Shown here one piece after another: positions 1-64,000 of a stretch of 64,000 nt of DNA. The notes below the pieces were generated by a model, which worked only from the letters and a program-made list of their open reading frames with translations, had not been told where the DNA came from and made no database searches. This DNA is from Bugula neritina. Lineage: Eukaryota; Animalia; Bryozoa. Position 1 is the first letter of the stretch. The number at the start of each line of letters is the position of its first letter. Both the position numbers and the translations under genes were made by a program. The stretch lies in NCBI GenBank assembly GCA_964035545.1, contig OZ037766.1, forward strand, positions 4,454,722 through 4,518,721, read 5' to 3'.

Positions 1-787
1 TGGGAAACCCTTTCTACTGGTTCAACACACAGTTCCTTCCAACAGTTTCAACTTGGTGAGTTTAGACCAGTCATGCTTCACATGGATGGTACAGGGAAAT
101 GTTACCAACTAGAGGGTGCTGATTTAAGTCAATGAGATGAACAAACACATGGCTGACACATAAAACTAAATGCATTCCACAATAAAAGATGAGGAAGCAA
201 CATGCTGTGCCTAGCCAATAAACCAGGCAGTTGAAAGATACACAAATACGACATGTAGATGCAGAGAGACAGACTTTTGCTTAGCTTAGGTTTACAATGT
301 CCAGTTTACCAGTGCTTATCATGAAACTTATACCTACTGGAACTAAAGCTATCCCCACCCATCATAAACAACATTAGTCTAAAACTGCAGCTAATAACCA
401 ACTATGTTGTGAGGTTACAGTTTAACATCAAAAGAGTTATAATCTTGTAACATTACTCAGAGTTCTTATTGAGAACTAGCTTTAGGCAAACATTAAAACC
501 TGAAAGATTTCTACAACACCGCATACAGGGTTACTGGGGTTAATTTCATTAATAAACTTTTGGCCTTCATTTAATAGCTGATGAAACATCGGCCTAGCAA
601 AGGAGCCTAAAGAAAGAAATATACATGCACCATAAAGGGTAACAGGGAAACTGCTGCTTTACAATGGTTAGTGAGGGCATTAAAGTAAAAGCATATAGAG
701 AGGGACTGAAAGGAGAACAACAGAGACAAGGTGTGAGAGGCACCCTAGTTATTCGTGTGAGTGGAGAGCAAGGAGCAATTACTCTAC

Positions 788-928
788 CGTAGTACTGTTC
801 GCCCTGCATCTTCCTCATATAACAGTGTATCAACACTATTAGCAAGATGAGGAAAAGAACTCCCCCAGCAATACCAATGATGAGTGCATACGGCACTGGG
901 GGCGGCGGAGGAGGGGGAGCAGGCGGAG
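788..928 (-). CDS. Anchor exon TM-2 of copy A (poly-Pro stalk + TM)
   Basis: tttgtag|CT...TACG|gtagag, 141 nt, phase 1-1: TPPAPPPPPPPVPYALIIGIAGGVLFLILLIVLIHCYMRKMQGEQYY. Confidence 0.85.
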
Positions 929-3900
929 CTACAAATAGCAACGAGAATATTACAGCTAGAAGACAATCTATATCTTACCATAGTACTGCTCGCCCTTGTT
1001 TTTCTGCACATAACAATTTATCAACACAATGAGCAGAATTAGAAAGAGGAGACCGCCAATTGCTCCAAAAATCAGGGGGTAGTGAGCAAATCCAGCCGTG
1101 GTCGGTGCAGCGGCTGGCTCTACAAGACATACAATGATCTACATACTTGTACGGACAATGCAATGGTTACAGTGTAGTGTCTCACAATATTACAGAGAAA
1201 AGACGCATGAGCTGACAGGCTGTTGAAGTGTTAGAAACCTGCTATAAAATCCATGTGAAGGCAATAAGCTGAGCCTCAAGAACAAATGAAGCTAAAATGT
1301 ATATTTTTGTCATGACAGGTAAAACAAACAGTAGTCTCAGGTCCCTGGTTGAGGGATGGGGGTAGCAAGACACCCTACTTACTATCAGCGAGATCAAAGA
1401 GCACGGGATCACTTTGAATTGTCTTAGTAAAATCCCCAAAAAGAGAATAGGTAACCACGCAGTGCCACTTGCTCGCCCTCAGGTTACGGGCGTTATCACT
1501 GCCATCAGGATCAAGAGAGAGTGACATCCTTATTACTCCATTATTATTTGGAGATATATCTACGGCCTAAAACAAATATAATTCTATAATCACTACGACC
1601 ACAGCCTCAATTTACAACTGCTCAGCATAGTTTCCACATGGCTATTTGTAGATGCTCTTGTTATGATTGGCTCAGGGCTAAAATTTGAAAGTTTAGGGAC
1701 ACATGTGGCCCTGGGGTCTTCAGTTTGACAACCTGGGCCCAATTTTCTCAGCAAAATGTGCTGTTAATGGCTGTGGCATAGTCAAAGGTTGGTATTTGCT
1801 ACTTTTTGGAGAAAAAATTAGATAGAGATGAAAAAAGTTTTAATTTATGTTTGAAACCACTTGATGTAATTGGTTTAATCAGTTCACCAAACAGACTGTA
1901 CCGCTCAGAAGTGTGAATACATGGAAACAGTCGGTTCAAGAAAACAACCTCAAGTATTACAGCCTTCACAAATGTTGATGAACTTCACTGACGATGAGTT
2001 ATTGGGAACAGGTAGCAAAGTGGTGATTATAAACAGTGTGCAATTTACAATGATTTTAGCAATTTAGTAAAAGAGCAGATGCATCTGATAGTTTTGGGAT
2101 TTCTAACCAACAATAAATAACACAGAATACCCACCTTAACACCAACACCATCTTCCTCTTTGATCTGTGCATCAGACTTATTTGACATCCAATAAGCTTC
2201 CTCCACAACTGCATTGCTGTCCAGAGTGACCGTACACAGGAAGTTGAAAGTATTTGTGGAGTTGAGGTCTTCCTTATAAACAATATAGGGGTCGGAAGCC
2301 AGAGGCGTCTGGTCAAGAACTGCTTCATCTACAGTAAAAAAAATAACCTCAACACTGGAACGATGAGTTCATAGCCATAGTTACGTAGTCTACTACTATA
2401 AGTGTGGCAACCAAAATTTACGGAACCCAATTTTCCCCTAGACGTCATAACAGAAGGTAACTGCGCCACTTCACACTAAATGAAATCATTTTTACCTGAT
2501 TTTATGAAAATATATGCTTTCATTGCCTTAAACTAACTAAACATTAGCAAATAAATGACAACATTCAGGCGTCTTTCAAATATTCCAACATCTACTATGT
2601 TTTTATATAAAATTAGTACATTTTGGGTACCTGCATTTTTGTTTAGAAATAACAGGTTTAATGTTAAAAATATTTTCCTTAGCCTTTTTTCTTATGTACA
2701 CATTTAGACTTGGCAAATGAAAGTACCTCAAATAGCATTTTTATGAGTTTTGACCCAAATGAACTTTTTGCCCTAATCTTCCAGTGTGTAGTAAATAAAT
2801 TAAATTGACCCAATTAGGATTATAGCAGTGAAATGGTAGAAAACGTCACTTCTATCAGATTTGTAGCTATGCACCTACCATAGATGGTCAGGTCTGAGGT
2901 CTCATACAGAGTGCCAGCATCATTGGTGGCTACGCAGAGTATACTACCAGACATGTTCTTCTGGGCTTCCTCAATGGTAAACTTGGTGTCCATGGTCGAG
3001 TCAAGTTTTATCCACGAAGGTGTACCTAAATACAAGCCAATAGAACTGTAGAGTACAAGATGAAGCTAGTAAATACTGTTTCAATGGGGCAAAAGTCATG
3101 TTGGAACATACTCTGCTAGATGTATACATACCTTCCACAATCTTTTGACCATTGAAGTAAAACTCTGTAGAAAAAGAGGCTCCATTTTCAGCATCGCAAA
3201 CCACCTCAACATCTGAACCAGTTGGTTCATAACGATTTCGAGCAAACTTTGATCTATCAGTCAGTTTAGGATATAGCTGAACTTTTACCTAGTAATGAAC
3301 AGTGCATCATATCATATTCTACACTAAACAGTGCTCATGAACAAGCGTTGATTTACTTGTACAAGCTTTTATTTTACTTTTACTTACTTTACTTTTTATA
3401 AAAACAACACTTTAGTAAAGTTGAGAATTGTCAAGCAGTTAGTCTTACTATCCAGACATTGAGCTAGAGAAATTAAAACATCTTTCAACAGAGAAGGTTC
3501 TCTGTGAATCTAAAACTTTCAATAGACCTTTTCAAAGCTCCCCAATCTTCAATTAAGAGTTTTCTCCTCCGAAAAAAGATTATTGTTGAACAAAATAAAC
3601 TTTTGAATGCACTTTTGTGGTTTTGCCTTCTGAGCTGCTGGCTGCTGCTTTAGCATTGCTCAGTAACCACAACAACAAAACTGCTTTCAAGTTTATTTTC
3701 TTTAAAACTTATCACAAAGAAATGTTTTCAAAATTTATGTTGAACTGCCAATATTTGTATTAATACCAAAATATCTATCTCCTAAAAGAACAATTCTATA
3801 GCATAATTAGAATGTTGAGTAGCAGCCAAACCTTAAATTTTTAATGAGTTTGTTCTTTATACAAAGTTTCAACCTATTCACTTTGGGAGGACGCAACTCT

Positions 3901-6900
3901 TAATTGTAAAGAGGATATCAGGACCTCTGAAAAGGGTCAATTTACTCTCTTCAACCAACAGCTAATGAGTGTAGTTCCACTCCCTATATACTGACTGCTT
4001 AAAGGCGTACTTTTAACATTTATAACATGGCACATGTCATAAATGTTAAATAATTAGTGGCTATAGGCACCAGCAGCATAATAATTATATCCTAATTTTC
4101 AGCGACTAAACATATTAATTGCTCATCACAATAATATGCTGAAGCTGTGTCCTTTACACTCCCATTAGATCTCCAGAGTTCAGTTGCTGATTAAAAATAC
4201 TAAATTGTGAAATGTTCATTACCTCTTCCAATTAGTCACCAAGAACTAAAAATGCAGCATCAATTCCAGCTGCCAACCAAAAGTATGGAGGCAAGATCTG
4301 ACCCTATACTGTACTATAGCTAGGTCATCAGTGTAGATATAATGTACATAGTTGTATGCAGTTGGCTTTACTTACAGTAAACACCAAAGTAGCAATAGTA
4401 GCCAATGAGGTCTGGTTATACACCTCGCACTGCCACGTCTCCTGCTCGATACGCAATGGCAAGAAGATATAATTAAATTTTCCATTTGTGGAATCAGAAG
4501 TCGAGGCATCATCTGGTCGTCTCCACCTCACCTTCCCTTCTCTGCCGGCTCTAAAACATGTCAACAGGTGATTCTTGAGAAATCGGTTTGGCAGCGATTA
4601 TCGAAAATAGCTACAGCGATTAAGTGCTCACCTCGGCCTGACTAAAATCAGTTCTTTACATAAAAACTGGTTAAAGTTGATCGTAAGCAATCAGTCTATG
4701 GGAATAGAAAATAAATTGGACTGAGCATTTAAACACTGGTGAAGGTAAAAAGTGTTACCAACTAGAAAAGGTGATAATTACTGCTGGTGATGAATAACCT
4801 AAACCATTGTCAACTTCCCAAGAAGATAAAATGATAGACATAGCTGTAGAAATATTTTACACTTTCAAGTCTTTCATTGTAGAACATAAAACCTTTCTAC
4901 AGACTTTTACAGTTGCTCAATGTTCATAAATAGCAAACAAAGTTGTTACTGCAACACATGTCTACCGTAACAGAAAGTTTGAAAAAACCAACTTCACCGA
5001 GTTCATTCTCTGAGAACCTGTACGCCTTGATCTTTCAGATAACAGTAGACAGTAGATATCAATGAATCTGGTATAGAGATACAGATACACACTTACAGTC
5101 CCCCAAAGATGCATACAAGTTCACACGGCACACCCTCTTGGCAAATGATTTCCGTGTTGACACCATGTGCCATAGAGCCATGTTGATTCATTGTCAGATC
5201 AGACTCCTTCGGGTCTAAATAGGCGATTGCAGGGATGGCCTCACTACTCGATCCAACAAGCAATGTGACCCTATTTGCAAGTAATGCAGCATTGTCAATT
5301 GACAGCGTGCACCGGTACTCAGCCCTGCCTGTTCGCTTGTCCGAATCCAACAGATAGGCAAAAAACAACTCGCCTAAAACAGAATATAAATTGTAATTTT
5401 TCATATTCAATTTCAACATGGAAGAATCAGAAAAATTTCTTAATAAAGTATTTTCAGCTGACTAGAAAATTGAAAGCAAGTCAAGATGCTATTTGATGAA
5501 TAGAAAGAAACATTGTGAACACAATTACAAAGTTTTTCCTAAGTGGCAGCAATCCAAAAATCCCATGCCAAGGATACTGTAAACCCTATACAAATTACAG
5601 TATCTGCATACACACTATCAGAAAAAGAAAGACAGCATCTACTTTCTCACCAGTAATGGGGTTGACTTTGATTCGGTTTAAATTGTCTGCGCTGTCAAAG
5701 TTCAGATTTGTAAAAACGCCAGCATCTGTCCCTACTTCCCATTTGAATTGAGGAATTTCTAGAGAAATTTCTAGAGAAATTTCGCGTGTATACTGTGCAA
5801 GGTCTTCGGGCTCTGGAACTGCCCTGTCATCTACGGTGTCTGGCAAAATGCATGGAATTGAGAATGGCTGATTCAGTTCAGGACTTCCTACAGCGGCACT
5901 CGCCAGAACTGCACCTCCCAACTTTTTTGGATCTACAGCAAGAAGGCAAATATATTACTTTCAGAGAATTATAGTTTTTTCATAACACCCTGCAATCAAA
6001 AGTTGCTGAATAATTAGGAAAAACCTGGGAAATCAAGCAAAATTAAGAAGAACCTTATTTATTTAGGTGTATCCATTCATATTTTACTAGTTTTGGGCAA
6101 AAACCCATGTTCATTAGCAGCTAAATTGCAAAAAATAGCTAAAAACTGGAGATTTCCAGTGTGTACTAAATTAAGTCAAGTGACCCAAATTCAGTGGGTA
6201 AAAAAATGTGAAAAGCTGACAAGTGAGATCTTGTACGAAGATTGCATAGCATTCAGGGAAAAGAGCTTTTTACAGCTCAAATAAAAGTTAGAAGACAGTA
6301 CAACAAAAGTGCCCAAATAAATCATCCAGTAAAAGTAAAGCTCTAAATGAAAAATGCGTTCATTTAAATAATGCAAGCAGCTTTGTCATGTGCATATATT
6401 AATGTTGCCATAGTAATTTAAATTTTTTATGAAAAAAAACATATCAAAGTAATCTTAAATCAAATTTTGAACAGTAAATTAAGTTTTCCATTCATCAATT
6501 TAATAAAAAATAATTTACCAAAAATTTCAAATTTATAAATATGAATTGCTCACTTTCAATATTATCTTTGTTACTGGTTACATGACTTATAAAGATAATA
6601 TTACAATTTCACAGATAAATCTTGGGATAAAACAGGGCTTGTTATTTCTCAATATACTTTACAATATACTTTATCAAAACAATTTTCTCATCCAGTAGGT
6701 CTAATGCAGTAATATGTGGAAACACCAGTAAGGGAGCAATTTCTCAACATATACAGCATTTTGCATTTCACAATGCTGCTTCTGAAAACTTTCATTCAGA
6801 TTGAAATTTTCACTACAATATCATACATCATTATTGAAAATTATCACTGTACAAAGTATAAACAATGATACAACTTACATGGCAAAATAACTCTAAACGT

Positions 6901-7946
6901 TGCTGACAATGTTTCAAACTTTCCACCGTTGTTAGAAGCCACACATCTGTAGTAGCCATTCATTGGTTTTAAATCATCCAACTGTCGAGTATTTCCGTCA
7001 TCGATGGTCAGTTCTTGCTCAGTGGTTGATATCCGGATTGGAGTGCCAACCCAGAGAGAGGGCAATGTATCACTGAATGGATCTGTACTGGTTTCAGCAT
7101 ATTGAAACTTCAGAGTCTCCACATTGCTGGCACGGCACGTCATTTTATTGACTATATCTACACTATCAGCTGCCTGGGCCACCTGTACATAGTCAGCTGG
7201 ATCTTTCAGCTCCTTGTCAACAAAAAAGTGAGTGCCAAGATAGTCAATACTGGGAGCTTTGTCTTCTATCTGTCCTCTAGCTGTAACAAATTGAAAACTC
7301 TTGACTATAGAAATTAGGCACTAGCACTATGAACAGCGTACAGTGGTCAAAATGAGTTAACAAATTCCTAACTTATTGGATTTATAGGAAAAGGTGGTAA
7401 ACCTTGAATTATGAAAGTTATTTGAAAATTTAATGCAAAGCTACACTGTATAAACAAAATTAAATTCCCAATTCTGGTGGTACTTAGAAGACATCAAACA
7501 ACAAATGAATTTAAATGAAATAAAGAAATATTATTTTTAAATACGTTTCATTTGGTAAATAGGATATCAAATGTCAATAGCAGGTCAAATGACCGATACT
7601 TATCTAAATACGGATGCCAAGACTATTTTCTGAAAACCAAACCTTTACATGCGTTCATAAAACAACCAGCACAGCATTTGGTTTTTCAGGCGTTTAGTTT
7701 GTAAGATACAACATTAGCATAATTTGCTTTTTCCAATAAAGCATCGAGTTCATATTCACGGATTTCCAACTGCTGGTGAGCCAATAAATCTAAACTAGTT
7801 TTAATTAACTTCACAAATTGCTGTAAGCTGCTATACTAGACACATTTCCCATGAGAACTATGATCCTAGCAACAACATTATAAACTATACTTACCTCCAC
7901 TAAGGAGTGTTAGCACAAAGAGACAGGTCTTTAAACTTGCCACCAT
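788..7946 (-). CDS. IgSF cell-surface receptor, copy A (signal peptide + 5 Ig-like domains + two alternative TM exons; L1/neuroglian-like, no FN3); tail exon not found in window
   Basis: Exons (minus): 7946-7895 (MVASLKTCLFVLTLLSG), 7304-6879, 5932-5651, 5373-5097, 4550-4376, 3288-3132, 3025-2879, 2328-2135, 1566-1383, then 1119-979 or 928-788. All GT-AG with compatible phases (1,1,1,2,0,1,1,0,1); about 678 aa open through the TM exon. Ig-type motifs: MTCRAS..NGYYRCVASN, FSIPC..TGELFFAYL..EYRC, LVCIFGG..VRW..WQCEV, VVCDAE..SGSILCVATNDAG, FLC..YW..WHC. The juxtamembrane KMQGEQYY resembles L1-family GGKY. Confidence 0.85.
979..1119 (-). CDS. Anchor exon TM-1 of copy A (not in the ORF track)
   Basis: gtcttgtag|AG...TATG|gtaag, 141 nt, phase 1-1: KPAAAPTTAGFAHYPLIFGAIGGLLFLILLIVLINCYVQKNKGEQYY. 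Paralogous to exon 928-788 and the same length. Confidence 0.8.
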
Positions 7947-10805
7947 TTTTTTCTTATAAAACTATACAATAACCAGTCTAAAAACAACATAATTTTGTTT
8001 AGGAATTTGAGCACACAACAGTTTTCTACAAGGCCTGGGCTTAAAAGAACAGATTTACAAAAATCAAAGGTACTAGGCTATACCTGGAATAGAGTATTGC
8101 AATAACTTATATTACCTAAATTTACCAAGCTCGATGTAGCCTAAATGTGCACCATTAGCATTAACAGTCCATTTTGCCATACTCAGATAAGTTCAAATTC
8201 ATACTAGTACTATTATTTAACAAAACTTTGAGTTGATGCCACCTAATAAAATATACACCTTAAATGCATATCAAGTCCATCTTGACCTTTTTATTTTCAA
8301 TTTCTTTTTTACATTAACACTAGCTTTTGGGTTAGTGCTTTAGGAAGTTAACTTGGTGAGGAATGGACGCAGACAGCACATAAGTAAGTAGTAGCTTAGT
8401 CTGCTATGGTCGGGTGGATATCCACTCCATGACTAGAATTTTTTGTAAATTGGATGCTGGGTGTTGAATAAATAGAGTGGTACTATAAGGAGGTGGGCTA
8501 CAAGTTACCAACTTTCCCCAGACTAACAACTACCAACGTGTGAGAATTATAGGTGAAATTCCTGTTGGGTGTGGAAGACAGGCTTCTAGATGGATATAAG
8601 AGCAAATGATTATTTAACAGCTATCAGATTTGACCTTTGAGTGTTTAACACACTATATAATATGGGTGAGTAAACAACTAGGTTTTTGTTCGCATGATTC
8701 ATGTCTATTCATAAAGTCAAATCATCTGCATATAATGTGCTTTGTTCACTTATCCAGCCAGATCTTATGCCATTTAAGTAACTATTACGAAAGACTAGGC
8801 AAATATTGTAGTACACTGATGCAAGGCATACTGTAAAAAGAGTATGACAACACGCTTCACAACAAAAAGAGAAATCATTTGTCTTGAATAAACTGACCCA
8901 GTTTACGGTAATTGTAATGTTCTCTGTAATTTAATTTGGCTCTAAGATAAGCAGCTGTGAGTGACATGTACTTCCGGGGTTAGCTGACAGTTCGATCAAA
9001 GTATATTTCAGTCAACTAGTATTGCCTTTTACAACAACTTGTGGTGTGTAGAAGATGACCCATCAATGTGTAAAGATAAGATAGGGAATTAGAAATGGTG
9101 GGTTACAACAAGCTGAGCGCATTACCTTATGTGTATTAGCAGAATAAATTCGATGGGTGTGAACAATTCATAAAGAATAAAAAAACATGGTTTTCATAAA
9201 TCATTTTCGATAGTTGACCAACTACTACTAGTACGTTACGTGTAGCTTAGTAGCACATCTTGCTGCTATTGCTGCTGCTAAGTTTGTATTCCTTCCAAGT
9301 TTGATGATCTCATTAAACTCATCATAATATTTGTAAGCAAATAGCCAATTTCAACCACCAAACACTTTATTCCGAATTAATTGGCTGAGTTAGAGACCGG
9401 AATTAGGTCAACACGCCGGCAGACCACCAACATGCTGCTGAGCTAGTCAAGCCTCATCTACAATCTATTTACCCACTCGAACTTACCATAGTTATCTTAC
9501 ATTTACCATTTAGCAGCTAGCAAGAGCTCTCCCTACATAACGAGATTTTAATAACTTATTATATCAGCCTGCATATAATGTTATAATGAAACAGCGAACT
9601 ATTCAATACTTTAGGCTTGGCAGTTAGCGTAGTGTATTGCTTTTATAGTCACAGTCACAGTCACAATAAAGCTGGTTAATGGCGCACGCACGCTTATCTA
9701 AGTAGGTTATGGCAGTTACTCCGTTAGAATTAAAGTTGTATATAGCACACTAACCTTGTTTGAATGGTCCCCGTACACAAATAAAAATGTAATCCAAGCT
9801 GGCAACGCGATATGCAGTAGGTCAGAGCTAGTAGCAAGGGGGATTACACAAGAGCAATGAGTTTAACAATTATGAGAGTAAGCTAGTAGTTATTTGGGAC
9901 AATGATAACGACCTAGTTCACTGATCACTCAATTACTGTAATTATGTTGAAGTCCGTAATCCAACTTATTGTACCTAGGCCGTGCCCCCTCACCTAACGA
10001 GCTATAAATGAGTAAGCTTGGAATACCGCGTTCGATCAACATGAAACAATGTAAGTACGCCATAAAAATATTGACTCATGACCCGTATTTCAATACAGCA
10101 CTAGAAGATAAATAGCACACCCGGTGATTCATTCAATCACGATGCATCATCAACCAATAAGGGAAAACAAATGCTGAACAAATGAATAAATTATAATAAC
10201 ACTCCAGTTGTAGTATCAAACCACTGATTAACTTCTTTTGTTGAAACTGTTACAGGAAGAATACTCTGTACATAGACACACCTCATTAGAACTACAGGGC
10301 TGAGTGAAGCTACTTTACAGCCATTACTGACTAAACAACAGTTTCAACTGTCAACAGGAAATACCACTATTATGAAAGTTTTACATGATTTCTCAAAAAT
10401 TACGAAATTATGTCATAAGCCAAAAATGTCACTTTAGTTAAAAACAGGAAAGTTTCAAGCTAACACAGTAAAACCCAAAGGATTACTTCTATAAAACATA
10501 CTTGGCGATGAATATAATTGAATATAAGGTATTGACTCCAAAAGTTAGCATTCAGGTCAGTGAGCATTTTCAGCTTCAACAGTCATTTCTATTAATAAAT
10601 TTTCTTTTAGAACGTAGCAAGACGAGATAAACAAATAACAAGTGTAAATGCATAGAAACCCAAGAACTAATTTAGAAAAATCTTCGTGCTTATTTAAAAA
10701 TTATTCTACAATATAAATTTGATAACCAAAATTGTGATACTTTAAAATAGTAAAGAATAAAGATTCCAGTCAGGGAAAGAAGGTAAATACTGCAACTTAC
10801 AGTGG

Positions 10806-10888
<83 letters not shown>
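10806..10888. repeat. (CA)n/(TA)n microsatellite
   Basis: Directly visible. Confidence 0.95.
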
Positions 10889-10889
<1 letters not shown>

Positions 10890-11849
10890 CCCTCACTAGT
10901 AGTATAATATTAAAACTCAAGAGTTGACACACACAATATTATTATTAGGAAAAACCCAGTAGCCATCAGTGCCCATATGATGAATAACTAACAAATGTAT
11001 AGGATCAAAACACTCCAAGTTAATTCAAAGTTTGCTCGAAAAACACTGAATAAAACGTACTTGAAATCAATTGCTAAATTAAATAAAACATGGTTTAGTC
11101 ATCATTCCTCTAGTTGAAAGTGTTTATAAAACAATGTCTATTGCGATGATAGCACACATTCTGACACAACTTGCCTCCTGAAGAACCGATAACATATAAA
11201 ATTATTAGGCAGCTAGTAATCAATAAATTGTATCTTTATTCCATAATTATCCGCATTCTAATTAATTATCCTCAAAGTCAGTCATGATGTCCATTTCAAT
11301 GTGAATATTAACCTATGCTAATTATCTAATTATACTAACTAAAAAACTGGAAACTGTAAAACTTACTACAAGACTAATAATTAGAACTTCAGTTTGAGTT
11401 TCGTGATTATGTTGGTCTTGATCTATATTGTAAACATAAAAAACCTTCTTAGTGTTATAGGGAGACATAAATGTACAGTAGTAGTACAAGGGTGATCCAT
11501 CATTACTGTTAGAAAATATAAATACCACTGTAATACTTCTAAAAATATTGTAGATAGGTTAAAGAGCTTATTGAAATTATAGATAGAAATTAATTTGTCA
11601 AATTTTATCTGATTAATAATATGGCTAAAATCATTTAATAACTGCAGTAGTTTTGGGGTTCCTTAAGAAAATGTGCAACAAAAATTTAAGCTTCAAATAT
11701 TTAGAAGTATTTGAAGGTCACTGTAAAATAATTGGTGAACTTCATTAATATGTATAGATATTAAAAACATACTTATAACTTAGATAAATTGTAAAAATCA
11801 TATATGTAGTTATAGTGATACTAATATTAGTGCTAGTACTAATTCATTG

Positions 11850-12830
11850 TGCCTTAAGATGTAAATTTGTCAATTTTTTCAATATCAATGTGAGAATTAC
11901 TAAATAACAAAATTAAGTTTGAGCATATCAGAGGGTTGGTATCACTACCAGTATGATTATCATCAATATCAGCATGATTATTGTCATAATCATGAGTATG
12001 ATTATTGCAAACTATAATAATGACCATTACTATTAGTATTATCATTATTATTAATATATAACTATACATTTAATTATATAAATATAGGTAACAGCATTAT
12101 AAGTACAATTATACATTCAATGATTTATAAATATAGTAATAATTAGTAGTACTATAACTATTAGTATTACCCTATGGGCCTTAGAACATTTGATTTATAA
12201 TAAAAGTAAATACAACTTTTAATGACTTGTATTATATTACTAAAAGTCAACAGAATGATTAAATTTAAAAACTTTGACTAATACCAATAATAATATTGAT
12301 ACGATAAATAATAGTGGATAATACCAATAGTAATTTACTTTAACTAATAGTAATACTAATGCTAATGATAATGGTAACAGAAACAGAATTATCAATACTA
12401 ATAGTAATCAGCAAACAAAGTGCCTAAAGCTAATGGTAGTACTAATACTATTACTATTCGTATTACTATTACTATTAGCATCAGTCTAGTACCATAGCCA
12501 TTAGACTTAGTATTAGTTACCAACAGTAACTGTAAGTTTAATAGCAAAACTAAATGTAATACTTATACTGATAACTAATAAGCATAACTATAAGATTAAG
12601 TATAACATTAACTTTGATAAATGATAGTGATTATCATTATGATTAAGTTTACCATAAACAATTTGAATATAAAATAATAATGATAATGATAATGTGCATA
12701 TAATAATATTTATATAACAATATTATTATTAATGATAAATCACATTTTACAAGAAATAAAAACAATAAATATAATAGTAATTATAATATATAAAGTATCA
12801 GTATGACTATGAGTATCAATATCACTCACA
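11850..12830. repeat. AT-rich low-complexity tract (TAA/TAG/ACT-type motifs)
   Basis: Degenerate trinucleotide-like runs; a similar tract lies at ~60650-60960. Boundaries approximate. Confidence 0.5.
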
Positions 12831-13189
12831 CTCACACTGGCTCAGAGACTGAGAGTCAGATTCAGATTGACTTTGAGTTTGACTTCAAGTCCAAGTCCAA
12901 GACTAAAGTAGTTTCAGAAATTAAGCTTCTACGCTAAAATACAAATATAATTAGAACGTGCCTTATTTGAAAAAGCCTGCAACGCCTTGGAAACTAAAAG
13001 TTGGAATTAAGCTTTATGCTGTTGAATTAATATATCAATATGATTTATGTTGAAAGTTTGGTAACATTGTGATTGTCACTCGAGGCAGTTCACATCCGGG
13101 TAAAATAGGAAGCAATATGTCGGTTGTGCTATTTTAAATACCAAATAGTATGTTTTTTAGACATCATTGAGCACGAATCAAATACATAG

Positions 13190-14310
13190 GACGGATGGAG
13201 TTGTCTACACAATACAAATTGCTTTCGCCAGGAGTACTTGTACACTCTCCCATTTGATAATAATAGTAACCGAATACGTTATGCGCGTTTTTCAGAATTC
13301 GATAGAAACAGCATTACGTTGGGAAGTAACTAAGTGCAACGTCTGAATAGACATTCACCGGCTTTCCATGTACCGATCTCAGATCGATCTCGGCGAGATC
13401 GATTCATGGAAAGACGCCAAAGATCGATCTCCATCGTTCTGAGCTGGTCGGTCTGTGGAGCTCGAACTCAGATCGATCTCATGTCAATAAGACCATGGAA
13501 AGACGCCAGATCGATCTGAGAAGTAGAAAAAGACTGCTCGCTACAATGTTGTCTGCTAATAAAAATGATAACTTGTTGATAATTACTAAGCAAAGTATTA
13601 AATAATTATGATAGCCATCTTTTCAGATGCCAAAACTTTGACTTTCAGCACAATGATTAAGAAAACTTAATTATATGCAGTAGAAGGCAAAAAAATAGGA
13701 GAATTTAAATTAAATTTAAATGACTATTAAAACTTAGTTTCATTGGCTATTTTCTTTGTAATTTTAAGCCTAACAGTCCTGTAAGTTTATTAATAATCTG
13801 CAAGACAGCTATTAATTTTATATAAGCTGTCTAGCTAAAAAATTAAAATTAATTATTTTAAATTGGCCAAATTACTGTACCCTGAAAGCTTTGCTGCGTA
13901 TATTTTATAGCTGGGATTAAATTTTAGACTACTACCATCTTGTTTTCAACAGTAGTAGCTTTAATCACTCAAATAGGTAAACAAAATATACTTTTCAAGT
14001 ATCCTTCACTTAAGAGGAGGCAACTTCGCGAGATCGATCTGACACTCTCATGGAAAAACGATCGATCTGAGTACATTTCTCAGATCGATCTCAGCGAGAT
14101 CGATCTGAGATCGGTACATGGAAAGCCCGTGATTATTATTTGAACTATAAACAAGAACCAGTGCACTCAATGACCACTAACGCGGTGCTGCCTCAAGTAA
14201 CTGCGGTATTTCACATCTCTAGAACTGCAACAACAAATTTTCCAGACAGCTTACCATCAAACTCAATAATATTTCCAGCTCAGTGTAGCTTACATGGTTT
14301 CGACCAGTGT
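13190..14310. repeat. Old dispersed repeat, interrupted by the MITE; related copy at ~60180-60445
   Basis: Shared blocks ggagtt(g/a)tcta(c/t)acaata, gtacactctcc(c)atttgat, cggtgctgcctcaag and cttac(a/g)tggtttcga occur in the same order at both loci. Boundaries approximate. Confidence 0.5.
13356..14131. mobile_element. MITE family 1, copy 1 (776 bp)
   Basis: Long TIRs CACCGGCTTTCCATGTACCGATCTCAGATCGATCTCG / CGAGATCGATCTGAGATCGGTACATGGAAAGCCCGTG, 3-bp TSD ATT, subterminal GATCGATCT and CATGGAAA repeats. Near-identical to 58245-59019. Confidence 0.93.
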
Positions 14311-14598
14311 GGTCTATTATGAACTTTAGCTCTTTGGGTTTCGAGTCGTCGTAATAGAGTGCATGTGCGTGATGCAGAAGTTGTTAGTACTTCTCCTGCA
14401 AGGCCCATTCCGTTGTTGTTAAAAGCAAATTAATGGTACTCCCCTCAGAATCAATGCAACCGACCTAGAGCTATTGCAAACTAATGATATCATCAGTCAA
14501 AAATCTAGTTTTGGTAAAACTTTTGAACTTAGATAGATTTTGAATTTGCAAATAGATTGTGTGCTGTATTTTGCGACAATTTTGTATTACCAACCTTT

Positions 14599-14607
14599 TA
14601 TATATAC

Positions 14608-14693
<86 letters not shown>
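14599..14693. repeat. (TA)n microsatellite
   Basis: Directly visible. Confidence 0.95.
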
Positions 14694-14696
<3 letters not shown>

Positions 14697-14738
14697 TACC
14701 AAATATTTCAAAACAAAATCACTTAACCGTACACACAA

Positions 14739-14785
14739 CGACCTGATGATCGTGGCTAGCATTACGTGAAACAGTATTGTAGTCG
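14739..14785 (+). ncRNA. Minimal type I hammerhead ribozyme motif (Penelope-like element/retrozyme type)
   Basis: CGAC-CTGATGA-[tcgtggctagcattacgt, stem II]-GAAA-[cagtattg, stem III]-TA-GTCG. Stem I is CGAC/GTCG; GUA cleavage triplet, cut after 14781. Confidence 0.7.
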
Positions 14786-14835
14786 ATAAAATGAATATAT
14801 AAGTTTATTTTTATATCCGAAATTGTATCAGTACC

Positions 14836-14837
<2 letters not shown>

Positions 14838-14901
<64 letters not shown>
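14838..14901. repeat. (TA)n microsatellite
   Basis: Directly visible. Confidence 0.95.
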
Positions 14902-14903
<2 letters not shown>

Positions 14904-14952
14904 GTATACAACAGCTGTTTCGGGATTTGTCCCCTCATCAGCACCGAACAGA
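14901..14952 (-). ncRNA. Second, degenerate hammerhead ribozyme motif
   Basis: Minus strand: CTGATGA-GGGGACAAATCCC-GAAA-CAGCTG-TT. Good core, good stem II and palindromic stem III, but poor stem I pairing. Confidence 0.55.
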
Positions 14953-15634
14953 GTAATATGGCCCACACCAATGATACCAATGTATTATAGATATATATTG
15001 TAATATACTTATATATCATATTGATATACATTAAGTGTAGTAGCCTATTCATTGCTAAACATGGAACAATAGTTAATATGAATTTTCTGGAATAATATTC
15101 CTATTTTCACAGGTTGGTGTGAGACAAAACACAGTAATACAATAACCATAAACATTATTTTTAATGGATATTTATTATGGAAATATTGTTTTAAACAAGA
15201 AATATAAAAATACAAATAATATATAAATATATTTCAATAATATAAATTGCAACAGAGAGGGTTTGTGGTAATAATATTACAATAATGCTAAACAAAATAC
15301 AAGTAAAAGTCTATAAACTAATATTTTCTTGGGGTAATAAAATACACATATTTGAAATGTATAAACGATTCAGAAGCAAAATGAATCAAAACTGATGGTG
15401 AAAAATAGATCAATAAAACCTCAAAATTTGATGTTGATATGTGAATTGCCATGACATTGCCGGTGTGCAACCAGCAAAGCATGTTTCCTGATTGCTATAA
15501 TAATATGTTACGAATAATACAAAAATATACAATAATACAATGCATTTCTTACAATTGTCATCACTTCACTCAGGAGCCATCAATTAAGCAGTTGCTTTAA
15601 TATTAAGTAAACACTCCAATATATATATAATATA

Positions 15635-18600
15635 CTAAAATATGCATAAATTAAATAGGTCAAGTGTGGCTCTGCATACTATTTCTTCCTTGATGTTGAC
15701 CTTCCTCTTCATTACATAGACTGTATAAGACAAGGCAAACATGTTTCTTAGAAGATGATAAAGTGCACATGATTCAGTATATCATGTGATAAGAGATGCT
15801 TGATTGAGAAGCAGCATGCATTGCCAAACTAATATACCTGACAGTTGAAAAATCAAAAAATATGAGGTATAGTTTCAGAGAGGCATACTTTTGCTTAGCT
15901 CAGTGAAACGAAAAATTAGGCGAACTGAAGTTATTCAGAAAAAACTGCAAATCCTCATCTCAAACAAGCGGCAGCTAATAGCTGACTTAGGGTCACAATG
16001 CAACAGAAAAGAGTTTGTAGTCTTTTAATATTACTGAGACTTCTTACAGACTTCTGACATTATAACACTGCATACAGGGTTACCGTGTTTAGAGAAGCTG
16101 CTGCTTTACAATGGTTAGTGAGGGCATTACAGTAATAACACATAGAGAGGAACTGAAAGGAGAACAGCAGAGACTAGGTGTGAGAGGCACCCTAGTTATT
16201 CGTGTGAGTGGAAAGCAAGGAGCAATTACTCTACCGTAGTACTGTTCGCCCTGCATCTTCCTCATATAACAGTGTATCAACACTATTAGCAAGATGAGGA
16301 AAAGAACTCCCTCAGCAATACCAATGATGAGTGCATACGGCACTGGGGGCGGCGGAGGAAGAGTAGGCGGAGCTACACATAGCAACGAGAATATTATGGC
16401 TAGAAGACATTTAAAACCTTACCATATAATTGCTTTCTTTTGTTTTCTTGCGTACATAATATTTATCACCCAATGAGCAGAATTAGAAAAAGGAAACCGC
16501 AGATTGCTCCAAAACTGAGAGGGTAGTGAGCAAATCCTGCATTGACTGCTCCTACAAGACATACAATGATCTACATACTTGTACAAACAATGCAATGGTT
16601 ACAGTGTAGTGTCTCACAATATCACAGAGAAAAGACGCATGGGCTGGCAGGCTGTTGGGGTATCCAAAACCTGTTATAAAATCCATGTAAAAACTATAAT
16701 GATTAGCCTCAAGAGCAAATGAAGTGCTAATGCATAATATTTTTTGTGATGACAAGTGAAATAAATACCGGTAGTCTAAAAACATGCAGTTTCTTGATAG
16801 GGGGATAGCAAGACACCCGACTTACCCGTAACGATATCAAAGACCACGGGATCACTTTGAATTGTCTTAGTAAAATCGCCAAAAAGAGAATAGGTAACCG
16901 CGCAGTGCCACTTGCTCGCCCTCAGGTTACGGGCGTTCTCACTGCCATCAGGATCAAGAGAGAGTGACATCTTTATTACTCCATCATTATTTGGAGATAT
17001 ATCTACAGCCTAAAACAAATAATATAATTCTATAATCACTACGACCACGGCCTCAATTCACAACTGCTCAGCATCATTTCCACATGCCTATTTGTAAATG
17101 CTCTTGTTATTATAATTGCTCAGGGCTAAAATTTGAAAGTTCAGGGACACATGTGACCCTGGATCTTCAGTTTGACAACACCAACCCAATTTTCTCAGCA
17201 AAATGTGCTGTTAATGGCTGTGGCATAGTCAGAGGTTGGTATTTGCTACCCTTTGGAAAAAACTGGATCGAGATGAAAGATGTTTGAATTTATGCTTGAA
17301 ACCACTTGATGTAATTGGTTTACTTATTTCACCAAACTGTACAGCTGTACACTGTATGCAAAAATATGGCAAACAGTTGGTTTAAGAAAACAACTAATTA
17401 ACCCCAAGTATTACTGCCTTCACAGACGTTGATGAACTTCACTGACAACGAGTTATTGTGGAACAGATAGAAAAGTAGTAATTATGAGTGTACAATTTAC
17501 TTGTCCAGCAAGAAAGAAACTTGGACAATGATTTCAGCAATTGATTAAAAGAGCAAATGCATCTAATAGTTTTGGAATTTCTAACCAACAATAAATAGCA
17601 AAGAATACCCACCTTAACACCAACACCACCTTCCTTTGTGAGCTTTACATCAGACTTATTTGACATCCAATAAGCTTCCTCCACAACTGCATTACTGTCC
17701 AGAGTGACCGTACACAGGAAGTTGAAAGTATTTGTGGAGTTGAGGTCTTCTGTATAAATAATATAGAGGTCGGAGGGCAGAGGCGACTGTTCGAGAACTG
17801 CTTCATCTACAGTAAAAGAAAATAATCTCAACACCAGAATATTGAGTACATAGTCATAGTCTATTAGTCTATTACTATAAGTTTGGCAACCAAAATGAAC
17901 GAAACCAAATTTTCCTTGGATGTCATAAGAGAAGGCAACTGGGTAACTTTAGACTGAATGAAATTGATTCTGACTGATTTTAGGAGAATATATGCTTTCA
18001 TTGCTGTAAACTAATTAAATGTTAGCAAATAAATGAAAATATTAAGGTGTTTTTCAAGTTTTCCAACATTTCCCATGCCTTTTCATATTGAATTATTAGT
18101 GAAAAAACAGGTAAAAATGATGTTGTTTGCATCACTGTTAGTGAACTGTATTTAATTATAAGAACCACTCTATTCCATATACTTGGAACCAATTTTTTCA
18201 ATAGTTCAAATAAAATACAAACTATACTTCTATTTGATGGTGACAGTATAAGCAAAATAGTGTTCAAGTAAAACCGAGCTTGTTCAGTAAGTACATTTCG
18301 TACACCTACATTTTTGGTCAGAAATAAGAGGTTTAGTGTTAAAAACCTTTTCCTTGGCTTTTTTTCTTATGTACACATTTAGATTCAGCAAGTGAAAATA
18401 CCCCAAATAGCATGTTTAGGAATTTTTAGCCAAATGAACTTTTTGCCCTAATCTTCCAGTGTGTAGTAAATAAATTAAAATGGCGCAATTAGGATTATAA
18501 CAAGGACATGGTAGAAAGATGTTACTTTTATCAGATTTGTAATTATGCACCTACCATAGATGGTCAGGTCTGAAGTCTCATACAGAGTGCCAGCATCATT

Positions 18601-21600
18601 GGTGGCTACACAGAGTATACTACCAGACATGTTCTTCTGGGCTCCCTCAATGGTAAACTTGGTGTCCATGGCCGAGTCGTATGTTATCCAGGAGGGCATA
18701 TCTAAATACAAGAAAATAGAACTGTAGAGTACAAGATGGAGCTAGTAAATACTGTTTAAATGGGGCAGAGGTCATGTTCGAACATACTCTGCTAGATGCA
18801 TACATACCTTCCGTAATCTTTTGACCATTGAAGTAAAACTCTGTAGCAAAAGCGAGCCGATTTTCAGCGTCACAAACCACCTGAACATCTGAACCAGTTG
18901 GTTCATAACGATTTCGAGCGAACTTTGATCTATCAGTTAGTTTGGGGTATAGCTGAACTTTTACCTAGTAATGAACAGTGCATCACATCATATTTTACAC
19001 TCTACAGCAGTCAGGAACAAGCTTTGATTTACTTGTACAAGCTTTTATTTTACTTTTGTAAAAAGACACTATAGTAAAGTTGAGAACTGTCCAACAGTTG
19101 GTTTTAGTATACAGACAATGAGCTACATGAATTAACATATCATCTGACATTCTACAGCTCTCAGTTCACTTATGGATATTATGATAAAACTTTGGCTATA
19201 AGATAAGTTTGACTTCACTCACAGCTAATGAGTGTAGATAAAGTTCCTATATACAGAGACAAGGAAGTTCATAGATCATTTATAACATGACACTAAGGAA
19301 ATAGTGGTTGTAGGCACCAGTAGCTTCATGAACATGATAACAATTATTTCATAAGTTTGTATTGATTGCATCATTCACAAGTCACAAGTCTTCAGAGTTC
19401 ATTTGTTGAGTAAAATACTGATAATGGAAAAATACTGATTATCTCTTCGAAGGTGCTACTTGTCAACAAAAACTGAAAAGACAGCATGAATTTTAGCTGC
19501 CAACCAAAAGTATACTGCACTATAGTTAGCTCATCAGTGCAGATATAATGTAGGCCTACATAGTTGTATGCAGTCGGCTTTACTTACATTAAACACCAGA
19601 GTAGCAATAGTAGCCAAAGAGGTCTCGTTATACACCTCGCACTGCCACATCTCTTGCGAGTTACTCGATGGCAAGAAGATATAATTAAATTTTCCATCTG
19701 TGGAATCAGAAGTCGAGGCATCACCTGGTCGCCTCCACCTCACCTTCCCTTCTCTGCCGGCTCTAAAACATGTCAATAAGTGATGCCTGGGAAGTCAGTT
19801 TGGCAGCAATTATCGATAATAACTATGCCGAATAAGTGATCACCTCGGCCTGACTACAATCAGTTCTTAACATAGAAACTGGTCACAGTGGATTGTTAGC
19901 AATCAGTGTATCCTCTCATTAACACTTGCCGTACTGTACGCCGTAAGAGCAAATATCAGTCATTTTTACAAATGTCTGAACTTCCTGCACAGCGTTGCGG
20001 TACGTCAGGATCAAACACTGCTTCCTTCAAACAAGTTTCTGCGGGCTCCTATGTGACAGAAAAACTTTTGCGTCAACTCATTGGATATAATTGTCCAATG
20101 AAGTGTCATAGAACGTATCTAATAGCAAACTTTGAAAATCTCAGCCCGGACACATTAAAAATGGCTGACATTTTACGTTACGGCCTACGGTACGGCAAGT
20201 GGGAATGAGGGGTATGGGAAAAGGAAGTGGATCTGGACTGCGCATTCAAACACGTATAAAGGTGAAAAGTGTTACCAACCAGGAAGTTATTATTAGGTAC
20301 TGTTGATGTTAAATAACCCAATATATAATTGTCAATTTCTCCATGGGGTATTAACATATTGCAATGCATAAGTATAAGATTACAATAAGTCAAGATAAAA
20401 AATATCCACAGCTGTAGAAATATTTTACACTTTTAAGTTCTTCATTCTAGAACATGGAACCTTATATGTTTATAGATAGCAAACAAAGTTATTTACTCCA
20501 ACACAGTTTCACATCAACAAAAAGCACACAATATATTTTGAAGCTTTGAAAAAAACCAACTTCACTGAGTTCATTCTCTAAGAATCTGTAAATATTAGTC
20601 CTTCAGATAACAGTAGACAGTAGATATCAATTAATCTGGTATAGAGCTACAGGTAAACACTTACAGTCTTCCAAAGATGCACACAAGTTGACAGGGCACA
20701 CCCTCTTCGCACATGATTTCAGTCTTGACTTCGTGCACCATAGTTTCCTCATTCATTGTCAGGTCAGCTTCTTTCGGGTCTAAATAGGCAATTTCAGGGA
20801 TGTCCTCACTACTCGATCCCACAAGCAATGTGACCATATTTGCTACTGCTGCAGCATTGTCAATTGACAGTGTACAGGAGTACACATCCCTGCCTGTTCG
20901 CTTGTCCGAATCCAGCAGATAGGCAAAGAACAATTCGCCTAGAAAAACGAGTATAAATTGTAATTTTTCATAATCAAGTTCAACATGGAAGAACCAGAAA
21001 AACTTTGTGATAGAGTAATTTCAGCTTACTGAAGATTTGAAAGCAAGTCAAGATGTTACATGATAAATAAAAAAACATTGTGAACACAATTATAAAGTTT
21101 TTTCTAAGCGGCAGCAATCCAAAAATCCCATGCTAAGGATGTTGTAAACCCTATACAAATTACAGTATCTGCATACACACTATCAGAAAAAGAAAGACAG
21201 CATCCACTTTCTCACCAGTAATGGGGTTGGCTTTGATTCGATTTAAATTGTCTGCGCTGTCAAAGTTCAGATTTGCAAAAATGCCATTTGTTGATGTTTC
21301 CCATTTGAATTGAGGAATTTCTAGAGAAATTTCGCGTGTATACTGTGCAAGGTCTTCGGGCTCTGGAACTGCCCTGTCATCGTAAGTGTCTGGCAAAATG
21401 CATGGAATTGAGAATGGCTGGTTTAGTTCAGGACTTCCTACAGCGGGATTTGCCAGAACCGAACCTCCCAACACTTTTGGATCTACAGTAAGAAGGCAAA
21501 TGTATTATTACTTTTAACGTATTGAATGAAAGTAGGCACATTCAACCGGCATTGAATCAAAATGAAATCAGTTAATTCAGCTCTAACAAAATAAATATAA

Positions 21601-24185
21601 ACATTCCAGAGTTTAATAAAGGAAATTTTGTGAACAAAAAAGTGAATGGAAATCCAGTAGACAAAGAAATGTAAAAATTAATTTTGCAAAAGAAAAGCTG
21701 ACAAGTGAAAGTTTGTAAAAAGATTGCCTTCCCATTGCTAGCAAAATCAGATGCTTATATCAATATATAACATAGTACTAGCAACCAGCAAAGAAAACTT
21801 TCACTTTTTATTTTATGCTAGACTGAAGTGAGAAGGAAAAAATGAATTTTCTAGGAGAGGTAAATTAAAAAATGTAGTTAATTAAAAATATGCAAGCAGC
21901 TTTGTCATCCACATATATTGATTTTGCAATAATTTATAAAAAAAAACATTTGAATTTATTTTCAATTCAAATTGAAAAAACATTAAATATTTTATTCATC
22001 AATTCGATAGAAATTACTTTACCAACAATTTCAAACCTATAAGTTTGAGTTGCTAACTTTCAAAACTGTCGTTTTTTCGCTGATCACATAACATTTCGTA
22101 GATAAATCATGGTTCAAAACCGAGCCTGTTATTTCTCAATATACTTTTTCAAAACAATTTTCTTATCCAGTAGGTCTAATATAGTAGTATGTGACATTAT
22201 GGAGTATGTTGAAAAACCTTTAAGAGAGCAATTTCTCAACATATACAGCAATTGCATTCCACAATGCTGCTTCTGAAAAATTTCACTCAGATTGAAATTT
22301 TCACTACAATACCTGTACATAATACTTTATCATAAATGGAAATTATCACTGGAGACATGACTTGTAATGTTAACCAGACACACAGACGCCACAACAATCA
22401 GTGGAAACAAGGTGCTAAGTATAAACAATGATACAACTTACATGGCAAGATGACTCTAAATGTTGCTGACAATGTTTCAAACTTTCCACCGTTGTTAGAA
22501 GCCACACATCTGTAGTAGCCGTTCATTGGTTTCAAATCATCCAACTGTCGAGTATCTCCATCAGTGATAGTCAGTTCTTGCTCAGTGGTTGATATCCGGA
22601 TTGGAGCACCAACCCAGAGAGAGGGCAGTGTATCACTAAACGGACCTGCACTGGTTTCAGCATATTGAAACTTTAGAGTCTCCACATTGCTGGCACGGCA
22701 CGTCATTTTATTGACTATATCTACACCATCAGCTGCCTGGGCCACCTGCACATAGTCAGCTGGATCTTTCAGCTCCTTCTCAACAAAAAAGTGAGTGCCA
22801 AGATAGTCAATACTGGGTGCTTTGTCTTCTATTTGTCCTCTAGCTGTAACAAATTGAAGACTCTTGACTATAGAAATTAGGCACTAGCACATTGAACAGC
22901 ATACACTAGTCAAAATGAGTTAACAAATTCCTAAATAAGTGTAGTTAAGGCAGAGCTGGTAAACCTTGAATTATGAGATTAATTTGAAACTTTCATGTAA
23001 AGTTACACTGTATCAACAAAAAATAAATTCCCAATTCTGGTGGCACAGTAATTATGCAATAGCCAATGAATTTGGATGAAATAACAAAATATTCTTTGTA
23101 ACTGAAGTAAATTTGTATCTGACACCAGGTGTCACTATTGACGGTAAGTAGTCTCACTTAACAATGAGGGTCGGAATAGAATTCCCTTGTGCGGAAAACT
23201 AATTAAACTATCTAATACTGTTTGTTGCCAAATTATTTGCTAATGTGATTTTAATATTTTCCAGTGACTATTGATTTCTGGTGTTCGGTAACAGTGCTGG
23301 AGCGTGACAGGGACACGGCTATGGTTCGCCGATTTATATCACAGCAGCTGTAGTCAGAGACAGTGACAGAAATCAGATTCCTGAGATTTGAATCACTAAG
23401 ATTCAACAGGAATTGCAGCGCAAGTAATCACCATTGGCAAACCTATAGAAACTAACCACTACTATTGCTAACTCAATAGTAACCTAATCAAAGAGCAGAG
23501 TATTTCGCAAAGAATAAAGTTTATTATATTTATAAGAGTCAGTTATAAACATTACAACAGGCAACAGTCGACTGACTGCTATTAAAAATACAACTCTATT
23601 AGTATTTATGTCCATATTACGGACGTCTTGGAGCACAAAACAGACGTCTTGAGGTACAACCAATTATTTACATACAAAAATTTTATAAAGCTCACAACAA
23701 TTTTAATATAAAATTAGCATTACAACTTGTATCAACCAATCACAATATATCAAAATTAGTTGACCTAGCTTTGAGTTAGTTAAATTATATTGCCAGAATG
23801 ATTTAACTTGCAAGTCCGATAAAGATCACCTTGACCTAGTCTCTATATTCACAATATTCTTATTCAGGGCCATCAACTTGACGCAACATGTACTGATCAA
23901 TGGCTCTAATAATACTTTTTACTACATAACTACATTTTATTTGGTAAATAGGAAATCAAATATCAATAGCAGGTTAAATGACAGATACTTATCTAAATAT
24001 GAATACTATAAGAATTTGTGAAAACCAAACCTTTGCATGTTTTTCACAAAACAATCAGCACAGTATTTGCTTTTGCACAATTCTAGTAAAAAAGATATAA
24101 CCTTTGCAATAGTTTTCTATTACCTACACTTACCCCCAGTAATGAGTGTTAGCACAAAGATACAGGTCTTTAAACTCGCCACCAT
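15635..24185 (-). CDS. IgSF receptor copy B (5 Ig; GPI-like or TM isoform)
   Basis: Exons 24185-24134, 22867-22442, 21482-21216, 20938-20665, 19762-19588, 18964-18808, 18701-18555, 17806-17613, 17009-16826. Then either TM-1 16551-16466 (stop, 653 aa) or TM-2 16372-16235 plus putative tail exon 15720-15635 (VYVMKRKVNIKEEIVCRATLDLFNLCIF*, 699 aa). Frames intact; the tail exon is the least certain part. Confidence 0.85.
19911..20212. mobile_element. MITE family 2 (~300 bp) in intron 4 of copy B
   Basis: Imperfect TIRs CTCATTAACACTTGCCGTACTGTACGCCGTAA / TTACGGCCTACGGTACGGCAAGTGGGAATGAG, flanked by TA. The equivalent site is empty in copies A and C. Confidence 0.75.
23103..23926. mobile_element. 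Solo LTR (824 bp) in intron 1 of copy B
   Basis: TGAAGTAAA...TTTACTACA termini, 4-bp TSD TAAC. Empty site tgtaactacatt in copies D and E. Confidence 0.8.
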
Positions 24186-26643
24186 TTTCTTCTTATAAAA
24201 CTATACAATAACCAGTCTAAAAACAAATAATATTGTTTAGGAATTTGAGCACACAACAGGTTTTCTACAAAGTCTGAGCTTAAAAGAACAGATTTACAAA
24301 AACCAAAGGTACTAAGTTACCTGGAATACAATATTGCATTAACTTATATCACCTAAATTTACCCCAGCTCGATGTAGCCTAAATGTGCATCATTAGGATT
24401 AGCAGTCTATTCTGCCATACTAAGAGAGGTACAAATTCATACTAGTACTATTATTTAGCAAAACTCTAAGTTGATGCCACCTAATAAAATATACACCTTA
24501 ATTGCATATCGAGTCCATCTTGACCTTTTTATTTTCAATTTCTTTTTTACATTAACACTAGCTTTTGGGTTAGTGCTTAGGAAATTAACTTGGTGAGGAA
24601 TGGATGCAGACAGCACATAAGTAAGTAGTAGCTTAGTCTGCTATGGTCGGGTAGATATCCACTCCATAACTAGAATATTTTGTGAGTTGGGTGTTGGATG
24701 TTGAATTAACAAATAGAGTGGTACTAGATCAGAAGGTAGGCTACAAGTTACCAACTTTCTCCAGACTACTAAAGTTTGGGAATTATAAGTAAAATTCCTG
24801 TTGGGTGTTGAAGACAGGCTTCTAGATAGACGTAAGGGTAAATGCTTATTTAACAGCTATTAGACTAGTCTTTTGAGTGTTTAACACACCATATAATATG
24901 AGTGAGTAAAAAACTAGGGTTTTGTTCCTATGATTCATGTGTATTCATATTGTCAATTCATCTACATATAATGTACTTTGTTTACTTATCCAGCCAGATC
25001 TTATGCTATTTAAGTAACTATTATGAAACACCAGGCAAATTTTTCATAACACTGGTGCATGGTGTACTGTAGAAAGGGTATGACATCACAATTCAAAACA
25101 AAAAGAGAGATCAATTATCTCAATTGAACTGACTCAGTTTATGGTTATTGTAATGTAATTCAATTTGGCTCTAAGATAAGCATCAGTGAGTGACAAGTAT
25201 TTCCGGGTTAGCTAACAGTTTGACTAAAATAGATTTTAGCTAACTAATTTTGTCTTCTACAATAGCTTAGTCTCTTACCAGGTTATGCATTTATTGCAAT
25301 TGTAACAATTGTGCTCCAATAAATATATTTTGATAATTTAACTAAAAACTCAGATAGCCTTTCAGTTATTGGCATTCACTGTTCATGTATTCGTGTTACT
25401 GTTTTGTTATTTCTTAATATTATGGCTGCAGCTTGTACCATTTAGGAGCAGTAGTGGAAAAATTGAGTGTAACCTAAGTTTTTCAAATTTCTTTATGAAT
25501 TTTGGTGTTGTGTATAACATAACTTCTTTTGCTACATTTCTCATTTAGAACACAGGCTTTTCTCAATTTCTCCATTACTGCACCTACCTCTTGTGTAGTA
25601 GTCATCTCCGGCAGCTGCAGTAGACTCAAGATCCTAGTTATTGTAGGTGGTAGGTTAGAAAATAGTTATAAAATGAAATAGTGTTGTCAGGAATATGCAG
25701 CTTTGAGTTATTGCAACTTACCGAATAATATAATTGGGTTGTAGCCTTCAGGTGAGCTGCGAGGTAGCTCCAGCTCCCGTCAGTCGGTAGGGATGAAGTT
25801 GAGACTCCTGGTTGGGGTATTTGTCCGTGGGTGCTCCGTCGTTGATGCTCCTGGGCTAGCACTCACTAATACACCTTAACGAATTCTAATCTATTCAGAT
25901 TTATATATTCTCTTCTTTCCACAACCTTCAATCACTCCATTCACCCAATCTTCTCCCCATCTCTTTCATACACACTCTGCTTTATATCTCAACACTAGCA
26001 CAAGCCACACCCACACTATATGTATGTTGATGCAAATATCACGGAGTTGTGCATTTCATACACACACAAGAGTAAAAGAAGACAACTACAACTAACTTAC
26101 AAGTTCGGATACAACGATAGGTAAAAGGCTAAGCTAAGCTAATCACTACTGCACCTGAAAGCCCAATTTGGAATTTAATGAATCTTTATTATGGAAATAT
26201 TGTTTCAAACAAGAATTATAAAAATTCAAATATATAAATATAATTCAATAATATAATTTGCAACAGTGAGTGTTAGTGGTAATAATATTACAATAATGCT
26301 AAACAAAATACAAGTAAAAATCTATAAACTAATATTTTCTTGGGGTAATAAAATACACATAATTGAAATATATAAAAGATTTGGAAGCAAAATGAATCAA
26401 AACTGATGGTGAAAAATAGTTCAATAAAACCTTAAAATTTGATGTTAATATGTGAATTGCCTTGACATTGCCAGTGTGCAACCAGCAAAGCATGTTTCCT
26501 GATTGCTATAATAATTGTTACGAATAATACAAAAATATACAATAATACAATGCATTTCTTACAATTGTCATCACTTCACTCAGGAGCCATCAATTAAGCA
26601 GTTGCTTTAATATTAAGTAAACACTCCAATATATATATATATA

Positions 26644-29600
26644 CTAAAATATGCATAAATTAAATAGGTCAAGTGTGGCTCTGCATACTATTTCTTCCTT
26701 GATGTTGACCTTCCTCTTCATTACATAGACTGTATAAGACAAGGCAAACATGTTTCTTAGAAGATGATTAATTGCACATGATTCAGTATATCATGTGATA
26801 AGAGATGTTTGATTGAGAAGCAGCGTGCATTGCCAAACTAATATACCTGACAGTTGAAAAATAAAAAAATATGAGGTATAGTTTCAGAGAGGCATACTTT
26901 TGCTTAGCTCAGTGAAACGAAAAATTAGGCGAACTGAAGTTATTCAGAAAAAACTGCAAATCCTCATCTCAAACAAGCGGCAGCTAATAACTGACTTAGG
27001 GTCACAATGCAACAGAAAAGAGTTTGTAGTCTTTTAATATTACTGAGACTTCTTACAGACTTCTGACATTAAAACACTGCATACAGGGTTACCGTGTTTA
27101 GAGAAGCTGCTGCTTTACAATGGTTAGTGAGGGCATTAAAGTAAAAGCATATAGAGAGGAACTGAAAGGAGAACAGCAGAGAGAAGGTGTGAGAGGCACC
27201 CTAGTTATTCGTGTGAGTGGAGAGCAAGGAGCAATTACTCTACCGTAGTACTGTTCGCCCTGCATCTTCCTCATATAACAGTGTATCAACACTATTAGCA
27301 AGATGAGGAAAAGAACTCCCCCAGCAATACCAATGATGAGTGCATACGGCACTGGGGGCGGCGGAGGAGGAGTAGCATAGGCGGAGCTACACATAGCAAC
27401 GATAATATTATGGCTAGAAGACATTTAAAACCTTACCATATAATTGCCTTCTTTTGTTTTCCTGCGTACATAATATTTATCACCCAATGAGCAGAATTAG
27501 AAAGAGGAAACCGCAGATTGCTCCAAAACTGAGAGGGTAGTGAGAAAATCCTGCATTGACTGCTCCTACAAGACATACAATGATCTACATACTTGTACAA
27601 ACAATGCAATGGTTACAGTGTAGTGTCTCACAACATTAAAGAGAAAGAAAACATGGGCTGGCAGGTTGTTGGAGTGTTAAAACCTGCTATAAAATCCAGG
27701 TAAAAGCAATAAGCTGAGCCTCAAGAGCAAATGAAGTGCTAATGCATAATATTTTTTGTGATGACAAGTGAAATAAATAATTAATAGTCTAAAAACATGT
27801 AGTTTCCTGATAGGGAAAAAGCAAGACACCCGACTTACCCGTAACGATATCAAAGACCACGGGTTCGCTTTGAATTGTCTTAGTAAAATCGCCAAAAAGA
27901 GAATAGGTGACCGCGCAGTGCCACTTGCTCGCCCTCAGGTTACGGGAGTTCTCACTGCCATTAGGATCAAGAGTAAGTGACATCCTTATATTCCCGTTAG
28001 TATTTGAAGATATAATTACGGACTAAAACAAATATAATTCTATAATCACTACTACTACAGCCTTGAATTGCAGCTGCTCAGCATAATCTAAACATGGAGT
28101 TATTAATTCATTTATTTCACCAAACAAACGGTACATCCCAAAAGTGTAAAAACATACAAAACAATTGGTCTAAGAGAACAAATTAAACAGATCTGTATCA
28201 ACAAACTTCCCAGACAATAAATTATTGTGGAACAGGTAGAAAAGTAGTGATTATAATCAGTGTACAATTTACTTGTCGAGCAAGAAGACAACTTGGACAA
28301 TGATTTTAGCAATTTAGTAAAAGAGCAGATGCATCTGATAGTTTTGGGATTTCTAACAAACAATAAATAACACAGAATACCCACCTTAACACCAACATCA
28401 TCTTCCTTTGTGACCTTGACATCAGACTTATTTGACATCCAATAAGCTTCCTCCACAACTGCATTGCTGTCCAGAGTGACCGCACACACAAAGTTGAAGG
28501 TAGACTGCGTGTAGTCAAGGTTTTCTATATGAATGATATAGGGCTGGGAAGGCAGAGGCGCCTGAAGGAAAACTGCTTCATCTACAGTACAACAAAATAA
28601 TCTAGACTCAACACTGAACTGATAGTACAAGGCCATATATATAGTTACACCAGATGACATTTAAGATAAAATAATTTTCGCCCGATTTATGATAATCCAG
28701 ATGCTAATATGTATTTTTCTCACACATATCTTAAATCAGCACATGAAAGTACCATAAATAGCAATTTTATGAATTTTAAGCCAATCTCACTCTTCATAAA
28801 AATCTGCTGATGTGTACTTAATAAATTAGAATGACCTAATTAAGATTATAACAGTGGAATGGGAGAAAGATGTTACATCTCCCAGATTTGTAGCTATGCA
28901 CCTACCATAGATTGTCAGGTCTGAGGTCTCATACAGAGTGCCAGCATCATTAGTGGCTACACAGAGTATACTACCAAACATGTTCTTCTGGACATTGCGA
29001 ATGGTAAACCTGGTGTCCATGACTGAGTTGTAAGTTATCCACGAAGGTGTACCTAAATACAAGCAAATAGAACTGTAGAGTACAAGATGAATTTGGTGAA
29101 TACTGTTTTAATGGGGCAAAGGTCATGTTGGAACGTACCCTGCTACATACATACATACCTTCCGCGATCTTTTGACCATTGAAGTAAAACTCTGTAGCAA
29201 AAGGGCGTCGATTTTCAGCGTCACAAACCACCTCAACATCTGAACCAGTTGGTTCATAACGATTTCGAGCGAACTTTGATCTATCATTCAGTTTGGGATA
29301 TAGCTGAACTTTTACCTAGTAATGAACAGTGCATCACATCATATTTTACACTAAACAGCACTCGTGAACAAGCTTTTATTTTACTTGTACAAGCTTTTAT
29401 TTTACTTTTGCAACAAGACACTATAGTAAAGTTGAGAACTGTCCAATAGTTGGTCTTACTATAAAGATAGTGAACTACATAAATTTAAATATCATATGAC
29501 ATAAGAGATTCTTCTACAGCTCTCAGCTTGCATTTATGATGAAACTTTGGCTATAAGATAAGTTTGACTTCACCCACAGCTAATGAGTGTAGTTAAACTA

Positions 29601-32600
29601 ATTATATACAGAGACAAGGAAGTTCATAGAACATTTATAACATGACACTAAATAAATAGTGGTTGTAGGCACCAGTAGCTTCATAAACATGATAACAATT
29701 ATTTCCTAATTTTGTATTGATTGTTCATCACAATAATTGTGAAATTGTATCATTATCAAGTCACAAATTTTCAGAGCTCACTTGCTGAGTAAAATTACTG
29801 ATTATCTCTTTGAAGGAGCCACTTGTCAACAGGAACAGAAAAGACAGCATTAATTTCAGCTGCCACCCAAAAGTATAGAGGCAAGATCTGACCCTATACT
29901 GTACTATAGCTAGGTCATTGGTGTAGATGTAATGTACATAGTTGTATGCAGTCGGCTTTACTTACTTCAAACACCAGAGTAGCAATAGTAGCCAATGAAA
30001 TCTGGTTATACACCTCGCACTGCCACGTCTCCTGCGAGTTACTTGATGGCAAAAAGATATAATTAAATTTTCCGTTTGTGGAATCAGAAGTCGAGGCATC
30101 ACCTGGTCGCCTCCACCTCACCTTCCCTTCTCTGCCGGCTCTAAAACATGTCAACAAGTGATGCCAGAGAAAACAGGATGACAGCGATTATCAATAATAA
30201 CATAACATAGAAACTGGTCACAGTGAATTGCAAGCAATTAGTCCATGGAAAAAGGAAATGTATGTGGACTGAGCATTTAAACACTGGTGAAGGTAAAAAA
30301 GTGATACCAACCAGACAAACTGATGATTACTGTTGATATTGAATAACCTAATATATAATTGTCAATTTCCCGATGGGGTGTTAACAGGAGGCAATAAGAT
30401 AAAACAACATCCACAGCTATAGAAATAGTTTACACTTGCAAAGTCTTACGTTGTAGAACATAGAACCTTTATAGAGACTCTTAAAGTTAACCAATGTTCA
30501 AACAAAGTCTTTACTCTAACACATTTTAACATTAATCAACACCAGAGCAATTTCTTTCATTTAAGCCTTCTCTGAGAACCTGTAAGCCTTGATCTTTCAG
30601 ATAACAGTAGATATCAATTAATCTGGTATAGAGATACAGGTACACACTTACAGTCCCCCAAAGATGCATACAAGCTGACACGGCACACCCTCTTGACAAA
30701 TGATTTCAGTGTTGACACCATGTACCATAGAGCCATGTTGATTCATTGTCAGGTCAGCTTCTTTCGGGTCTAAATAGGCAATTTCAGGGATGTCCTCACT
30801 ACTCGATCCCACAAGCAATGTGACCATATTTGCTACTACTGCAGCATTGTCAATTGACAGTTTACAACGGTACACATCCCTGCCTGTTCGCTTGTCCGAA
30901 TCCAACAAATAGGCAAAGAACAATTCGCCTAGAAAAAGGAATATAAATTGTAATTTTTCATAATCAAGTTCAACATAGAAGAACCAGAAAAACTTTGTAA
31001 TAGAGTATTTTCAGCTAACTGGAAAATTGAGAGCAAATCGAGATGTTACTTGACTTATAAAAAAAAACAAACATTGTAAACATGGTCACACAGCTTTTTC
31101 TTAAGCGGTATTAATCTAAAAATCTTATTTCAAGAATGCTAAGGATACTGTAAACCTTATACAAATTACAGTATCTGCATACACACTATCAGAAAAAGAA
31201 AGACAGCATCTACTATTTCACCAGTAATGGGGTTGGCTTTGATTCGATCTATATTGTCTGCACTGTCAAAGTTCAGATTTGTAAAAATGCCATTTGTCGA
31301 TATTTCCCATTTGAATCGAGGAATTTCTAGATCAATTTTGCCGGTATACTGTGCGAGGTCTTCAGGCTCTGGAACTGCCCGGTCATCATAAGTGTCTGGC
31401 AAAATGCATGGAATTGAGAATGGCTGATTTAGTTCAGGACTTCCTACAGCCGGATTTGCCAGAACCGAACCTCCCAACACTTTTGGATCTACAGTAAGAA
31501 GGCAAATGTATTTTTTTAACATAGGTATTGAATGAAAGTAGGCACATTTAACAGGCATTAAATTAACACTCAGACCTAACAAACATCCTAGAATTTAATA
31601 AAGGAAATTTTGTGGACAAAACGTGAATGGGAATTCAGCGGACAAAGAAATCTGAAAATTAATTTTGCAGAAGAAAAGCTGACAAGTGAAAGTTTGTACA
31701 AACATTGCTTTTCCACTGCTAGCAAAATCAGATGCATGTATCAATATAAAACATAGTAGGCTACTAGCAACCAGCAAAGATAACTTTCACTTTTTATTTT
31801 ATGTCAGACAGAAGTGAGAAGGTAGTACGACAAAAGTGACAAGGAAAAAAATGAATTTTCTAGGAGAGGTAAATTAAAAAATGTAGTTAATTAAAAATAT
31901 GCAAGCAGCTTTGTCATCCACATATATTGATTTTGCAAGAATTTATAAAAAAAACCTTTGAATTTTTTTTCAATTTAAATTGAACCAACATTAAATATTT
32001 GATTTATCAATTCGATAGAAATTAGTTTACCAACAATTTCAAACCTATAAATTTGAGTTGCTAACTTTCAAAACTGTCGTTTTTTCGCAGATCACATAAC
32101 ATTTCATAGACAAATCATTGTTCAAAACCTGGCCTGTTATTTCTCAATAAACTTTTTCAAAACATTTTTCTCATCCAGTAAGTCTAATATAGTAGTATGT
32201 GAGATTATGGAGCATGTGGAAAAACTTTTAAGAGAGCAATTTTTCAACATATACAGCAATTGCACTCCACAATGCTGCTTCTGAAAAATTTCACTCAGAT
32301 TGAAATTTTCACTACAATACCTGTACATAATACTTTATCATAATTGGAAATTATCACTGGAGACATGACTTGTAATGTTAACCAAACACACAAACACCAC
32401 AACAATCAGTGGAAACAAGGTGCCAAGTATAAATAATGATACAACTTACATGGCAAGATAACTCTAAATGTTGCTGACAATGTTTCAAACTTTCCACCGT
32501 TGTTGGAAGCCACACATCTGTAGTAGCCATTCATTGATTTCAAGTCATCCAACTGTCGAGTAACTCCGTCATCGATAGTCAGTTCTTGCGCAGTGGTTGA

Positions 32601-35600
32601 TATCCGGATTAGAGTACCAACCCAGAGAGAGGGCAATGTATCACTAAATGGATCTGTACTGGTTTCAGCATATTGAAACTTTAGAGTCTCCACATTGCTG
32701 GCACGGCACGTCATTTTATTGACTATATCTACACCATCGGCTGCCTGGGCCACCTGTACATAGTCAGCTGGATCTTTCAGCTCCTTCTCAAAGAAAAAGT
32801 GAGTGCCAAGATAGTAAATACTGGGAGCTCTGTCTTCTATCTGTCCTCTAGCTGTAACAAATTGAAGACTCTTGACTATAGAAATTAGGCACTAGCACTA
32901 TGAACAGCGTACAGTGGTCAAAGTGAGTTAACAAATTCTTAACTCACTGTATATAAGGCAGAGGTGGACACTTTGAATTATGAGATTAATTTGATAATTC
33001 CATGTATGCAATGCAATGGCTACAGTGTAGTGTCTCACAATACATATTGCAAATGTTACAGAGAAAGGACGCATGGGCTGGCAGGCTGCTAGGATGTTCA
33101 AAACCTGCTATAAAATCCAGGTAAAAGCAATAAGCTGAGCCTCAGATCAAATGAAGTGCTAATGCATAATATTTTTGTGATGACAAGTGAAATAAATAAA
33201 TAGTCTAAAACATGTAGTTTTCTGATAGGGAGATAGCAATGACACCCGACTTACTCGTAACGATATCAAAGACCACGGGATTACTTTGAATTGTCTTAGT
33301 AAAAGCCCCAAAAAGAGAATAGGTAACCACGCAGTGCCACTTGCTCGCCCTCAGGTTACGGGTGTTTTCACTGCCATCAGGATCAAGAGAGAGTGACATC
33401 TTTATTTCTCCATCATTATTTGGAGATATATCTACGGCCTAAAACAAATATAATTCTATAATCACTGCCACAGCCTCAATTTACAACTGCTCAGCATTGT
33501 TTCCACATGGCTATTTGTAGATGCTCTAGCTTGTCATGATTGGCTCAGGGCTAAAATTTGAAAGTTTAGAGACAAAAGTGGCCCCGGGTCTTCAGTTTAA
33601 CAACTCAGGCCCAATTTTCTCAGCAAAATGTGCTGTTAATGGCTGTGGCATAGTAAAAGGTTGGTATTTGCTACTCTTTGGAAAAACTAGATGGAAATGA
33701 AAGATGTTCGAATTTATGTTTGAAACCACTTGATGTAATTGGTTTAATCAGTTCAACAAACAGACTGTACAGCTTAGAAGTGTGAATACATGGAAACAGT
33801 CGGTTCATAAAAAACAACTAATTAACCTCAAGTATTACAGCCTTCACAAATGTTCATGAACTTTACTGACAATGAGTTATTGTGGAACAGGTAGAAAAGT
33901 AGCAATTATAACCAGTGAGTGTACAATTTACTTGTCCAGCAAGAAAAAAACTTGGACAATGATTTTAGCAGTTGAGTAAAAAATAAAATACATCTGATAA
34001 TTTTGGAATTTCTAACCAACAATAAATAATACAGAATACCCACCTTAACACCAACATTATCTTCCTTTGTGACCTTTACATCAGACTTATTTGACATCCA
34101 ATAAGCTTCCTCCACAACTGCATTGCTGTCCAGAGTGACCGTACACAGGAAGTTGAAAGTATTTGTGGAGTTGAGGTCTTCTGTATAAATAATATAGGGA
34201 TTGGAAGGCAGAGGCGACTGTTCGAGAACTGCTTCATCTACAGTAGAAGAAAATAATCTCAACACCAGAATATTGAGTACATAGTCATAGTCTGTTAGTC
34301 TATTACTATAAGCTTGGCAACTAAAATGAACGGAATCAAATTTTTCCTATATGTCATAAGAGAAGGCAACTGGGTCACTTCACACTGAATGAAATCAGTT
34401 TTGCCTGATTTATGAAAATATATGCTTTCTTTGCCGTAAACTATTTAAATGTTAGCAAATAATTGAAAATATTCAGGTGTTTTTCAAATTTCCCAACATT
34501 TTCAGTGTTTTTATATAAAGTTATTAGTAAAAAAACAGGTTACAGTGATGTTGTTTGCATCACTGTTAGTGAACTGCATTTAATTATAAGAACAACTCTA
34601 TTCCATATACTTGGAACTATTTTTTTTTAATAGTTCAAATAAGATACAAACTATACTTCTATTTGGTGGTGAAAATGTAAGCAAAATAGGGTTCAAGTAC
34701 AACCGATCTTGTTCCGCAAAGTACATTTCGCACACCTACATTTTTGTTTAGAAATAAAAGGTTTGGTGTTACACAACTTTTCCTTAGCCTTTTTTCTTAT
34801 GTACACATTTAAACTCAGCAAATGGAAATACCCCCTAATAAATTATTTTTTTGAATTTTAACCCAAATGAACTTTTTGCCCTAATCTGCCAGTATGTAGT
34901 AGATAAACTAAAATGGCCCAATTAGGATTATAACAGTGAAATGGTAAAAAGACGTTACTTCAATCAGATTTGTAGCTATGCACCTACCATAGATTGTCAG
35001 GTCTGAAGTCTCATACAGAGTGCCAGCATCATTGGTGGCTACACAGAGTATACTACCAGACATGTTCTTTTGGGCTCCCTCAATGGTAAACTTGGTGTCC
35101 GCGACTGAGTCGTCTGTTATCCACGAAGGTGTACCTAAATACAAGCAAATAGAACTGTAGAGTACAAGATGAAGCTAGTAAATACTTTTTAAATGGGGCA
35201 AAGGTCATGTTGGAACATACTTTGCTAGATGCATACATACCTTCCACAATCTTTTGACCATTGAAGTAAAACTCTGTTACAAAGGCGACCCGATTTTCAG
35301 CGTCACAAACCACCTCAACATCTGAACCAGTTGGCTCATAACGATTTCGAGCAAACTTTGATCTATCAGTCAATTTGGGATATAGTTGAACTTTTACCTA
35401 GTAATGAACAGTGCATCATATCATATTCTACACTAAACAGCACTCAGGAACAAGCTTTGATTTACTTGTGCAAGCTTTTATTTTACTTTTGTAACAAGAC
35501 ACTATAGTAAAGTTGAGAACTGTCCAACAGTTGATCTTACTATAAAGATAGTAAACTACATGAACTAAAATATCATCTGACATGAGATATTCTTCTACAG

Positions 35601-38600
35601 CTCTCAGTTTCCTTATGAATATTATGATGAAACTTTGGCTATAAGATAAGTTGACTTCACCCACAGCTAATGACTGTGGTTAAATTTACTACATACAGAG
35701 ACAAGGGAGTTCATAGAACATTTATAACATGGCACTAAGGAAATAGTGGTTGTAGGCACCAGTAACATGATAACAATTATTTCCTAAGTTTGTATTGATT
35801 GCTCATCACAATAATTGTGAAATTGTACCATTCACAAGTCACAAGTTTTTAGAGTTCAGTTGCTGAGTAAAATACTGATAATGGAAAAATACTGATTATC
35901 TCTTTGAAGGAGCCACTTGTCACCAGGAACAGAAAATGCAGCATCAATTCCAGCTGCCAACTAAAAGTATAAAGAGTTAGGGGCAAAATCTGACCTTATA
36001 CTGTACTATAGTTAGCTCATCAGTGTAGATGTAATGTACATAGTTGTATGCAGTCAGCTTTACTTACTTTAAACACCAGAGTAGCAATAGTAGCTAATGA
36101 GGTCTGGTTATACACCTCGCACTGCCACATCTCCTGCGTGTTACGCAACGGCAAGAAGACATAATTAAATTTTCCATTTGTGGAATCAGAAGTCGAGGCA
36201 TCACCTGGTCGCCTCCACCTCACCTTCCCTTCTCTGCCAGCTCTAGAACATGTCAAAAAGTAATGCTTGAGAAGTCAGCTTGGCAGTGATTTTTGATAAT
36301 AGGTATGCCGATTAAGTGATCACCTCGGCCTGACTACAATCAGTTCTTAACATAGAAACTGGTAACAGTGGATTGTTAGCAATCAGTGTATCATCTCATT
36401 AACACTTGCCGTACTGTACGCCGTAACAGCAAATATCAGCCATTTTTACAAATGTCTGAGCTTCCTGCACAGCATTGCGGTACATTAGGATCAAGCACTG
36501 CTCCATTCAAACAAGTTTTAGCAGGCTCCAATTGGACAGAAAAACTTTTCCGTCAACTCTTGGATATAATTGTTCAATGAAGTGGCATAGAACGTATCTA
36601 ATAGTGGACTTTGAAAACTTCAGCCCAGGGACATTAAAAATGGCTGATAGTTTACACGGCACAGCAAGTGTGAATGAGGGGTATGGGAAAAGGAAATGAA
36701 TCTGGACTGCGCATTCAAACACGGATGAAGGTGACAAGTGTTACCCACCAGGAAAGTTATCATTACTGTTGATGTTGAACAACTTAATATATAATTGTCA
36801 ATTTCTCCACGGGGTATTAACATATTGCAATGCATAAGTATAAGATTACAATAAGTCTAGATAAAAAATATCCACAGCTGTAGAAATATTTTACACTTTT
36901 AAGTTCTTCATTCTAGAACATGGAACCTTAGATGTTTATAAATAGCAAACAAAGTTATTTACTTCAACACAGTTCCACATCAACAAAAGCACACAATATA
37001 TTTTGAAGCTTTGAAAAAAAACCAGCTTCAGTGAGTTCATCCTCTGAGAATCTGTAAGTATTAATCCTTCAGATAACAGTAGATATCAATTAATCGGGTA
37101 TAGAAATACAGGTACACACTTACAGTCCTCCAAAGATGCATACAAGTTCACACGGCACACCCTCTTTGCAAATGATTTCAGTGTTGACACCATGTACCAT
37201 AGAGCCATGTTGATTCATTGTCAGATCAGCCTCCTTCGGGTCTAAATAGGCAATTCCAGGGATGTCCTCAATACTTGATCCAACAAGCAATGTGACCTTA
37301 TTTGCAAGTTCTGCAGCATTGTCAATTGACAGTGTGCACCGGTACTCATCCCTGCCTGTTCGCTTGTCCGAATCCAACAAATAGGCAAAAAACAACTCGC
37401 CTAGAAAATGAATATAAATTGTAATTTTTCATAATCAGGTTCAACATTACATGGAAGAACCAGAAAAATTCATAATAAAATATTTTCTGCCAACTAGAAA
37501 ATTGAAAGCAAGTCAAGATGTTACACGATAGATAAAAAAACATTGTGAACACAATTACAAAATTGTTCCCAAGCGGCAGCAATCCAAAAATCCCATGCTA
37601 AGGATACTGTAAACCCTATACAAATTACAGTATCTGCATACACACTATCAGAAACACTATCAGAAAAAGAAAGACAGCATCTACTTTCTTACCAGTAATG
37701 GGGCTGGCTTTGATTCGGTTTAAATTGTCTGCGCTGTCAAAGTTCAGATTTGTAAAAAGGCCATTTGTTGATGTTTCCCATTTGAATTGAGGAATTTCTA
37801 GTTCAATTTCGCCTGTATACTGTGCAAGGTCTTCAGGCTCTGGAACTGCCCTGTCATCATAAGTGTCTGGCAAAATGCATGGAATTGAGAATGGCTGATT
37901 TAGTTCAGGACTTCCTACAGCGGGATTTGTCAGAACTTGCCCTCCCAACTTTTTTGGATCTACAGCAAGAAGGCAAAGGTATTATTACTTTCAATTTATT
38001 GAATGAAAGTAGGCACATTCAACTGGCATTGAATTAACACAAAATCAGTCAATTAAGACCTAACAAAATAAATATAAACATCCTACAGTTTAATGAGAAT
38101 TCAGTGGGTAAAGAAATAAAAAAATTAATTTTTCGAAAGATAAGCTTACAAGTGAGTGTTTTTGCAAAGATTGCATATCATATATATAACGTTAGCATTC
38201 AGGAAAAAGAGCATTTGACTTTCACAACAGGTCAAACAAAAGTGAGAAGAAAGTACAACAAAAGTGCCCAAATTAAATCATCTTGTAAAAGTAAAGTTCT
38301 AAATGAAAAATGTGTTCATTTAAATAATGCAAGCAGCTTTGTCATTTGCATATATTAATGTTGCCATAGTAAATTAAATTTATGGAAAAAAAAACATATC
38401 AAAGTTAATTTGAATCAAATTTTGAACAGTAAATTAAGTTTTTCATTTATAAATTCAATAAACATTAATTTACCATAAATTTCCAACTTATAAATCTGAA
38501 TTGCTAACTTTCACTATTACTAATACTGGTTACATGACTTATAAAGATAAAATTACAATTTCACGCATAAATCTTGGTTTAAAACTGGGCTTGTGTTTTC

Positions 38601-41600
38601 TTAATATACTTTATCAAAACAATTTTCTCATACAGTAGGTCTAATGCAGTAATATGTGACGTTATGGAGTATGTGGAAACGCTCGTAAGGGAGAAATTTC
38701 TCTCAACATATACAGCATATGCATTCCACAATGCAGCTGTTATAATTTTCAGATTTAGGGTTGATGTGCTATCCAGAGAGTCTATTTATTTACTATAGAA
38801 CTGCACCAGGATAAGTCGAGTGAACGAGTATATTTTACACACAATTATACATTATAAAAACGATACATTATTTCCAAACAAGTTACACATCTAATCTATT
38901 TCACACTCTAGCTTTGACTGAGTTAACAGCGGGAAACTATAATTGCTGCTAACTATCAACTACGCTAATTGGATAGCCATTGTTCCGGGTCAATTACGCG
39001 ACCCCACATGTTGTGCTGCTGGTAGTTCCACGAACCACCACACCGCCCCCACCAGCAGAAAGCCACCTTTCTGATATATATATAAAAAAAAACATTCATT
39101 AGTAACCGCATACATCAGTGGACAAAATAATACATAATATACAGGAAGAGACATAATAATAGACAGAGTCATTATAACGATCCGTTGCATACAAGTGGCC
39201 AGCTGTAGATAGACGAGGAATACTAGCTAGCTGTGGTGTTAGACAGGGGATAACCTGTTAAGCAGTCAAACATTTGCATGACATCTTGGTTCCTCCCAAG
39301 ATGTGAAGTTGCGGAGTATTCTGGGTAGCCTAACTAGAGTCCTTGTTGGGCACGCTGGTGCTTGGCTTGGCATGTACGCAGTTTCCGTTTCATACAGCAT
39401 ACGGATCCCTTTAGCTGGAAGAGTCCTGTTGTAGTGTTAAGTAGATCTGGTGCCAGCTGGGTGAATTCTTCTTGTAATCGCAGGAGGCGTTCTTCTACTG
39501 TGGCTAGGCGGACTGGGTCTGGGGACGGTGTCCGTCTGCGGCGCAAGGGTGGACTGGGGGACCTGGTTCGTCTCTTCGCCGGGGTAGGGGAGATCTCTCC
39601 TTCTTCTGGATATGTAGTTTCCTCGGGGGTGTATGTAATTTGAGGGCGGTCAGACACCAACGGGGATTGTTGGCGGGCGTTGTCTAACACACGTTGGAAC
39701 CCCGAGGACAGAACGGCTAATAGCATGGCCTTCTTCACCAGAGGTCGTATAAGTGTGAGGAACTCCGGGTATAGCTTAGCGTCGACCACGTAGTTTTCTC
39801 CAGGGAAACAGCCCGCCGCTCTGTGTCTGGTGACGGGGTAGGGATACACATCATTGTACCCGCAGGGGCAGAATGTTAGTAGGAGATGAGCATTGACGTG
39901 TAGTTTAAGGGAGCGGTGAGAGGCGCAATCTTCACCACAGATCTGGCATCTCGTCCGTCCTCTGGACCCCCAGGCCGTTTCTATTTCTTCTTCTGTTTGT
40001 GGAGACACCCACCGCCAACGGCGGTGTAGTGGCTCAGGCCGGTCACCACTAGCATACTCCTCTGGATACGGAGCGGGAAGTGTTCTATCCCGTACCCTGG
40101 TTGTAGCGGGTTCGAGTGTAATCTGAAAAAGTTTCAACAGTGTTAATACAGTACACTGCTGTGTTGTCAGCTTGAACAGCTTGGCAACTCCTAATTCAGT
40201 TACCTCGTAGAGATTTATGGTAGTGAATAGTCAGATAGAACACGTATTGCAATGAGATTATAAAAATCTCTAAGTCAAACTGAGTTCTTACTACGGTATT
40301 TCACTAGCCTATCTCCAGCTCGATTGACTCAGTGAGTCAGAGCTGAGCGATGCAATCTAGTTTCGTATTAAGATATAGTTAACTCACCCCACGATCTGTT
40401 GTCGTAAGACATACTGAATGCGTGAAATGGTTTGAACTACTGCTTAGAAACACGTCTACTCCTGACTGCATCAGCGTATGAAAAGATTGAGCAACGTGGT
40501 TGGGGTGCGTGATTAAGACTTTGTGCACCCGGCGGATGAATTTTGTTTCTATTTCCGCCGATGCAAAAGTTGATATTTCCGTGGTGTTGACAACTCCCAC
40601 ATTTGCTCGATTCTTTTCTCGTACGGTTTTCCCCTAGACTTTCATGCGTGCCGCCTTTAACGCAGTCACATACGAAGTCCTTCAAGTATGCGGGGGATTG
40701 CCTCGTACGCTGTCCCCTTTCTAGGGGGGGTGACACGCTTGCCGGTTCGTTAGTAGGGGCCTCTAATGGCGTCTCTACTTCACCGTCAGCGGTCACCTCT
40801 TCTTGTTCTCCGGATGGAGCCCCTCCCTCCGTGGGGGTTTGCACTTCCGGAACCGGCTCGGTTTCTGAAAGTGATGGAATTAGACTTGGCGGTGGCGGAC
40901 ACGCTTCTGTTGACAAAAGCTGCCGCTCCTCTCTCACCAAGTTTTCTTCCCGCGGTATGACCACTTCGTATTCAGGTCCATGCCGCCGTCGCCCGCGCGT
41001 TGTTGTCTGCCTCCTGGGCTCTAACAACGGGGGGCTTCTCCCACTCCGTCGGGGCTAGCCCAATACGGTTTCAAGCGAGACTCATTCTGGATAGACACCT
41101 GTCCTAAGCGCTCAATCTTGTACGTATGATTGGGCATAGCCTCGACGACCACGTAGGGCCCTACGAACTTAGGCTTCAGCTTATCAGCCTGTCCGCGGCG
41201 CCTACGGTAATTGACCATCCACACCTTATCTCCCCTTTGATAGAGAGGTGGTTCATCGGAATCTTCGTGCCGCACCTTCCACTGCTGTTGGCGCAGTATA
41301 TCGTGTGCGGCCTTCATCCGTTCCACTAGTTCACTGGCATACTCGTGGACTGAGTTATCTTGCTCTGGAACGTGATAGGTGAGATGGTCAGGGACACGAA
41401 TCTCTCTCCCGAGCATCAAGAGGTTTGGGGTCTCACCAGTACTGGTGTGTGGGGTGCTACGGTATGCACGCATGACTTGCGGCAACACCGTATCCCATTC
41501 CTCTTGACCTCGTCCAAGGAGGAGACTCCGGAGTGCATCACCTAGCATCCGATTGTTGCGCTCCACCACCCCGTTACCTTGAGGGTGGTAGGGGGTGGTC

Positions 41601-44600
41601 CTGCTCTGATTTACTCCCCAGAGGCGGCAAAGGTCGCTCATCAGTTGAGACTGGAATTGAGCGCCTTGATCAGAGTGTATCTGTTCGGGGAGCCCAAAAT
41701 AACAGAATACATGTTGGTCTAGTGCCCTGGCCACTGTTGGGGCTGATGCATCTGGGATAGCCAGAGCATCCGCCCACCTAGTAAAGTGGTCGGTTAATAC
41801 TAGGATCCAATTGTTGCCTCTGGGGGTCAGGGGCATGGGTCCGACCAGGTCTACAGCGACTACTTGCCAGGGCCTACCAGCGTATAGCCTCCGCCGTCCT
41901 GCTTCACCAGGGGGGCGGCTATGCTTACTGGCCTGGCAGATCTCACACTGTTTGACTCTGAGCCGGACATCACGCTCCATTTGTGGCCAATACCACCGAA
42001 GTCGTAATTTGGACATCACTCGCTTGACCCCTGCGTGGGCCTGTTTGTGAGTATCCCAAATCAACTCACGGCGGATGGCTGTGGGGCAGACTACCCTCTT
42101 CCTTTCCGGGTGTCTGCCGCTGGCAGCTAGAGAGATGGTTAGCAACCCATCCTGCCCGATCCGCAGCGAGTCCCAACGCTGACAGTATAGCCGGAATTCG
42201 GCGCATCCCTGCCGTATGCGTTCCTCGCTGGGTCGTCGCCCTTCCCTTTTGGCCCGGTATATGTCTGCCACGACTCCAGGCAGCTCTTCTTGGAGCTTTT
42301 TCAGCTCTCGAACATTACCGGCCAGTACAGGGTTGGCGCGGAGGTTTTGTACATCCTCCGGGGACTCATCAACTCTTTGCCTGAGTTGACCTTGATCCCA
42401 GTCAAACGGTGCTCCGTGGTGAGCCAGCGTCTCCAACTCGCATCGCGGGGGACCTCCATCCCTCCTCTCGATGTTGAGACACTGTTTGCAACCTCCGTCA
42501 GGTCGGCGACTCAACCCATCCGCATTGCTGTGTCTCTTGCCCGGTCGATGTTCGATCCGGTATGAGAATTCAGCTAGGATTTCGAGCCACCGGGCGACCT
42601 GACTAGAGGGCTCTGCTCTCCTGCACAACCAGATCAGCGAGGCATGATCCGTACACAGCCGGAACTTCCTGCCATATAGGTATGGTCTGAAGTGCTTCAC
42701 TGACTTGATTACTGCCAGCAGCTCCTTGCGGGTAGTGCAGTAATTTCGTTCAGCGGGTGAGAGAGACTTGCTGTAGTAGGCTACTACTACCTCTCGGCCT
42801 TCCTGCACTTGTGACAGCACAGCGCCAACATTTTGGTCACTGGCGTCCGTGTCTAGGATGTACTCCAGAGTGGGGTCTGGGTAGGCCAAGATGGGCGCCG
42901 TTAGTAGGCAGCCCTTGAGGCGGTCGAACGCTTCTTGTTCGACTGGAGTCCACTGCCACGTCACTCCCTTTGCGGTGAGCCGGTTTAACGGCTGGGCTAT
43001 GCCCGCAAAGTCTGGTGTGTATTGCCTGTAATACCCTACCAGCCCCAAGAAAGCCCGGAGTCCGGTCAAGTCTTGGGGGGTGACCCAGTCTTCTACTGCC
43101 CGTACCTTTTCGGGATCCGTTGCCACGCCGTTTCGACCGACAACGTGTCCCAGGTACTTGACCTCCGGCTGCAATAGAGCGCACTTGGAAGGTTTGAGCT
43201 TGAGACCGGCACCTCGGAGTCTCTCGAAAACCTCCTGCAGACGACTGACATGTGTCTCGAAGTCTGGAGAGATTACGATGACATCATCGAGGTAGACCAG
43301 CAGTGTCTTCCAATGGAGTCCGCTAAGGACTTGTTCCATCAGCCTCTGGAAGGTGGCTGGGGCGGAGGTTAACCCGAAGGGCAGCACCTTCCACTTCCAC
43401 AAACCGTCCCGTGTGATAAACGCCGCCTTCTCTTGGGCGTCGGGACTCAGAGGAACCTGCCAATAGCCGCTTAGCAAGTCTAACGTACTGAAGTACTTGC
43501 TGCCGGCTAGGGCGTCCAATGACTCGTCAATACGAGGTAGAGGGTAGGCGTCCTGTATGGTGACGCTATTGAGTTTGCGGTAGTCCACACAGAACCGCCA
43601 ACTGCCGTCTTTCTTCCGGACCAGTACGACTGGCGAGCTCCACGCACTATGGGCGGGCTCTATCAGTCCCCGGTCCAGAAGATCCCGTACTTGTCGGCTA
43701 ACCTCCTTCTCTTTCTCCGGCCCCAGCCTGCGTGTGGGCTGCCGGACAGGGACTGTCCCTGCAGTCAGCGGTATTTCGTGTCTGACAATTCCAGTCAGTC
43801 CCACGTCATGCTCTCCGCTGCTGAACACATCACCGTAGTCGCGTAGTAACTTAGCCATAGCTTGGCGTTCTCTGTTACTCGCGCAGCCGCCACTGGCTGT
43901 TTCGTATAACTCCCGGAGATGTGTTGGGACTGCCCCTCGTCCCTGAATAGGGCACTGAGGGAGTGCCTCTGTCGCATCACCCAGCGACGGGCCTACGTCT
44001 CCCTCTTGAACAGAGTGGAAACGGCCCAGCATCGACCCAGCCGGGAGCTTGATAGGCTCGGTAAAGAGGTTGACGCACTGCACTAAGATCTCCCCTTGCT
44101 CAGTCAGCTGATTCAGACTGCTGGCAAGTTGGATCTTTTCGTGCGCGCCTTCAACCACCCCGAGTCCAGAGATCCGGCTACTATTCACCCTGCAGTGAAT
44201 GGTAGCCCGGGAGCGGCCTGGTATGATACGGTTGCGTATCACTTGCACACCTCCCACTAAAGGGCGGCCGAACTTGTCGACGCAGGCGAGTTCCCGCCCG
44301 GACATCATCATTGCAGATCTGCTAAAATCTATGTGACATCCGTGCCGTTTAAGGAACGGCATCCCGAGGATAGCATCCTCCTTGAGCTGACTGACGATGA
44401 ACGTCTCTTGGATCGTTTGATCACGGACTCGTCCCGTCAGCTCAATTATACCATAGAAGGGAAGGCACGACCCGTCAGCTAGGGTGCCGTATTCCCCTTC
44501 GTATGCTTCCATCTCGCCCCTGACCCTAGCACTGAGGGTGTCGAAGAGTTGGCGGCTTAAGAGGTTTGTGGTACAGCCCGAATCAATGAGGAAAGTAACA

Positions 44601-47274
44601 GCTTTGCCTTCCAGTTTGCCGGGCAAGAAATAGCTGTTCCCATGGGGCTGCACCTGAACTCTCCCTTCAGGCCTTACTCTCGCAGGGAGTACCTCCCTCG
44701 CTTTGGGTCGCGAAGGAGGTCTCTTGGGGCGGTGGTAGGTAGGCCTCGGGGGTGCCGAGGCTAGATTCTCAGCTACCTTTGTGTGCTCCCATCCAGATTC
44801 TTGGACTTGTAGCCCTGTGAATCTGTTGTGAAGGGGCATAGAAAAGGCAGCCGCGGGGCGAAGCCCCTTGCTGGTCCGTCGTGGCTGTTGCCACTGTTGG
44901 TTGCCAGTACGCGGTACCCGTCTGGGTGACCTGCGTTTCTTCTTCCCTGGGGGTTTCATCGTCGGCCCGCGGAAGGTGGGAACATCTGCGGGCCGCGGTA
45001 GTTTAACCCCTGATTTAGGAAGGGACAGTATCGGCGGAAATGTCCTTGATTTCCGCACTCCCAGCAAAAACTGACTGTTGCTCCCTGTGGCGGCGCCGGT
45101 GGCCGCATGGGCTCAGGGGCGGTACTCACTGGGGTTTGTGGTGTCAGTGTTGCTATCAGCTTGGCTAGCATGTCTGTCAGTTGAGTGACTTTTGATGCCG
45201 TTGCCAACTGGGACACGGCAGCCGCGGCGGGGGTTTCCTCCCCTTGTCCCGCGGCCGTGTCTGCGCGGTCTATCTCCACTTGATGGGAGCTTCCGCGACT
45301 TTTATGCATTTGATTAGCTAGGAGGTAAGCTTCTCCCTCAGTCAGAGCATCTTCAACGGTGGTGACTCCCCTAGCTAGAAACTGGTGGTGGAGACCCAGA
45401 TCGTCGACAGATGCTATGAAAGCGTCGAGGGTATACCTCTCGCGGTTGACTGGGGGCAAGTCGCTGTACGCGATCTGTGCCAGTTTCATGACCGCGGCGG
45501 CGTGCTCCCGCAGCGGGGTGCGGGGATCACGCCGCAACCTCTGCAATCGGGCCCTGGCATCTGTAGCAGAGAGGCCGAAGCGGGCCCGCAGAGAAGCAAA
45601 GATATTATCAATGTCTACGCCCAGCCCATAAGGCTTGGCTTTGTCCATCAATGCCATTCTAAGCTTCAGCAAGGCCACCCTAGGGGGCCACTGGGCGACG
45701 TCCATTACGTCGCTAAACTCTTGGATAAATTGTTCCACCTCCTCTTCACCCGTGAAGGTGGGCGCCTTTAACCTGTAGCGGTCCTCAGCTAGTTCTCGCG
45801 GAACCCTTCGCTCTTCTACTACATGGTTAACAGGCATTGTCTCTACAGCATTGTCTCTACGCTCACCTTCGATTGCCGGTGGTTGAGTTCCAGCATTTTC
45901 AGTCTCCATCTTGGATGCACTATCCCACCGCTGCCACCACTGTTATAATTTTCAGATTTAGGGTTGATGTGCTATCCAGAGAGTCTATTTATTTACTATA
46001 GAACTGCACCAGGATAAGTCGAGTGAACGAGTATATTTTACACACAATTATACATTATAAAAACGATACATTATTTCCAAACAAGTTACACATCTAATCT
46101 ATTTCACACTCTAGCTTCGACTGAGTTAACAGCGGGAAACTATAATTGCTGCTAACTATCAACTACGCTAATTGGATAGCCATTGTTCCGGGTCAATTAC
46201 GCGACCCCACATGTTGTGCTGCTGGTAGTTCCACGAACCACCACACAGCTTCTGAAAACTTTCACTCAGATTGAAATTTTGACTCCAATACTTGTATGTC
46301 ATACATCATAATTGGAAATTATCAAGTTATAAAGTATAAATAATGATACAACTTACATGGCAAAATAACTCTAAACGTTGCTGACAATGTTTCAAACTTT
46401 CCACCGTTGTTAGAAGCCACACATCTGTAGTAGCCATTCATTGGTTTCAAGTCATCCAACTGTCGAGTATCTCCATCAGTGATAGTCAGTTCTTGCTCGT
46501 TGGTTGATATCCGGAATGGAGCACCAACCCAGAGAGGGGGCAATGTATCACTAAATGGATCTGTACTGGTTTCAGCATATTGAAACTTTAGAGTCTCCAC
46601 ATTGCTGGCTCGGCACGTCATTTTATTGACTATTTCTACACCATCGGCTGCAAGGGCCACCTGCACATAGTCAGCTGGATCTTTCAGCTCCTTCTCAACA
46701 AAAAAGTGAGTGCCAAGATAGTCAATACTGGGAGCTCTGTCTTCTATTTGTCCTCTAGCTGTAACAAATTGAAGACTTTTGACTATAGAAATTAGGCAGT
46801 AGCACATTGAACAGCATACAGCAGTCAAAATGAGTTAACAAATTCCTAAATAAGTTAATTTAAGGCAGAGGTGGTAAACCTTGAATATTGAGATTAATTT
46901 GAAAATTTCATGCAAAGTTACACTGTACCAACAAAAAATAAATTCCCAATTCTGGTGGCACAGTAATTATGCAATAGCCAATGAATTTGGATGAAATAAA
47001 AAAGTATTCTTTGTAACTACATTTTATTTGGTATAAATAGGAAATCAAATATCAATAGCAGGTTAAATGACAGATACTTATCTAAAAATGAATACTATAA
47101 GAATTTGTGAAAACCAAACCTTTGCATGTTTCTCACAAAACAATCAGCACAGTATTTGCTTTTGCACAATTCTAGTAAAAAAGATATAACCTTTGCAATA
47201 GTTTTCTATTACCTACACTTACCCCCAGTAATGAGTGTTAGCACAAAGATACAGGTCTTTAAACTCGCCACCAT
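26644..47274 (-). CDS. Fused IgSF gene D+C: signal peptide + 10 Ig-like domains + anchor module
   Basis: D exons 47274-47223, 46782-46357, 37959-37693, 37400-37124, 36242-36068, 35397-35241, 35134-34988, 34237-34044, 33438-33255. A phase-1 intron leads to C exons 32875-32450, 31488-31222, 30928-30652, 30140-29966, 29315-29159, 29052-28906, 28581-28385, 28022-27839, then TM-1 27565-27480 (stop; 1264 aa). TM-2 27386-27244 is frameshifted; putative tail exon 26729-26644. No signal or TM exon lies between D and C. Confidence 0.75.
36391..36681. mobile_element. MITE family 2, same site in cassette D
   Basis: Same sequence and position as 19911-20212. Confidence 0.75.
38738..39042 (-). repeat. 3' LTR
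   Basis: Differs from 45941-46245 at one position by my comparison (ctttgac vs cttcgac). Confidence 0.97.
39334..40137 (-). CDS. Extra ORF3 of the Gypsy element: C2H2-like zinc finger + C-terminal coiled coil, unknown function
   Basis: 267 open codons; CQICGEDCASHRSLKLHVNAH followed by CPCG..H..C; heptad-like VEERLLRLQEEFTQL. No early ATG; splice-acceptor-like ctttttcag| before 40122. Confidence 0.7.
   Translation of the reverse strand: MKLFQITLEPATTRVRDRTLPAPYPEEYASGDRPEPLHRRWRWVSPQTEEEIETAWGSRGRTRCQICGEDCASHRSLKLHVNAHLLLTFCPCGYNDVYPYPVTRHRAAGCFPGENYVVDAKLYPEFLTLIRPLVKKAMLLAVLSSGFQRVLDNARQQSPLVSDRPQITYTPEETTYPEEGEISPTPAKRRTRSPSPPLRRRRTPSPDPVRLATVEERLLRLQEEFTQLAPDLLNTTTGLFQLKGSVCCMKRKLRTCQAKHQRAQQGL
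40437..41027 (-). CDS. Probable C-terminal tail of integrase, split from pol by a 1-nt frameshift
   Basis: Overlaps the pol stop at a C6 run; contains RTRQSPAYLKDFV, typical of Gypsy integrase tails. Confidence 0.65.
   Translation of the reverse strand: MLEPRRQTTTRGRRRHGPEYEVVIPREENLVREERQLLSTEACPPPPSLIPSLSETEPVPEVQTPTEGGAPSGEQEEVTADGEVETPLEAPTNEPASVSPPLERGQRTRQSPAYLKDFVCDCVKGGTHESLGENRTRKESSKCGSCQHHGNINFCIGGNRNKIHPPGAQSLNHAPQPRCSIFSYADAVRSRRVSKQ
41021..45067 (-). CDS. pol: Gypsy Pol polyprotein (protease, RT, RNase H, integrase)
   Basis: FLIDSGC (PR); WRFCVDYRKLN, LPFGL, YLDDV (RT); TDASD, TDH (RNase H); H-H-C-C zinc finger, VDLVGP, HSDQG, GVVER (IN); FVGPY. Confidence 0.97.
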   Translation of the reverse strand: MLGVRKSRTFPPILSLPKSGVKLPRPADVPTFRGPTMKPPGKKKRRSPRRVPRTGNQQWQQPRRTSKGLRPAAAFSMPLHNRFTGLQVQESGWEHTKVAENLASAPPRPTYHRPKRPPSRPKAREVLPARVRPEGRVQVQPHGNSYFLPGKLEGKAVTFLIDSGCTTNLLSRQLFDTLSARVRGEMEAYEGEYGTLADGSCLPFYGIIELTGRVRDQTIQETFIVSQLKEDAILGMPFLKRHGCHIDFSRSAMMMSGRELACVDKFGRPLVGGVQVIRNRIIPGRSRATIHCRVNSSRISGLGVVEGAHEKIQLASSLNQLTEQGEILVQCVNLFTEPIKLPAGSMLGRFHSVQEGDVGPSLGDATEALPQCPIQGRGAVPTHLRELYETASGGCASNRERQAMAKLLRDYGDVFSSGEHDVGLTGIVRHEIPLTAGTVPVRQPTRRLGPEKEKEVSRQVRDLLDRGLIEPAHSAWSSPVVLVRKKDGSWRFCVDYRKLNSVTIQDAYPLPRIDESLDALAGSKYFSTLDLLSGYWQVPLSPDAQEKAAFITRDGLWKWKVLPFGLTSAPATFQRLMEQVLSGLHWKTLLVYLDDVIVISPDFETHVSRLQEVFERLRGAGLKLKPSKCALLQPEVKYLGHVVGRNGVATDPEKVRAVEDWVTPQDLTGLRAFLGLVGYYRQYTPDFAGIAQPLNRLTAKGVTWQWTPVEQEAFDRLKGCLLTAPILAYPDPTLEYILDTDASDQNVGAVLSQVQEGREVVVAYYSKSLSPAERNYCTTRKELLAVIKSVKHFRPYLYGRKFRLCTDHASLIWLCRRAEPSSQVARWLEILAEFSYRIEHRPGKRHSNADGLSRRPDGGCKQCLNIERRDGGPPRCELETLAHHGAPFDWDQGQLRQRVDESPEDVQNLRANPVLAGNVRELKKLQEELPGVVADIYRAKREGRRPSEERIRQGCAEFRLYCQRWDSLRIGQDGLLTISLAASGRHPERKRVVCPTAIRRELIWDTHKQAHAGVKRVMSKLRLRWYWPQMERDVRLRVKQCEICQASKHSRPPGEAGRRRLYAGRPWQVVAVDLVGPMPLTPRGNNWILVLTDHFTRWADALAIPDASAPTVARALDQHVFCYFGLPEQIHSDQGAQFQSQLMSDLCRLWGVNQSRTTPYHPQGNGVVERNNRMLGDALRSLLLGRGQEEWDTVLPQVMRAYRSTPHTSTGETPNLLMLGREIRVPDHLTYHVPEQDNSVHEYASELVERMKAAHDILRQQQWKVRHEDSDEPPLYQRGDKVWMVNYRRRRGQADKLKPKFVGPYVVVEAMPNHTYKIERLGQVSIQNESRLKPYWASPDGVGEAPRC
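44956..45909 (-). CDS. gag: Gypsy Gag
   Basis: ATG just after the PBS; PTFTG capsid-like motif; CCHC knuckle CWECGNQGHFRRYC. Confidence 0.93.
   Translation of the reverse strand: METENAGTQPPAIEGERRDNAVETMPVNHVVEERRVPRELAEDRYRLKAPTFTGEEEVEQFIQEFSDVMDVAQWPPRVALLKLRMALMDKAKPYGLGVDIDNIFASLRARFGLSATDARARLQRLRRDPRTPLREHAAAVMKLAQIAYSDLPPVNRERYTLDAFIASVDDLGLHHQFLARGVTTVEDALTEGEAYLLANQMHKSRGSSHQVEIDRADTAAGQGEETPAAAAVSQLATASKVTQLTDMLAKLIATLTPQTPVSTAPEPMRPPAPPQGATVSFCWECGNQGHFRRYCPFLNQGLNYRGPQMFPPSAGRR
44963..45007 (-). other. Putative -1 ribosomal frameshift signal (G_UUA_AAC + hairpin)
   Basis: pol is in the -1 frame relative to gag. GTTAAAC at 45007-45001, 5-nt spacer, stem CGGCCCGC...GCGGGCCG. Confidence 0.75.
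45922..45939 (-). other. Primer binding site complementary to tRNA-Leu 3' end
   Basis: TGGTGGCAGCGGTGGGAT, 1 nt after the 5' LTR; complement of ATCCCACCGCTGCCA-CCA, the 3' end of metazoan tRNA-Leu(AAG/TAG). Confidence 0.85.
45941..46245 (-). repeat. 5' LTR
   Basis: See 3' LTR; contains AATAAA on the minus strand. Confidence 0.97.
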
Positions 47275-49746
47275 TTTCTTCTTATAAAACTATACAATAA
47301 CCAGTCTAAAAACAAATAATATTGTTTAGGAATATGAGCACACAACAGGTTTTCTACAAAGTCTGAGCTTAAAAGAACAGATTTACAAAAACCAAAGGTA
47401 CTAGGCTATAGCTGGAATACAATATTGCATTAACTTATATTACCTAAATTTACCCAAACTTGATGTAGCCTAAATGTGCACCATTAGGATTAGCAGTCCA
47501 TTTTGCCATACTCAGATAGGTACAAATTCATACTAGTACTATTATTTAGCAAAACTCTGAGTTGATGCCACCTAATAAACGTCTTAATTGCCCACTAAGT
47601 CGTCCTATTTTTTTCTATTTTCAATTGTTTTACATATAAAATCTAACTTTCAGTGCTTTAGAAAGTTAACTTGGTGAGAAATAAAAACAGACAGCACATA
47701 AATAAGTAACTAGTAACTTAGCCTACTAGTAGCAAACTTCAGGTCGGGTAGCTTTATAGCCAGTCCATGACTAGAATATTTTGTGAGTTGGGTGTTGAAT
47801 AAACAAATAAAATGATACTATAAGAAAAGGACGGCTACATGCAAGTTACCAACTTTCTTCAGACTACTAAAGTGTGGGAATTATAAGTAAAACTCTTGTT
47901 GGGTGTTGAAGACAGGCTTCTAGATAGACGTAAGGGTAAATGATTATTTAACAGCCATTAGACTAGTTTTTTGAGTGCTTAACACACCATATAATATGAG
48001 TGAGTAAACAATAAGGTTTTTGTTCGTATGATTCATGTGTATTCATATTGTCAAATCATCTATATATAATGTACTTTGTTCACTTATCCAGCCAGATTTT
48101 ATGCTATTTAAGTAACTATTATAAAACACCAGGCAAATTTTTCATAACACTGGTGCAAGGGTACTGTAGAAAGGGTATGACAACACAATTCAAAACAAAA
48201 AGAGAGATCAATTATCTCAATTGAACTGACTCAGTTTATGGTTATTGTAATGTAATTCAATTTGGCTCTAAGATAAGCATCAGTGAATGACAAGTATTTC
48301 CGGGTTAGCTAACAGTTTGACTAAAATAGATTTTAGCTGACTAATTTTGTCTTCTACAATAGCTTAGTCTCTTACCACGTTATGCATTTATTGCAATTGT
48401 AACAATTGTGCTCCAATAAATATATTTTGATAATTTAACTAAAAACCCAGATAGCCTTTCAGCTGTTGGCATTCACTGTTCATGTATTCGTGTTACTGTT
48501 TTGTTATTTCTTAATATTATGGCTGCAGCTTGTACCATTTAGGAGCAGTAGTGGAAAAATTGAGTATAACCTAAGTTCTTCAAATTTCTTTATGAATTTT
48601 GGTGTTGTGTATAACATAACTTCTTTTGCTACATTTCTAATCTAGAACACAGGCTTTTCTCAATTTCTCCATTACTGCACCTACCTCTTGTGTAGTAGTC
48701 ATCTCCGTCAGCTGCAGTAGACTCAAGATCCTAGTTATTGTAGGTGGTAGGTTAGAAAATAGTTATAGAATGAAATAGTGTTATCAGGAATATGCAGTTT
48801 GGAGTTTTTGCAACTTACCGAATAATATAATTGGGTTGTAGCCTTCAGGTGAGCTGCGAGGTAACTCCAACTCCAGTCAGCCTGTAGAGGTGAAGTTGAG
48901 ACTCCGGGTTGGGGTATTTGTCCGTGGGTGCTCCGTCGTTGATGCTCCTAGGCTAGCACTCACTAATACACCTTAACAATTCTAGTCTATTCTGACTTAT
49001 ATAATATTATCTTCTTTCCACAACCTTCAATCGCTCCATTCACCCAATCTTCTCCCCATCTCTTTCATACACACTCTGCTTTATATCTCAACACTAGCAC
49101 AAGCCACACCCACACTATATGTATGTTGATGCAAATATCACAGAGTTGTGCACTTCATAAACACACAAGAGTAAAAGAAGACAACTACAACTAACTTACA
49201 AGTTCGGATACAACAATAGGTAAAAGGCTAAGCTAAGCTAATCACTACTGCACCTGAAAGCCCAATTTGGAATCTAATGAATCTTTATTATGGAAATATT
49301 GTTTCAAACAAGAATTATAAAAATTCAAATATATAAATATAATTCAATAATATAATTTGCAACAGCGAGTGTTAGTGGTAATAATATTAAAATAATGCTA
49401 AACAAAATACAAGTAAAAATCTATAAACTAATATTTTCTTGGGGTAATAAAATACACATATTTGAAATATATATAAGATTCAGAAGCAAAAGGAATCAAA
49501 ACTGATGGTGAAAAATAGTTCAATAAAACCTCAAAATTTGATGTTAATATGTGAATTGCCTTGACATTGCCGGTGTGCAACCAGCAAAACATGTTTCCTG
49601 ATTGCTATAATAATATGTTACGAATAATACAAAAATATACAATAATACAATGTATTTCTTACAATTGTCATCACTTCACTCATGAGCCATCAATTAAGCA
49701 GTTGCTTTAATATTAAGTAAACACTCCAATATATATATATAATATA

Positions 49747-52700
49747 CTAAAATAGGCATAAGTTAAATAGGTCAATTGTGGCTTTCCATACTATTTCTTC
49801 CTTGATGTTGACCTTCCTCTTCATTACATAGACTGTATAAGACAAGGCAAACATGTTTCTTAGAAGATGATAAATTGCACATGATTCAGTATATCATGTG
49901 ATAGGAGATGTTTGATTGAGAAGCAGTGTGCATTGCCAAACTAATATACCTGAAAGTTGAAAAATCAAAAAATATGACGTATATATACTCAGAGAGGCAT
50001 ACTTTTGCTTAGCTCAGTGAAACGAAAACCTAGGTGAACTAAAGTTATTCAGAAAAAACTGCAAATCCTCATCTCAAACAAGCGGCAGCTAATAGCTGAC
50101 TTAGGGTCACAATTCAACCGAAAAGAGTTTGTAGTCTTTTAATATTACTGAGACTTCTTACAGACTTCTGACATTACAACACTGCATACAGGGTTACCGG
50201 TATTTAGAGAAGCTGCTGCTTTACAATGGTTAGTGAGGGCATTAAAGTAAAAGCATATAAAGAGGAACTGAAAGGAGAACAGCAGAGAGAAGGTGTGAGA
50301 GGCACCCTAGTTATTCGTGTGAGTGGAGAGCAAGGAGCAATTACTCTACCGTAGTACTGTTCGCCCTGCATCTTCCTCATATAACAGTGTATCAACACTA
50401 TTAGCAAGATGAGGAAAAGAACTCCCCCAGCAATACCAATGATGAGTGCATACGGCACTGGGGTGGCGGAGACGGAGTAGCATAGGTGGAGCTACACATA
50501 GCAACGAGAATATTATGGCTAGAAGACAATCTATATCTTACCATATAATTGCTCTCTTTTGTTTTCCTGTACATAATATTTATCACCCAATGAGCAGAAT
50601 TAGAAAGAGGAACCAGTAGATTGCTCCAAAACTGAGAGGGTAGTGAGAAAATCCTGCATTGACTGCTCCTACAAGACATACAATGATCTACATACTTGTA
50701 CAAACAATGCAACGGCTACAGTGCAGTGTCTCACAATATTAAAGAGAAAGAAAACATGGGCTGGCAGGTTGTTGGGGTGTTAAAACCTGCTGTAAAATCC
50801 AGGTAAAAGCAATAAGCTGAGCCTCAAGAGCAAATGAAGTGCTAATGCATAATATTTTTGTGATGGCAAGTGAAATAAATAGTCTAAAACCATGTAGTTT
50901 CTTGGTTGGGGAGATAGAAAGACACCCGACTTACCCGTAACGATATCAAAGACCACAGGTTCGCTTTGAATTGTCTTAGTAAAATCCCCAAAAAGAGAAT
51001 AGGTAACCGCGCAGTGCCACTTGCTCGCCCTCAGGTTACGGGAGTTTTCACTGCCATTAGGATCAAGAGTAAGTGACATCATTAAATTCCCGTTAGTATT
51101 TGAAGATATAATTACGGACTAAAACAAATATAATTCTATAATCACTACTACCACAGCCTCAAATTGCAGCTGCTCAACATAATTTAAACATGGAGTTATT
51201 AATTCATTTATTTCACCAAACAAACCGTACATCCCAAAAGTGTAAAAACATAGAAAACAATTGGTCTAAGAGAACAAATTAAACAGATCTGTATCAACAA
51301 ACTTCCCAGAACAGGTAGAAAAGTAGTAATTATAATCAGTGTACAATTTATTTGTCGAGCAAGAAGACAACTTGGACAATGATTTTAGCAATTTAGTAAA
51401 AGAGCAAATACATCTAATAGCGTTAGGATTTCTAACAAACAATAAATAACACAGAATACTCACGGCAACACCAACATCATCCTCCTTTGTGATCTTTACA
51501 TCAGACTTATTTGACATCCAATAAGCTTCCTCCACAACTGCATTGCTGTCCAGAGTGACCGCACACACAAAGTTGAAGGTAGACTGCGTGTAGTTAAGGT
51601 TTTCTCTATGGATGATATAAGGCTGAGAAGGCAGAGGCGCCTGAAGGAAAACTGCTTCATCTACAGTACAACAAAATAATCTAGACTCAACACTGAACTG
51701 ATAGTACAAGGCCATAGTTACACCAGATGACATTTAAGATAAAATCATTTTTGCCCGATTTATGATAATCCAGATGCTAATATGTATTTTTCTCACACAT
51801 ATCTTAAATCAGCACATGAAAGTACCCCAAATAGCAATTTTATGAATTTTGAGCCAATCTCACTCTTTATAAAAATCTGCTGATGTGTACCTAATAAATT
51901 AGAATGACCCAATTAGGATTATGACAGTGGAATGAGGGAAAGATGTTACATCTCTCAGATTTATAGCTATTGCACCTACCATAGATTGTCAGGTCTGAGG
52001 TCTCATACAGAGCGCCAGCATCATTGGTGGCTACACAGAGTATACTACCAGACATGTTCTTCTGGGCTCCCTCAATGACAAACTTGGTGTCCATGGCTGA
52101 GTCGTAAGTTATCCACGAAGGTGTATCTAAATGCAAGCAAATAGAACTGTAGAGTACAAAATGAAGCTAGTAAATACTTTTTGAATGGGGCAAAGATCGT
52201 GTTTCAACAAACTCTGCTATATGTATACATACCTTCCGTAATCTTTTGACCATTGAAGTAAAACTCTGTTGCAAAGGCGACCCGATTTTCAGCATCACAA
52301 ACCACCTCAACATCTGAACCAGTTGGTTCATAACGATTTCGAGCGAACTTTGATCTATCAGTCACTTTAGGATATAGCTGAACTTTTACCTAGTAATGAA
52401 CAGTGCATCACATCATATTCTACACTCTACAGCACTCAGGAATAAGCTTTGATTTACTTGTACAAGCTTCTATTTTACTTTTGTAACAAGACACTATAGT
52501 AAAGTTGAGAACTGTCCAACAGTTGGTCTTACTATAAAGATAGTGAACTACATAAATTTAAATATCATCTGACATAGGATATTCTTCTACAGCTCTCAGT
52601 TTGCATTTATGATGAAACTTTGGCTATAAGATAAGTTTGACTTCATCCACAGCTAATGACTGTAGATAAAGTTCCTACATACAGAGACCAGGAAGTTCAT

Positions 52701-55700
52701 AGATCAAATTTATAACATGGCACTAAGGAAATAGTGGTTGTAGGCAGTAGCTTCATGAACATGATAACAATTATTTCATAAGTTAGTATTGATTGCTCAT
52801 CACAATAATTGTGAAATTGTACCATTCACAAGTCACAAGTCTTCAGAGTTCACTTGCTGAGTAAAATACTGATAATGGAAAAATACTGATTATCCCTTTG
52901 AAGGAGCCACTTGTCAACAGGAACAGAAAAGACAGCATTAATTTTAGCTGCCAACCAAAAGTATACTGCACTATAGTTAGCTCATCAGTGCAGATATAAT
53001 GTAGGCCTACATAGTTGTATGCAGTCGGCTTTACCTACATTAAACACCAGAGTAGCAATAGTAGCCAATGAGGTCTGGTTATACACCTCGCACTGCCACA
53101 TCTCTTGCGAGTTACTCGATGGTAAGAAGATATAATTAAATTTTCCATTTGTGGAATCAGAAGTCGAGGCATCACCTGGTCGTCTCCACCTCACCTTCCC
53201 TTCTCTGCCGGCTCTAAAACATGTCAACAAGTGATGCCTGAGTGATTATTGATAATAGGTATGTCAATTAAGTGATCACCTCGGCCTGACTACAATCAGT
53301 TCTTAACATAGAAACTAGTCGCAATGGATCGTTAGCAATCAGTGTATCTTCTCATTAACACTTGCCGTACTGTACGCCGTAACAGCAAATATCAGCCATT
53401 TTTACAAATGTCTGAGCTTCCTGCACAGCATTGCGGTACATTAGGATCAAGCACTGCTCCATTCAAACAAGTTTTAGCAGGCTCCAATTGGACAGAAAAA
53501 CTTTTGCGTCAACTCCTTGGATAAATTGTTCAATGAAGTGGCATAGAACGTATCTAATAGCGGACTTTGAAAACTTCAGCCCGGGCACATTAAAAATGGC
53601 TGATAGTTTACACGGTACGGCAAGTGTGAATAAGGGGTATGGAAAAAGAAAATAGATCTGGACTGCGCATTCAAACACGGATGAAGGTGAAAAGTGTTAC
53701 CAACCAGGAAAGGTATTATTACTGTTGATGTTAAACAACTTAATATATAATTGTCAATTTCTCCACGGGGTATTAACATATTGCAATGCATAAGTATAAA
53801 ATTACAATAAGTCAAGATAAAAAATATCCACAGCTGTAGAAATATTTTACACTTTTAAGTTCTTCATTCTAGAACATGGAACCTTAGATGTTTATAAATA
53901 GCAAACAAAGTTAGTTACTTCAACACAGTTTCACATCAACAAAAGCACACAATGTATTTTGAAGCTTTGAAAAAAACCAGCTTCAGTGAGTTCATCCTCT
54001 GAGAATCTGTAAGTATTAGTCCTTCAGATAACAGTAGATATCAATTAATCTGGTATAGAGATACAGGTACACACTTACAGTCCTCCAAAGATGCATACAA
54101 GTTCACATGGCACACCCTCTTGACAAATGATTTCAGTGTTGACACCATGTACCATAAAGCCATGTTGATTCATTGTCAGATCAGACTCCTTCGGGTCTAA
54201 ATAGGCATTTCTAGGGATTTCCTGATTACTTGATCCAACAAGCAATGTGACCCTATTTGCAAGTTCTGCAGCATTGTCAATTGACAGCGTGCAACGGTAC
54301 TCATCCCTGCCTGTCCGCTTGTCCGAATCCAACAGATAGGCAAAAAACAACTCGCCTAAAAGTGAATATAAATTGTAATTTTACATAATCAATTTCAACA
54401 TGGAAGAACCAGAAAAATTTCTTAATGAAGTATTTTCAGCTGACAAGAAAATTGAAAGCATGTCAAGATGCTATTTGATGAATCAAAAGAAGAAACATTG
54501 TGAACACAATTACAAAGCTTTTCCTAAGTGGCAGCAATCCAAAAATCCCATGCCAAGGATAAACCATGGACAAATTACAGTATCTGCATTCTGCATACAC
54601 ACTATCAGAAAAAAAAAGACAGCATCTACTTTCTCACCAGTAATGGGGTTGACTTTGATTCGGTTTAAATTGTCTGCGCTGTCAAAGTTCAGATTTGTAT
54701 AAATGCCATTTGTTGATGTTTCCCATTGGTATTCAGGAATTTCTAGAGCAATTTCGCCTGTATACCGTGCAAGGTCTTCGGGCTCTGGAACTGCCCTGTC
54801 ATCTACGGTGTCTGGCAAAATGCATGGAATTGAGAATGGCTGATTTAGGTCAGGGTTTCCTACAGTGGGAATCGCCAGAACTGCACTTCCCAACTTTTTT
54901 GGATCTACAGCAAGAAGGCAAAGATATTACTTTCAAACGTATTGAATGAAAGTAGGCACATTTAACAAGCATTGAATTAATACTAAATCAGTTAATTCAG
55001 ACCTAACAAAGTAAATATAAACATCCTACAGTTTGTGAGCAGAAAGTGGATAAAGATTCAGCGAGTAAATAAATGAGAAAAGCTGACAAGTGAGAGCTTG
55101 TACAAAGATTATGTAGCATTCAGGGAAAAGAGCATATTACTTTTACAACAGGCCTAACAAAAGCGAGAAGACAGTACAACAAAAGTGCCAAAGTTAAATC
55201 ATCTTGTAAAAGTAAAGTTCTAAATGAAAAATGTGGTCATTTGCATATATTAATGTTGCCATAGCAGTTTAAATTTATGAAAAAAAAATCACAGTATTCT
55301 TGATTCAAATTTGGAACAGTATTAAGTTTTTCATTTATAAATTCAATAAAAATTTACCAAAAATTTCCAACCTATAAACCTGAGTTGCTAACTTTCACTA
55401 TTGTAGTAGTTTTGTGGGTTATAGAATGAAATCAGGCAGAGAACATAACTCCTTGCTATGGAAAAGACAAGAGAGAAAGGTGACTTCGTGTGTGTATAGT
55501 GATCTTTATTGTAGCAAAGATGTATACAGCTCAGACTCCAGTCTTGAAGTGCTAAGCTGGGGAAAAACGCGTGCTTTTATACTGGCAAAAGACAGGAATG
55601 TGGGCCTTCCAGAATATTCTACCGACAGGGCGCCGACATTCGTCATGTCGGTAACCGACACTGGACATGTCGGCAACCGACATTGGGTCTGCCTGCACCC

Positions 55701-57163
55701 ACCTGCCGACATCGGTACATCTGTTTACAAGAATAAAGAAAAGAATCAACCCAGAGTATTATAATAAGTTATTGTTTGTAAAATAAAGGAAAAGGCAAAA
55801 CCAAACAAGTGTGTTATAATAACTGAGACTATAACTGTAATACTAGCCACTGGGACGAGGCAAGGGGGATAACTTGATATTTACTACACTATTACTATTA
55901 CTGGTTACATGACTTATAAAGATAAAATTACAATTTCACGGATAAATCTTGGTTTAAAACTGAGCTTGTGGTTTCTTAATTTACTTTTTCAAAACAATTT
56001 CCTCATTCAGTAGGTCTAATGCAGTAATATGTGACATTATGGAGTATGTGGAAACACTCGTAAGGGAGAAATTTCTCAACATATACAGCATGTGCATTCC
56101 ACAATGCTGCTTCTGAAAACTTTCACTCAAATTGAAATTTTGACTCCAATAATTGTATGTCATACATCATAATTGGAAATTATCATTGTATAAAGTATAA
56201 ACAATGATACATCTTACATGGCAAGATGACTCTAAACGTTGCTGACAATGTTTCAAACTTTCCACCATTGTTAGAAGCCACACATCTGTAGTAGCCGTTC
56301 ATTAGTTTCAAGTCATCCAACTGTCGAGTATCTCCATCAGTGATAGTCAGTTCTTGCACAGTGGTTGATATCCGGATTGGAGCACCAACCCAGAGAGAGG
56401 GCAATGTATCACTAAACGAACCTGCACTGGTTTCAGCATATTGAAACTTTAGAGTCTCCACATTGCTGGCACGGCACGTCATTTTATTTACTATATCTAC
56501 ACCATCGGCTACCTGGGCCACCTGTACATAGTCAGCTGGATCTTTCAGCTCTTTTTCAACAAAAAAAAAGTGAGTGCCAAGATAGTCAATACTGGGAGGT
56601 CTGTCTTCTATCTGTCCTCTAGCTGTAACAAATTGAAGACTCTTGACTATAGAAATTAGGCACTAGCACATTGAACAGCGTACAGTGGTCAAAATGAGTT
56701 AACAAATTCCTAACTTATTGGATTTAATGCAGAGGTGGTATACCTTGAATTATGAGATTAATTTGAAAATTTCATGTAAGGTTACACTGTATAAACAAAA
56801 AATAAATTCCCAATTCTGGTGGTACTTTGAAGATGTCACAGATATATTCAGTAATTATGCAATAACCAATAAATTTGGATGAAATAAGAAAATATGTTTT
56901 GTAACTACATTTCATTTGGTAAATAGGAAATCAAATATCAATAGCAGGTTAAATGACAGATACTTATCTAAATATGAATCTTATAAGAATTTGTGAAAAC
57001 CAAACCTTTGCATGCGTTTTTCACAAAGCAATCAGCATAGTATTTGCTTTTGCACAATTTTATTAAAAAAAGCAATAACCTTAGCAATAGTTTTATATTA
57101 CCTAAACTTACCCCCACTAATAAGTGTTAGCACAAAGAGACAGGTCTTTAAACTCGCCACCAT
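49747..57163 (-). CDS. IgSF receptor copy E (5 Ig; GPI-like isoform intact, TM-2 frameshifted)
   Basis: Exons 57163-57112, 56646-56218, 54904-54638, 54355-54079, 53213-53039, 52389-52233, 52126-51980, 51660-51464, 51118-50935, TM-1 50668-50583 (stop; 656 aa). TM-2 50491-50350 is 142 nt and out of frame; putative tail exon 49832-49747. Confidence 0.82.
53347..53637. mobile_element. MITE family 2, same site in copy E
   Basis: Same sequence and position as in B and D. Confidence 0.75.
55402..55888. mobile_element. Solo LTR (487 bp) in intron 2 of copy E
   Basis: TGTAGTA...TACTACA termini, TSD CTAT. Empty site in D (cactattactaatac). Confidence 0.82.
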
Positions 57164-57310
57164 TTTCTTCTTATAAAACTATACAATAACCAGTCTGAAA
57201 ACAGAACATGTTTTAGGAATTTCAGCACTTAACAGTTTTTCTACAAGGTCTGAGCTTAAAAGAATAGATTTACAAAAACCAAAGGTACTAAGTTACTTGG
57301 AATAGAATAT

Positions 57311-57668
57311 TGCGGTGGCTCGATGGACTACTATCATAGTTGTAAAGGGGAAAACATTAATTCCCTTCTAACTGTAATACGGGGTCATTGCGTGTGTAGA
57401 AAGATGACCCGAGATGACAAACCCTCCAATAGGAATCGTCAGTTATTATTAGAACTGTTGTTAGTAGACAGGCAAACTAGAAACACTGTACTGAGTTGTT
57501 TTAGACTCAATTTAGAGTATCTGAATAGATGTAGAGTTTTATTTGTGTACTTGTTTGTATAAATATATTTCTTATTATCTGAAACTACAATTGTGAGATC
57601 AATCTGGATTACATGCCATGCAATAACTTGATTACACACTGAAACCCACAAGAGTAAAAACTATAACA
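57311..57668 (+). mobile_element. Solo LTR (358 bp) upstream of the copy E start codon; related to the Gypsy LTR
   Basis: TGCGGTGGCTCG...CTATAACA versus TGTGGTGGTTCG...TTATAACA of the full element; TSD ATAT; empty site in A, B and D. Confidence 0.8.
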
Positions 57669-58244
57669 ATATTTCATTAACTTATATCACCTAAATTTAC
57701 CCCAACTTGATGTAGCCTAAATGTGCACCATTAGGATTAGCAGCCCATTCTGCCATACTAAGAGATGTACGAATTCATACTAGTACTATTATTTAGCAAA
57801 ACTCTAAGTTGATGCCACCTAATAAACGTCTTAATTGCCTACTAAGTCGTCTTATTTTTTTTCATTTTCAATTGTTTTACGTATATAAAATCTAACTTTC
57901 AGTGCTTTAAGGAAGTTAACTTGGTGAGAAATGAACACAGACCGCAGATAAGTGAGTAGTGGCTTAGTCTGCTAGTAGCAAACTAGAGGTAGAGTGGATA
58001 TGGACTCTATAACAAGAATATTTTGTGAATTGGGTGTTGGATGTTGAATAAACAAATAGAATAGTAGGTACTACCAGAAGGTAGGCTACAATTTGCCAAC
58101 TTTCTCCAGACTACTAAAGTGTGAGAATTATATAAGTGAAAGTCCTGTTGGGTGTTGAAGACAGGCTTTTAAATGGATATAAGAGCCAATGCTTATTCAA
58201 CAGCTATCAGATTTGACCTTTGAGTGTTTAACACACTATATAAT

Positions 58245-59019
58245 CACCGGCTTTCCATGTACCGATCTCAGATCGATCTCGGCGAGATCGATCCATGGAA
58301 AGACGCCAAAGATCGATCTCCATCGTTCTGAGCTGGTCGGTCTGTGGAGCTCGAACTCAGATCGATCTCATGTCAATAAGACCATGGAAAGACGCCAGAT
58401 CGATCTGAGAAGTAGAAAAAGACTGCTCGCTACAATGTTGTCTGCTAATAAAAATGATTACTTGTTGATAATTACTAAGCAAAGTATTAAATAATTATGA
58501 TAGCCATCTTTTCAGATGCCAAAACTTTGACTTTCAGCACAATGATTAAGAAAACTTAATTATATGCAGTAGAAGGCAAAAAAAAGGAGAATTTAAATTA
58601 AATTTAAATGACTATTAAAACTTAGTTTCATTGGCTATTTTCTTTGTAATTTTAAGCCTAACAGTCCTGTAAGTTTATTAATAATCTGCAAGACAGCCAT
58701 TAATTTTATATAAGCTGTCTAGCTAAAAAATTAAAATTAATTATTTTAAATTGGCCAAATTACCGCACCCTGAAAGCTTTGCTGCGTATAGTTTATAGCT
58801 GGGATTAAACTTTAGACTATGACCATCTTGTTTTCAACAGCAGTAGCTTTAATCACTCAAATAGGTAAACAAATTATACTTTTCAAGTATCCTTCACTTG
58901 AGAGGAGGCAACTTCGCGAGATCGATCTGACACTCTCATGGAAAAACGATCGATCTGAGTACATTTCTCATATCGATCTCGGCGAGATCGATCTGAGATC
59001 GGTACATGGAAAGCCCGTG
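58245..59019. mobile_element. MITE family 1, copy 2 (775 bp)
   Basis: Same TIRs as copy 1. TSD AAT is confirmed by the empty paralogous site cactatataatatggg at ~8651-8666. Confidence 0.94.
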
Positions 59020-59416
59020 AATATGGGTGAGTAAACAATAAGGTTTTTGTTCGCATGATTCATGTGTGTTCATGTAACTGCCCTCCTAGGTTGATATGAA
59101 GGTTTCATATGGGTGTATGTTTTAGTTTAGTTTATTTATTCACACCGTGAGTCTACAACTTTTTTTTACAAGAAAAAAGATTAAAATATGATAGAATAAG
59201 AGCAAATTAAACATAGAAAAGTACATACAATAATTTGATAAATTGCTTGTTTTATAATTTTTTTAAATATTCAACATAATGCTTATAGTATAGATTAGCA
59301 AAGTTATAATATATAAAAGCATACTTCTTTCACCCTTTTTTAAGAGAGAGTTAGTAGTATAAGGAAAGAGATATTTTATACAATGCGTTTTGTGAAAGTA
59401 GCTGATATGATTTTAA

Positions 59417-59470
59417 GTGTGTGTGTGTGCGCGTGTGTGCGCCTGTGTGCGTGTGTGTGTGTGTGTGTGT
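59417..59470. repeat. Imperfect (TG)n microsatellite
   Basis: Directly visible. Confidence 0.9.
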
Positions 59471-61133
59471 ATAATATACATGCCAATTATTTACTAAAAG
59501 TTTTAAAAATAGCATAAATAAAGTAGTATTACTATGCCTATTTGCATCCAGTTCACTAGTCTTACATTTATGGCAATTGTAATGTATTTTGTGTAAAATT
59601 ATTCTATTCATATTCACATTGTAATCACAACGAAATTTAAACTTTATAGCTTTGTATTTATGTGCATAAATGAGTTTTAAAATTGTTTTTAATTTTACAT
59701 GCATAAAAAATGTGTTTACAAACTATATCAATAAACAAAATTAAAATTATGTACACATAAAATAAAAAAAATAATAAAATAGCAAAAGTGGCAAAATTTT
59801 CACTCTATGACTTATATAAACTCGCGGCACAGATCGCGGCATAACAATTTCGCATGCCTTAAAGTCGCCACTCTAAATATCTACCATCTTTGAGTTGGTG
59901 GTGAATGATTGCAGTAGTGAAGTCTCGAATTTAAATTTGAGAAAATAACTCCAAACATCAACTCTCTCTTCTGATCTATTGCACTCATTCACTATCAACT
60001 CGGAGCTGCTTTTAGAACTATTCTTGTTAAGCATCCAACTCTAATTCTATTTTGTATTATAGCAAACAGCACTGAACTATTTCAGTCCATTAGCAAACTT
60101 TATTATTTACGAGACCTCATCGAGCACTAACAAAATGCCATATGGCGTGGACACATACTGTATCTTAAAATGCCGAGATTGGAGGGAGTTATCTATACAA
60201 TATAAAATGGTCTACGAAACTTTCGTACACTCTCCATTTGATGAAACTAAGATCTCGCTAGAACCAGCACTAGGTTAGGAAGTAATTTAATGTAACATTT
60301 GTTTAGACATTATTGTTCAAACTCCAACTCTTAAACTAGCGCACTAAGTGACCGCTGAGCCGGTGCTGCCTCAAGTGATACCGGCATTTCACTACTTTGG
60401 TACTGAAACTACCAACTTCTGACAACTGCTTACGTGGTTTCGATTTAGGAAAAGAAAATTTTGCGATCACCATCTGTAACACTAGGGTTGGTAATTACAG
60501 TATTAATTGTACTACTAGTACTAGTACTTATATTGACCCACCAGTATCACTATGTAATAAAAGTATAAATTTTTTAGGTAATCTTATCATTTTTAATTGC
60601 AGGGGCAGATTCAGATTGACTTTGGGATCGACTATTGTTACAAATTTGTTCATGCTCATGACTAATAGTAATAGTAATACTAATAGTAATAGTAATGTTG
60701 ATGTTGTCTTAAACTAAAACTTAGTTAATCTTATTTTCATTTACCTATAATTTTATGTTTAGTAATAATTAATAATGATTATAATTATTAGTATCATAAT
60801 TTCAAATTGAAATTGAATAGTCAATAGTTGTATTATAATTGTATTTATTATAAATATTAATATTACTATTAGTATTAGTATTACTATTAGTATTAGTATC
60901 ACTATTACTATAGACAGCTAATACTATAATATAAGTATTGGTATTTTTAGTAACTATAGTCTAAAGTACAATTCCTAGTACTAGTACCTGTCGATAGCTG
61001 TCAATACTTGTCGATGTTATATCCACACTGGACCTCCCTAGAGGGAAGAAGGGGTGTGCCGCATATAAAAAACTAAGTTGTCAGTAGTCTAAAAAGTGTT
61101 GACATTCTTATGCAGATTAACTTAACAGGCTAA

Positions 61134-61675
61134 CTAGCCTGTCTGTGTGTGATCAGTGCTAATCCTCATATCTCTTATCGTTCTTGGGAGAATACTATAA
61201 AGATATCCATTCCTGTTCGCTCTCATTGATCTGGGAAATCCTGAAACCTGAGACCGAGTCTGTACAGTGCTTGTGGTCCGCTGATCCAGAAAATCATCAT
61301 AGGCAGCACTCAGAGTTGAATGTTGTTCTTCCTTAGACAATATTTTTAGGAAAAGGCTGATGCGTCGGTTTTTCCTCCTTAGATCAAGCGGCTCCAAACA
61401 CAGCTTTTTCATCTCCTCCCCAATATCAGTTCTTCCTTTGCTGTTAGAGATAAAACGCACAGCATTTGTTTGTGCATTCTCCATTATACTTATATGGTTT
61501 TTGCATGATGGGTCCCAGGCTGCACTGGCATATTCCAAGTGTGGGAGACAGAGGGCTTTGTAGGCAATAAGCTTTGTTCTCTTGGGGGCCCAGTAGAGTG
61601 CAAATTTTATCATACCTAATTGCCGTTTTGCAACAAGAACCTTCTTTAGGATGTGTTGGTCAAATTTACAGTCTA
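61134..61675 (-). mobile_element. 5'-truncated non-LTR retrotransposon (CR1/L2-group) ORF2 C-terminal fragment
   Basis: HI..V..AKRQLGMI..KLIAYKALCLPHLEYASAAWDP..Q..AVRFI..L.LEPL..RR is the typical post-RT region. Confidence 0.8.
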
Positions 61676-61715
61676 GTAGCAGTATAAGTATTACATTTAC
61701 TGTATGAGTCAGCTT

Positions 61716-62234
61716 CAGGGTCAGGGCCAATTACATAATATTAGCTAATGCAATTGACTTTTACAATTAGTATTACTTTATAATTACATAAAAATTACCT
61801 TTAACTTTTAAATTTCATAAAATCCATTTTTTTCCTACAATATCTACTGTTTAATAATAAGCTTAGCTTAATTAAATTTAGTATTTTATCACCCTATTAA
61901 ACAGTATCACTGTTGAGAACAGAGAAGGTTCTCTACTGCCAAAATTGCCAGGGTAGTTGGATTATATAACTTCTATCATAAGTACATGTCTCTTGTGAGA
62001 ACAAAAGTAATAGTAATTGCAATTAATTACATTACCATGTAATTGTAATCAATTACACTAATTTCATTAATTATAATTGTAATTGAAAAATTTTCATGTA
62101 ATAGTAATTAATTACATTCATATTCAGTAGTTGGTTACAATTACATTTTTATACATCAATTGCCCATTACATTCAATTACTTTAAAAAATGCAACAATTA
62201 CAACCAATTACAAATTACAGATACCTCGTCCCTG
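61716..62234. repeat. CAATTAC/GTAATTG-rich element with CAGGG...CCCTG ends (possible hAT-type MITE)
   Basis: Repeated inverted heptamers and short terminal inversions; no clean TSD found. Confidence 0.3.
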
Positions 62235-63806
62235 ATGAGTAATATTAATAGTAATAATAAATAGTTATATTGATATTACAAATAGAATAATTAATTATAT
62301 TTAATAGATTTATAACTTGAAGTTAAATATAGTCTTATAAGTTTAAGTTGTAAATTTTATAACAGCTGTGCTAGCCTTGCTATGAAATTTTACATTTGAT
62401 GAAATTGAATTATCAATGTTAAAATTGCTTTTATAATAGAGTTAAAAGCAACCGTTATGGTTCATTCATCAATATATAATTGTTATATAAAATAAATAAT
62501 GTCTTGACTATTTTTTCTAACAATAATAGTCTCCTACTGCCACTGCCACCACTGTCACTACTACTTCATGCAATAATAATACTAAAGGAGAATGCAAAAT
62601 TGTGATTGTGTTGCAGAAATATAAACTTTAAAGGTTAGGTGTTAGTCATAAAATATTGTGATTTTCAATTACTTCTACGATTTTATGCAGTTGAAATAAT
62701 TCAAGTAATTCAGTTGTTTCTGTTGTGGCAGCTCATATCTTTAAATGAAACGAAGCAATGATTTTTATTCTTGTGTGAAATAAAGATAAAAAGTAGTTAG
62801 TAAATTATGTAAAAAAACTTTTTTATCTGTAATCTAAATAAGATGTTAAAACCATACTTCCATGCAAAACATTTGTCTTTTGGTTTCATTAGATCTTGGG
62901 TACCAACAACAGTTCAGCAATCATAATTTGTGATTCGTGATTTTTTTGCTCTTTTGAGCTATAAAAGAAATAATAGAAAATAGCTGGGGGAATGCATTAG
63001 ATATTAAAAGTTTAGCAAGATTATGTAATTAGGCAAAAGGTGTTAGACTTATAATAAAATCGTAACAAGCAAGCTAACATAACGTTTCAATAGTGATCAT
63101 CATTGTAATCTTTAATTTGCAATTTCCAAAAAAATACTTATATAAATAATGATTGCATTTGATTATTGCCACTCAAATCCTTTTGTCAACCCCAATTGAT
63201 TTTGTTAATAGTGCAATATTGTGTTGTGCTTAATATTAGTTTGATGAGATGGTCCAACTACGTTTTGAATTTAATTTAATACAATTGCGTAAGTCATCAT
63301 CAACGTGTTACTGCCATAAATTATAACTGAAAGGAGCTAGTAAAATTGCCTGATAGTTAGTACTACTTTAATTATTGATATTTATAGCCTGTTGATAGTT
63401 ACAGGATTCCCATAGTATGTACTAAATTGAACATACAATGCTGACATTTTTTGCTAAAAAGACTTTTCGTTGACTTTTGTACTAAGCAAACTACGCATTA
63501 AATGCTCAAAGTATATAAAACATAATTTACAGATAATTTCATACTCTCTATTTAGACATATTATTGTTGTATAAAATTTCCAATCTATGTATGTTTGCTC
63601 TGTCTGATCTGTACCTGGTAACCACAGTTTCATGTTTTATTAAAATGTATTTTCTCTTTAATAGTTTAATATAGCAAAACTTATATAAGAACAAAAATGG
63701 TAGAGGATTTCAAGAAACAATATAGCAAATCTCATTTTGTATTTTTTCCTAGTGGGCGTATGGTCTGACAGAATTTCAGTGGATAGATGAGCTGTCTGGT
63801 GCAAAC

Positions 63807-64000
63807 ATGGGAAATAACTGCTCTTCTCTGGAAAATATTGCAAAGAATGAGTATTTGTGTAGACTTTGCGGAAATGAATCAATCAATGAAAATGATCCAT
63901 TCTGGAACTCTCTACTCGCATTCTCATTGGTTGACTTAGATCTGGTTGCCGTTAGCTCTAGTAATTCTAAGCTCCTCGAAGACACTGTGATGCCTCTTTG
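63807..64000 (+). CDS. DYM: Dymeclin, first coding exon (runs off the window; not in the ORF track)
   Basis: MGNNCSSLENIAKNEYLCRLCGNESINENDPFWNSLLAFS...SKLLED matches the Dymeclin N-terminus as I recall it (MGSNSS..KNEYL..L.G.ESISENDPFWNQLLSFS..KLLEE). MGxxxS myristoylation motif; acceptor ttttttcctag ending 63752. Confidence 0.9.
   Translation, partial: MGNNCSSLENIAKNEYLCRLCGNESINENDPFWNSLLAFSLVDLDLVAVSSSNSKLLEDTVMPL

Follow-up and report, generated by a model that had tools for sequence, protein, structure and literature searches.

L1-type adhesion molecules, among them L1CAM, neurofascin, NrCAM and CHL1 as well as Drosophila neuroglian and leech tractin, are textbook proteins of six Ig domains and FN3 repeats and are usually low-copy; they bind ankyrin and adhere homophilically by way of a horseshoe formed by Ig1-4. 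Contactins are GPI-anchored relatives of the L1 family, encoded by ancient, dispersed genes; they have six Ig domains and four FN3 repeats and in vertebrates are co-receptors with the tailed L1-type proteins. A C-terminal GPI-attachment signal comprises small omega residues, a spacer and a hydrophobic end with no tail behind it. In Drosophila Dscam1, exon 17 is represented by two mutually exclusive transmembrane (TM) exons. The L1-type molecules also include LAD-1/SAX-7 of C. elegans (PMC2196473). Chelicerate sDscam and the vertebrate clustered protocadherins are organised differently, as tens of cassettes, each spliced to shared constant exons (PMC4835542), and the Hydractinia Alr family consists of tens of genes, whose allodeterminants are extremely polymorphic (PMC9546547).

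The locus described here lies in a 64,000-nucleotide stretch of Bugula neritina DNA (the window). Self-comparison of the window revealed five paralogous cassettes on the minus strand, the strand of all features below, which are 82-97% identical in nucleotide sequence and carry eight Ig-coding exons apiece: A (644-9034), B (16091-25262), C (27100-33006), D (33009-38737 and 46248-48359, with a retrotransposon between) and E (50206-57313). They make up four tandem transcribed genes, A, B, D-C and E. The first-pass annotation had reported five cassettes with intact frames and splice phases, and this was borne out by exon-by-exon alignment of A-E: AG/GT is intact at all 8 x 5 Ig-exon boundaries, none of the 40 Ig exons contains a stop codon, all indels are multiples of three and every cassette ends in phase 1. 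A start-codon/signal-peptide exon is conserved upstream of A, B, D and E, while C has none; this exon 1 had been missed by a crude signal-peptide screen and was located by aligning the upstream regions. The end coordinate of the cluster as first annotated, 57163, is exactly the ATG of E. In a genome-wide count there were exactly five close Ig1 copies, all at the cluster, and the expansion is thus local and lineage-specific.

Gene A (788-7946 within the window) comprises a signal-peptide exon (7895-7946), five Ig domains in eight exons (Ig1, 6879-7280; Ig2a, 5651-5932; Ig2b/3a, 5097-5373; Ig3b, 4376-4550; Ig4a, 3132-3288; Ig4b, 2879-3025; Ig5a, 2135-2328; Ig5b, 1383-1566) and two tandem TM exons. 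The first, TMa (979-1119), is 141 nt long, in frame, of phase 1/1, and ends in GEQYY; the second, TMb (788-928), has the same length and phase and encodes a proline-rich stalk, a TM segment and GEQYY. Their equal length and phase suggest that the two are probably mutually exclusive. The arrangement resembles that of Dscam1, where the membrane span of an Ig adhesion molecule, together with its juxtamembrane segment, is likewise supplied by either of two neighbouring exons, but here exclusivity is deduced from length and phase, and in three paralogs one of the alternatives is a stop-bearing anchor exon. A hydrophobic span followed by GEQYY is encoded by both TM exons of A and by TMb of B, giving a single-pass type I layout.

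The remainder of gene A lies below the window start, with a cytoplasmic exon, cyt1, at about -278 to -356 and a FIGQY exon at about -3358 to -3092 (L007:6642-6908). The latter, 3.1 kb below the window start, matches Pfam Bravo_FIGEY (E 2e-13; 51.6 bits, cut-off 23.8) and contains the exact FIGQY ankyrin-binding motif. The GEQYY after the membrane span is followed by VDENERK, which matches the juxtamembrane pattern of L1, GGKY-S/D-V. The label "L1-like" given in the first-pass annotation is upheld by this exon and the juxtamembrane motif, the sole L1-specific signal lying outside the window. A small exon is needed between cyt1, which ends in phase 2, and the FIGQY exon, whose acceptor is in phase 1; conservation with the gene on contig C1 and enumeration of candidates did not yield one. 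Genome-wide there are two Bravo_FIGEY exons, that of gene A and that of the C1 gene, a single-copy paralog with the exon plan Ig1, Ig2a, Ig2b/3a and so on, followed by one TM exon, cyt1 and the FIGQY exon. The cyt1 exons of the two genes are 81% identical. Like gene A, the C1 paralog has five Ig domains and no FN3, such that both FIGQY-bearing genes of one genome depart from the textbook L1 plan.

Gene B (15637-24185) consists of a signal-peptide exon (24134-24185), five Ig domains (Ig1, 22442-22843; Ig2a, 21216-21482; Ig2b/3a, 20665-20938; Ig3b, 19588-19762; Ig4a, 18808-18964; Ig4b, 18555-18701; Ig5a, 17613-17806; Ig5b, 16826-17009), a TMa cut short by a double stop, a TMb that stays in frame and, last, a degenerate tail exon. 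In its TMa (16423-16551) a 1-nt deletion brings TGA TAA directly after the hydrophobic stretch. TMb (16235-16372; 138 nt) has one Glu within the TM segment. The tail exon, cyt1' (15637-15720), is a diverged first cytoplasmic exon that has lost its donor and runs for 28 codons to a stop, and poly(A)-type signals are found at 15601 and 15176. Gene E (49749-57163) is built in the same order from a signal-peptide exon (57112-57163), five Ig domains (Ig1, 56218-56622; Ig2a, 54638-54904; Ig2b/3a, 54079-54355; Ig3b, 53039-53213; Ig4a, 52233-52389; Ig4b, 51980-52126; Ig5a, 51464-51660; Ig5b, 50935-51118), a stop-bearing TMa (50542-50668), a frame-shifted TMb (50350-50491; 142 nt) and cyt1' (49749-49832). 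In C, TMa (27437-27565) has the double stop as in B, TMb (27244-27386; 143 nt) would be out of frame when joined to Ig5b, and cyt1' (26646-26729) is terminal.

The same 1-nt deletion and double stop in TMa and the same degenerate, donor-less cyt1' are common to B, C and E. In each of the three, TMa encodes the small residues N-A-G, a spacer of ~7 residues and ~15 hydrophobic residues before the TGA TAA, and would provide either a putative GPI-attachment signal or an anchor without a tail. The TMb copies are 97-99% identical despite the frame shift in C and E, and all TM exons retain their donor. Alternative anchors, as first proposed, exist at the sequence level, as two TM exons in A and a double-stop TMa in B, C and E. 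Genes B, D-C and E have no Bravo_FIGEY exon, and the ankyrin-binding tail is within reach of gene A only, a functional split that had been missed in the first-pass annotation; the other three genes finish either at a GPI-signal-like stop or with a short, degenerate tail.

Gene D-C (26646-47274) contains the signal-peptide exon (47223-47274) and five Ig domains of D (Ig1, 46357-46758; Ig2a, 37693-37959; Ig2b/3a, 37124-37400; Ig3b, 36068-36242; Ig4a, 35241-35397; Ig4b, 34988-35134; Ig5a, 34044-34237; Ig5b, 33255-33438), joined in phase to the five Ig domains of C (Ig1, 32450-32851; Ig2a, 31222-31488; Ig2b/3a, 30652-30928; Ig3b, 29966-30140; Ig4a, 29159-29315; Ig4b, 28906-29052; Ig5a, 28385-28581; Ig5b, 27839-28022) and followed by the anchor exons of C. 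D has no TM exons, and since its Ig5b donor and the Ig1 acceptor of C are both in phase 1, the gene reads as ten Ig domains, in agreement with the variable domain number (5 versus 10) first noted. The alignment ends place the breakpoint at 33006-33009, where D-side homology to the Ig5b-TMa intron meets C-side homology to intron 1; the TM and tail exons of D and exon 1 of C are deleted here, leaving a hybrid intron of ~400 nt. The fusion is not an assembly artefact, as it is present in an independent, Bugula-labelled metagenome contig (L019) that is colinear across 34158-32136 with 86.8% identity. The Ig1-Ig2a intron of D contains a Ty3/gypsy LTR retrotransposon (38737-46246) in gene-sense orientation. 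Its 307-bp LTRs differ by a single mismatch, 4 bp of target (CAGC) are duplicated at its ends, and the frames of both gag (317 aa) and pol (1348 aa) are open; its GC content is 52-57%, compared with ~35% in the surroundings. This young, apparently intact element may disturb expression of D-C.

Each cassette contains five Cys...Trp/Phe...Cys patterns, which represent five Ig domains, and together these account for the whole continuous frame between the signal peptide and the TM exon. Ig5b is followed by a 264-nt intron and the TM exon, and every conserved open frame is assigned. The architecture is thus one of five or ten Ig domains with none of the three to five FN3 repeats of L1, as had been claimed. 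The N-terminal Ig domains carry the signature Y-Y-R-C-x-A-S-N. Searches, folds and dN/dS sums were all run exon by exon rather than on the spliced protein. Single Ig exons gave only sub-threshold I-set/Ig_2 matches in Pfam because the domains are split across exons and diverged, and the best matches in a profile search of the PDB (Robo2, 1e-8; contactin-4, 5e-6) were weak and not family-specific. The AlphaFold model of Ig1 is an Ig sandwich (pLDDT 79). With phmmer and profile searches of the PDB and Foldseek on the Ig1 model, the neighbours were generic IgSF members (Robo2, contactin-4, Unc5D and antibody domains), and the ectodomain could not be placed in any family by these sequence and fold searches. 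As the ectodomain alone is generic IgSF, membership of the L1 type rests on the tail of gene A. Shared with L1-type molecules are the Bravo_FIGEY domain with its exact FIGQY (gene A), the juxtamembrane G-x-x-Y, the Y-Y-R-C-x-A-S-N signature and the single-pass type I topology. The locus differs from them in having five Ig domains rather than six, no FN3, a pair of TM exons in tandem, a clustered arrangement that leaves three of the four genes cut off from the FIGQY tail, and an ectodomain that neither sequence nor fold search recognises as L1.

The RNA contigs fall on exons and not on introns, and two predicted junctions (30140>30652 and 28022>28385/8) were confirmed exactly. Over cassette C this exon-only coverage amounts to 127 contigs at >=99% identity, and one RNA contig lies over 27466-27532, within the stop-bearing TMa. 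Loose ends were seen at Ig1>Ig2a, at the end of TMa, where the following TCT is the start of cyt1', and at 27372 in a contig with the B-type 5' end of TMb. The contigs are 60-140 nt long and about half are only 95-99% alike, and they are therefore not assignable to single paralogs; among them no read spanning the D-C junction or the joins from TMb to the tail exons was seen.

Metagenome contigs with the label Bugula neritina, which is that of a Bugula neritina mitochondrial accession, hold the upstream region of A (91%), the D-C fusion and a third copy, with the exons all open. This related lineage, ~9-13% diverged, has conserved the locus structure, with the fusion and further open-exon copies present. 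A search for further copies among metagenome contigs, a set that may lack records close to this genome, returned none. A word search of 5.8 billion proteins yielded no more than three genomic ORFs, all of a single JGI sample, and an exhaustive search of 1.84 billion proteins only unnamed exon-sized ORFs with 30-40% identity. No named close relative was among the latter, in keeping with the lineage-specific expansion first suggested, and no description of this five-Ig L1-type family was found in the literature.

The first-pass annotation had called the receptors diversifying. In the sense of positive selection this is not supported by the pairwise dN/dS of the five cassettes, which is 0.30-0.53 at a dS of 0.13-0.21, with no exon above 0.73; the Ig cassettes are under purifying selection and their diversification is modest.

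The best explanation, to which we assign a probability of about 0.6, is that an unusual L1-type adhesion molecule expanded in tandem in this lineage and that contactin-like, tail-less members arose among its copies. Gene A and the C1 paralog would preserve the ancestral form (signal peptide, five Ig domains without FN3, a single span and a FIGQY tail), to which gene A adds a tandem pair of TM exons, probably exclusive of each other. A duplication that broke off just past the first cytoplasmic exon would have given a tail-less derivative; further duplication of this derivative, with shuffling through gene conversion or unequal exchange, may then have produced B, D-C and E. The shared 1-nt deletion would have turned the first TM exon into a hydrophobic C-terminus with a double stop (a putative GPI signal or tail-less anchor), the leftover tail exon, its donor lost, would terminate the gene in the tail-less copies, and a deletion would have joined D to C. 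Gene A would couple adhesion to the ankyrin/spectrin skeleton, and B, D-C and E, uncoupled from it, may serve as partners, co-receptors or ligands whose loop surfaces differ slightly, in the manner of contactins beside L1-type proteins in vertebrates. Like contactins, these three would be tail-less and lipid-anchored beside a tailed L1-type gene; unlike contactins, they have five or ten Ig domains and no FN3, and their tail-less forms are recent and local, the product of a single-nucleotide loss from one copy of a duplicated TM exon. Several observations count against this explanation: the near identity of the frame-shifted TMb of C and E to the in-frame copies, which the model does not explain; the phase 2 end of cyt1 against the phase 1 acceptor of the FIGQY exon; the generic IgSF character of the ectodomain; short RNA contigs that fit more than one paralog and include none over the D-C junction or from TMb into a tail exon; and the retrotransposon in the D intron.

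It is unlikely that B, D-C and E are instead young, decaying duplicates without function, incidentally transcribed, with only gene A and the C1 paralog of consequence. Decay could account for the frame shifts in TMb of C and E, the degenerate, donor-less cyt1', the Glu within the membrane span of B, the 7.5-kb retrotransposon in the D intron and the lack of a promoter and first exon in C. However, at a dS of 0.13-0.21 all 32 Ig exons of B-E are open with every splice site intact, dN/dS among these four is 0.30-0.48, the fusion and more open-exon copies occur in the diverged lineage, and the RNA over cassette C is confined to exons.

The first-pass annotation favoured a recognition system, and a polymorphic one (allorecognition, kin or immune), in which each paralog or allele is a distinct binding specificity, would suit tandem copies with alternative anchors in a host that is probably a colonial animal. 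Across the five copies, adjacent variable residue columns number 98, compared with 69.8 +/- 7.2 in shuffles, and the substitutions fall in short patches, several of them adjoining conserved cysteines; the nearest paralog switches along the cassette, a clear mosaic ancestry, as in segment-exchanging loci. The mosaicism and the localisation of variability described earlier therefore hold, but "hypervariability" is an overstatement, because variation is confined to 153 of the 602 columns, of which only 35 show three or more states, and 75% are invariant. Invertebrate allorecognition loci such as Alr and the Botryllus fuhc region are characterised by an extreme allelic polymorphism from which fusion or rejection can be forecast. 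Like Hydractinia Alr, this is a tandem IgSF cluster in a colonial invertebrate; unlike Alr, it has only four genes, which are under purifying selection (dN/dS is below 1 in all exons and all pairs) and one of which has an L1-type tail, a cytoskeletal linker and not a signalling domain. With variation this modest and a locus structure common to the related lineage, a recognition system is quite unlikely. A version in which the cluster supplies a small surface code of cell or colony identity, with homophilic specificities set by paralog- and allele-specific loop patches on a 5- or 10-Ig L1-type scaffold, the choice of anchor (either TM exon, a GPI-type end, a tail that does or does not link to ankyrin) determining the readout (adhesion or mere display) and segment exchange continually making new combinations, is a very doubtful proposition.

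Hardly tenable is a single transcription unit of the protocadherin/sDscam kind, with own-promoter 5' cassettes spliced to one FIGQY tail or read through into 5-, 10- and 15-Ig isoforms, since, although one FIGQY exon faces four TM-bearing cassettes, the TM exon donors and TMb are conserved, all cassettes end in phase 1 and concatenation is tolerated, to judge from the D-C fusion, B, C and E each have a donor-less terminal cyt1' followed by poly(A)-type signals, a double stop in TMa and, in C and E, an out-of-frame TMb, the TMb donor of B must skip every acceptor of cassette A, and the RNA loose end past TMa fits cyt1' and not a distant exon. A protocadherin-like scheme in which all TM exons join one shared FIGQY tail was dropped in view of the donor-less cyt1' exons and the TMa stops. 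As in sDscam and the protocadherins, tandem Ig/adhesion cassettes have their own promoter or first exon and are shortened relatives of a classical neuronal adhesion molecule, but there are four genes, each unit with its own terminal exon and no sign of shared constant exons.

The measurements give no pointer to diversifying selection, and the locus carries less weight as an immune or allorecognition candidate. As a tandem expansion of an L1-type molecule, this local family shows a stepwise route from a tailed adhesion receptor to a tail-less, probably lipid-anchored one, by duplication of a TM exon, a single-base deletion that brings a stop past the hydrophobic stretch and loss of the donor of the next exon. 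D-C shows how in-phase fusion of neighbours gives an ectodomain of double length, which has persisted in a second lineage. The family offers a natural model of transitions of the L1-to-contactin type and of how domain number changes in IgSF proteins.

Self-comparison of the window, which is about 35% GC except for a block of 52–57% GC at 40–46 kb, revealed five paralogous Ig ectodomain cassettes on the minus strand with 82–94% identity: A (644–9034), B (16091–25262), C (27100–33006), D (33009–38737 plus 46248–48359) and E (50206–57313). Exons were first delimited in gene A, on the basis of open reading frame, phase and AG/GT consensus at the splice sites, and the copies were then aligned exon by exon. 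The acceptors and donors of the eight Ig-coding exons are all kept in all five cassettes, the 40 Ig exons are open without exception and length differences between cassettes are always multiples of three. Each cassette encodes five Ig units that all show the Cys...Trp/Phe...Cys pattern. Ig1 lies on a single exon, the 3′ half of Ig2 and the 5′ half of Ig3 share one exon (Ig2b/3a), and the other domains are in two parts. The first-pass annotation proved accurate to the base in its structural description. Searched at exon level, the databases support the Ig identity weakly but consistently: the Pfam I-set match (E 2.5e-4) is below threshold, the Ig1 profile matched Robo2 (1.4e-8) and contactin-4 (5e-6) in PDB, and the AlphaFold model of Ig1 is a beta sandwich (pLDDT 79), with Ig1 of Unc5D as its nearest structural neighbour.

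A 52-nt coding exon about 600 nt upstream of Ig1, with an ATG, a hydrophobic leader of 17 residues and a GTAAGT donor in phase 1, is conserved in A, B, D and E. Cassette C is without this exon, its homology to the other cassettes beginning 150 nt ahead of Ig1, and cassette D is without transmembrane (TM) exons. In the self-comparison, the homology of C starts exactly where the homology of D to the Ig5b–TM intron ends (breakpoint 33006/33009). As the last Ig exon of D ends in phase 1 and the first Ig exon of C begins in phase 1, D-C forms one reading frame of 10 Ig domains, and the locus thus holds four genes: A, B, D-C and E. That the copies might be an assembly artefact of haplotypes had been raised beforehand; for the fusion this is answered by a metagenome contig of a related lineage (L019), which is colinear with 34158–32136 across the breakpoint (86.8% identity) and has open exons on both sides.

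Mobile elements and sequences resembling them are present in the region. In a young Ty3/gypsy LTR retrotransposon at 38737–46246 (about 55% GC against 35% for the genome), the 307-bp LTRs differ at a single position and the target duplication is CAGC; the gag and pol frames are open, and there are two more ORFs (196 and 267 aa). A 782-bp repeat, probably a mobile element, occurs at 13355–14136 and 58244–59024 with 98% identity, the latter copy breaking a conserved region upstream of gene E. A 198-aa open frame on the minus strand at 61134–61730 resembles the C-terminal portion of the reverse transcriptase encoded by non-LTR retrotransposons; a Pfam search of this frame gave no significant match.

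The genes differ in their membrane anchors. The TM exons end in a basic stretch and GEQYY, with the donor directly after. Gene A has two of these in tandem on the minus strand, TMa (979–1119) and TMb (788–928), both of 141 nt, phase 1/1 and in frame; since use of both would yield two membrane spans, they are most likely mutually exclusive. In B, C and E, one common single-base deletion in TMa produces TGA TAA right after the hydrophobic segment, leaving small residues, a short spacer and about 15 hydrophobic residues with no tail, a layout that suggests a GPI-attachment signal. TMb is in frame in A and in B (138 nt), and in the latter a Gly-to-Glu change (16289–16300) falls within the membrane span of the otherwise conserved exon. 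In C (27244–27386, 143 nt) and E (50350–50491, 142 nt) TMb is out of frame and unreadable from Ig5b. The 3′ 125 nt of TMb are nevertheless 97–99% identical across all copies, compared with about 86–94% in the flanking introns, and the out-of-frame copies of C and E may have been kept alike by gene conversion or may serve as exons of the 3′ UTR. B, C and E also retain the first tail exon in diverged form (cyt1′); this copy has lost its donor, ends after 28 codons and is followed by ATTAAA/AATAAA signals. The stops in TMa and the donor-less cyt1′ of B, C and E mean that gene A alone can reach an ankyrin-binding tail. From the reading frames, B can be predicted to take a GPI-type form or a TM form with a short tail, and D-C and E a GPI-type form only.

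RNA mapping covered 27301–33300 (6,000 nt) and used contigs of X1, an RNA-seq run labelled "symbiont metagenome" and the only RNA run found to hold the locus; these contigs are uninformative on expression level and transcript ends. They fall on the predicted exons, with intron-only bins having zero depth or very little beside exon bins. Two joints, 30140 to 30652 (Ig2b/3a to Ig3b) and 28022 to 28385/8 (Ig5a to Ig5b), are base-exact as modelled. The contigs speak against the possibility that the copies are untranscribed. At 32450, the 12 bases that follow a loose RNA end are those that open Ig2a. One contig with a TMa variant at its end runs on into TCT, as cyt1′ starts, and not into the intron or TMb, and one further contig is a B-type TMb exon. 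At least 99% identity to 27301–33300 was found for 127 RNA contigs, which indicates that cassette C or a near-identical allele is transcribed. No read spanning the D-C junction was seen among the X1 contigs over this interval, yet transcription of C, which is without a first exon, indirectly favours a D-C transcript.

Gene A extends below the window start by two more exons, in a stretch designated L007. The first tail exon, cyt1 (79 nt, starting VDENERK), lies in the region L007:9640–9720, and the FIGQY exon, which carries the ankyrin-binding motif, at L007:6642–6908, about 3.1–3.4 kb below the window start. The latter scores E 2e-13 against Pfam Bravo_FIGEY, which passes the curated cut-off; it includes NEDGSFIGQY and is open to a stop. 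Together with the GEQYY end of the TM exons, this tail is what makes gene A L1-like. Further downstream (L004, 20–10 kb below the window start), the next gene after A is Mff-like on the minus strand, with a DYRK-like kinase gene on the plus strand as a neighbour.

A search of the whole genome (216 Mb) revealed only two Bravo_FIGEY exons, that of gene A and one in a single-copy paralog on contig C1 (C1:16243160–16255946, L013–L014). The paralog has five Ig domains, no FN3 domain, only one TM exon and a FIGQY exon; its exon plan is that of gene A, down to the joint Ig2b/3a exon, with 81% identity in the first tail exon and 65% in the FIGQY exon. Both FIGQY-bearing genes of the genome are therefore of a 5-Ig, FN3-free type. 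The two tails share the C-terminal residues -DV, which could serve as a PDZ ligand. In both genes cyt1 ends in phase 2 and the sole plausible acceptor of the FIGQY exon is in phase 1, so that both models appear to lack a small exon of 3n+2 nt; such a linking exon was found neither in gene A nor in the C1 gene. If this exon is optional, its skipping would shift the frame and the ankyrin motif would be lost. Genome-wide, Ig1 retrieved the five window copies (90–100%) and only two other relatives, both distant, on contigs C7 (33%) and C1 (25%). The C7 relative is adjoined by an element (L016:9555 to about L017:6200) related to the Ty3/gypsy retrotransposon in the window.

The only close protein matches are from JGI sample 3300002729, whose contigs bear the label AY690838, the accession of the B. 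neritina mitochondrial genome (PMC2678162). Their 85–92% identity to the window indicates a related lineage and not the same strain; their exons lie at roughly the same distance from each of the five cassettes, with dN below dS. An exhaustive protein search gave only unnamed exon-sized ORFs (30–40% identity, same Ig1 donor position), and no description of this 5-Ig L1-type family was found in the literature, in agreement with the initial view that the family is not a described one.

The first-pass annotation had read the locus as a recognition system of diversifying, hypervariable, mosaic receptors. The mosaic character is borne out: the 5′ third of the cassettes pairs B with C and D with E, the 3′ third pairs C with E (95–97%) and B with D, and this shift of nearest relatives along the cassette indicates copies assembled by unequal exchange or conversion. 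A duplicated two-cassette segment of 6.3 kb (92.5% identity) is in line with this origin. Variability is also clustered. Among 602 residue columns, 153 vary between the five copies and 35 have at least three states, and 98 variable columns are adjacent against 69.8 ± 7.2 when shuffled (none of 5,000 shuffles reached 98); among them are a patch in Ig2, where A also has a 4-residue duplication, and, in Ig4, the six residues that come after its first Cys. Diversifying selection, however, is not supported, as pairwise dN/dS among the five cassettes, from exon-by-exon sums, is 0.30–0.53 (dS 0.13–0.21), with single exons ranging from 0.24 (Ig4a) to 0.73 (Ig5b). A recognition system finds no positive support and is improbable, and the data are better explained by an adhesion family that is functional and under constraint than by a system of diversifying receptors. 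By analogy with what is known of L1 and contactin proteins, gene A would be one cytoskeleton-linked L1-type receptor with two membrane-span options, and B, D-C and E would be three uncoupled relatives, differing in loops, length and anchor, that may act as its partners or co-receptors.

Follow-up and report, generated by a model that had tools for sequence, protein, structure and literature searches.

The 64,000-nucleotide stretch of Bugula neritina DNA analyzed here (the window; all positions are counted from its first letter) contains a cluster of genes for immunoglobulin-like surface proteins, and it raises the question of whether an exon for a transmembrane segment has been converted into a signal for GPI attachment. 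An earlier note on this DNA had proposed such a switch in three paralogs, with the ancestral state preserved in a fourth copy.

Organization of the Gene Cluster

The gene cassettes A, B, D, and a fused E+C are all located on the minus strand. Each is a gene for a surface protein of the secretory pathway and is laid out as a signal peptide, five divergent Ig-like domains, and a duplicated pair of anchor exons, denoted TM-1 and TM-2. Only four copies of TM-1 were found in the 216-Mb assembly. In copy B, the first coding exon (24134..24185, minus strand) provides the start codon and the signal peptide (MVASLKTC..). By inspection, this exon begins with an ATG and encodes an n-region that contains K as well as a hydrophobic core. 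Its splice to Ig1 keeps the phase, and the exon is conserved in A (at 7946), D (at 57163), and E (at 47274).

The eight ectodomain exons of copy B, E2 to E9 (16826..22843, minus strand), encode the five Ig-like domains. Their AG/GT borders and phases are consistent, and they are open in all five cassettes, among which the dN/dS of the Ig exons was determined to be 0.30-0.55 at a dS of 0.13-0.21. The sole match in an exon-by-exon Pfam search was a sub-threshold I-set on E7 (20.8 bits against a cut-off of 23.7), and no FN3 domain was found in this search. The predicted model of Ig domain 1 (exon E2) has a pLDDT of 83.7, and its top Foldseek matches in the PDB are all Ig V-type domains or sDscam Ig1 (probability of 1.0, TM values of 0.4-0.55). 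Judged by the modeled fold of domain 1, the ectodomain belongs to the immunoglobulin superfamily. A whole-library HMMER search with exon E2 returned short exon-sized open reading frames and generic bacterial and animal Ig repeats, with no annotated full-length relative.

The terminal exon of copy B (15635..15720, minus strand), the acceptor of which is used in RNA, encodes 28 residues and a stop when it follows TM-2 and is 3' untranslated sequence when it follows TM-1. It is a degenerate homologue of the first L1-type cytoplasmic exon of copy A. The exons downstream of A, which include the sequence NEDGSFIGQY, score 51.6 bits against Pfam Bravo_FIGEY. Copies B, C, and D are without the FIGQY tail, and their own 28-residue tail looks unrelated; the duplication unit of these three copies ends approximately 560 nt past the terminal-exon acceptor. 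In copy A, a full transmembrane segment is encoded by either anchor exon, and the gene would continue into the L1CAM-type FIGQY tail.

The likeness to L1CAM and neuroglian thus lies in the Bravo_FIGEY exons with FIGQY, which are found behind copy A only and are predicted to be spliced to its transmembrane exons, and in the juxtamembrane sequence ..GEQYY V.., which resembles the membrane-proximal region of L1. The cluster differs from L1CAM and neuroglian in having five divergent Ig-like domains in eight exons and no FN3 found, rather than six Ig and three to five FN3 domains, and in the absence of the FIGQY tail from B, C, and D.

Tandem Stop Codons in Exon TM-1

Exon TM-1 of copy B (16423..16551, minus strand) is 129 nt in length and runs from phase 1 to phase 1. 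It is bordered by ag on the 5' side and gtaagg on the 3' side, the Ig exon upstream of it is joined in phase 1, and splice joints at both ends are present in RNA from a sibling copy. The exon encodes a short stalk with the triplet N-A-G, a spacer, and a hydrophobic run of 15-17 residues. Tandem stops (16463..16468, minus strand; TGA at 16468-16466 and TAA at 16465-16463) follow directly after ..LLIG, and the final 43 nt before the donor are untranslated, exactly as the earlier note had read them. The identical stop is carried by copy C (27437..27565, minus strand, 129 nt) and copy D (50542..50668, minus strand, 127 nt). Both match B apart from the A/S difference and the replacement of CG by YW in the hydrophobic run of D, which had also been reported. 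The TM-1 exon of copy A (979..1119, minus strand, 141 nt) is intact and encodes a longer stalk, a full transmembrane segment, and a basic juxtamembrane stretch that extends to ..GEQYY.

The stops come into frame through the loss of 1 nt as compared with copy A, where GTGTTGATA is found in place of the GGGTGATA of B-D; the long form is retained in both TM-1 of A and the duplicate exon TM-2. The single 1-nt loss that had been claimed does not account for the whole difference. The TM-1 exons of B-D have two 1-nt losses, spaced by about 10 nt, and those of B and C have a 2-nt gain further on, and for this reason the exons of B and C are 129 nt in length (phase 1 to 1) and that of D is 127 nt. The stalk of the B-type exon is 12 nt shorter than that of A.

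The stop common to B, C, and D is inherited by descent and did not arise from three independent events. Judged from the sequences, the intact TM-1 of copy A is the older state, as had been suggested, because its end (..NKGEQYY) mirrors that of the duplicate exon TM-2 (..MQGEQYY) at the very place of the frameshift in B-D. Copies B, C, and D would then derive from one duplicate without the L1-type tail. In TM-1 of this duplicate, small deletions would have placed TGA TAA directly past the hydrophobic run, and the stalk would have been shortened by 12 nt and would have acquired a new Asn.

If the frameshift were an error of sequencing or assembly, TM-1 of B-D would in reality be an intact transmembrane exon. 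This explanation was ruled out by independent data sets, and we give it practically no chance. The stop is neither an artefact nor due to chance, since the identical sequence is present in three separately assembled copies, in RNA contigs, and in four independent metagenome contigs of two JGI samples (L007/L008 and L011/L012), which represent two sequence types and also read GGG TGA TAA. A contig from DNA run X3 spans the stop site with no gap there, which is consistent with the stop, and the frameshift site is not a long homopolymer. The stop-bearing copies are therefore five in number: B, C, D, the L007 type, and the L011 type. An exact 17-mer scan of metagenome contigs for further copies of TM-1, with records near the genome of the window excluded, returned 68 loci, all of them chance matches of 19-26 nt.

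The TM-1 exon could also be a decaying relic in B-D, still included by virtue of its strong splice sites in mRNAs that are noise or that lower the output of the gene. The real function would then be exerted through TM-2, or the copies would be dying. TM-1 is 91-97% identical among the stop-bearing copies, compared with 83-95% for the neighboring intron. The changes among these copies are mostly non-synonymous by a hand count on the alignment, and indels past the stop are tolerated. Selection on TM-1 was not demonstrated because the conservation of this exon, which is too short for such a test, is no better than that of the intron and its changes are mostly non-synonymous. These features speak for a relic. 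On the other side, the splice sites, the open frame up to the stop, the N-A-G triplet, and the hydrophobic run have been maintained across two lineages, in five copies that have diverged.

Comparison with GPI Signals

The published rules for GPI signals are loose (PMC10491789). They call for a small ω residue (G, A, S, N, or D), a residue other than Pro at ω+1, a small residue at ω+2, and a hydrophobic stretch of 15-20 residues. All five stop-bearing copies have the N-A-G triplet, with alternative G-x-A/S triplets nearby, and in each there are 24 residues after the N and a C-terminal uncharged run of 17 residues. The triplet and the count of 24 given in the earlier note hold for every stop-bearing copy. 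The hydrophobic core of 15 residues (17 uncharged) ends in ..LLIG and the stop, leaves no cytoplasmic residues, and fits the rule of 15-20. The spacer from the triplet to the run (F-A/S/P-H-Y-P-L/F-S) is 5-7 residues in length and only moderately polar; a typical spacer is generally hydrophilic and about 8-12 residues long, or 5-10 by older accounts. The linker before ω consists of G-A-V only, about 3 residues after the last Ig strand (..VVFDIVT), and on this point the exon departs from the usual arrangement of approximately 10 unstructured polar residues. The N-terminal signal peptide expected of a GPI-anchored protein is found, by inspection, in the exon at 24185-24134. Genes for the GPI transamidase are present in the same genome, with matches to PF04113 (PIG-T/Gpi16) at 235.8 bits and to PF04114 (GAA1) at 107.7 bits. 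As read from the sequence, the C-terminus of TM-1 in B-D fits the published loose pattern, by a check so permissive that TM-1 of copy A, if truncated alike, would pass with the small-residue triplet A-A-A.

The run is strongly hydrophobic, with a sum over 15 residues of about -2.4 to -3.0 on the Hessa scale. According to the title of a 2012 article by Galian et al., efficient GPI signals reportedly have marginal hydrophobicity, a point against the GPI reading.

Our preferred reading, to which we assign roughly even chances, is that the truncated TM-1 tail acts as a GPI-attachment signal and that the ectodomain is lipid-anchored through TM-1 or transmembrane through TM-2. One anchor exon would be included per mRNA. 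The product of a TM-1 mRNA would be an ectodomain in which N-A-G and a short spacer lead into a final run of 15-17 hydrophobic residues, with nothing left on the cytoplasmic side, and this signal would be cleaved at or near the Asn with transfer of the protein to GPI. The choice of TM-2 would give a transmembrane form with a short tail.

The TM-1 exon might also be used to make a product that never receives GPI, either as a type I anchor with no tail or as an uncleaved protein that is retained in the ER and degraded. Such an isoform would be tail-less and dead in signaling, or short-lived. The strong hydrophobicity of a run descended from a true transmembrane segment, the very short linker before N-A-G, and the short and moderately polar spacer all argue for this outcome, whereas a stretch of 15-17 residues that lacks a cytoplasmic charge at its flank is short for a stable transmembrane anchor and lies within the GPI range of 15-20 (PMC10491789). 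A like truncation has also yielded working GPI signals several times in the CEACAM genes (PMC2832619). We consider a product without GPI to be unlikely, though a serious contender.

A Second Anchor Exon Downstream

Exon TM-2 of copy B (16235..16372, minus strand) is 138 nt in length, runs from phase 1 to phase 1, and encodes a proline-rich stalk, a full transmembrane segment, and a basic juxtamembrane stretch to ..GEQYY; a Gly is replaced by Glu within the transmembrane core (16313-16311). The intron between TM-1 and TM-2 of copy B (16373..16422, minus strand) is 50 nt, the shortest of the gene. The other introns of the gene are 106-1290 nt, and the TM-1/TM-2 intron is 55 nt in L007/L011. This second anchor exon, just 50 nt downstream, had been missed when the switch from a transmembrane to a GPI anchor was proposed. 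The proposal is supported insofar as the stop-bearing TM-1 is a spliced exon; with TM-2 present, however, what changed is one member of a pair of alternative anchors, and not a sole anchor that was simply replaced. The 50-nt intron is probably too short for splicing, which suggests that TM-1 and TM-2 are mutually exclusive by steric hindrance. No TM-1 to TM-2 joint is found among the RNA joints listed.

The TM-2 exon of copy A (788..928, minus strand, 141 nt) is intact. That of copy C (27244..27386, minus strand, 143 nt) has gained 2 nt in the stalk. Read from the canonical acceptor, it loses the frame and reaches a stop after 30 codons with no transmembrane segment; an internal CCCCAG acceptor would restore the frame. 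The TM-2 exon of copy D (50350..50491, minus strand, 142 nt) has gained 1 nt in the stalk, which likewise shifts the frame when the canonical acceptor is used. These defects of TM-2 in C and D, and the Glu within the TM-2 core of B, count in favor of the GPI reading of TM-1. The stalk indels of TM-2 are all located upstream of the in-frame CCCCAG acceptor, and the sequence downstream of it is 99-100% identical among A-D, a pattern that favors TM-1 as a relic with function through TM-2, which C and D would reach by way of the internal acceptor. The same interpretation is favored by the gene conversion that is active in the cluster, as judged from the TM-2 alignments and the exon and intron identities, and that may keep dead copies looking intact. 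The conservation of the TM-2 block was also considered as a sign of selection and was rejected in favor of gene conversion, with A-D alike, L007/L011 alike, and the two sets different. An alternative tail made by coding read-through of the TM-2 donor was rejected as conserved coding sequence on account of a frame-breaking 7-nt deletion in L007 and L011, and a word search with the TM-2 read-through open reading frame (window:16092-16385:-) gave no match.

Splicing of TM-1 in RNA

RNA contigs were found to join the last Ig exon (Ig5b) to the stop-bearing TM-1 and TM-1 to the terminal exon, with TM-2 skipped. The joints 16548>16826 and 15721>16425, the latter of which skips TM-2, were found in two RNA-seq runs, and no TM-1 splice joints were found in DNA run X3. 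The TM-1 RNA contig differs by 6 mismatches and by a gap of 2 nt at position 16450, its exon opens with AAC, and it has a C at 16424; in every diagnosable feature it is exactly the L011 exon. By these features, the TM-1 RNA stems from a sibling copy of the L011 type, from another individual or lineage, and not from B, C, or D. The earlier proposal depended on inclusion of the truncated exon in mRNA, and such inclusion does occur, in RNA of the L011-type sibling copy. A tail-less protein is therefore probably made. An A-like TM-1 with the long stalk was also found joined to the Ig exon among the loose ends of the RNA.

The contig depths for TM-1 and TM-2 were determined to be 1621 and 3216 in run X1 and 338 and 302 in run X2, respectively, which is a rough measure but of the same order. 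The stop is located 41-43 nt upstream of the last exon junction, and from this distance we infer that the TM-1 mRNAs escape EJC-dependent NMD. A TM-2 RNA contig of 141 nt ends exactly at both exon borders and begins at the canonical acceptor rather than at the internal CCCCAG. The comparable depth of the stop-bearing exon in RNA, a stop placed where EJC-dependent decay would miss it, and the use of the canonical TM-2 acceptor all speak against TM-1 as a decaying relic, which we regard as rather improbable.

Relation to Known Anchor Switches

The closest published parallel to the proposed GPI signal is found in the CEACAM genes, where a transmembrane anchor was converted to a GPI anchor while a paralogue retained an intact transmembrane exon and a signaling tail (PMC2832619). 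As in the bryozoan cluster, the GPI-anchored CEACAMs of primates and the pig (CEACAM5-8, from a CEACAM1-like transmembrane exon) are tandemly duplicated genes for surface proteins of the IgSF. The small deletion in the transmembrane exon, the stop that comes directly as the hydrophobic run ends, and the intact paralogue (here copy A) are also shared. By analogy, the mechanism would be that of the published CEACAM conversion, a route already known that adds no new principle. The two systems differ in that GPI anchoring is proven for the CEACAMs and is predicted from sequence here, in that the bryozoan genes retain a second, alternative transmembrane exon 50 nt downstream, and in the lineage and the parent family, which here has an L1CAM-type tail.

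NCAM-120/140/180, Fasciclin II of Drosophila, and apCAM of Aplysia are made as GPI-anchored and transmembrane isoforms of one IgSF gene through alternative exon choice. As predicted for the bryozoan genes, a lipid or a transmembrane anchor is set on one ectodomain by splicing. In those genes, however, the GPI and transmembrane exons are unrelated, whereas here the candidate GPI exon is a truncated duplicate of the transmembrane exon, and the choice seems to be enforced by the 50-nt intron. FCGR3A and FCGR3B are near-identical paralogues, one transmembrane and the other GPI-anchored, that are set apart by just a few nucleotide differences, among them an earlier C-terminal stop, and in this they resemble the copies described here. 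They differ in being vertebrate Fc receptors with no alternative anchor exons and with anchoring that has been experimentally established.

Taken as a whole, it is possible, and we suggest it tentatively, that an L1CAM-type gene gave rise to a bryozoan cluster that has independently re-invented the CEACAM-style conversion within a pair of sterically exclusive anchor exons, with B and the L011 type switching anchors and with C and D being GPI-only. If confirmed, this would be an invertebrate switch of membrane anchor whose intermediate states have been preserved next to one another: copy A with two transmembrane exons and a signaling tail, copy B with the tail lost and one truncated and one transmembrane exon, and copies C and D with the truncated exon alone in frame. 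Also if confirmed, juxtamembrane stalks rich in small residues would pre-adapt transmembrane exons to become GPI signals, and the CEACAM observation would be extended beyond mammals. The two exons and their 50-nt intron form a compact natural minigene that could serve to examine steric exclusion and the 50-55-nt NMD rule in a lophotrochozoan.

The Truncated TM-1 Exon

The TM-1 exon of copy B (16551-16423, minus strand, 129 nt) is preceded by ag, followed by gtaagg, and joined in phase 1 to the Ig exon ahead of it. It encodes a short stalk with N-A-G, a spacer, and a hydrophobic run to LLIG, after which tandem stops (TGA, 16468-16466, and TAA, 16465-16463) leave 43 nt before the donor. This re-translation matches the reading in the earlier note, and the same stop was confirmed in the TM-1 exons of copies C (27565-27437, minus strand, 129 nt) and D (50668-50542, minus strand, 127 nt), which are like that of B and differ from it only by A/S and CG/YW substitutions. 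The TM-1 exon of copy A (1119-979, minus strand) is intact, with a stalk that is 12 nt longer and a full transmembrane segment followed by a basic stretch to GEQYY. The truncation had been ascribed to a single 1-nt loss relative to A; a loss was found, but B-D carry two of them, each of 1 nt and separated by about 10 nt, with a 2-nt gain further downstream in B and C. The whole assembly (216 Mb, 321 contigs) contains only these four copies of TM-1.

Four ORFs, on metagenome contigs from JGI and ENA, matched the last Ig exon in a word search. The names of the JGI contigs include AY690838, an accession given in the Bugula neritina mitochondrial genome paper, and these contigs are therefore host DNA of that bryozoan holobiont. 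Two types of JGI contig (L007/L008 and L011/L012) span TM-1, TM-2, and the terminal exon, and GGG TGA TAA and N-A-G are identical in both. A contig from DNA run X3 also spans the TM-1 stop with no gap there. These contigs rule out an assembly error as the source of the stop.

Gene Model and Cytoplasmic Tails

The model for copy B, all on the minus strand, consists of a first exon with the ATG and signal peptide (24185-24134), eight ectodomain exons (22843-16826), TM-1, TM-2 (16372-16235), and a terminal exon from 15720. It is complete and consistent, since every border is AG/GT and every phase fits. TM-2 is a duplicate of TM-1 and encodes a proline-rich stalk, a full transmembrane segment, and a basic stretch to GEQYY. 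All five cassettes (A-E) have open ectodomain exons whose splice sites are conserved, with pairwise dN/dS of 0.30-0.55 and dS of 0.13-0.21. Exon by exon, Pfam returned only a sub-threshold match to I-set, and the predicted model of domain 1 (pLDDT 83.7) resembles Ig V-type domains and sDscam Ig1 in the PDB. No full-length relative with an annotation turned up in a whole-library search.

One exon homologous to the terminal exon of B lies beyond the window, downstream of A. About 3.1 kb below the first base of the window, an exon at L014:6642-6908 (minus strand) matches Pfam Bravo_FIGEY with 51.6 bits and contains NEDGSFIGQY, so copy A appears, from its sequence, to combine a five-Ig-like ectodomain, in which no FN3 was detected, with an ankyrin-binding tail of L1CAM/neuroglian type. 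In B, C, and D the duplicated unit stops approximately 560 nt past the terminal-exon acceptor; 28 further residues are predicted after TM-2. Having no FIGQY tail and no FN3 that we found, B-D are not members of the L1CAM family proper.

In cassette E the last Ig exon (33438-33255) exits in phase 1, and the first Ig exon of C (32851), entered in phase 1, lies about 400 nt further on. The interval between them, in 32851-33438, holds neither an anchor exon nor a signal-peptide exon, giving an in-frame 10-Ig arrangement that is not peculiar to this assembly, since it also occurs in JGI contig L009 (727-1500).

Use of TM-1 and TM-2 in Transcripts

RNA runs X1 and X2, from one sample and in contig form, were compared with 15101-21100 at 90% likeness. 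The RNA contigs have exon-like depth and splice joints at the predicted borders; none of these joints was found in DNA run X3. One contig, present in both X1 and X2, proceeds from the last Ig exon (16826) through TM-1 to the terminal exon (15720) and skips TM-2. Within TM-1 it has 6 letter differences from B, a gap of 2 nt at 16450, an AAC start, and C at 16424; this combination is exactly that of the L011 exon and does not fit L007, C, or D. Because every diagnosable feature is that of L011, this contig is taken to carry the L011 stop. We infer that a stop-bearing TM-1 is spliced into mRNA, as the earlier note supposed, for an L011-type sibling copy of another individual or lineage and not for B, C, or D themselves. 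Loose ends of the RNA data show splicing to the Ig exon for a TM-1 of the A-like, long-stalk kind as well.

TM-2 was found as a separate 141-nt RNA contig with both ends exactly at exon borders. Rough contig depths for TM-2 and TM-1 are of the same order (3216 vs 1621 in X1 and 302 vs 338 in X2). The distance from the TM-1 donor to the TM-2 acceptor is 50 nt, and the remaining introns of copy B are 106-1290 nt. An intron of 50 nt leaves no room between donor and branch point, and thus TM-1 and TM-2 would be expected to exclude each other. In a transcript that includes TM-1 and omits TM-2, 41-43 nt separate the stop from the final junction. EJC-dependent decay spares stops this near the last junction, a rule established for mammals, and by that rule the TM-1 stop would fall inside the exempt interval.

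The TM-1 donor is consensus (gtaag) and that of TM-2 is weak (gtagag). An RNA contig at 16160-16264 (depth 2133, X1) crosses the weak donor and continues into the intron with the depth of an exon, which may reflect retention of the intron or an alternative 3' end. In the 16100-16264 region, and at the same place in A, C, and D, the ~140 nt that open this intron are 94-99% identical among A-D. The frame past the TM-2 donor is broken in L007/L011 by a 7-nt deletion.

Resemblance to a GPI Signal

A GPI signal consists of a small omega residue, any residue but Pro at omega+1, a small omega+2, a hydrophilic spacer, and 15-20 hydrophobic residues, with about 10 unstructured residues ahead of omega (PMC10491789). 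In each of the five stop-bearing copies, N-A-G is present with 24 residues after the N; the spacer is 5-7 residues long, and 15-17 hydrophobic residues form the extreme C-terminus. A signal peptide is present in the gene, and PIG-T and GAA1 are encoded in the genome. However, the last Ig strand ends only three residues ahead of the N, the spacer is short, and the hydrophobic run is strongly hydrophobic. The rule check is also permissive, as TM-1 of A would pass too if cut at the same place. Judged by its predicted residues, the TM-1 C-terminus is of GPI-signal shape, and the chances for and against GPI attachment of its product appear evenly balanced. The proposed switch from transmembrane to GPI anchoring is supported in part, through the real exon, its expression in a sibling copy, and the signal shape; GPI attachment is a putative fate.

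NCAM, Fasciclin II, and apCAM make GPI and transmembrane isoforms through exon choice, and in FCGR3A/B a few changes set different anchors. The closest known case is the CEA family, where GPI-signal exons arose repeatedly from the transmembrane exon of a CEACAM1-like ancestor. The present case would join both themes, a GPI signal derived from a transmembrane exon and exon choice, in a bryozoan L1-derived family.

Evolution of the Anchor Exons

TM-1 of A resembles TM-2 precisely where B-D are frame-shifted, which bears out the proposal that A keeps the ancestral, intact form. The stop was in place before B, C, D, L007, and L011 diverged and represents a single event, not three. Identity of TM-1 among the stop-bearing copies is 91-97%, compared with 83-95% for the upstream intron, and by hand count on the alignment most changes ahead of the stop alter the amino acid; with these two results, no selection on the exon is demonstrated. 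Past the stop, 2-nt indels occur, as expected for untranslated sequence.

Among A-D, identity is 94-100% across the transmembrane part of TM-2 and the next 140 nt of intron. This block differs from L007 and L011, which agree mutually, a pattern that points to gene conversion. Extra nucleotides in the TM-2 stalk (2 in C, 1 in D) put TM-2 out of frame from the canonical acceptor in both. At 16311-16313, midway through the membrane segment of TM-2, the codon is GAG (Glu) in B only; it is GGG (Gly) in the RNA contig and every other copy. There are two readings: TM-2 may be decaying in the genes with the stop, which would make TM-1 the sole in-frame anchor of C and D, or splicing may use an internal CCCCAG acceptor, which keeps the frame in all copies. 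The X3 DNA contig, otherwise close to B, lacks 1 nt in the C-run of the TM-2 stalk (16345) and 2 nt at 16450, past the stop; these indels may be polymorphic in untranslated or relaxed sequence, or contig errors.

Repeats within the Cluster

Direct repeats of 307 nt (38737-39043 and 45940-46246, 99.7% identical) flank a block of 52-57% GC within an otherwise 35% GC region, inside a cassette E intron; from its sequence, 38737-46246 looks like a young LTR retrotransposon insertion. At 19901-20300, within the copy B intron that separates exons E4 and E5, X3 DNA depth leaps to ~19,000-29,000 and the RNA runs are also high, with many loose ends and odd joints, which suggests a dispersed repeat. A 782-nt stretch between cassettes A and B (13355-14136) is 98% identical to one just upstream of D (58244-59024), and this pair is far more alike than the cassettes are among themselves.

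Follow-up and report, generated by a model that had tools for sequence, protein, structure and literature searches.

The DNA analysed, referred to here as the window, is a stretch of 64,000 nt from Bugula neritina (GCA_964035545.1 OZ037766.1:4454722-4518721). Its minus strand carries a tandem series of five paralogous cell-surface receptor cassettes, ordered E, D, C, B and A, with 85–94% identity among the copies. A stand-alone cassette opens with a signal exon, continues with eight ectodomain exons and a pair of alternative anchor exons, GPI-like and transmembrane, and closes with a tail; the ectodomain block of each cassette starts in phase 1 and ends in phase 1. The 216-Mb assembly contains five copies of the Ig1-type exon and five of the exon-8 type, every one within the window, and the junction between cassettes D and C is the sole instance in this assembly of an Ig1-type exon next to an exon-8-type exon. 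Cassettes A, B, D and E are each preceded by a conserved, hydrophobic first exon of 17 aa, a putative signal peptide (consensus MVASLKTC[IL]FVLTLI[TS]G + 1 nt, donor GTAAGT). These exons lie on the minus strand at 7946-7895 (A), 24185-24134 (B), 47223..47274 (D; MVASLKTCIFVLTLITG + 1 nt, donor GTAAGT, phase 1) and 57163-57112 (E). No signal exon of this type is found between D exon 8 and C Ig1, and that of cassette D is therefore the only one available to the D-C unit.

An AlphaFold2 model of the Ig1 exon (pLDDT 87.2, pTM 0.81) corresponds to a V-like Ig domain, and its top Foldseek matches are antibody VL, the N-terminal Ig domain of neuroplastin and Ig1-2 of PTP-delta, with probability 1.00. 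The predicted structure has the Ig beta-sandwich fold. C56 does not vary in an alignment of 23 sequences, and Y118 and C120 vary very little, matching the cysteines of strands B and F and the Y-x-C motif. The other ectodomain exons contain motifs such as YRC, WQCEVY and ILCVATN. From these motifs and weak Pfam matches each cassette is read as containing about five Ig domains, Ig1 being the one whose fold was modelled. All Pfam matches lie below the gathering scores: the best is I-set (E = 0.0026, 18.2 bits vs a cut-off of 23.7), and Ig_2 and Ig_3 give E = 0.16–0.32 on cassette exons. When PDB sequences were searched with a profile, DCC, contactin 4 and Robo2 matched, but only weakly and in the F strand. 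Relatives in the library that match over several stretches are strong Ig_3/I-set proteins, the nearest being generic multi-Ig proteins. The whole-library protein search with the Ig1 exon gave no long, highly similar protein and no annotated gene model of the family; a word search for annotated full-length relatives, which covered proteins of 78–247 aa only, gave three genomic ORFs. An L1CAM/neuroglian type of architecture (six Ig domains plus fibronectin type III repeats) was rejected, as no cassette C exon contains fn3 at E <= 1; in the exon map of the cassettes the last Ig exon leads straight to the anchor exons. A search of the literature on bryozoan Ig receptor arrays found nothing relevant.

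The ectodomain exons of D and C, all on the minus strand, were mapped one by one. In cassette D, exon 1 (Ig1) lies at 46357..46782 and runs from phase 1 to phase 1; it is followed by exons 2 (37959-37693), 3 (37400-37124), 4 (36242-36068), 5 (35385 or 35397 to 35241), 6 (35134-34988), 7 (34237-34044) and 8, the last Ig exon (33438-33255). In cassette C, exon 1 (Ig1) lies at 32875-32450, with an alternative in-frame acceptor at 32851, and is followed by exons 2 (31488-31222), 3 (30928-30652), 4 (30140-29966), 5 (29303 or 29315 to 29159), 6 (29052-28906), 7 (28581-28385) and 8 (28022-27839), all bounded by AG/GT. There are two anchor exons in C. Exon 9a (27480..27565) has a phase-1 acceptor and encodes GAVNAGFSHYPLSFGAICGFLFLILLIG followed by a stop, a GPI-signal-like end. 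The alternative exon 9b (27244..27351) has a phase-1 acceptor, a transmembrane stretch VPYALIIGIAGGVLFLILLIVLIHCYMRKMQGEQYYG and a phase-1 donor. All 16 ectodomain exons of D and C (3.6 kb) are open and have usable splice sites, and no stop arises at a split codon. Searches and folding were run on single exons, and the frame continuity of the joined model was checked piecewise by script. The model, which ends with exon 9a, is 1256 aa long, or 1264 aa if the in-frame acceptor 12 nt upstream is used for exon 5 in both cassettes; the 16 open exons and the 1264-aa chain of a preliminary description of this DNA could thus be rebuilt from the exon map.

The near acceptor of D exon 5 reads AA instead of AG. 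It was considered as a splice defect and rejected, given an in-frame acceptor 12 nt upstream with a better pyrimidine tract, which is present in five of five cassettes. The upstream site is probably the real one and, if so, the AA represents a silent CAG>CAA change. With one choice of acceptor, C exon 9b seems frameshifted; this was also rejected, as A, B, C and E are all in frame once the phase-1 acceptor that follows a 12/14 pyrimidine tract is used.

The last Ig exon of D is separated from Ig1 of C by a hybrid intron of 379 nt (33254-32876, minus strand), of which 33254-33009 is of the intron-9 type and 33006-32876 of the intron-1 type. When region 32300-33700, and cassette B with its spacer, were compared with the window by blastn, two separate homologies met at the junction: 33009-38738 is colinear with 16588-22271 of B (exon 2 to intron 9) and 30245-33006 with 20214-22999 of B (from exon 3 to a point 116 nt upstream of Ig1). 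The two intron types change over abruptly, at 33006/33009. The D anchor and tail exons, the spacer and the C signal exon are absent, amounting to ~4.6 kb that is present between other cassette pairs. As in a fusion gene, both parental types meet, the 3' end of the upstream gene and the 5' end of the downstream gene are gone, and the ORF is unbroken through the junction, a phase-1 donor (A/GTAAGT, D exon 8) being paired with a phase-1 acceptor (tttctatag/TC, C Ig1) whose surroundings have the same letters as in other cassettes. The hybrid intron splits an ATC codon (Ile), which becomes ACT (Thr) if the 32851 acceptor is used. This in-frame result is no coincidence in need of explaining: cassettes start and end in phase 1, so any join of an intron 9 to an intron 1 would be in frame.

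The preliminary description had placed the last Ig exon of D at 33438-33255, with a phase-1 donor 379 nt from C Ig1, and a change of intron type at ~33003-33010; the former was reproduced and the latter could be located precisely by blastn. The parts that it had listed as missing were confirmed by the homology to cassette B and by the comparison of signal exons. It had also reported a short TGTA match at the switch. TGTA does occur near the break in both parental intron types, but the match is not exact microhomology, as two letters, TG (33007-33008), separate TGTA from the first intron-9-type letter; microhomology at the break is possible at most in the form of this displaced 4-nt TGTA in common.

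The assembly might have mis-joined or collapsed tandem copies, with the D tail, the spacer and the C signal exon all in place in the true genome. Tandem arrays at 85–94% identity do tend to collapse, and an X1 contig whose match starts at 33009 runs on into canonical anchor-exon sequence. A collapse would, however, join homologous sequences, whereas the sequences joined at the D/C junction are non-homologous. A short-read X1 contig of 237 nt (32893-33129) bridges the junction with 0 mismatches at a depth of 111.8, compared with 106–123 for flanking single-copy contigs and 55–78 for haplotype-specific ones. This depth is at the two-haplotype level, which places the join on both haplotypes of the sequenced sample. 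The junction also occurs in an independent JGI metagenome contig, L012 (2055 nt), which is colinear with 34158-32136 through the junction and has identical letters there, ATTGCATTG on one side and CATACATGGAATTATC on the other; its exons are open and its splice sites kept. The loose-ended X1 contig was considered as an undeleted D allele and rejected: it is letter-for-letter identical to cassettes B, C and E and then at least 95% like D over 33 nt, and therefore reflects cross-mapping among paralogs. The assembly artefact is refuted, and we give it practically no weight.

The lineage represented by L012 is ~9–14% diverged from the window. Its exons (729 nt) differ by 8.6% mismatches and 0 indels, its non-coding sequence (1281 nt) by 13.9% mismatches and 15 indel events; 8.5 exon indels would be expected (P(0 indels) = 2e-4). 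Against L012, D exon 8 has a dN/dS of 0.30 and C Ig1 one of 0.47. Among the cassettes, pairs involving D or C give 0.30–0.50, not above the 0.35–0.55 of A/B/E pairs. The same junction in a diverged lineage, the lack of exon indels and dN/dS of 0.3–0.5 indicate that the fusion is old, older than a divergence of dS ~0.17–0.2, and that both of its sides stayed coding. L012 has D-specific residues (GEI, ENT) and C-specific residues (FFFEK). In trees, its D-side (left) and C-side (right) parts fail to resolve with D or C, and L012 Ig1 is on the longest branch; the case for orthology of D-C and L012 is consequently made by the identity of the junction and by a small number of residues in common. The paralogs within each lineage look homogenised.

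The nearest-paralog relations form a mosaic: the 3' part of C is closest to E and its 5' part to B, the 3' part of D is closest to B or A and its middle to E. Gene conversion among cassettes is evident from this mosaic and the unresolved trees, and could keep a silent copy open, mimicking constraint.

Intron 1 of D contains a Ty3/gypsy-type LTR retroelement (38738..46245, minus strand) in the same orientation as the gene. Its LTRs, at 38738-39042 and 45941-46245, are 305 nt long and 100% identical. It has a target duplication of 4 nt (CAGC) and carries a long protease-RT-RNaseH-integrase frame; the cassette homology picks up again on either side. Since its LTRs are identical, the insertion is far younger than the D-C fusion. 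It could truncate transcripts on this haplotype.

The splice 33255->32875 is absent from the read data examined, in which the RNA-like runs are short contigs that cross-map between the paralogous cassettes; a 36242->30654 'joint' and loose ends with the sequence of other cassettes demonstrate this. These runs consequently speak neither for nor against a fusion transcript. Runs X6 and X7 may not be RNA, as conserved intron pieces are also covered. The spliced junction, sought with both acceptors in metagenome contigs, gave seven chance matches, all unrelated to the window.

We estimate a probability of about 0.6 that D-C is an old, constrained fused unit, expected to be expressed as one transcript and to give a ten-Ig-like surface protein, both transcript and protein being predicted. 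Intron 9 of D is joined non-homologously to intron 1 of C, giving the 379-nt hybrid intron, which keeps the GTAAGT donor of D and the untouched branch, pyrimidine and AG region of C. Absent between D and C is the stretch that usually separates two of these genes, with the anchor and tail exons, a spacer of ~4 kb including the promoter, and the next signal exon. The promoter and signal exon of D would then drive a single pre-mRNA, spliced to the 16 ectodomain exons and the C anchor, and the product would be a surface protein of ~1256–1264 aa with ten Ig-like domains. That D-C is a 10-Ig receptor is accordingly worded here as a prediction, and the 'two different specificity sets' proposed for its single chain are a conjecture, D and C being 87% identical in protein.

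The junction could have originated by duplication of two cassettes and a later non-homologous deletion. An equally good possibility is that it marks the breakpoint of a segmental duplication in tandem, in which [E..D] was copied as [C..B], with nothing ever deleted. The nearest-paralog map, being a mosaic, does not separate the two. Of the 'deletion or unequal recombination' suggested previously, deletion stands as one option; homologous unequal crossing-over, of the type known for KIR genes, was rejected, as the breakpoint joins intron-9-type to intron-1-type and not homologous sequence.

Even as a real join, D-C might be dead, that is, silent or decaying, with its frames held open only by conversion from working neighbours. 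The sense LTR element in intron 1, the AA at the near exon-5 acceptor of D, the mosaic paralog relations indicative of conversion and the long L012 Ig1 branch would fit such a fate, as would the lack of a fusion transcript among the short cross-mapping contigs. The LTR insertion is nevertheless far younger than the fusion, and the 16 exons (3.6 kb) have persisted without a stop, frameshift or lost splice site since dS ~0.17–0.2, with 0 indels against 8.5 expected and dN/dS of 0.3–0.5 as in the stand-alone cassettes; we therefore regard a dead fusion as unlikely. D could instead yield a secreted 5-Ig protein that reads into or ends in the hybrid intron, leaving C untranslated: cassette D is without an anchor exon of its own, and read-through of the exon-8 donor gives only 16 residues before a stop (SKSGVIAISLSENYMF*). 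This we find very improbable, as the exon-8 donor is a perfect GTAAGT, direct reading of the 379-nt hybrid intron reveals no AATAAA, X5 depth is nil in 33001-33200 and the C exons are still constrained.

One locus might also offer D and C as alternative modules, with D-only (33255 to the C anchor), C-only (47223 to 32875) and D+C products. Phase 1 is shared by the signal donor, both module ends and the anchor acceptors, which puts the three products in frame, and C without a signal exon and D without an anchor each need parts that lie beyond the other module. It would be unusual, however, for eight exons that look constitutive and have strong sites to be skipped, and the isoforms are predicted ones, so that we consider this quite unlikely. 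At slightly longer odds, the locus could be an incipient 'module-choice' system, in which one promoter, signal exon and anchor set would serve two 5-Ig modules through block-skipping isoforms. If true, this would be a new route to receptor diversity and could bear on self/non-self recognition in a colonial animal. To our knowledge, no recognition receptors have been characterised in the bryozoan phylum.

Returning to the fused ten-Ig-like unit, the way in which it was formed is already known from other fusion genes. Primate CEACAM genes encode surface receptors with five Ig domains and a GPI or transmembrane anchor as alternatives, and resemble D-C in the multi-Ig ectodomain, the short anchor and an anchor exon that stops right after the hydrophobic stretch; no sequence-level relationship to the cassettes was found (Pfam below threshold, nearest library proteins generic multi-Ig). 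Sdic, like D-C, arose in a region of tandem duplicates and lies within a paralog array that undergoes further recombination; its neighbours became one transcription unit by loss of the intervening sequence, as is predicted for D-C. Sdic differs in combining two unrelated genes with a new first exon and in its demonstrated expression, D-C being known from genome sequence. D-C, for its part, joins same-family paralogs head to tail via intact introns, and the whole ectodomain is doubled rather than recombined.

In the human KIR complex, fusion (hybrid) genes formed by unequal crossing-over are described in two reports (PMC3460180, PMC11444179). As at the D-C locus, a tandem array of Ig-like surface receptors is rearranged into new receptor genes made from neighbours. 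KIR hybrids are products of homologous recombination between equivalent positions, with as many domains as usual; D-C, by contrast, joins an intron 9 to an intron 1 without homology and has twice the domains. KIR fusions are polymorphic alleles, whereas the D-C fusion is common to two diverged lineages; its retention in both, with coding constraint on either side, makes it more than a transient structural variant. For the study of bryozoans, it also defines a lineage-restricted family of surface receptors that can be put to the test.

Long arrays of Ig domains in IgSF genes with phase 1-1 exons grow by block duplication, in which, as in D-C, a phase-1-bounded module is added in frame to give a longer Ig array on one chain. 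If expressed, D-C would exemplify a one-step origin of a long Ig ectodomain, by the addition of a whole neighbouring paralog, intron to intron. The block added in D-C, unlike that in IgSF block duplication, is the entire ectodomain of a neighbouring gene, and stand-alone genes of the parental type persist alongside it, making the step directly visible.

The window DNA is AT-rich and carries five paralogous cassettes of an Ig surface receptor, all on the minus strand, in gene order E (56778-50100), D (46912-33009), C (33006-27000), B (23000-16000) and A (7450-500). A hand-curated model of C served as the alignment reference for locating the ectodomain exons, eight per cassette. All 40 exons keep an open frame and are bordered by AG and GT, with one apparent exception, the near acceptor of exon 5 in D, which reads ttcaa as against ttcag in A, B, C and E (window 35386-35397 and equivalents). 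An alternative exon-5 acceptor (ctgttcattactag before the cut, GTAAAAGTT after it) lies in frame 12 nt upstream. In each of the five cassettes its pyrimidine tract is better than that of the near acceptor, so it is probably the true exon start, adding VKVQ. The phases of exons 1 to 8 are 1-1, 1-1, 1-2, 2-0, 0-1, 1-1, 1-0 and 0-1.

A conserved signal exon of 52 nt (MVASLKTC[IL]FVLTLI[TS]G plus 1 nt; its donor is GTAAGT, in phase 1) lies on the minus strand in A (7895-7946), B (24134-24185), D (47223-47274) and E (57112-57163), 0.4-1.3 kb upstream of the first ectodomain exon, Ig1; none was found upstream of the Ig1 of C. Intron 1 of B contains about 0.8 kb of inserted sequence (23103-23927) that the other cassettes lack. 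The stand-alone cassettes have two alternative phase-1 anchor exons 3' of exon 8, one stopping directly past a hydrophobic stretch and the other transmembrane. The transmembrane exon starts, after a phase-1 acceptor on the minus strand, at 895 (A), 16342 (B), 27351 (C) and 50457 (E); in these four cassettes the preceding run of proline codons doubles as a 12/14 pyrimidine tract. A scan of cassette E for an in-frame GPI-like first anchor exon found none. The 9-kb B-A spacer, twice the length of the others, holds long (TA)n/(TATG)-type microsatellites at 10693-10938 and 14474-15000.

Cassettes D and C are joined intron to intron. In blastn comparisons, two separate colinear homologies to B emerge, one pairing 33009-38738 with B 16588-22271 and the other pairing 30245-33006 with B 20214-22999, so that sequence normally following exon 8 (intron-9-type) meets sequence normally preceding Ig1 (intron-1-type) at 33006/33009. 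Exon 8 of D ends at 33255 in phase 1 (donor A/GTAAGT), and 379 nt further on the Ig1 of C starts at 32875, also in phase 1 (acceptor tatag/TC); the 116 nt preceding this acceptor match the other cassettes. Anchor and tail exons (about 0.5 kb) and a spacer of about 4 kb that includes the signal exon are absent from the boundary. A piecewise model of the D-C unit (signal exon, 16 ectodomain exons and the first anchor exon of C) encodes 1256 aa, or 1264 aa with the upstream exon-5 acceptors; it has no stops, and all split codons are sense. The in-frame outcome follows from phase-1 symmetry and is not luck. The preliminary description of this arrangement is thus confirmed in detail: the spacing and phases of the two exons were reproduced, as were the 16 open exons and the 1264-aa length, and so was the absence of D's anchor and tail exons, the spacer and C's signal exon. 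Its short TGTA match at the switch holds less exactly. TGTA occurs near the break in both parental types; two letters (TG) separate it from the point where intron-9-type sequence begins, which makes microhomology plausible, though inexact.

The join is a real feature of the genome, as its uniqueness, read support and presence in an independent lineage together argue. The assembly contains only five cassette copies, and intron-9-type sequence adjoins intron-1-type sequence at D/C alone. Read support was assessed with Logan contigs over a 6-kb stretch around the junction. Run X1 covers all bins of this stretch, and one of its contigs, 237 nt long, crosses the break: it lies on 32893-33129 with 0 mismatches. 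Its depth (111.8) is like that of nearby single-copy contigs (106-123; haplotype-specific contigs, 55-78), which suggests that the join is present on both haplotypes. Another contig, loose-ended at 33009, turned out to be B/C/E sequence cross-mapped onto D.

A search with the Ig1 exon returned three ORFs, all from JGI metagenome sample 3300002729. One contig, L012 (2055 nt), aligns in one piece to 34158-32136, crossing the junction, and to every other cassette only as two separate pieces. The junction letters (ATTGCATTG then CATACATGGAATTATC) are the same in L012 and the window; exon 8 and Ig1 are open in L012, the donor is GTGAGT, both candidate acceptors are retained, and it shares the D-specific residues GEI and ENT and the C-specific FFFEK. 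Two further contigs of the sample give matches of about 86-92% to canonical parts of the array, so its DNA comes from a separate lineage, roughly 9-14% diverged, and is no misassembled copy of the window's.

Between the window and L012, exons show 8.6% mismatch and no indel events over 729 aligned nt, and non-coding sequence 13.9% mismatch and 15 indel events over 1281 aligned nt. At the non-coding rate, 8.5 exon indels would be expected (P(0) = 2e-4). D exon 8 has a dN/dS of 0.30 and C Ig1 one of 0.47 in this comparison; within the window the values are 0.30-0.50 for pairs including D or C and 0.35-0.55 for A/B/E pairs. Judged from these comparisons, the fusion is old and constrained, and conversion from working copies could contribute to this picture, since the cassettes exchange sequence. 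Over 27000-38700 the nearest paralog switches every few hundred bases: the 3' part of C resembles E and its 5' part B, the 3' part of D resembles B or A and its middle E. Such a mosaic indicates repeated gene conversion or recombination within the array. Trees of L012 and the cassettes did not resolve orthologs.

Among the paralogs, conservation is highest in Ig1 (89-95% aa, dN/dS 0.25) and divergence greatest in exon 2 and the membrane-proximal exons 7-8 (68-97% aa, dN/dS 0.6-0.7), the last two forming two types, A/B/D and C/E. A conserved Ig1 with divergent membrane-proximal exons is the opposite of the usual recognition-receptor pattern. In L012 the fused Ig1 opens with the residues RGAIKYRVPNID (L012 1299-1345, window 32875-32829), strongly different from the consensus RGQIEDRAPSID kept in all five window copies. 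In the stand-alone genes these residues would form the mature N-terminus, and the changed start in L012 fits a new role of the segment as a linker.

Spacer and tail homology pairs the E tail-spacer-D segment with the C tail-spacer-B segment at 94%, so that the D/C junction coincides exactly with the border separating the two copies of a two-cassette duplication. This position is compatible with two histories: either homologous exchange produced the duplication and a 4.6-kb non-homologous deletion came later, or there was a single non-homologous tandem duplication with ends in intron 1 of one cassette and intron 9 of another, which would produce the fusion at once. Of the deletion or unequal recombination initially proposed, deletion survives within one history; homologous unequal crossing-over as the sole cause does not fit an intron-9-type/intron-1-type junction.

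The D-C fusion is an example of an already known type of event. KIR fusion genes are homologous hybrids of normal domain number. The D-C unit has the receptor-array setting in common with them (PMC3460180, PMC11444179). Among documented cases Sdic comes closest: there, two adjacent genes covered by a segmental duplication were fused via deletions (PMC7475035).

The count of five Ig domains per cassette, as first assumed, fits the distribution of B-strand Cys, W and Y-x-C over exon pairs; Pfam gave Ig hits exclusively below threshold. An Ig1 exon model folded with 22 relatives is confident (pLDDT 87) and Ig-like, its best structural matches being antibody VL, neuroplastin and PTP-delta Ig domains. 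Those library relatives that matched in several stretches are strong Ig_3/I-set proteins. No fn3 domain was found, and L1CAM/neuroglian identity was rejected on this ground.

A 10-Ig mRNA and protein from the D-C unit is a well-founded prediction, which we consider rather probable (about 0.6). In the RNA-labelled run X5 and in X6 and X7, exons are covered and 33001-33200 is empty. Since conserved intron pieces (32876-32908 and 36006-36066) are covered in X6 and X7 as well, these two runs may be DNA, not RNA. The contigs of X5, X6 and X7, 55-137 nt in length, map across paralogs, as seen from an impossible 36242->30654 joint and an exon 7-8 joint with letters fitting neither D nor L012. The 33255->32875 joint is not among the listed splice joints, which include only one of those expected in the stretch, so that nothing follows from its absence, and a scan of metagenome contigs for the spliced junction pattern gave chance hits alone. 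D and C are 87% identical, differing most in exons 7-8; that one chain bears two specificity sets, as first suggested, is conjecture.

Intron 1 of D holds a 7.5-kb Ty3/gypsy-type LTR retroelement (38738-46245, minus strand, in the same orientation as the D-C gene). Its protease-RT-RNaseH-integrase frame has 1363 codons, and the element has other long open frames, free of Pfam hits. The target duplication is CAGC. The 305-nt LTRs are 100% identical, and the insertion looks very recent. The fusion is far older than the element, which could lower expression on this haplotype or truncate it.
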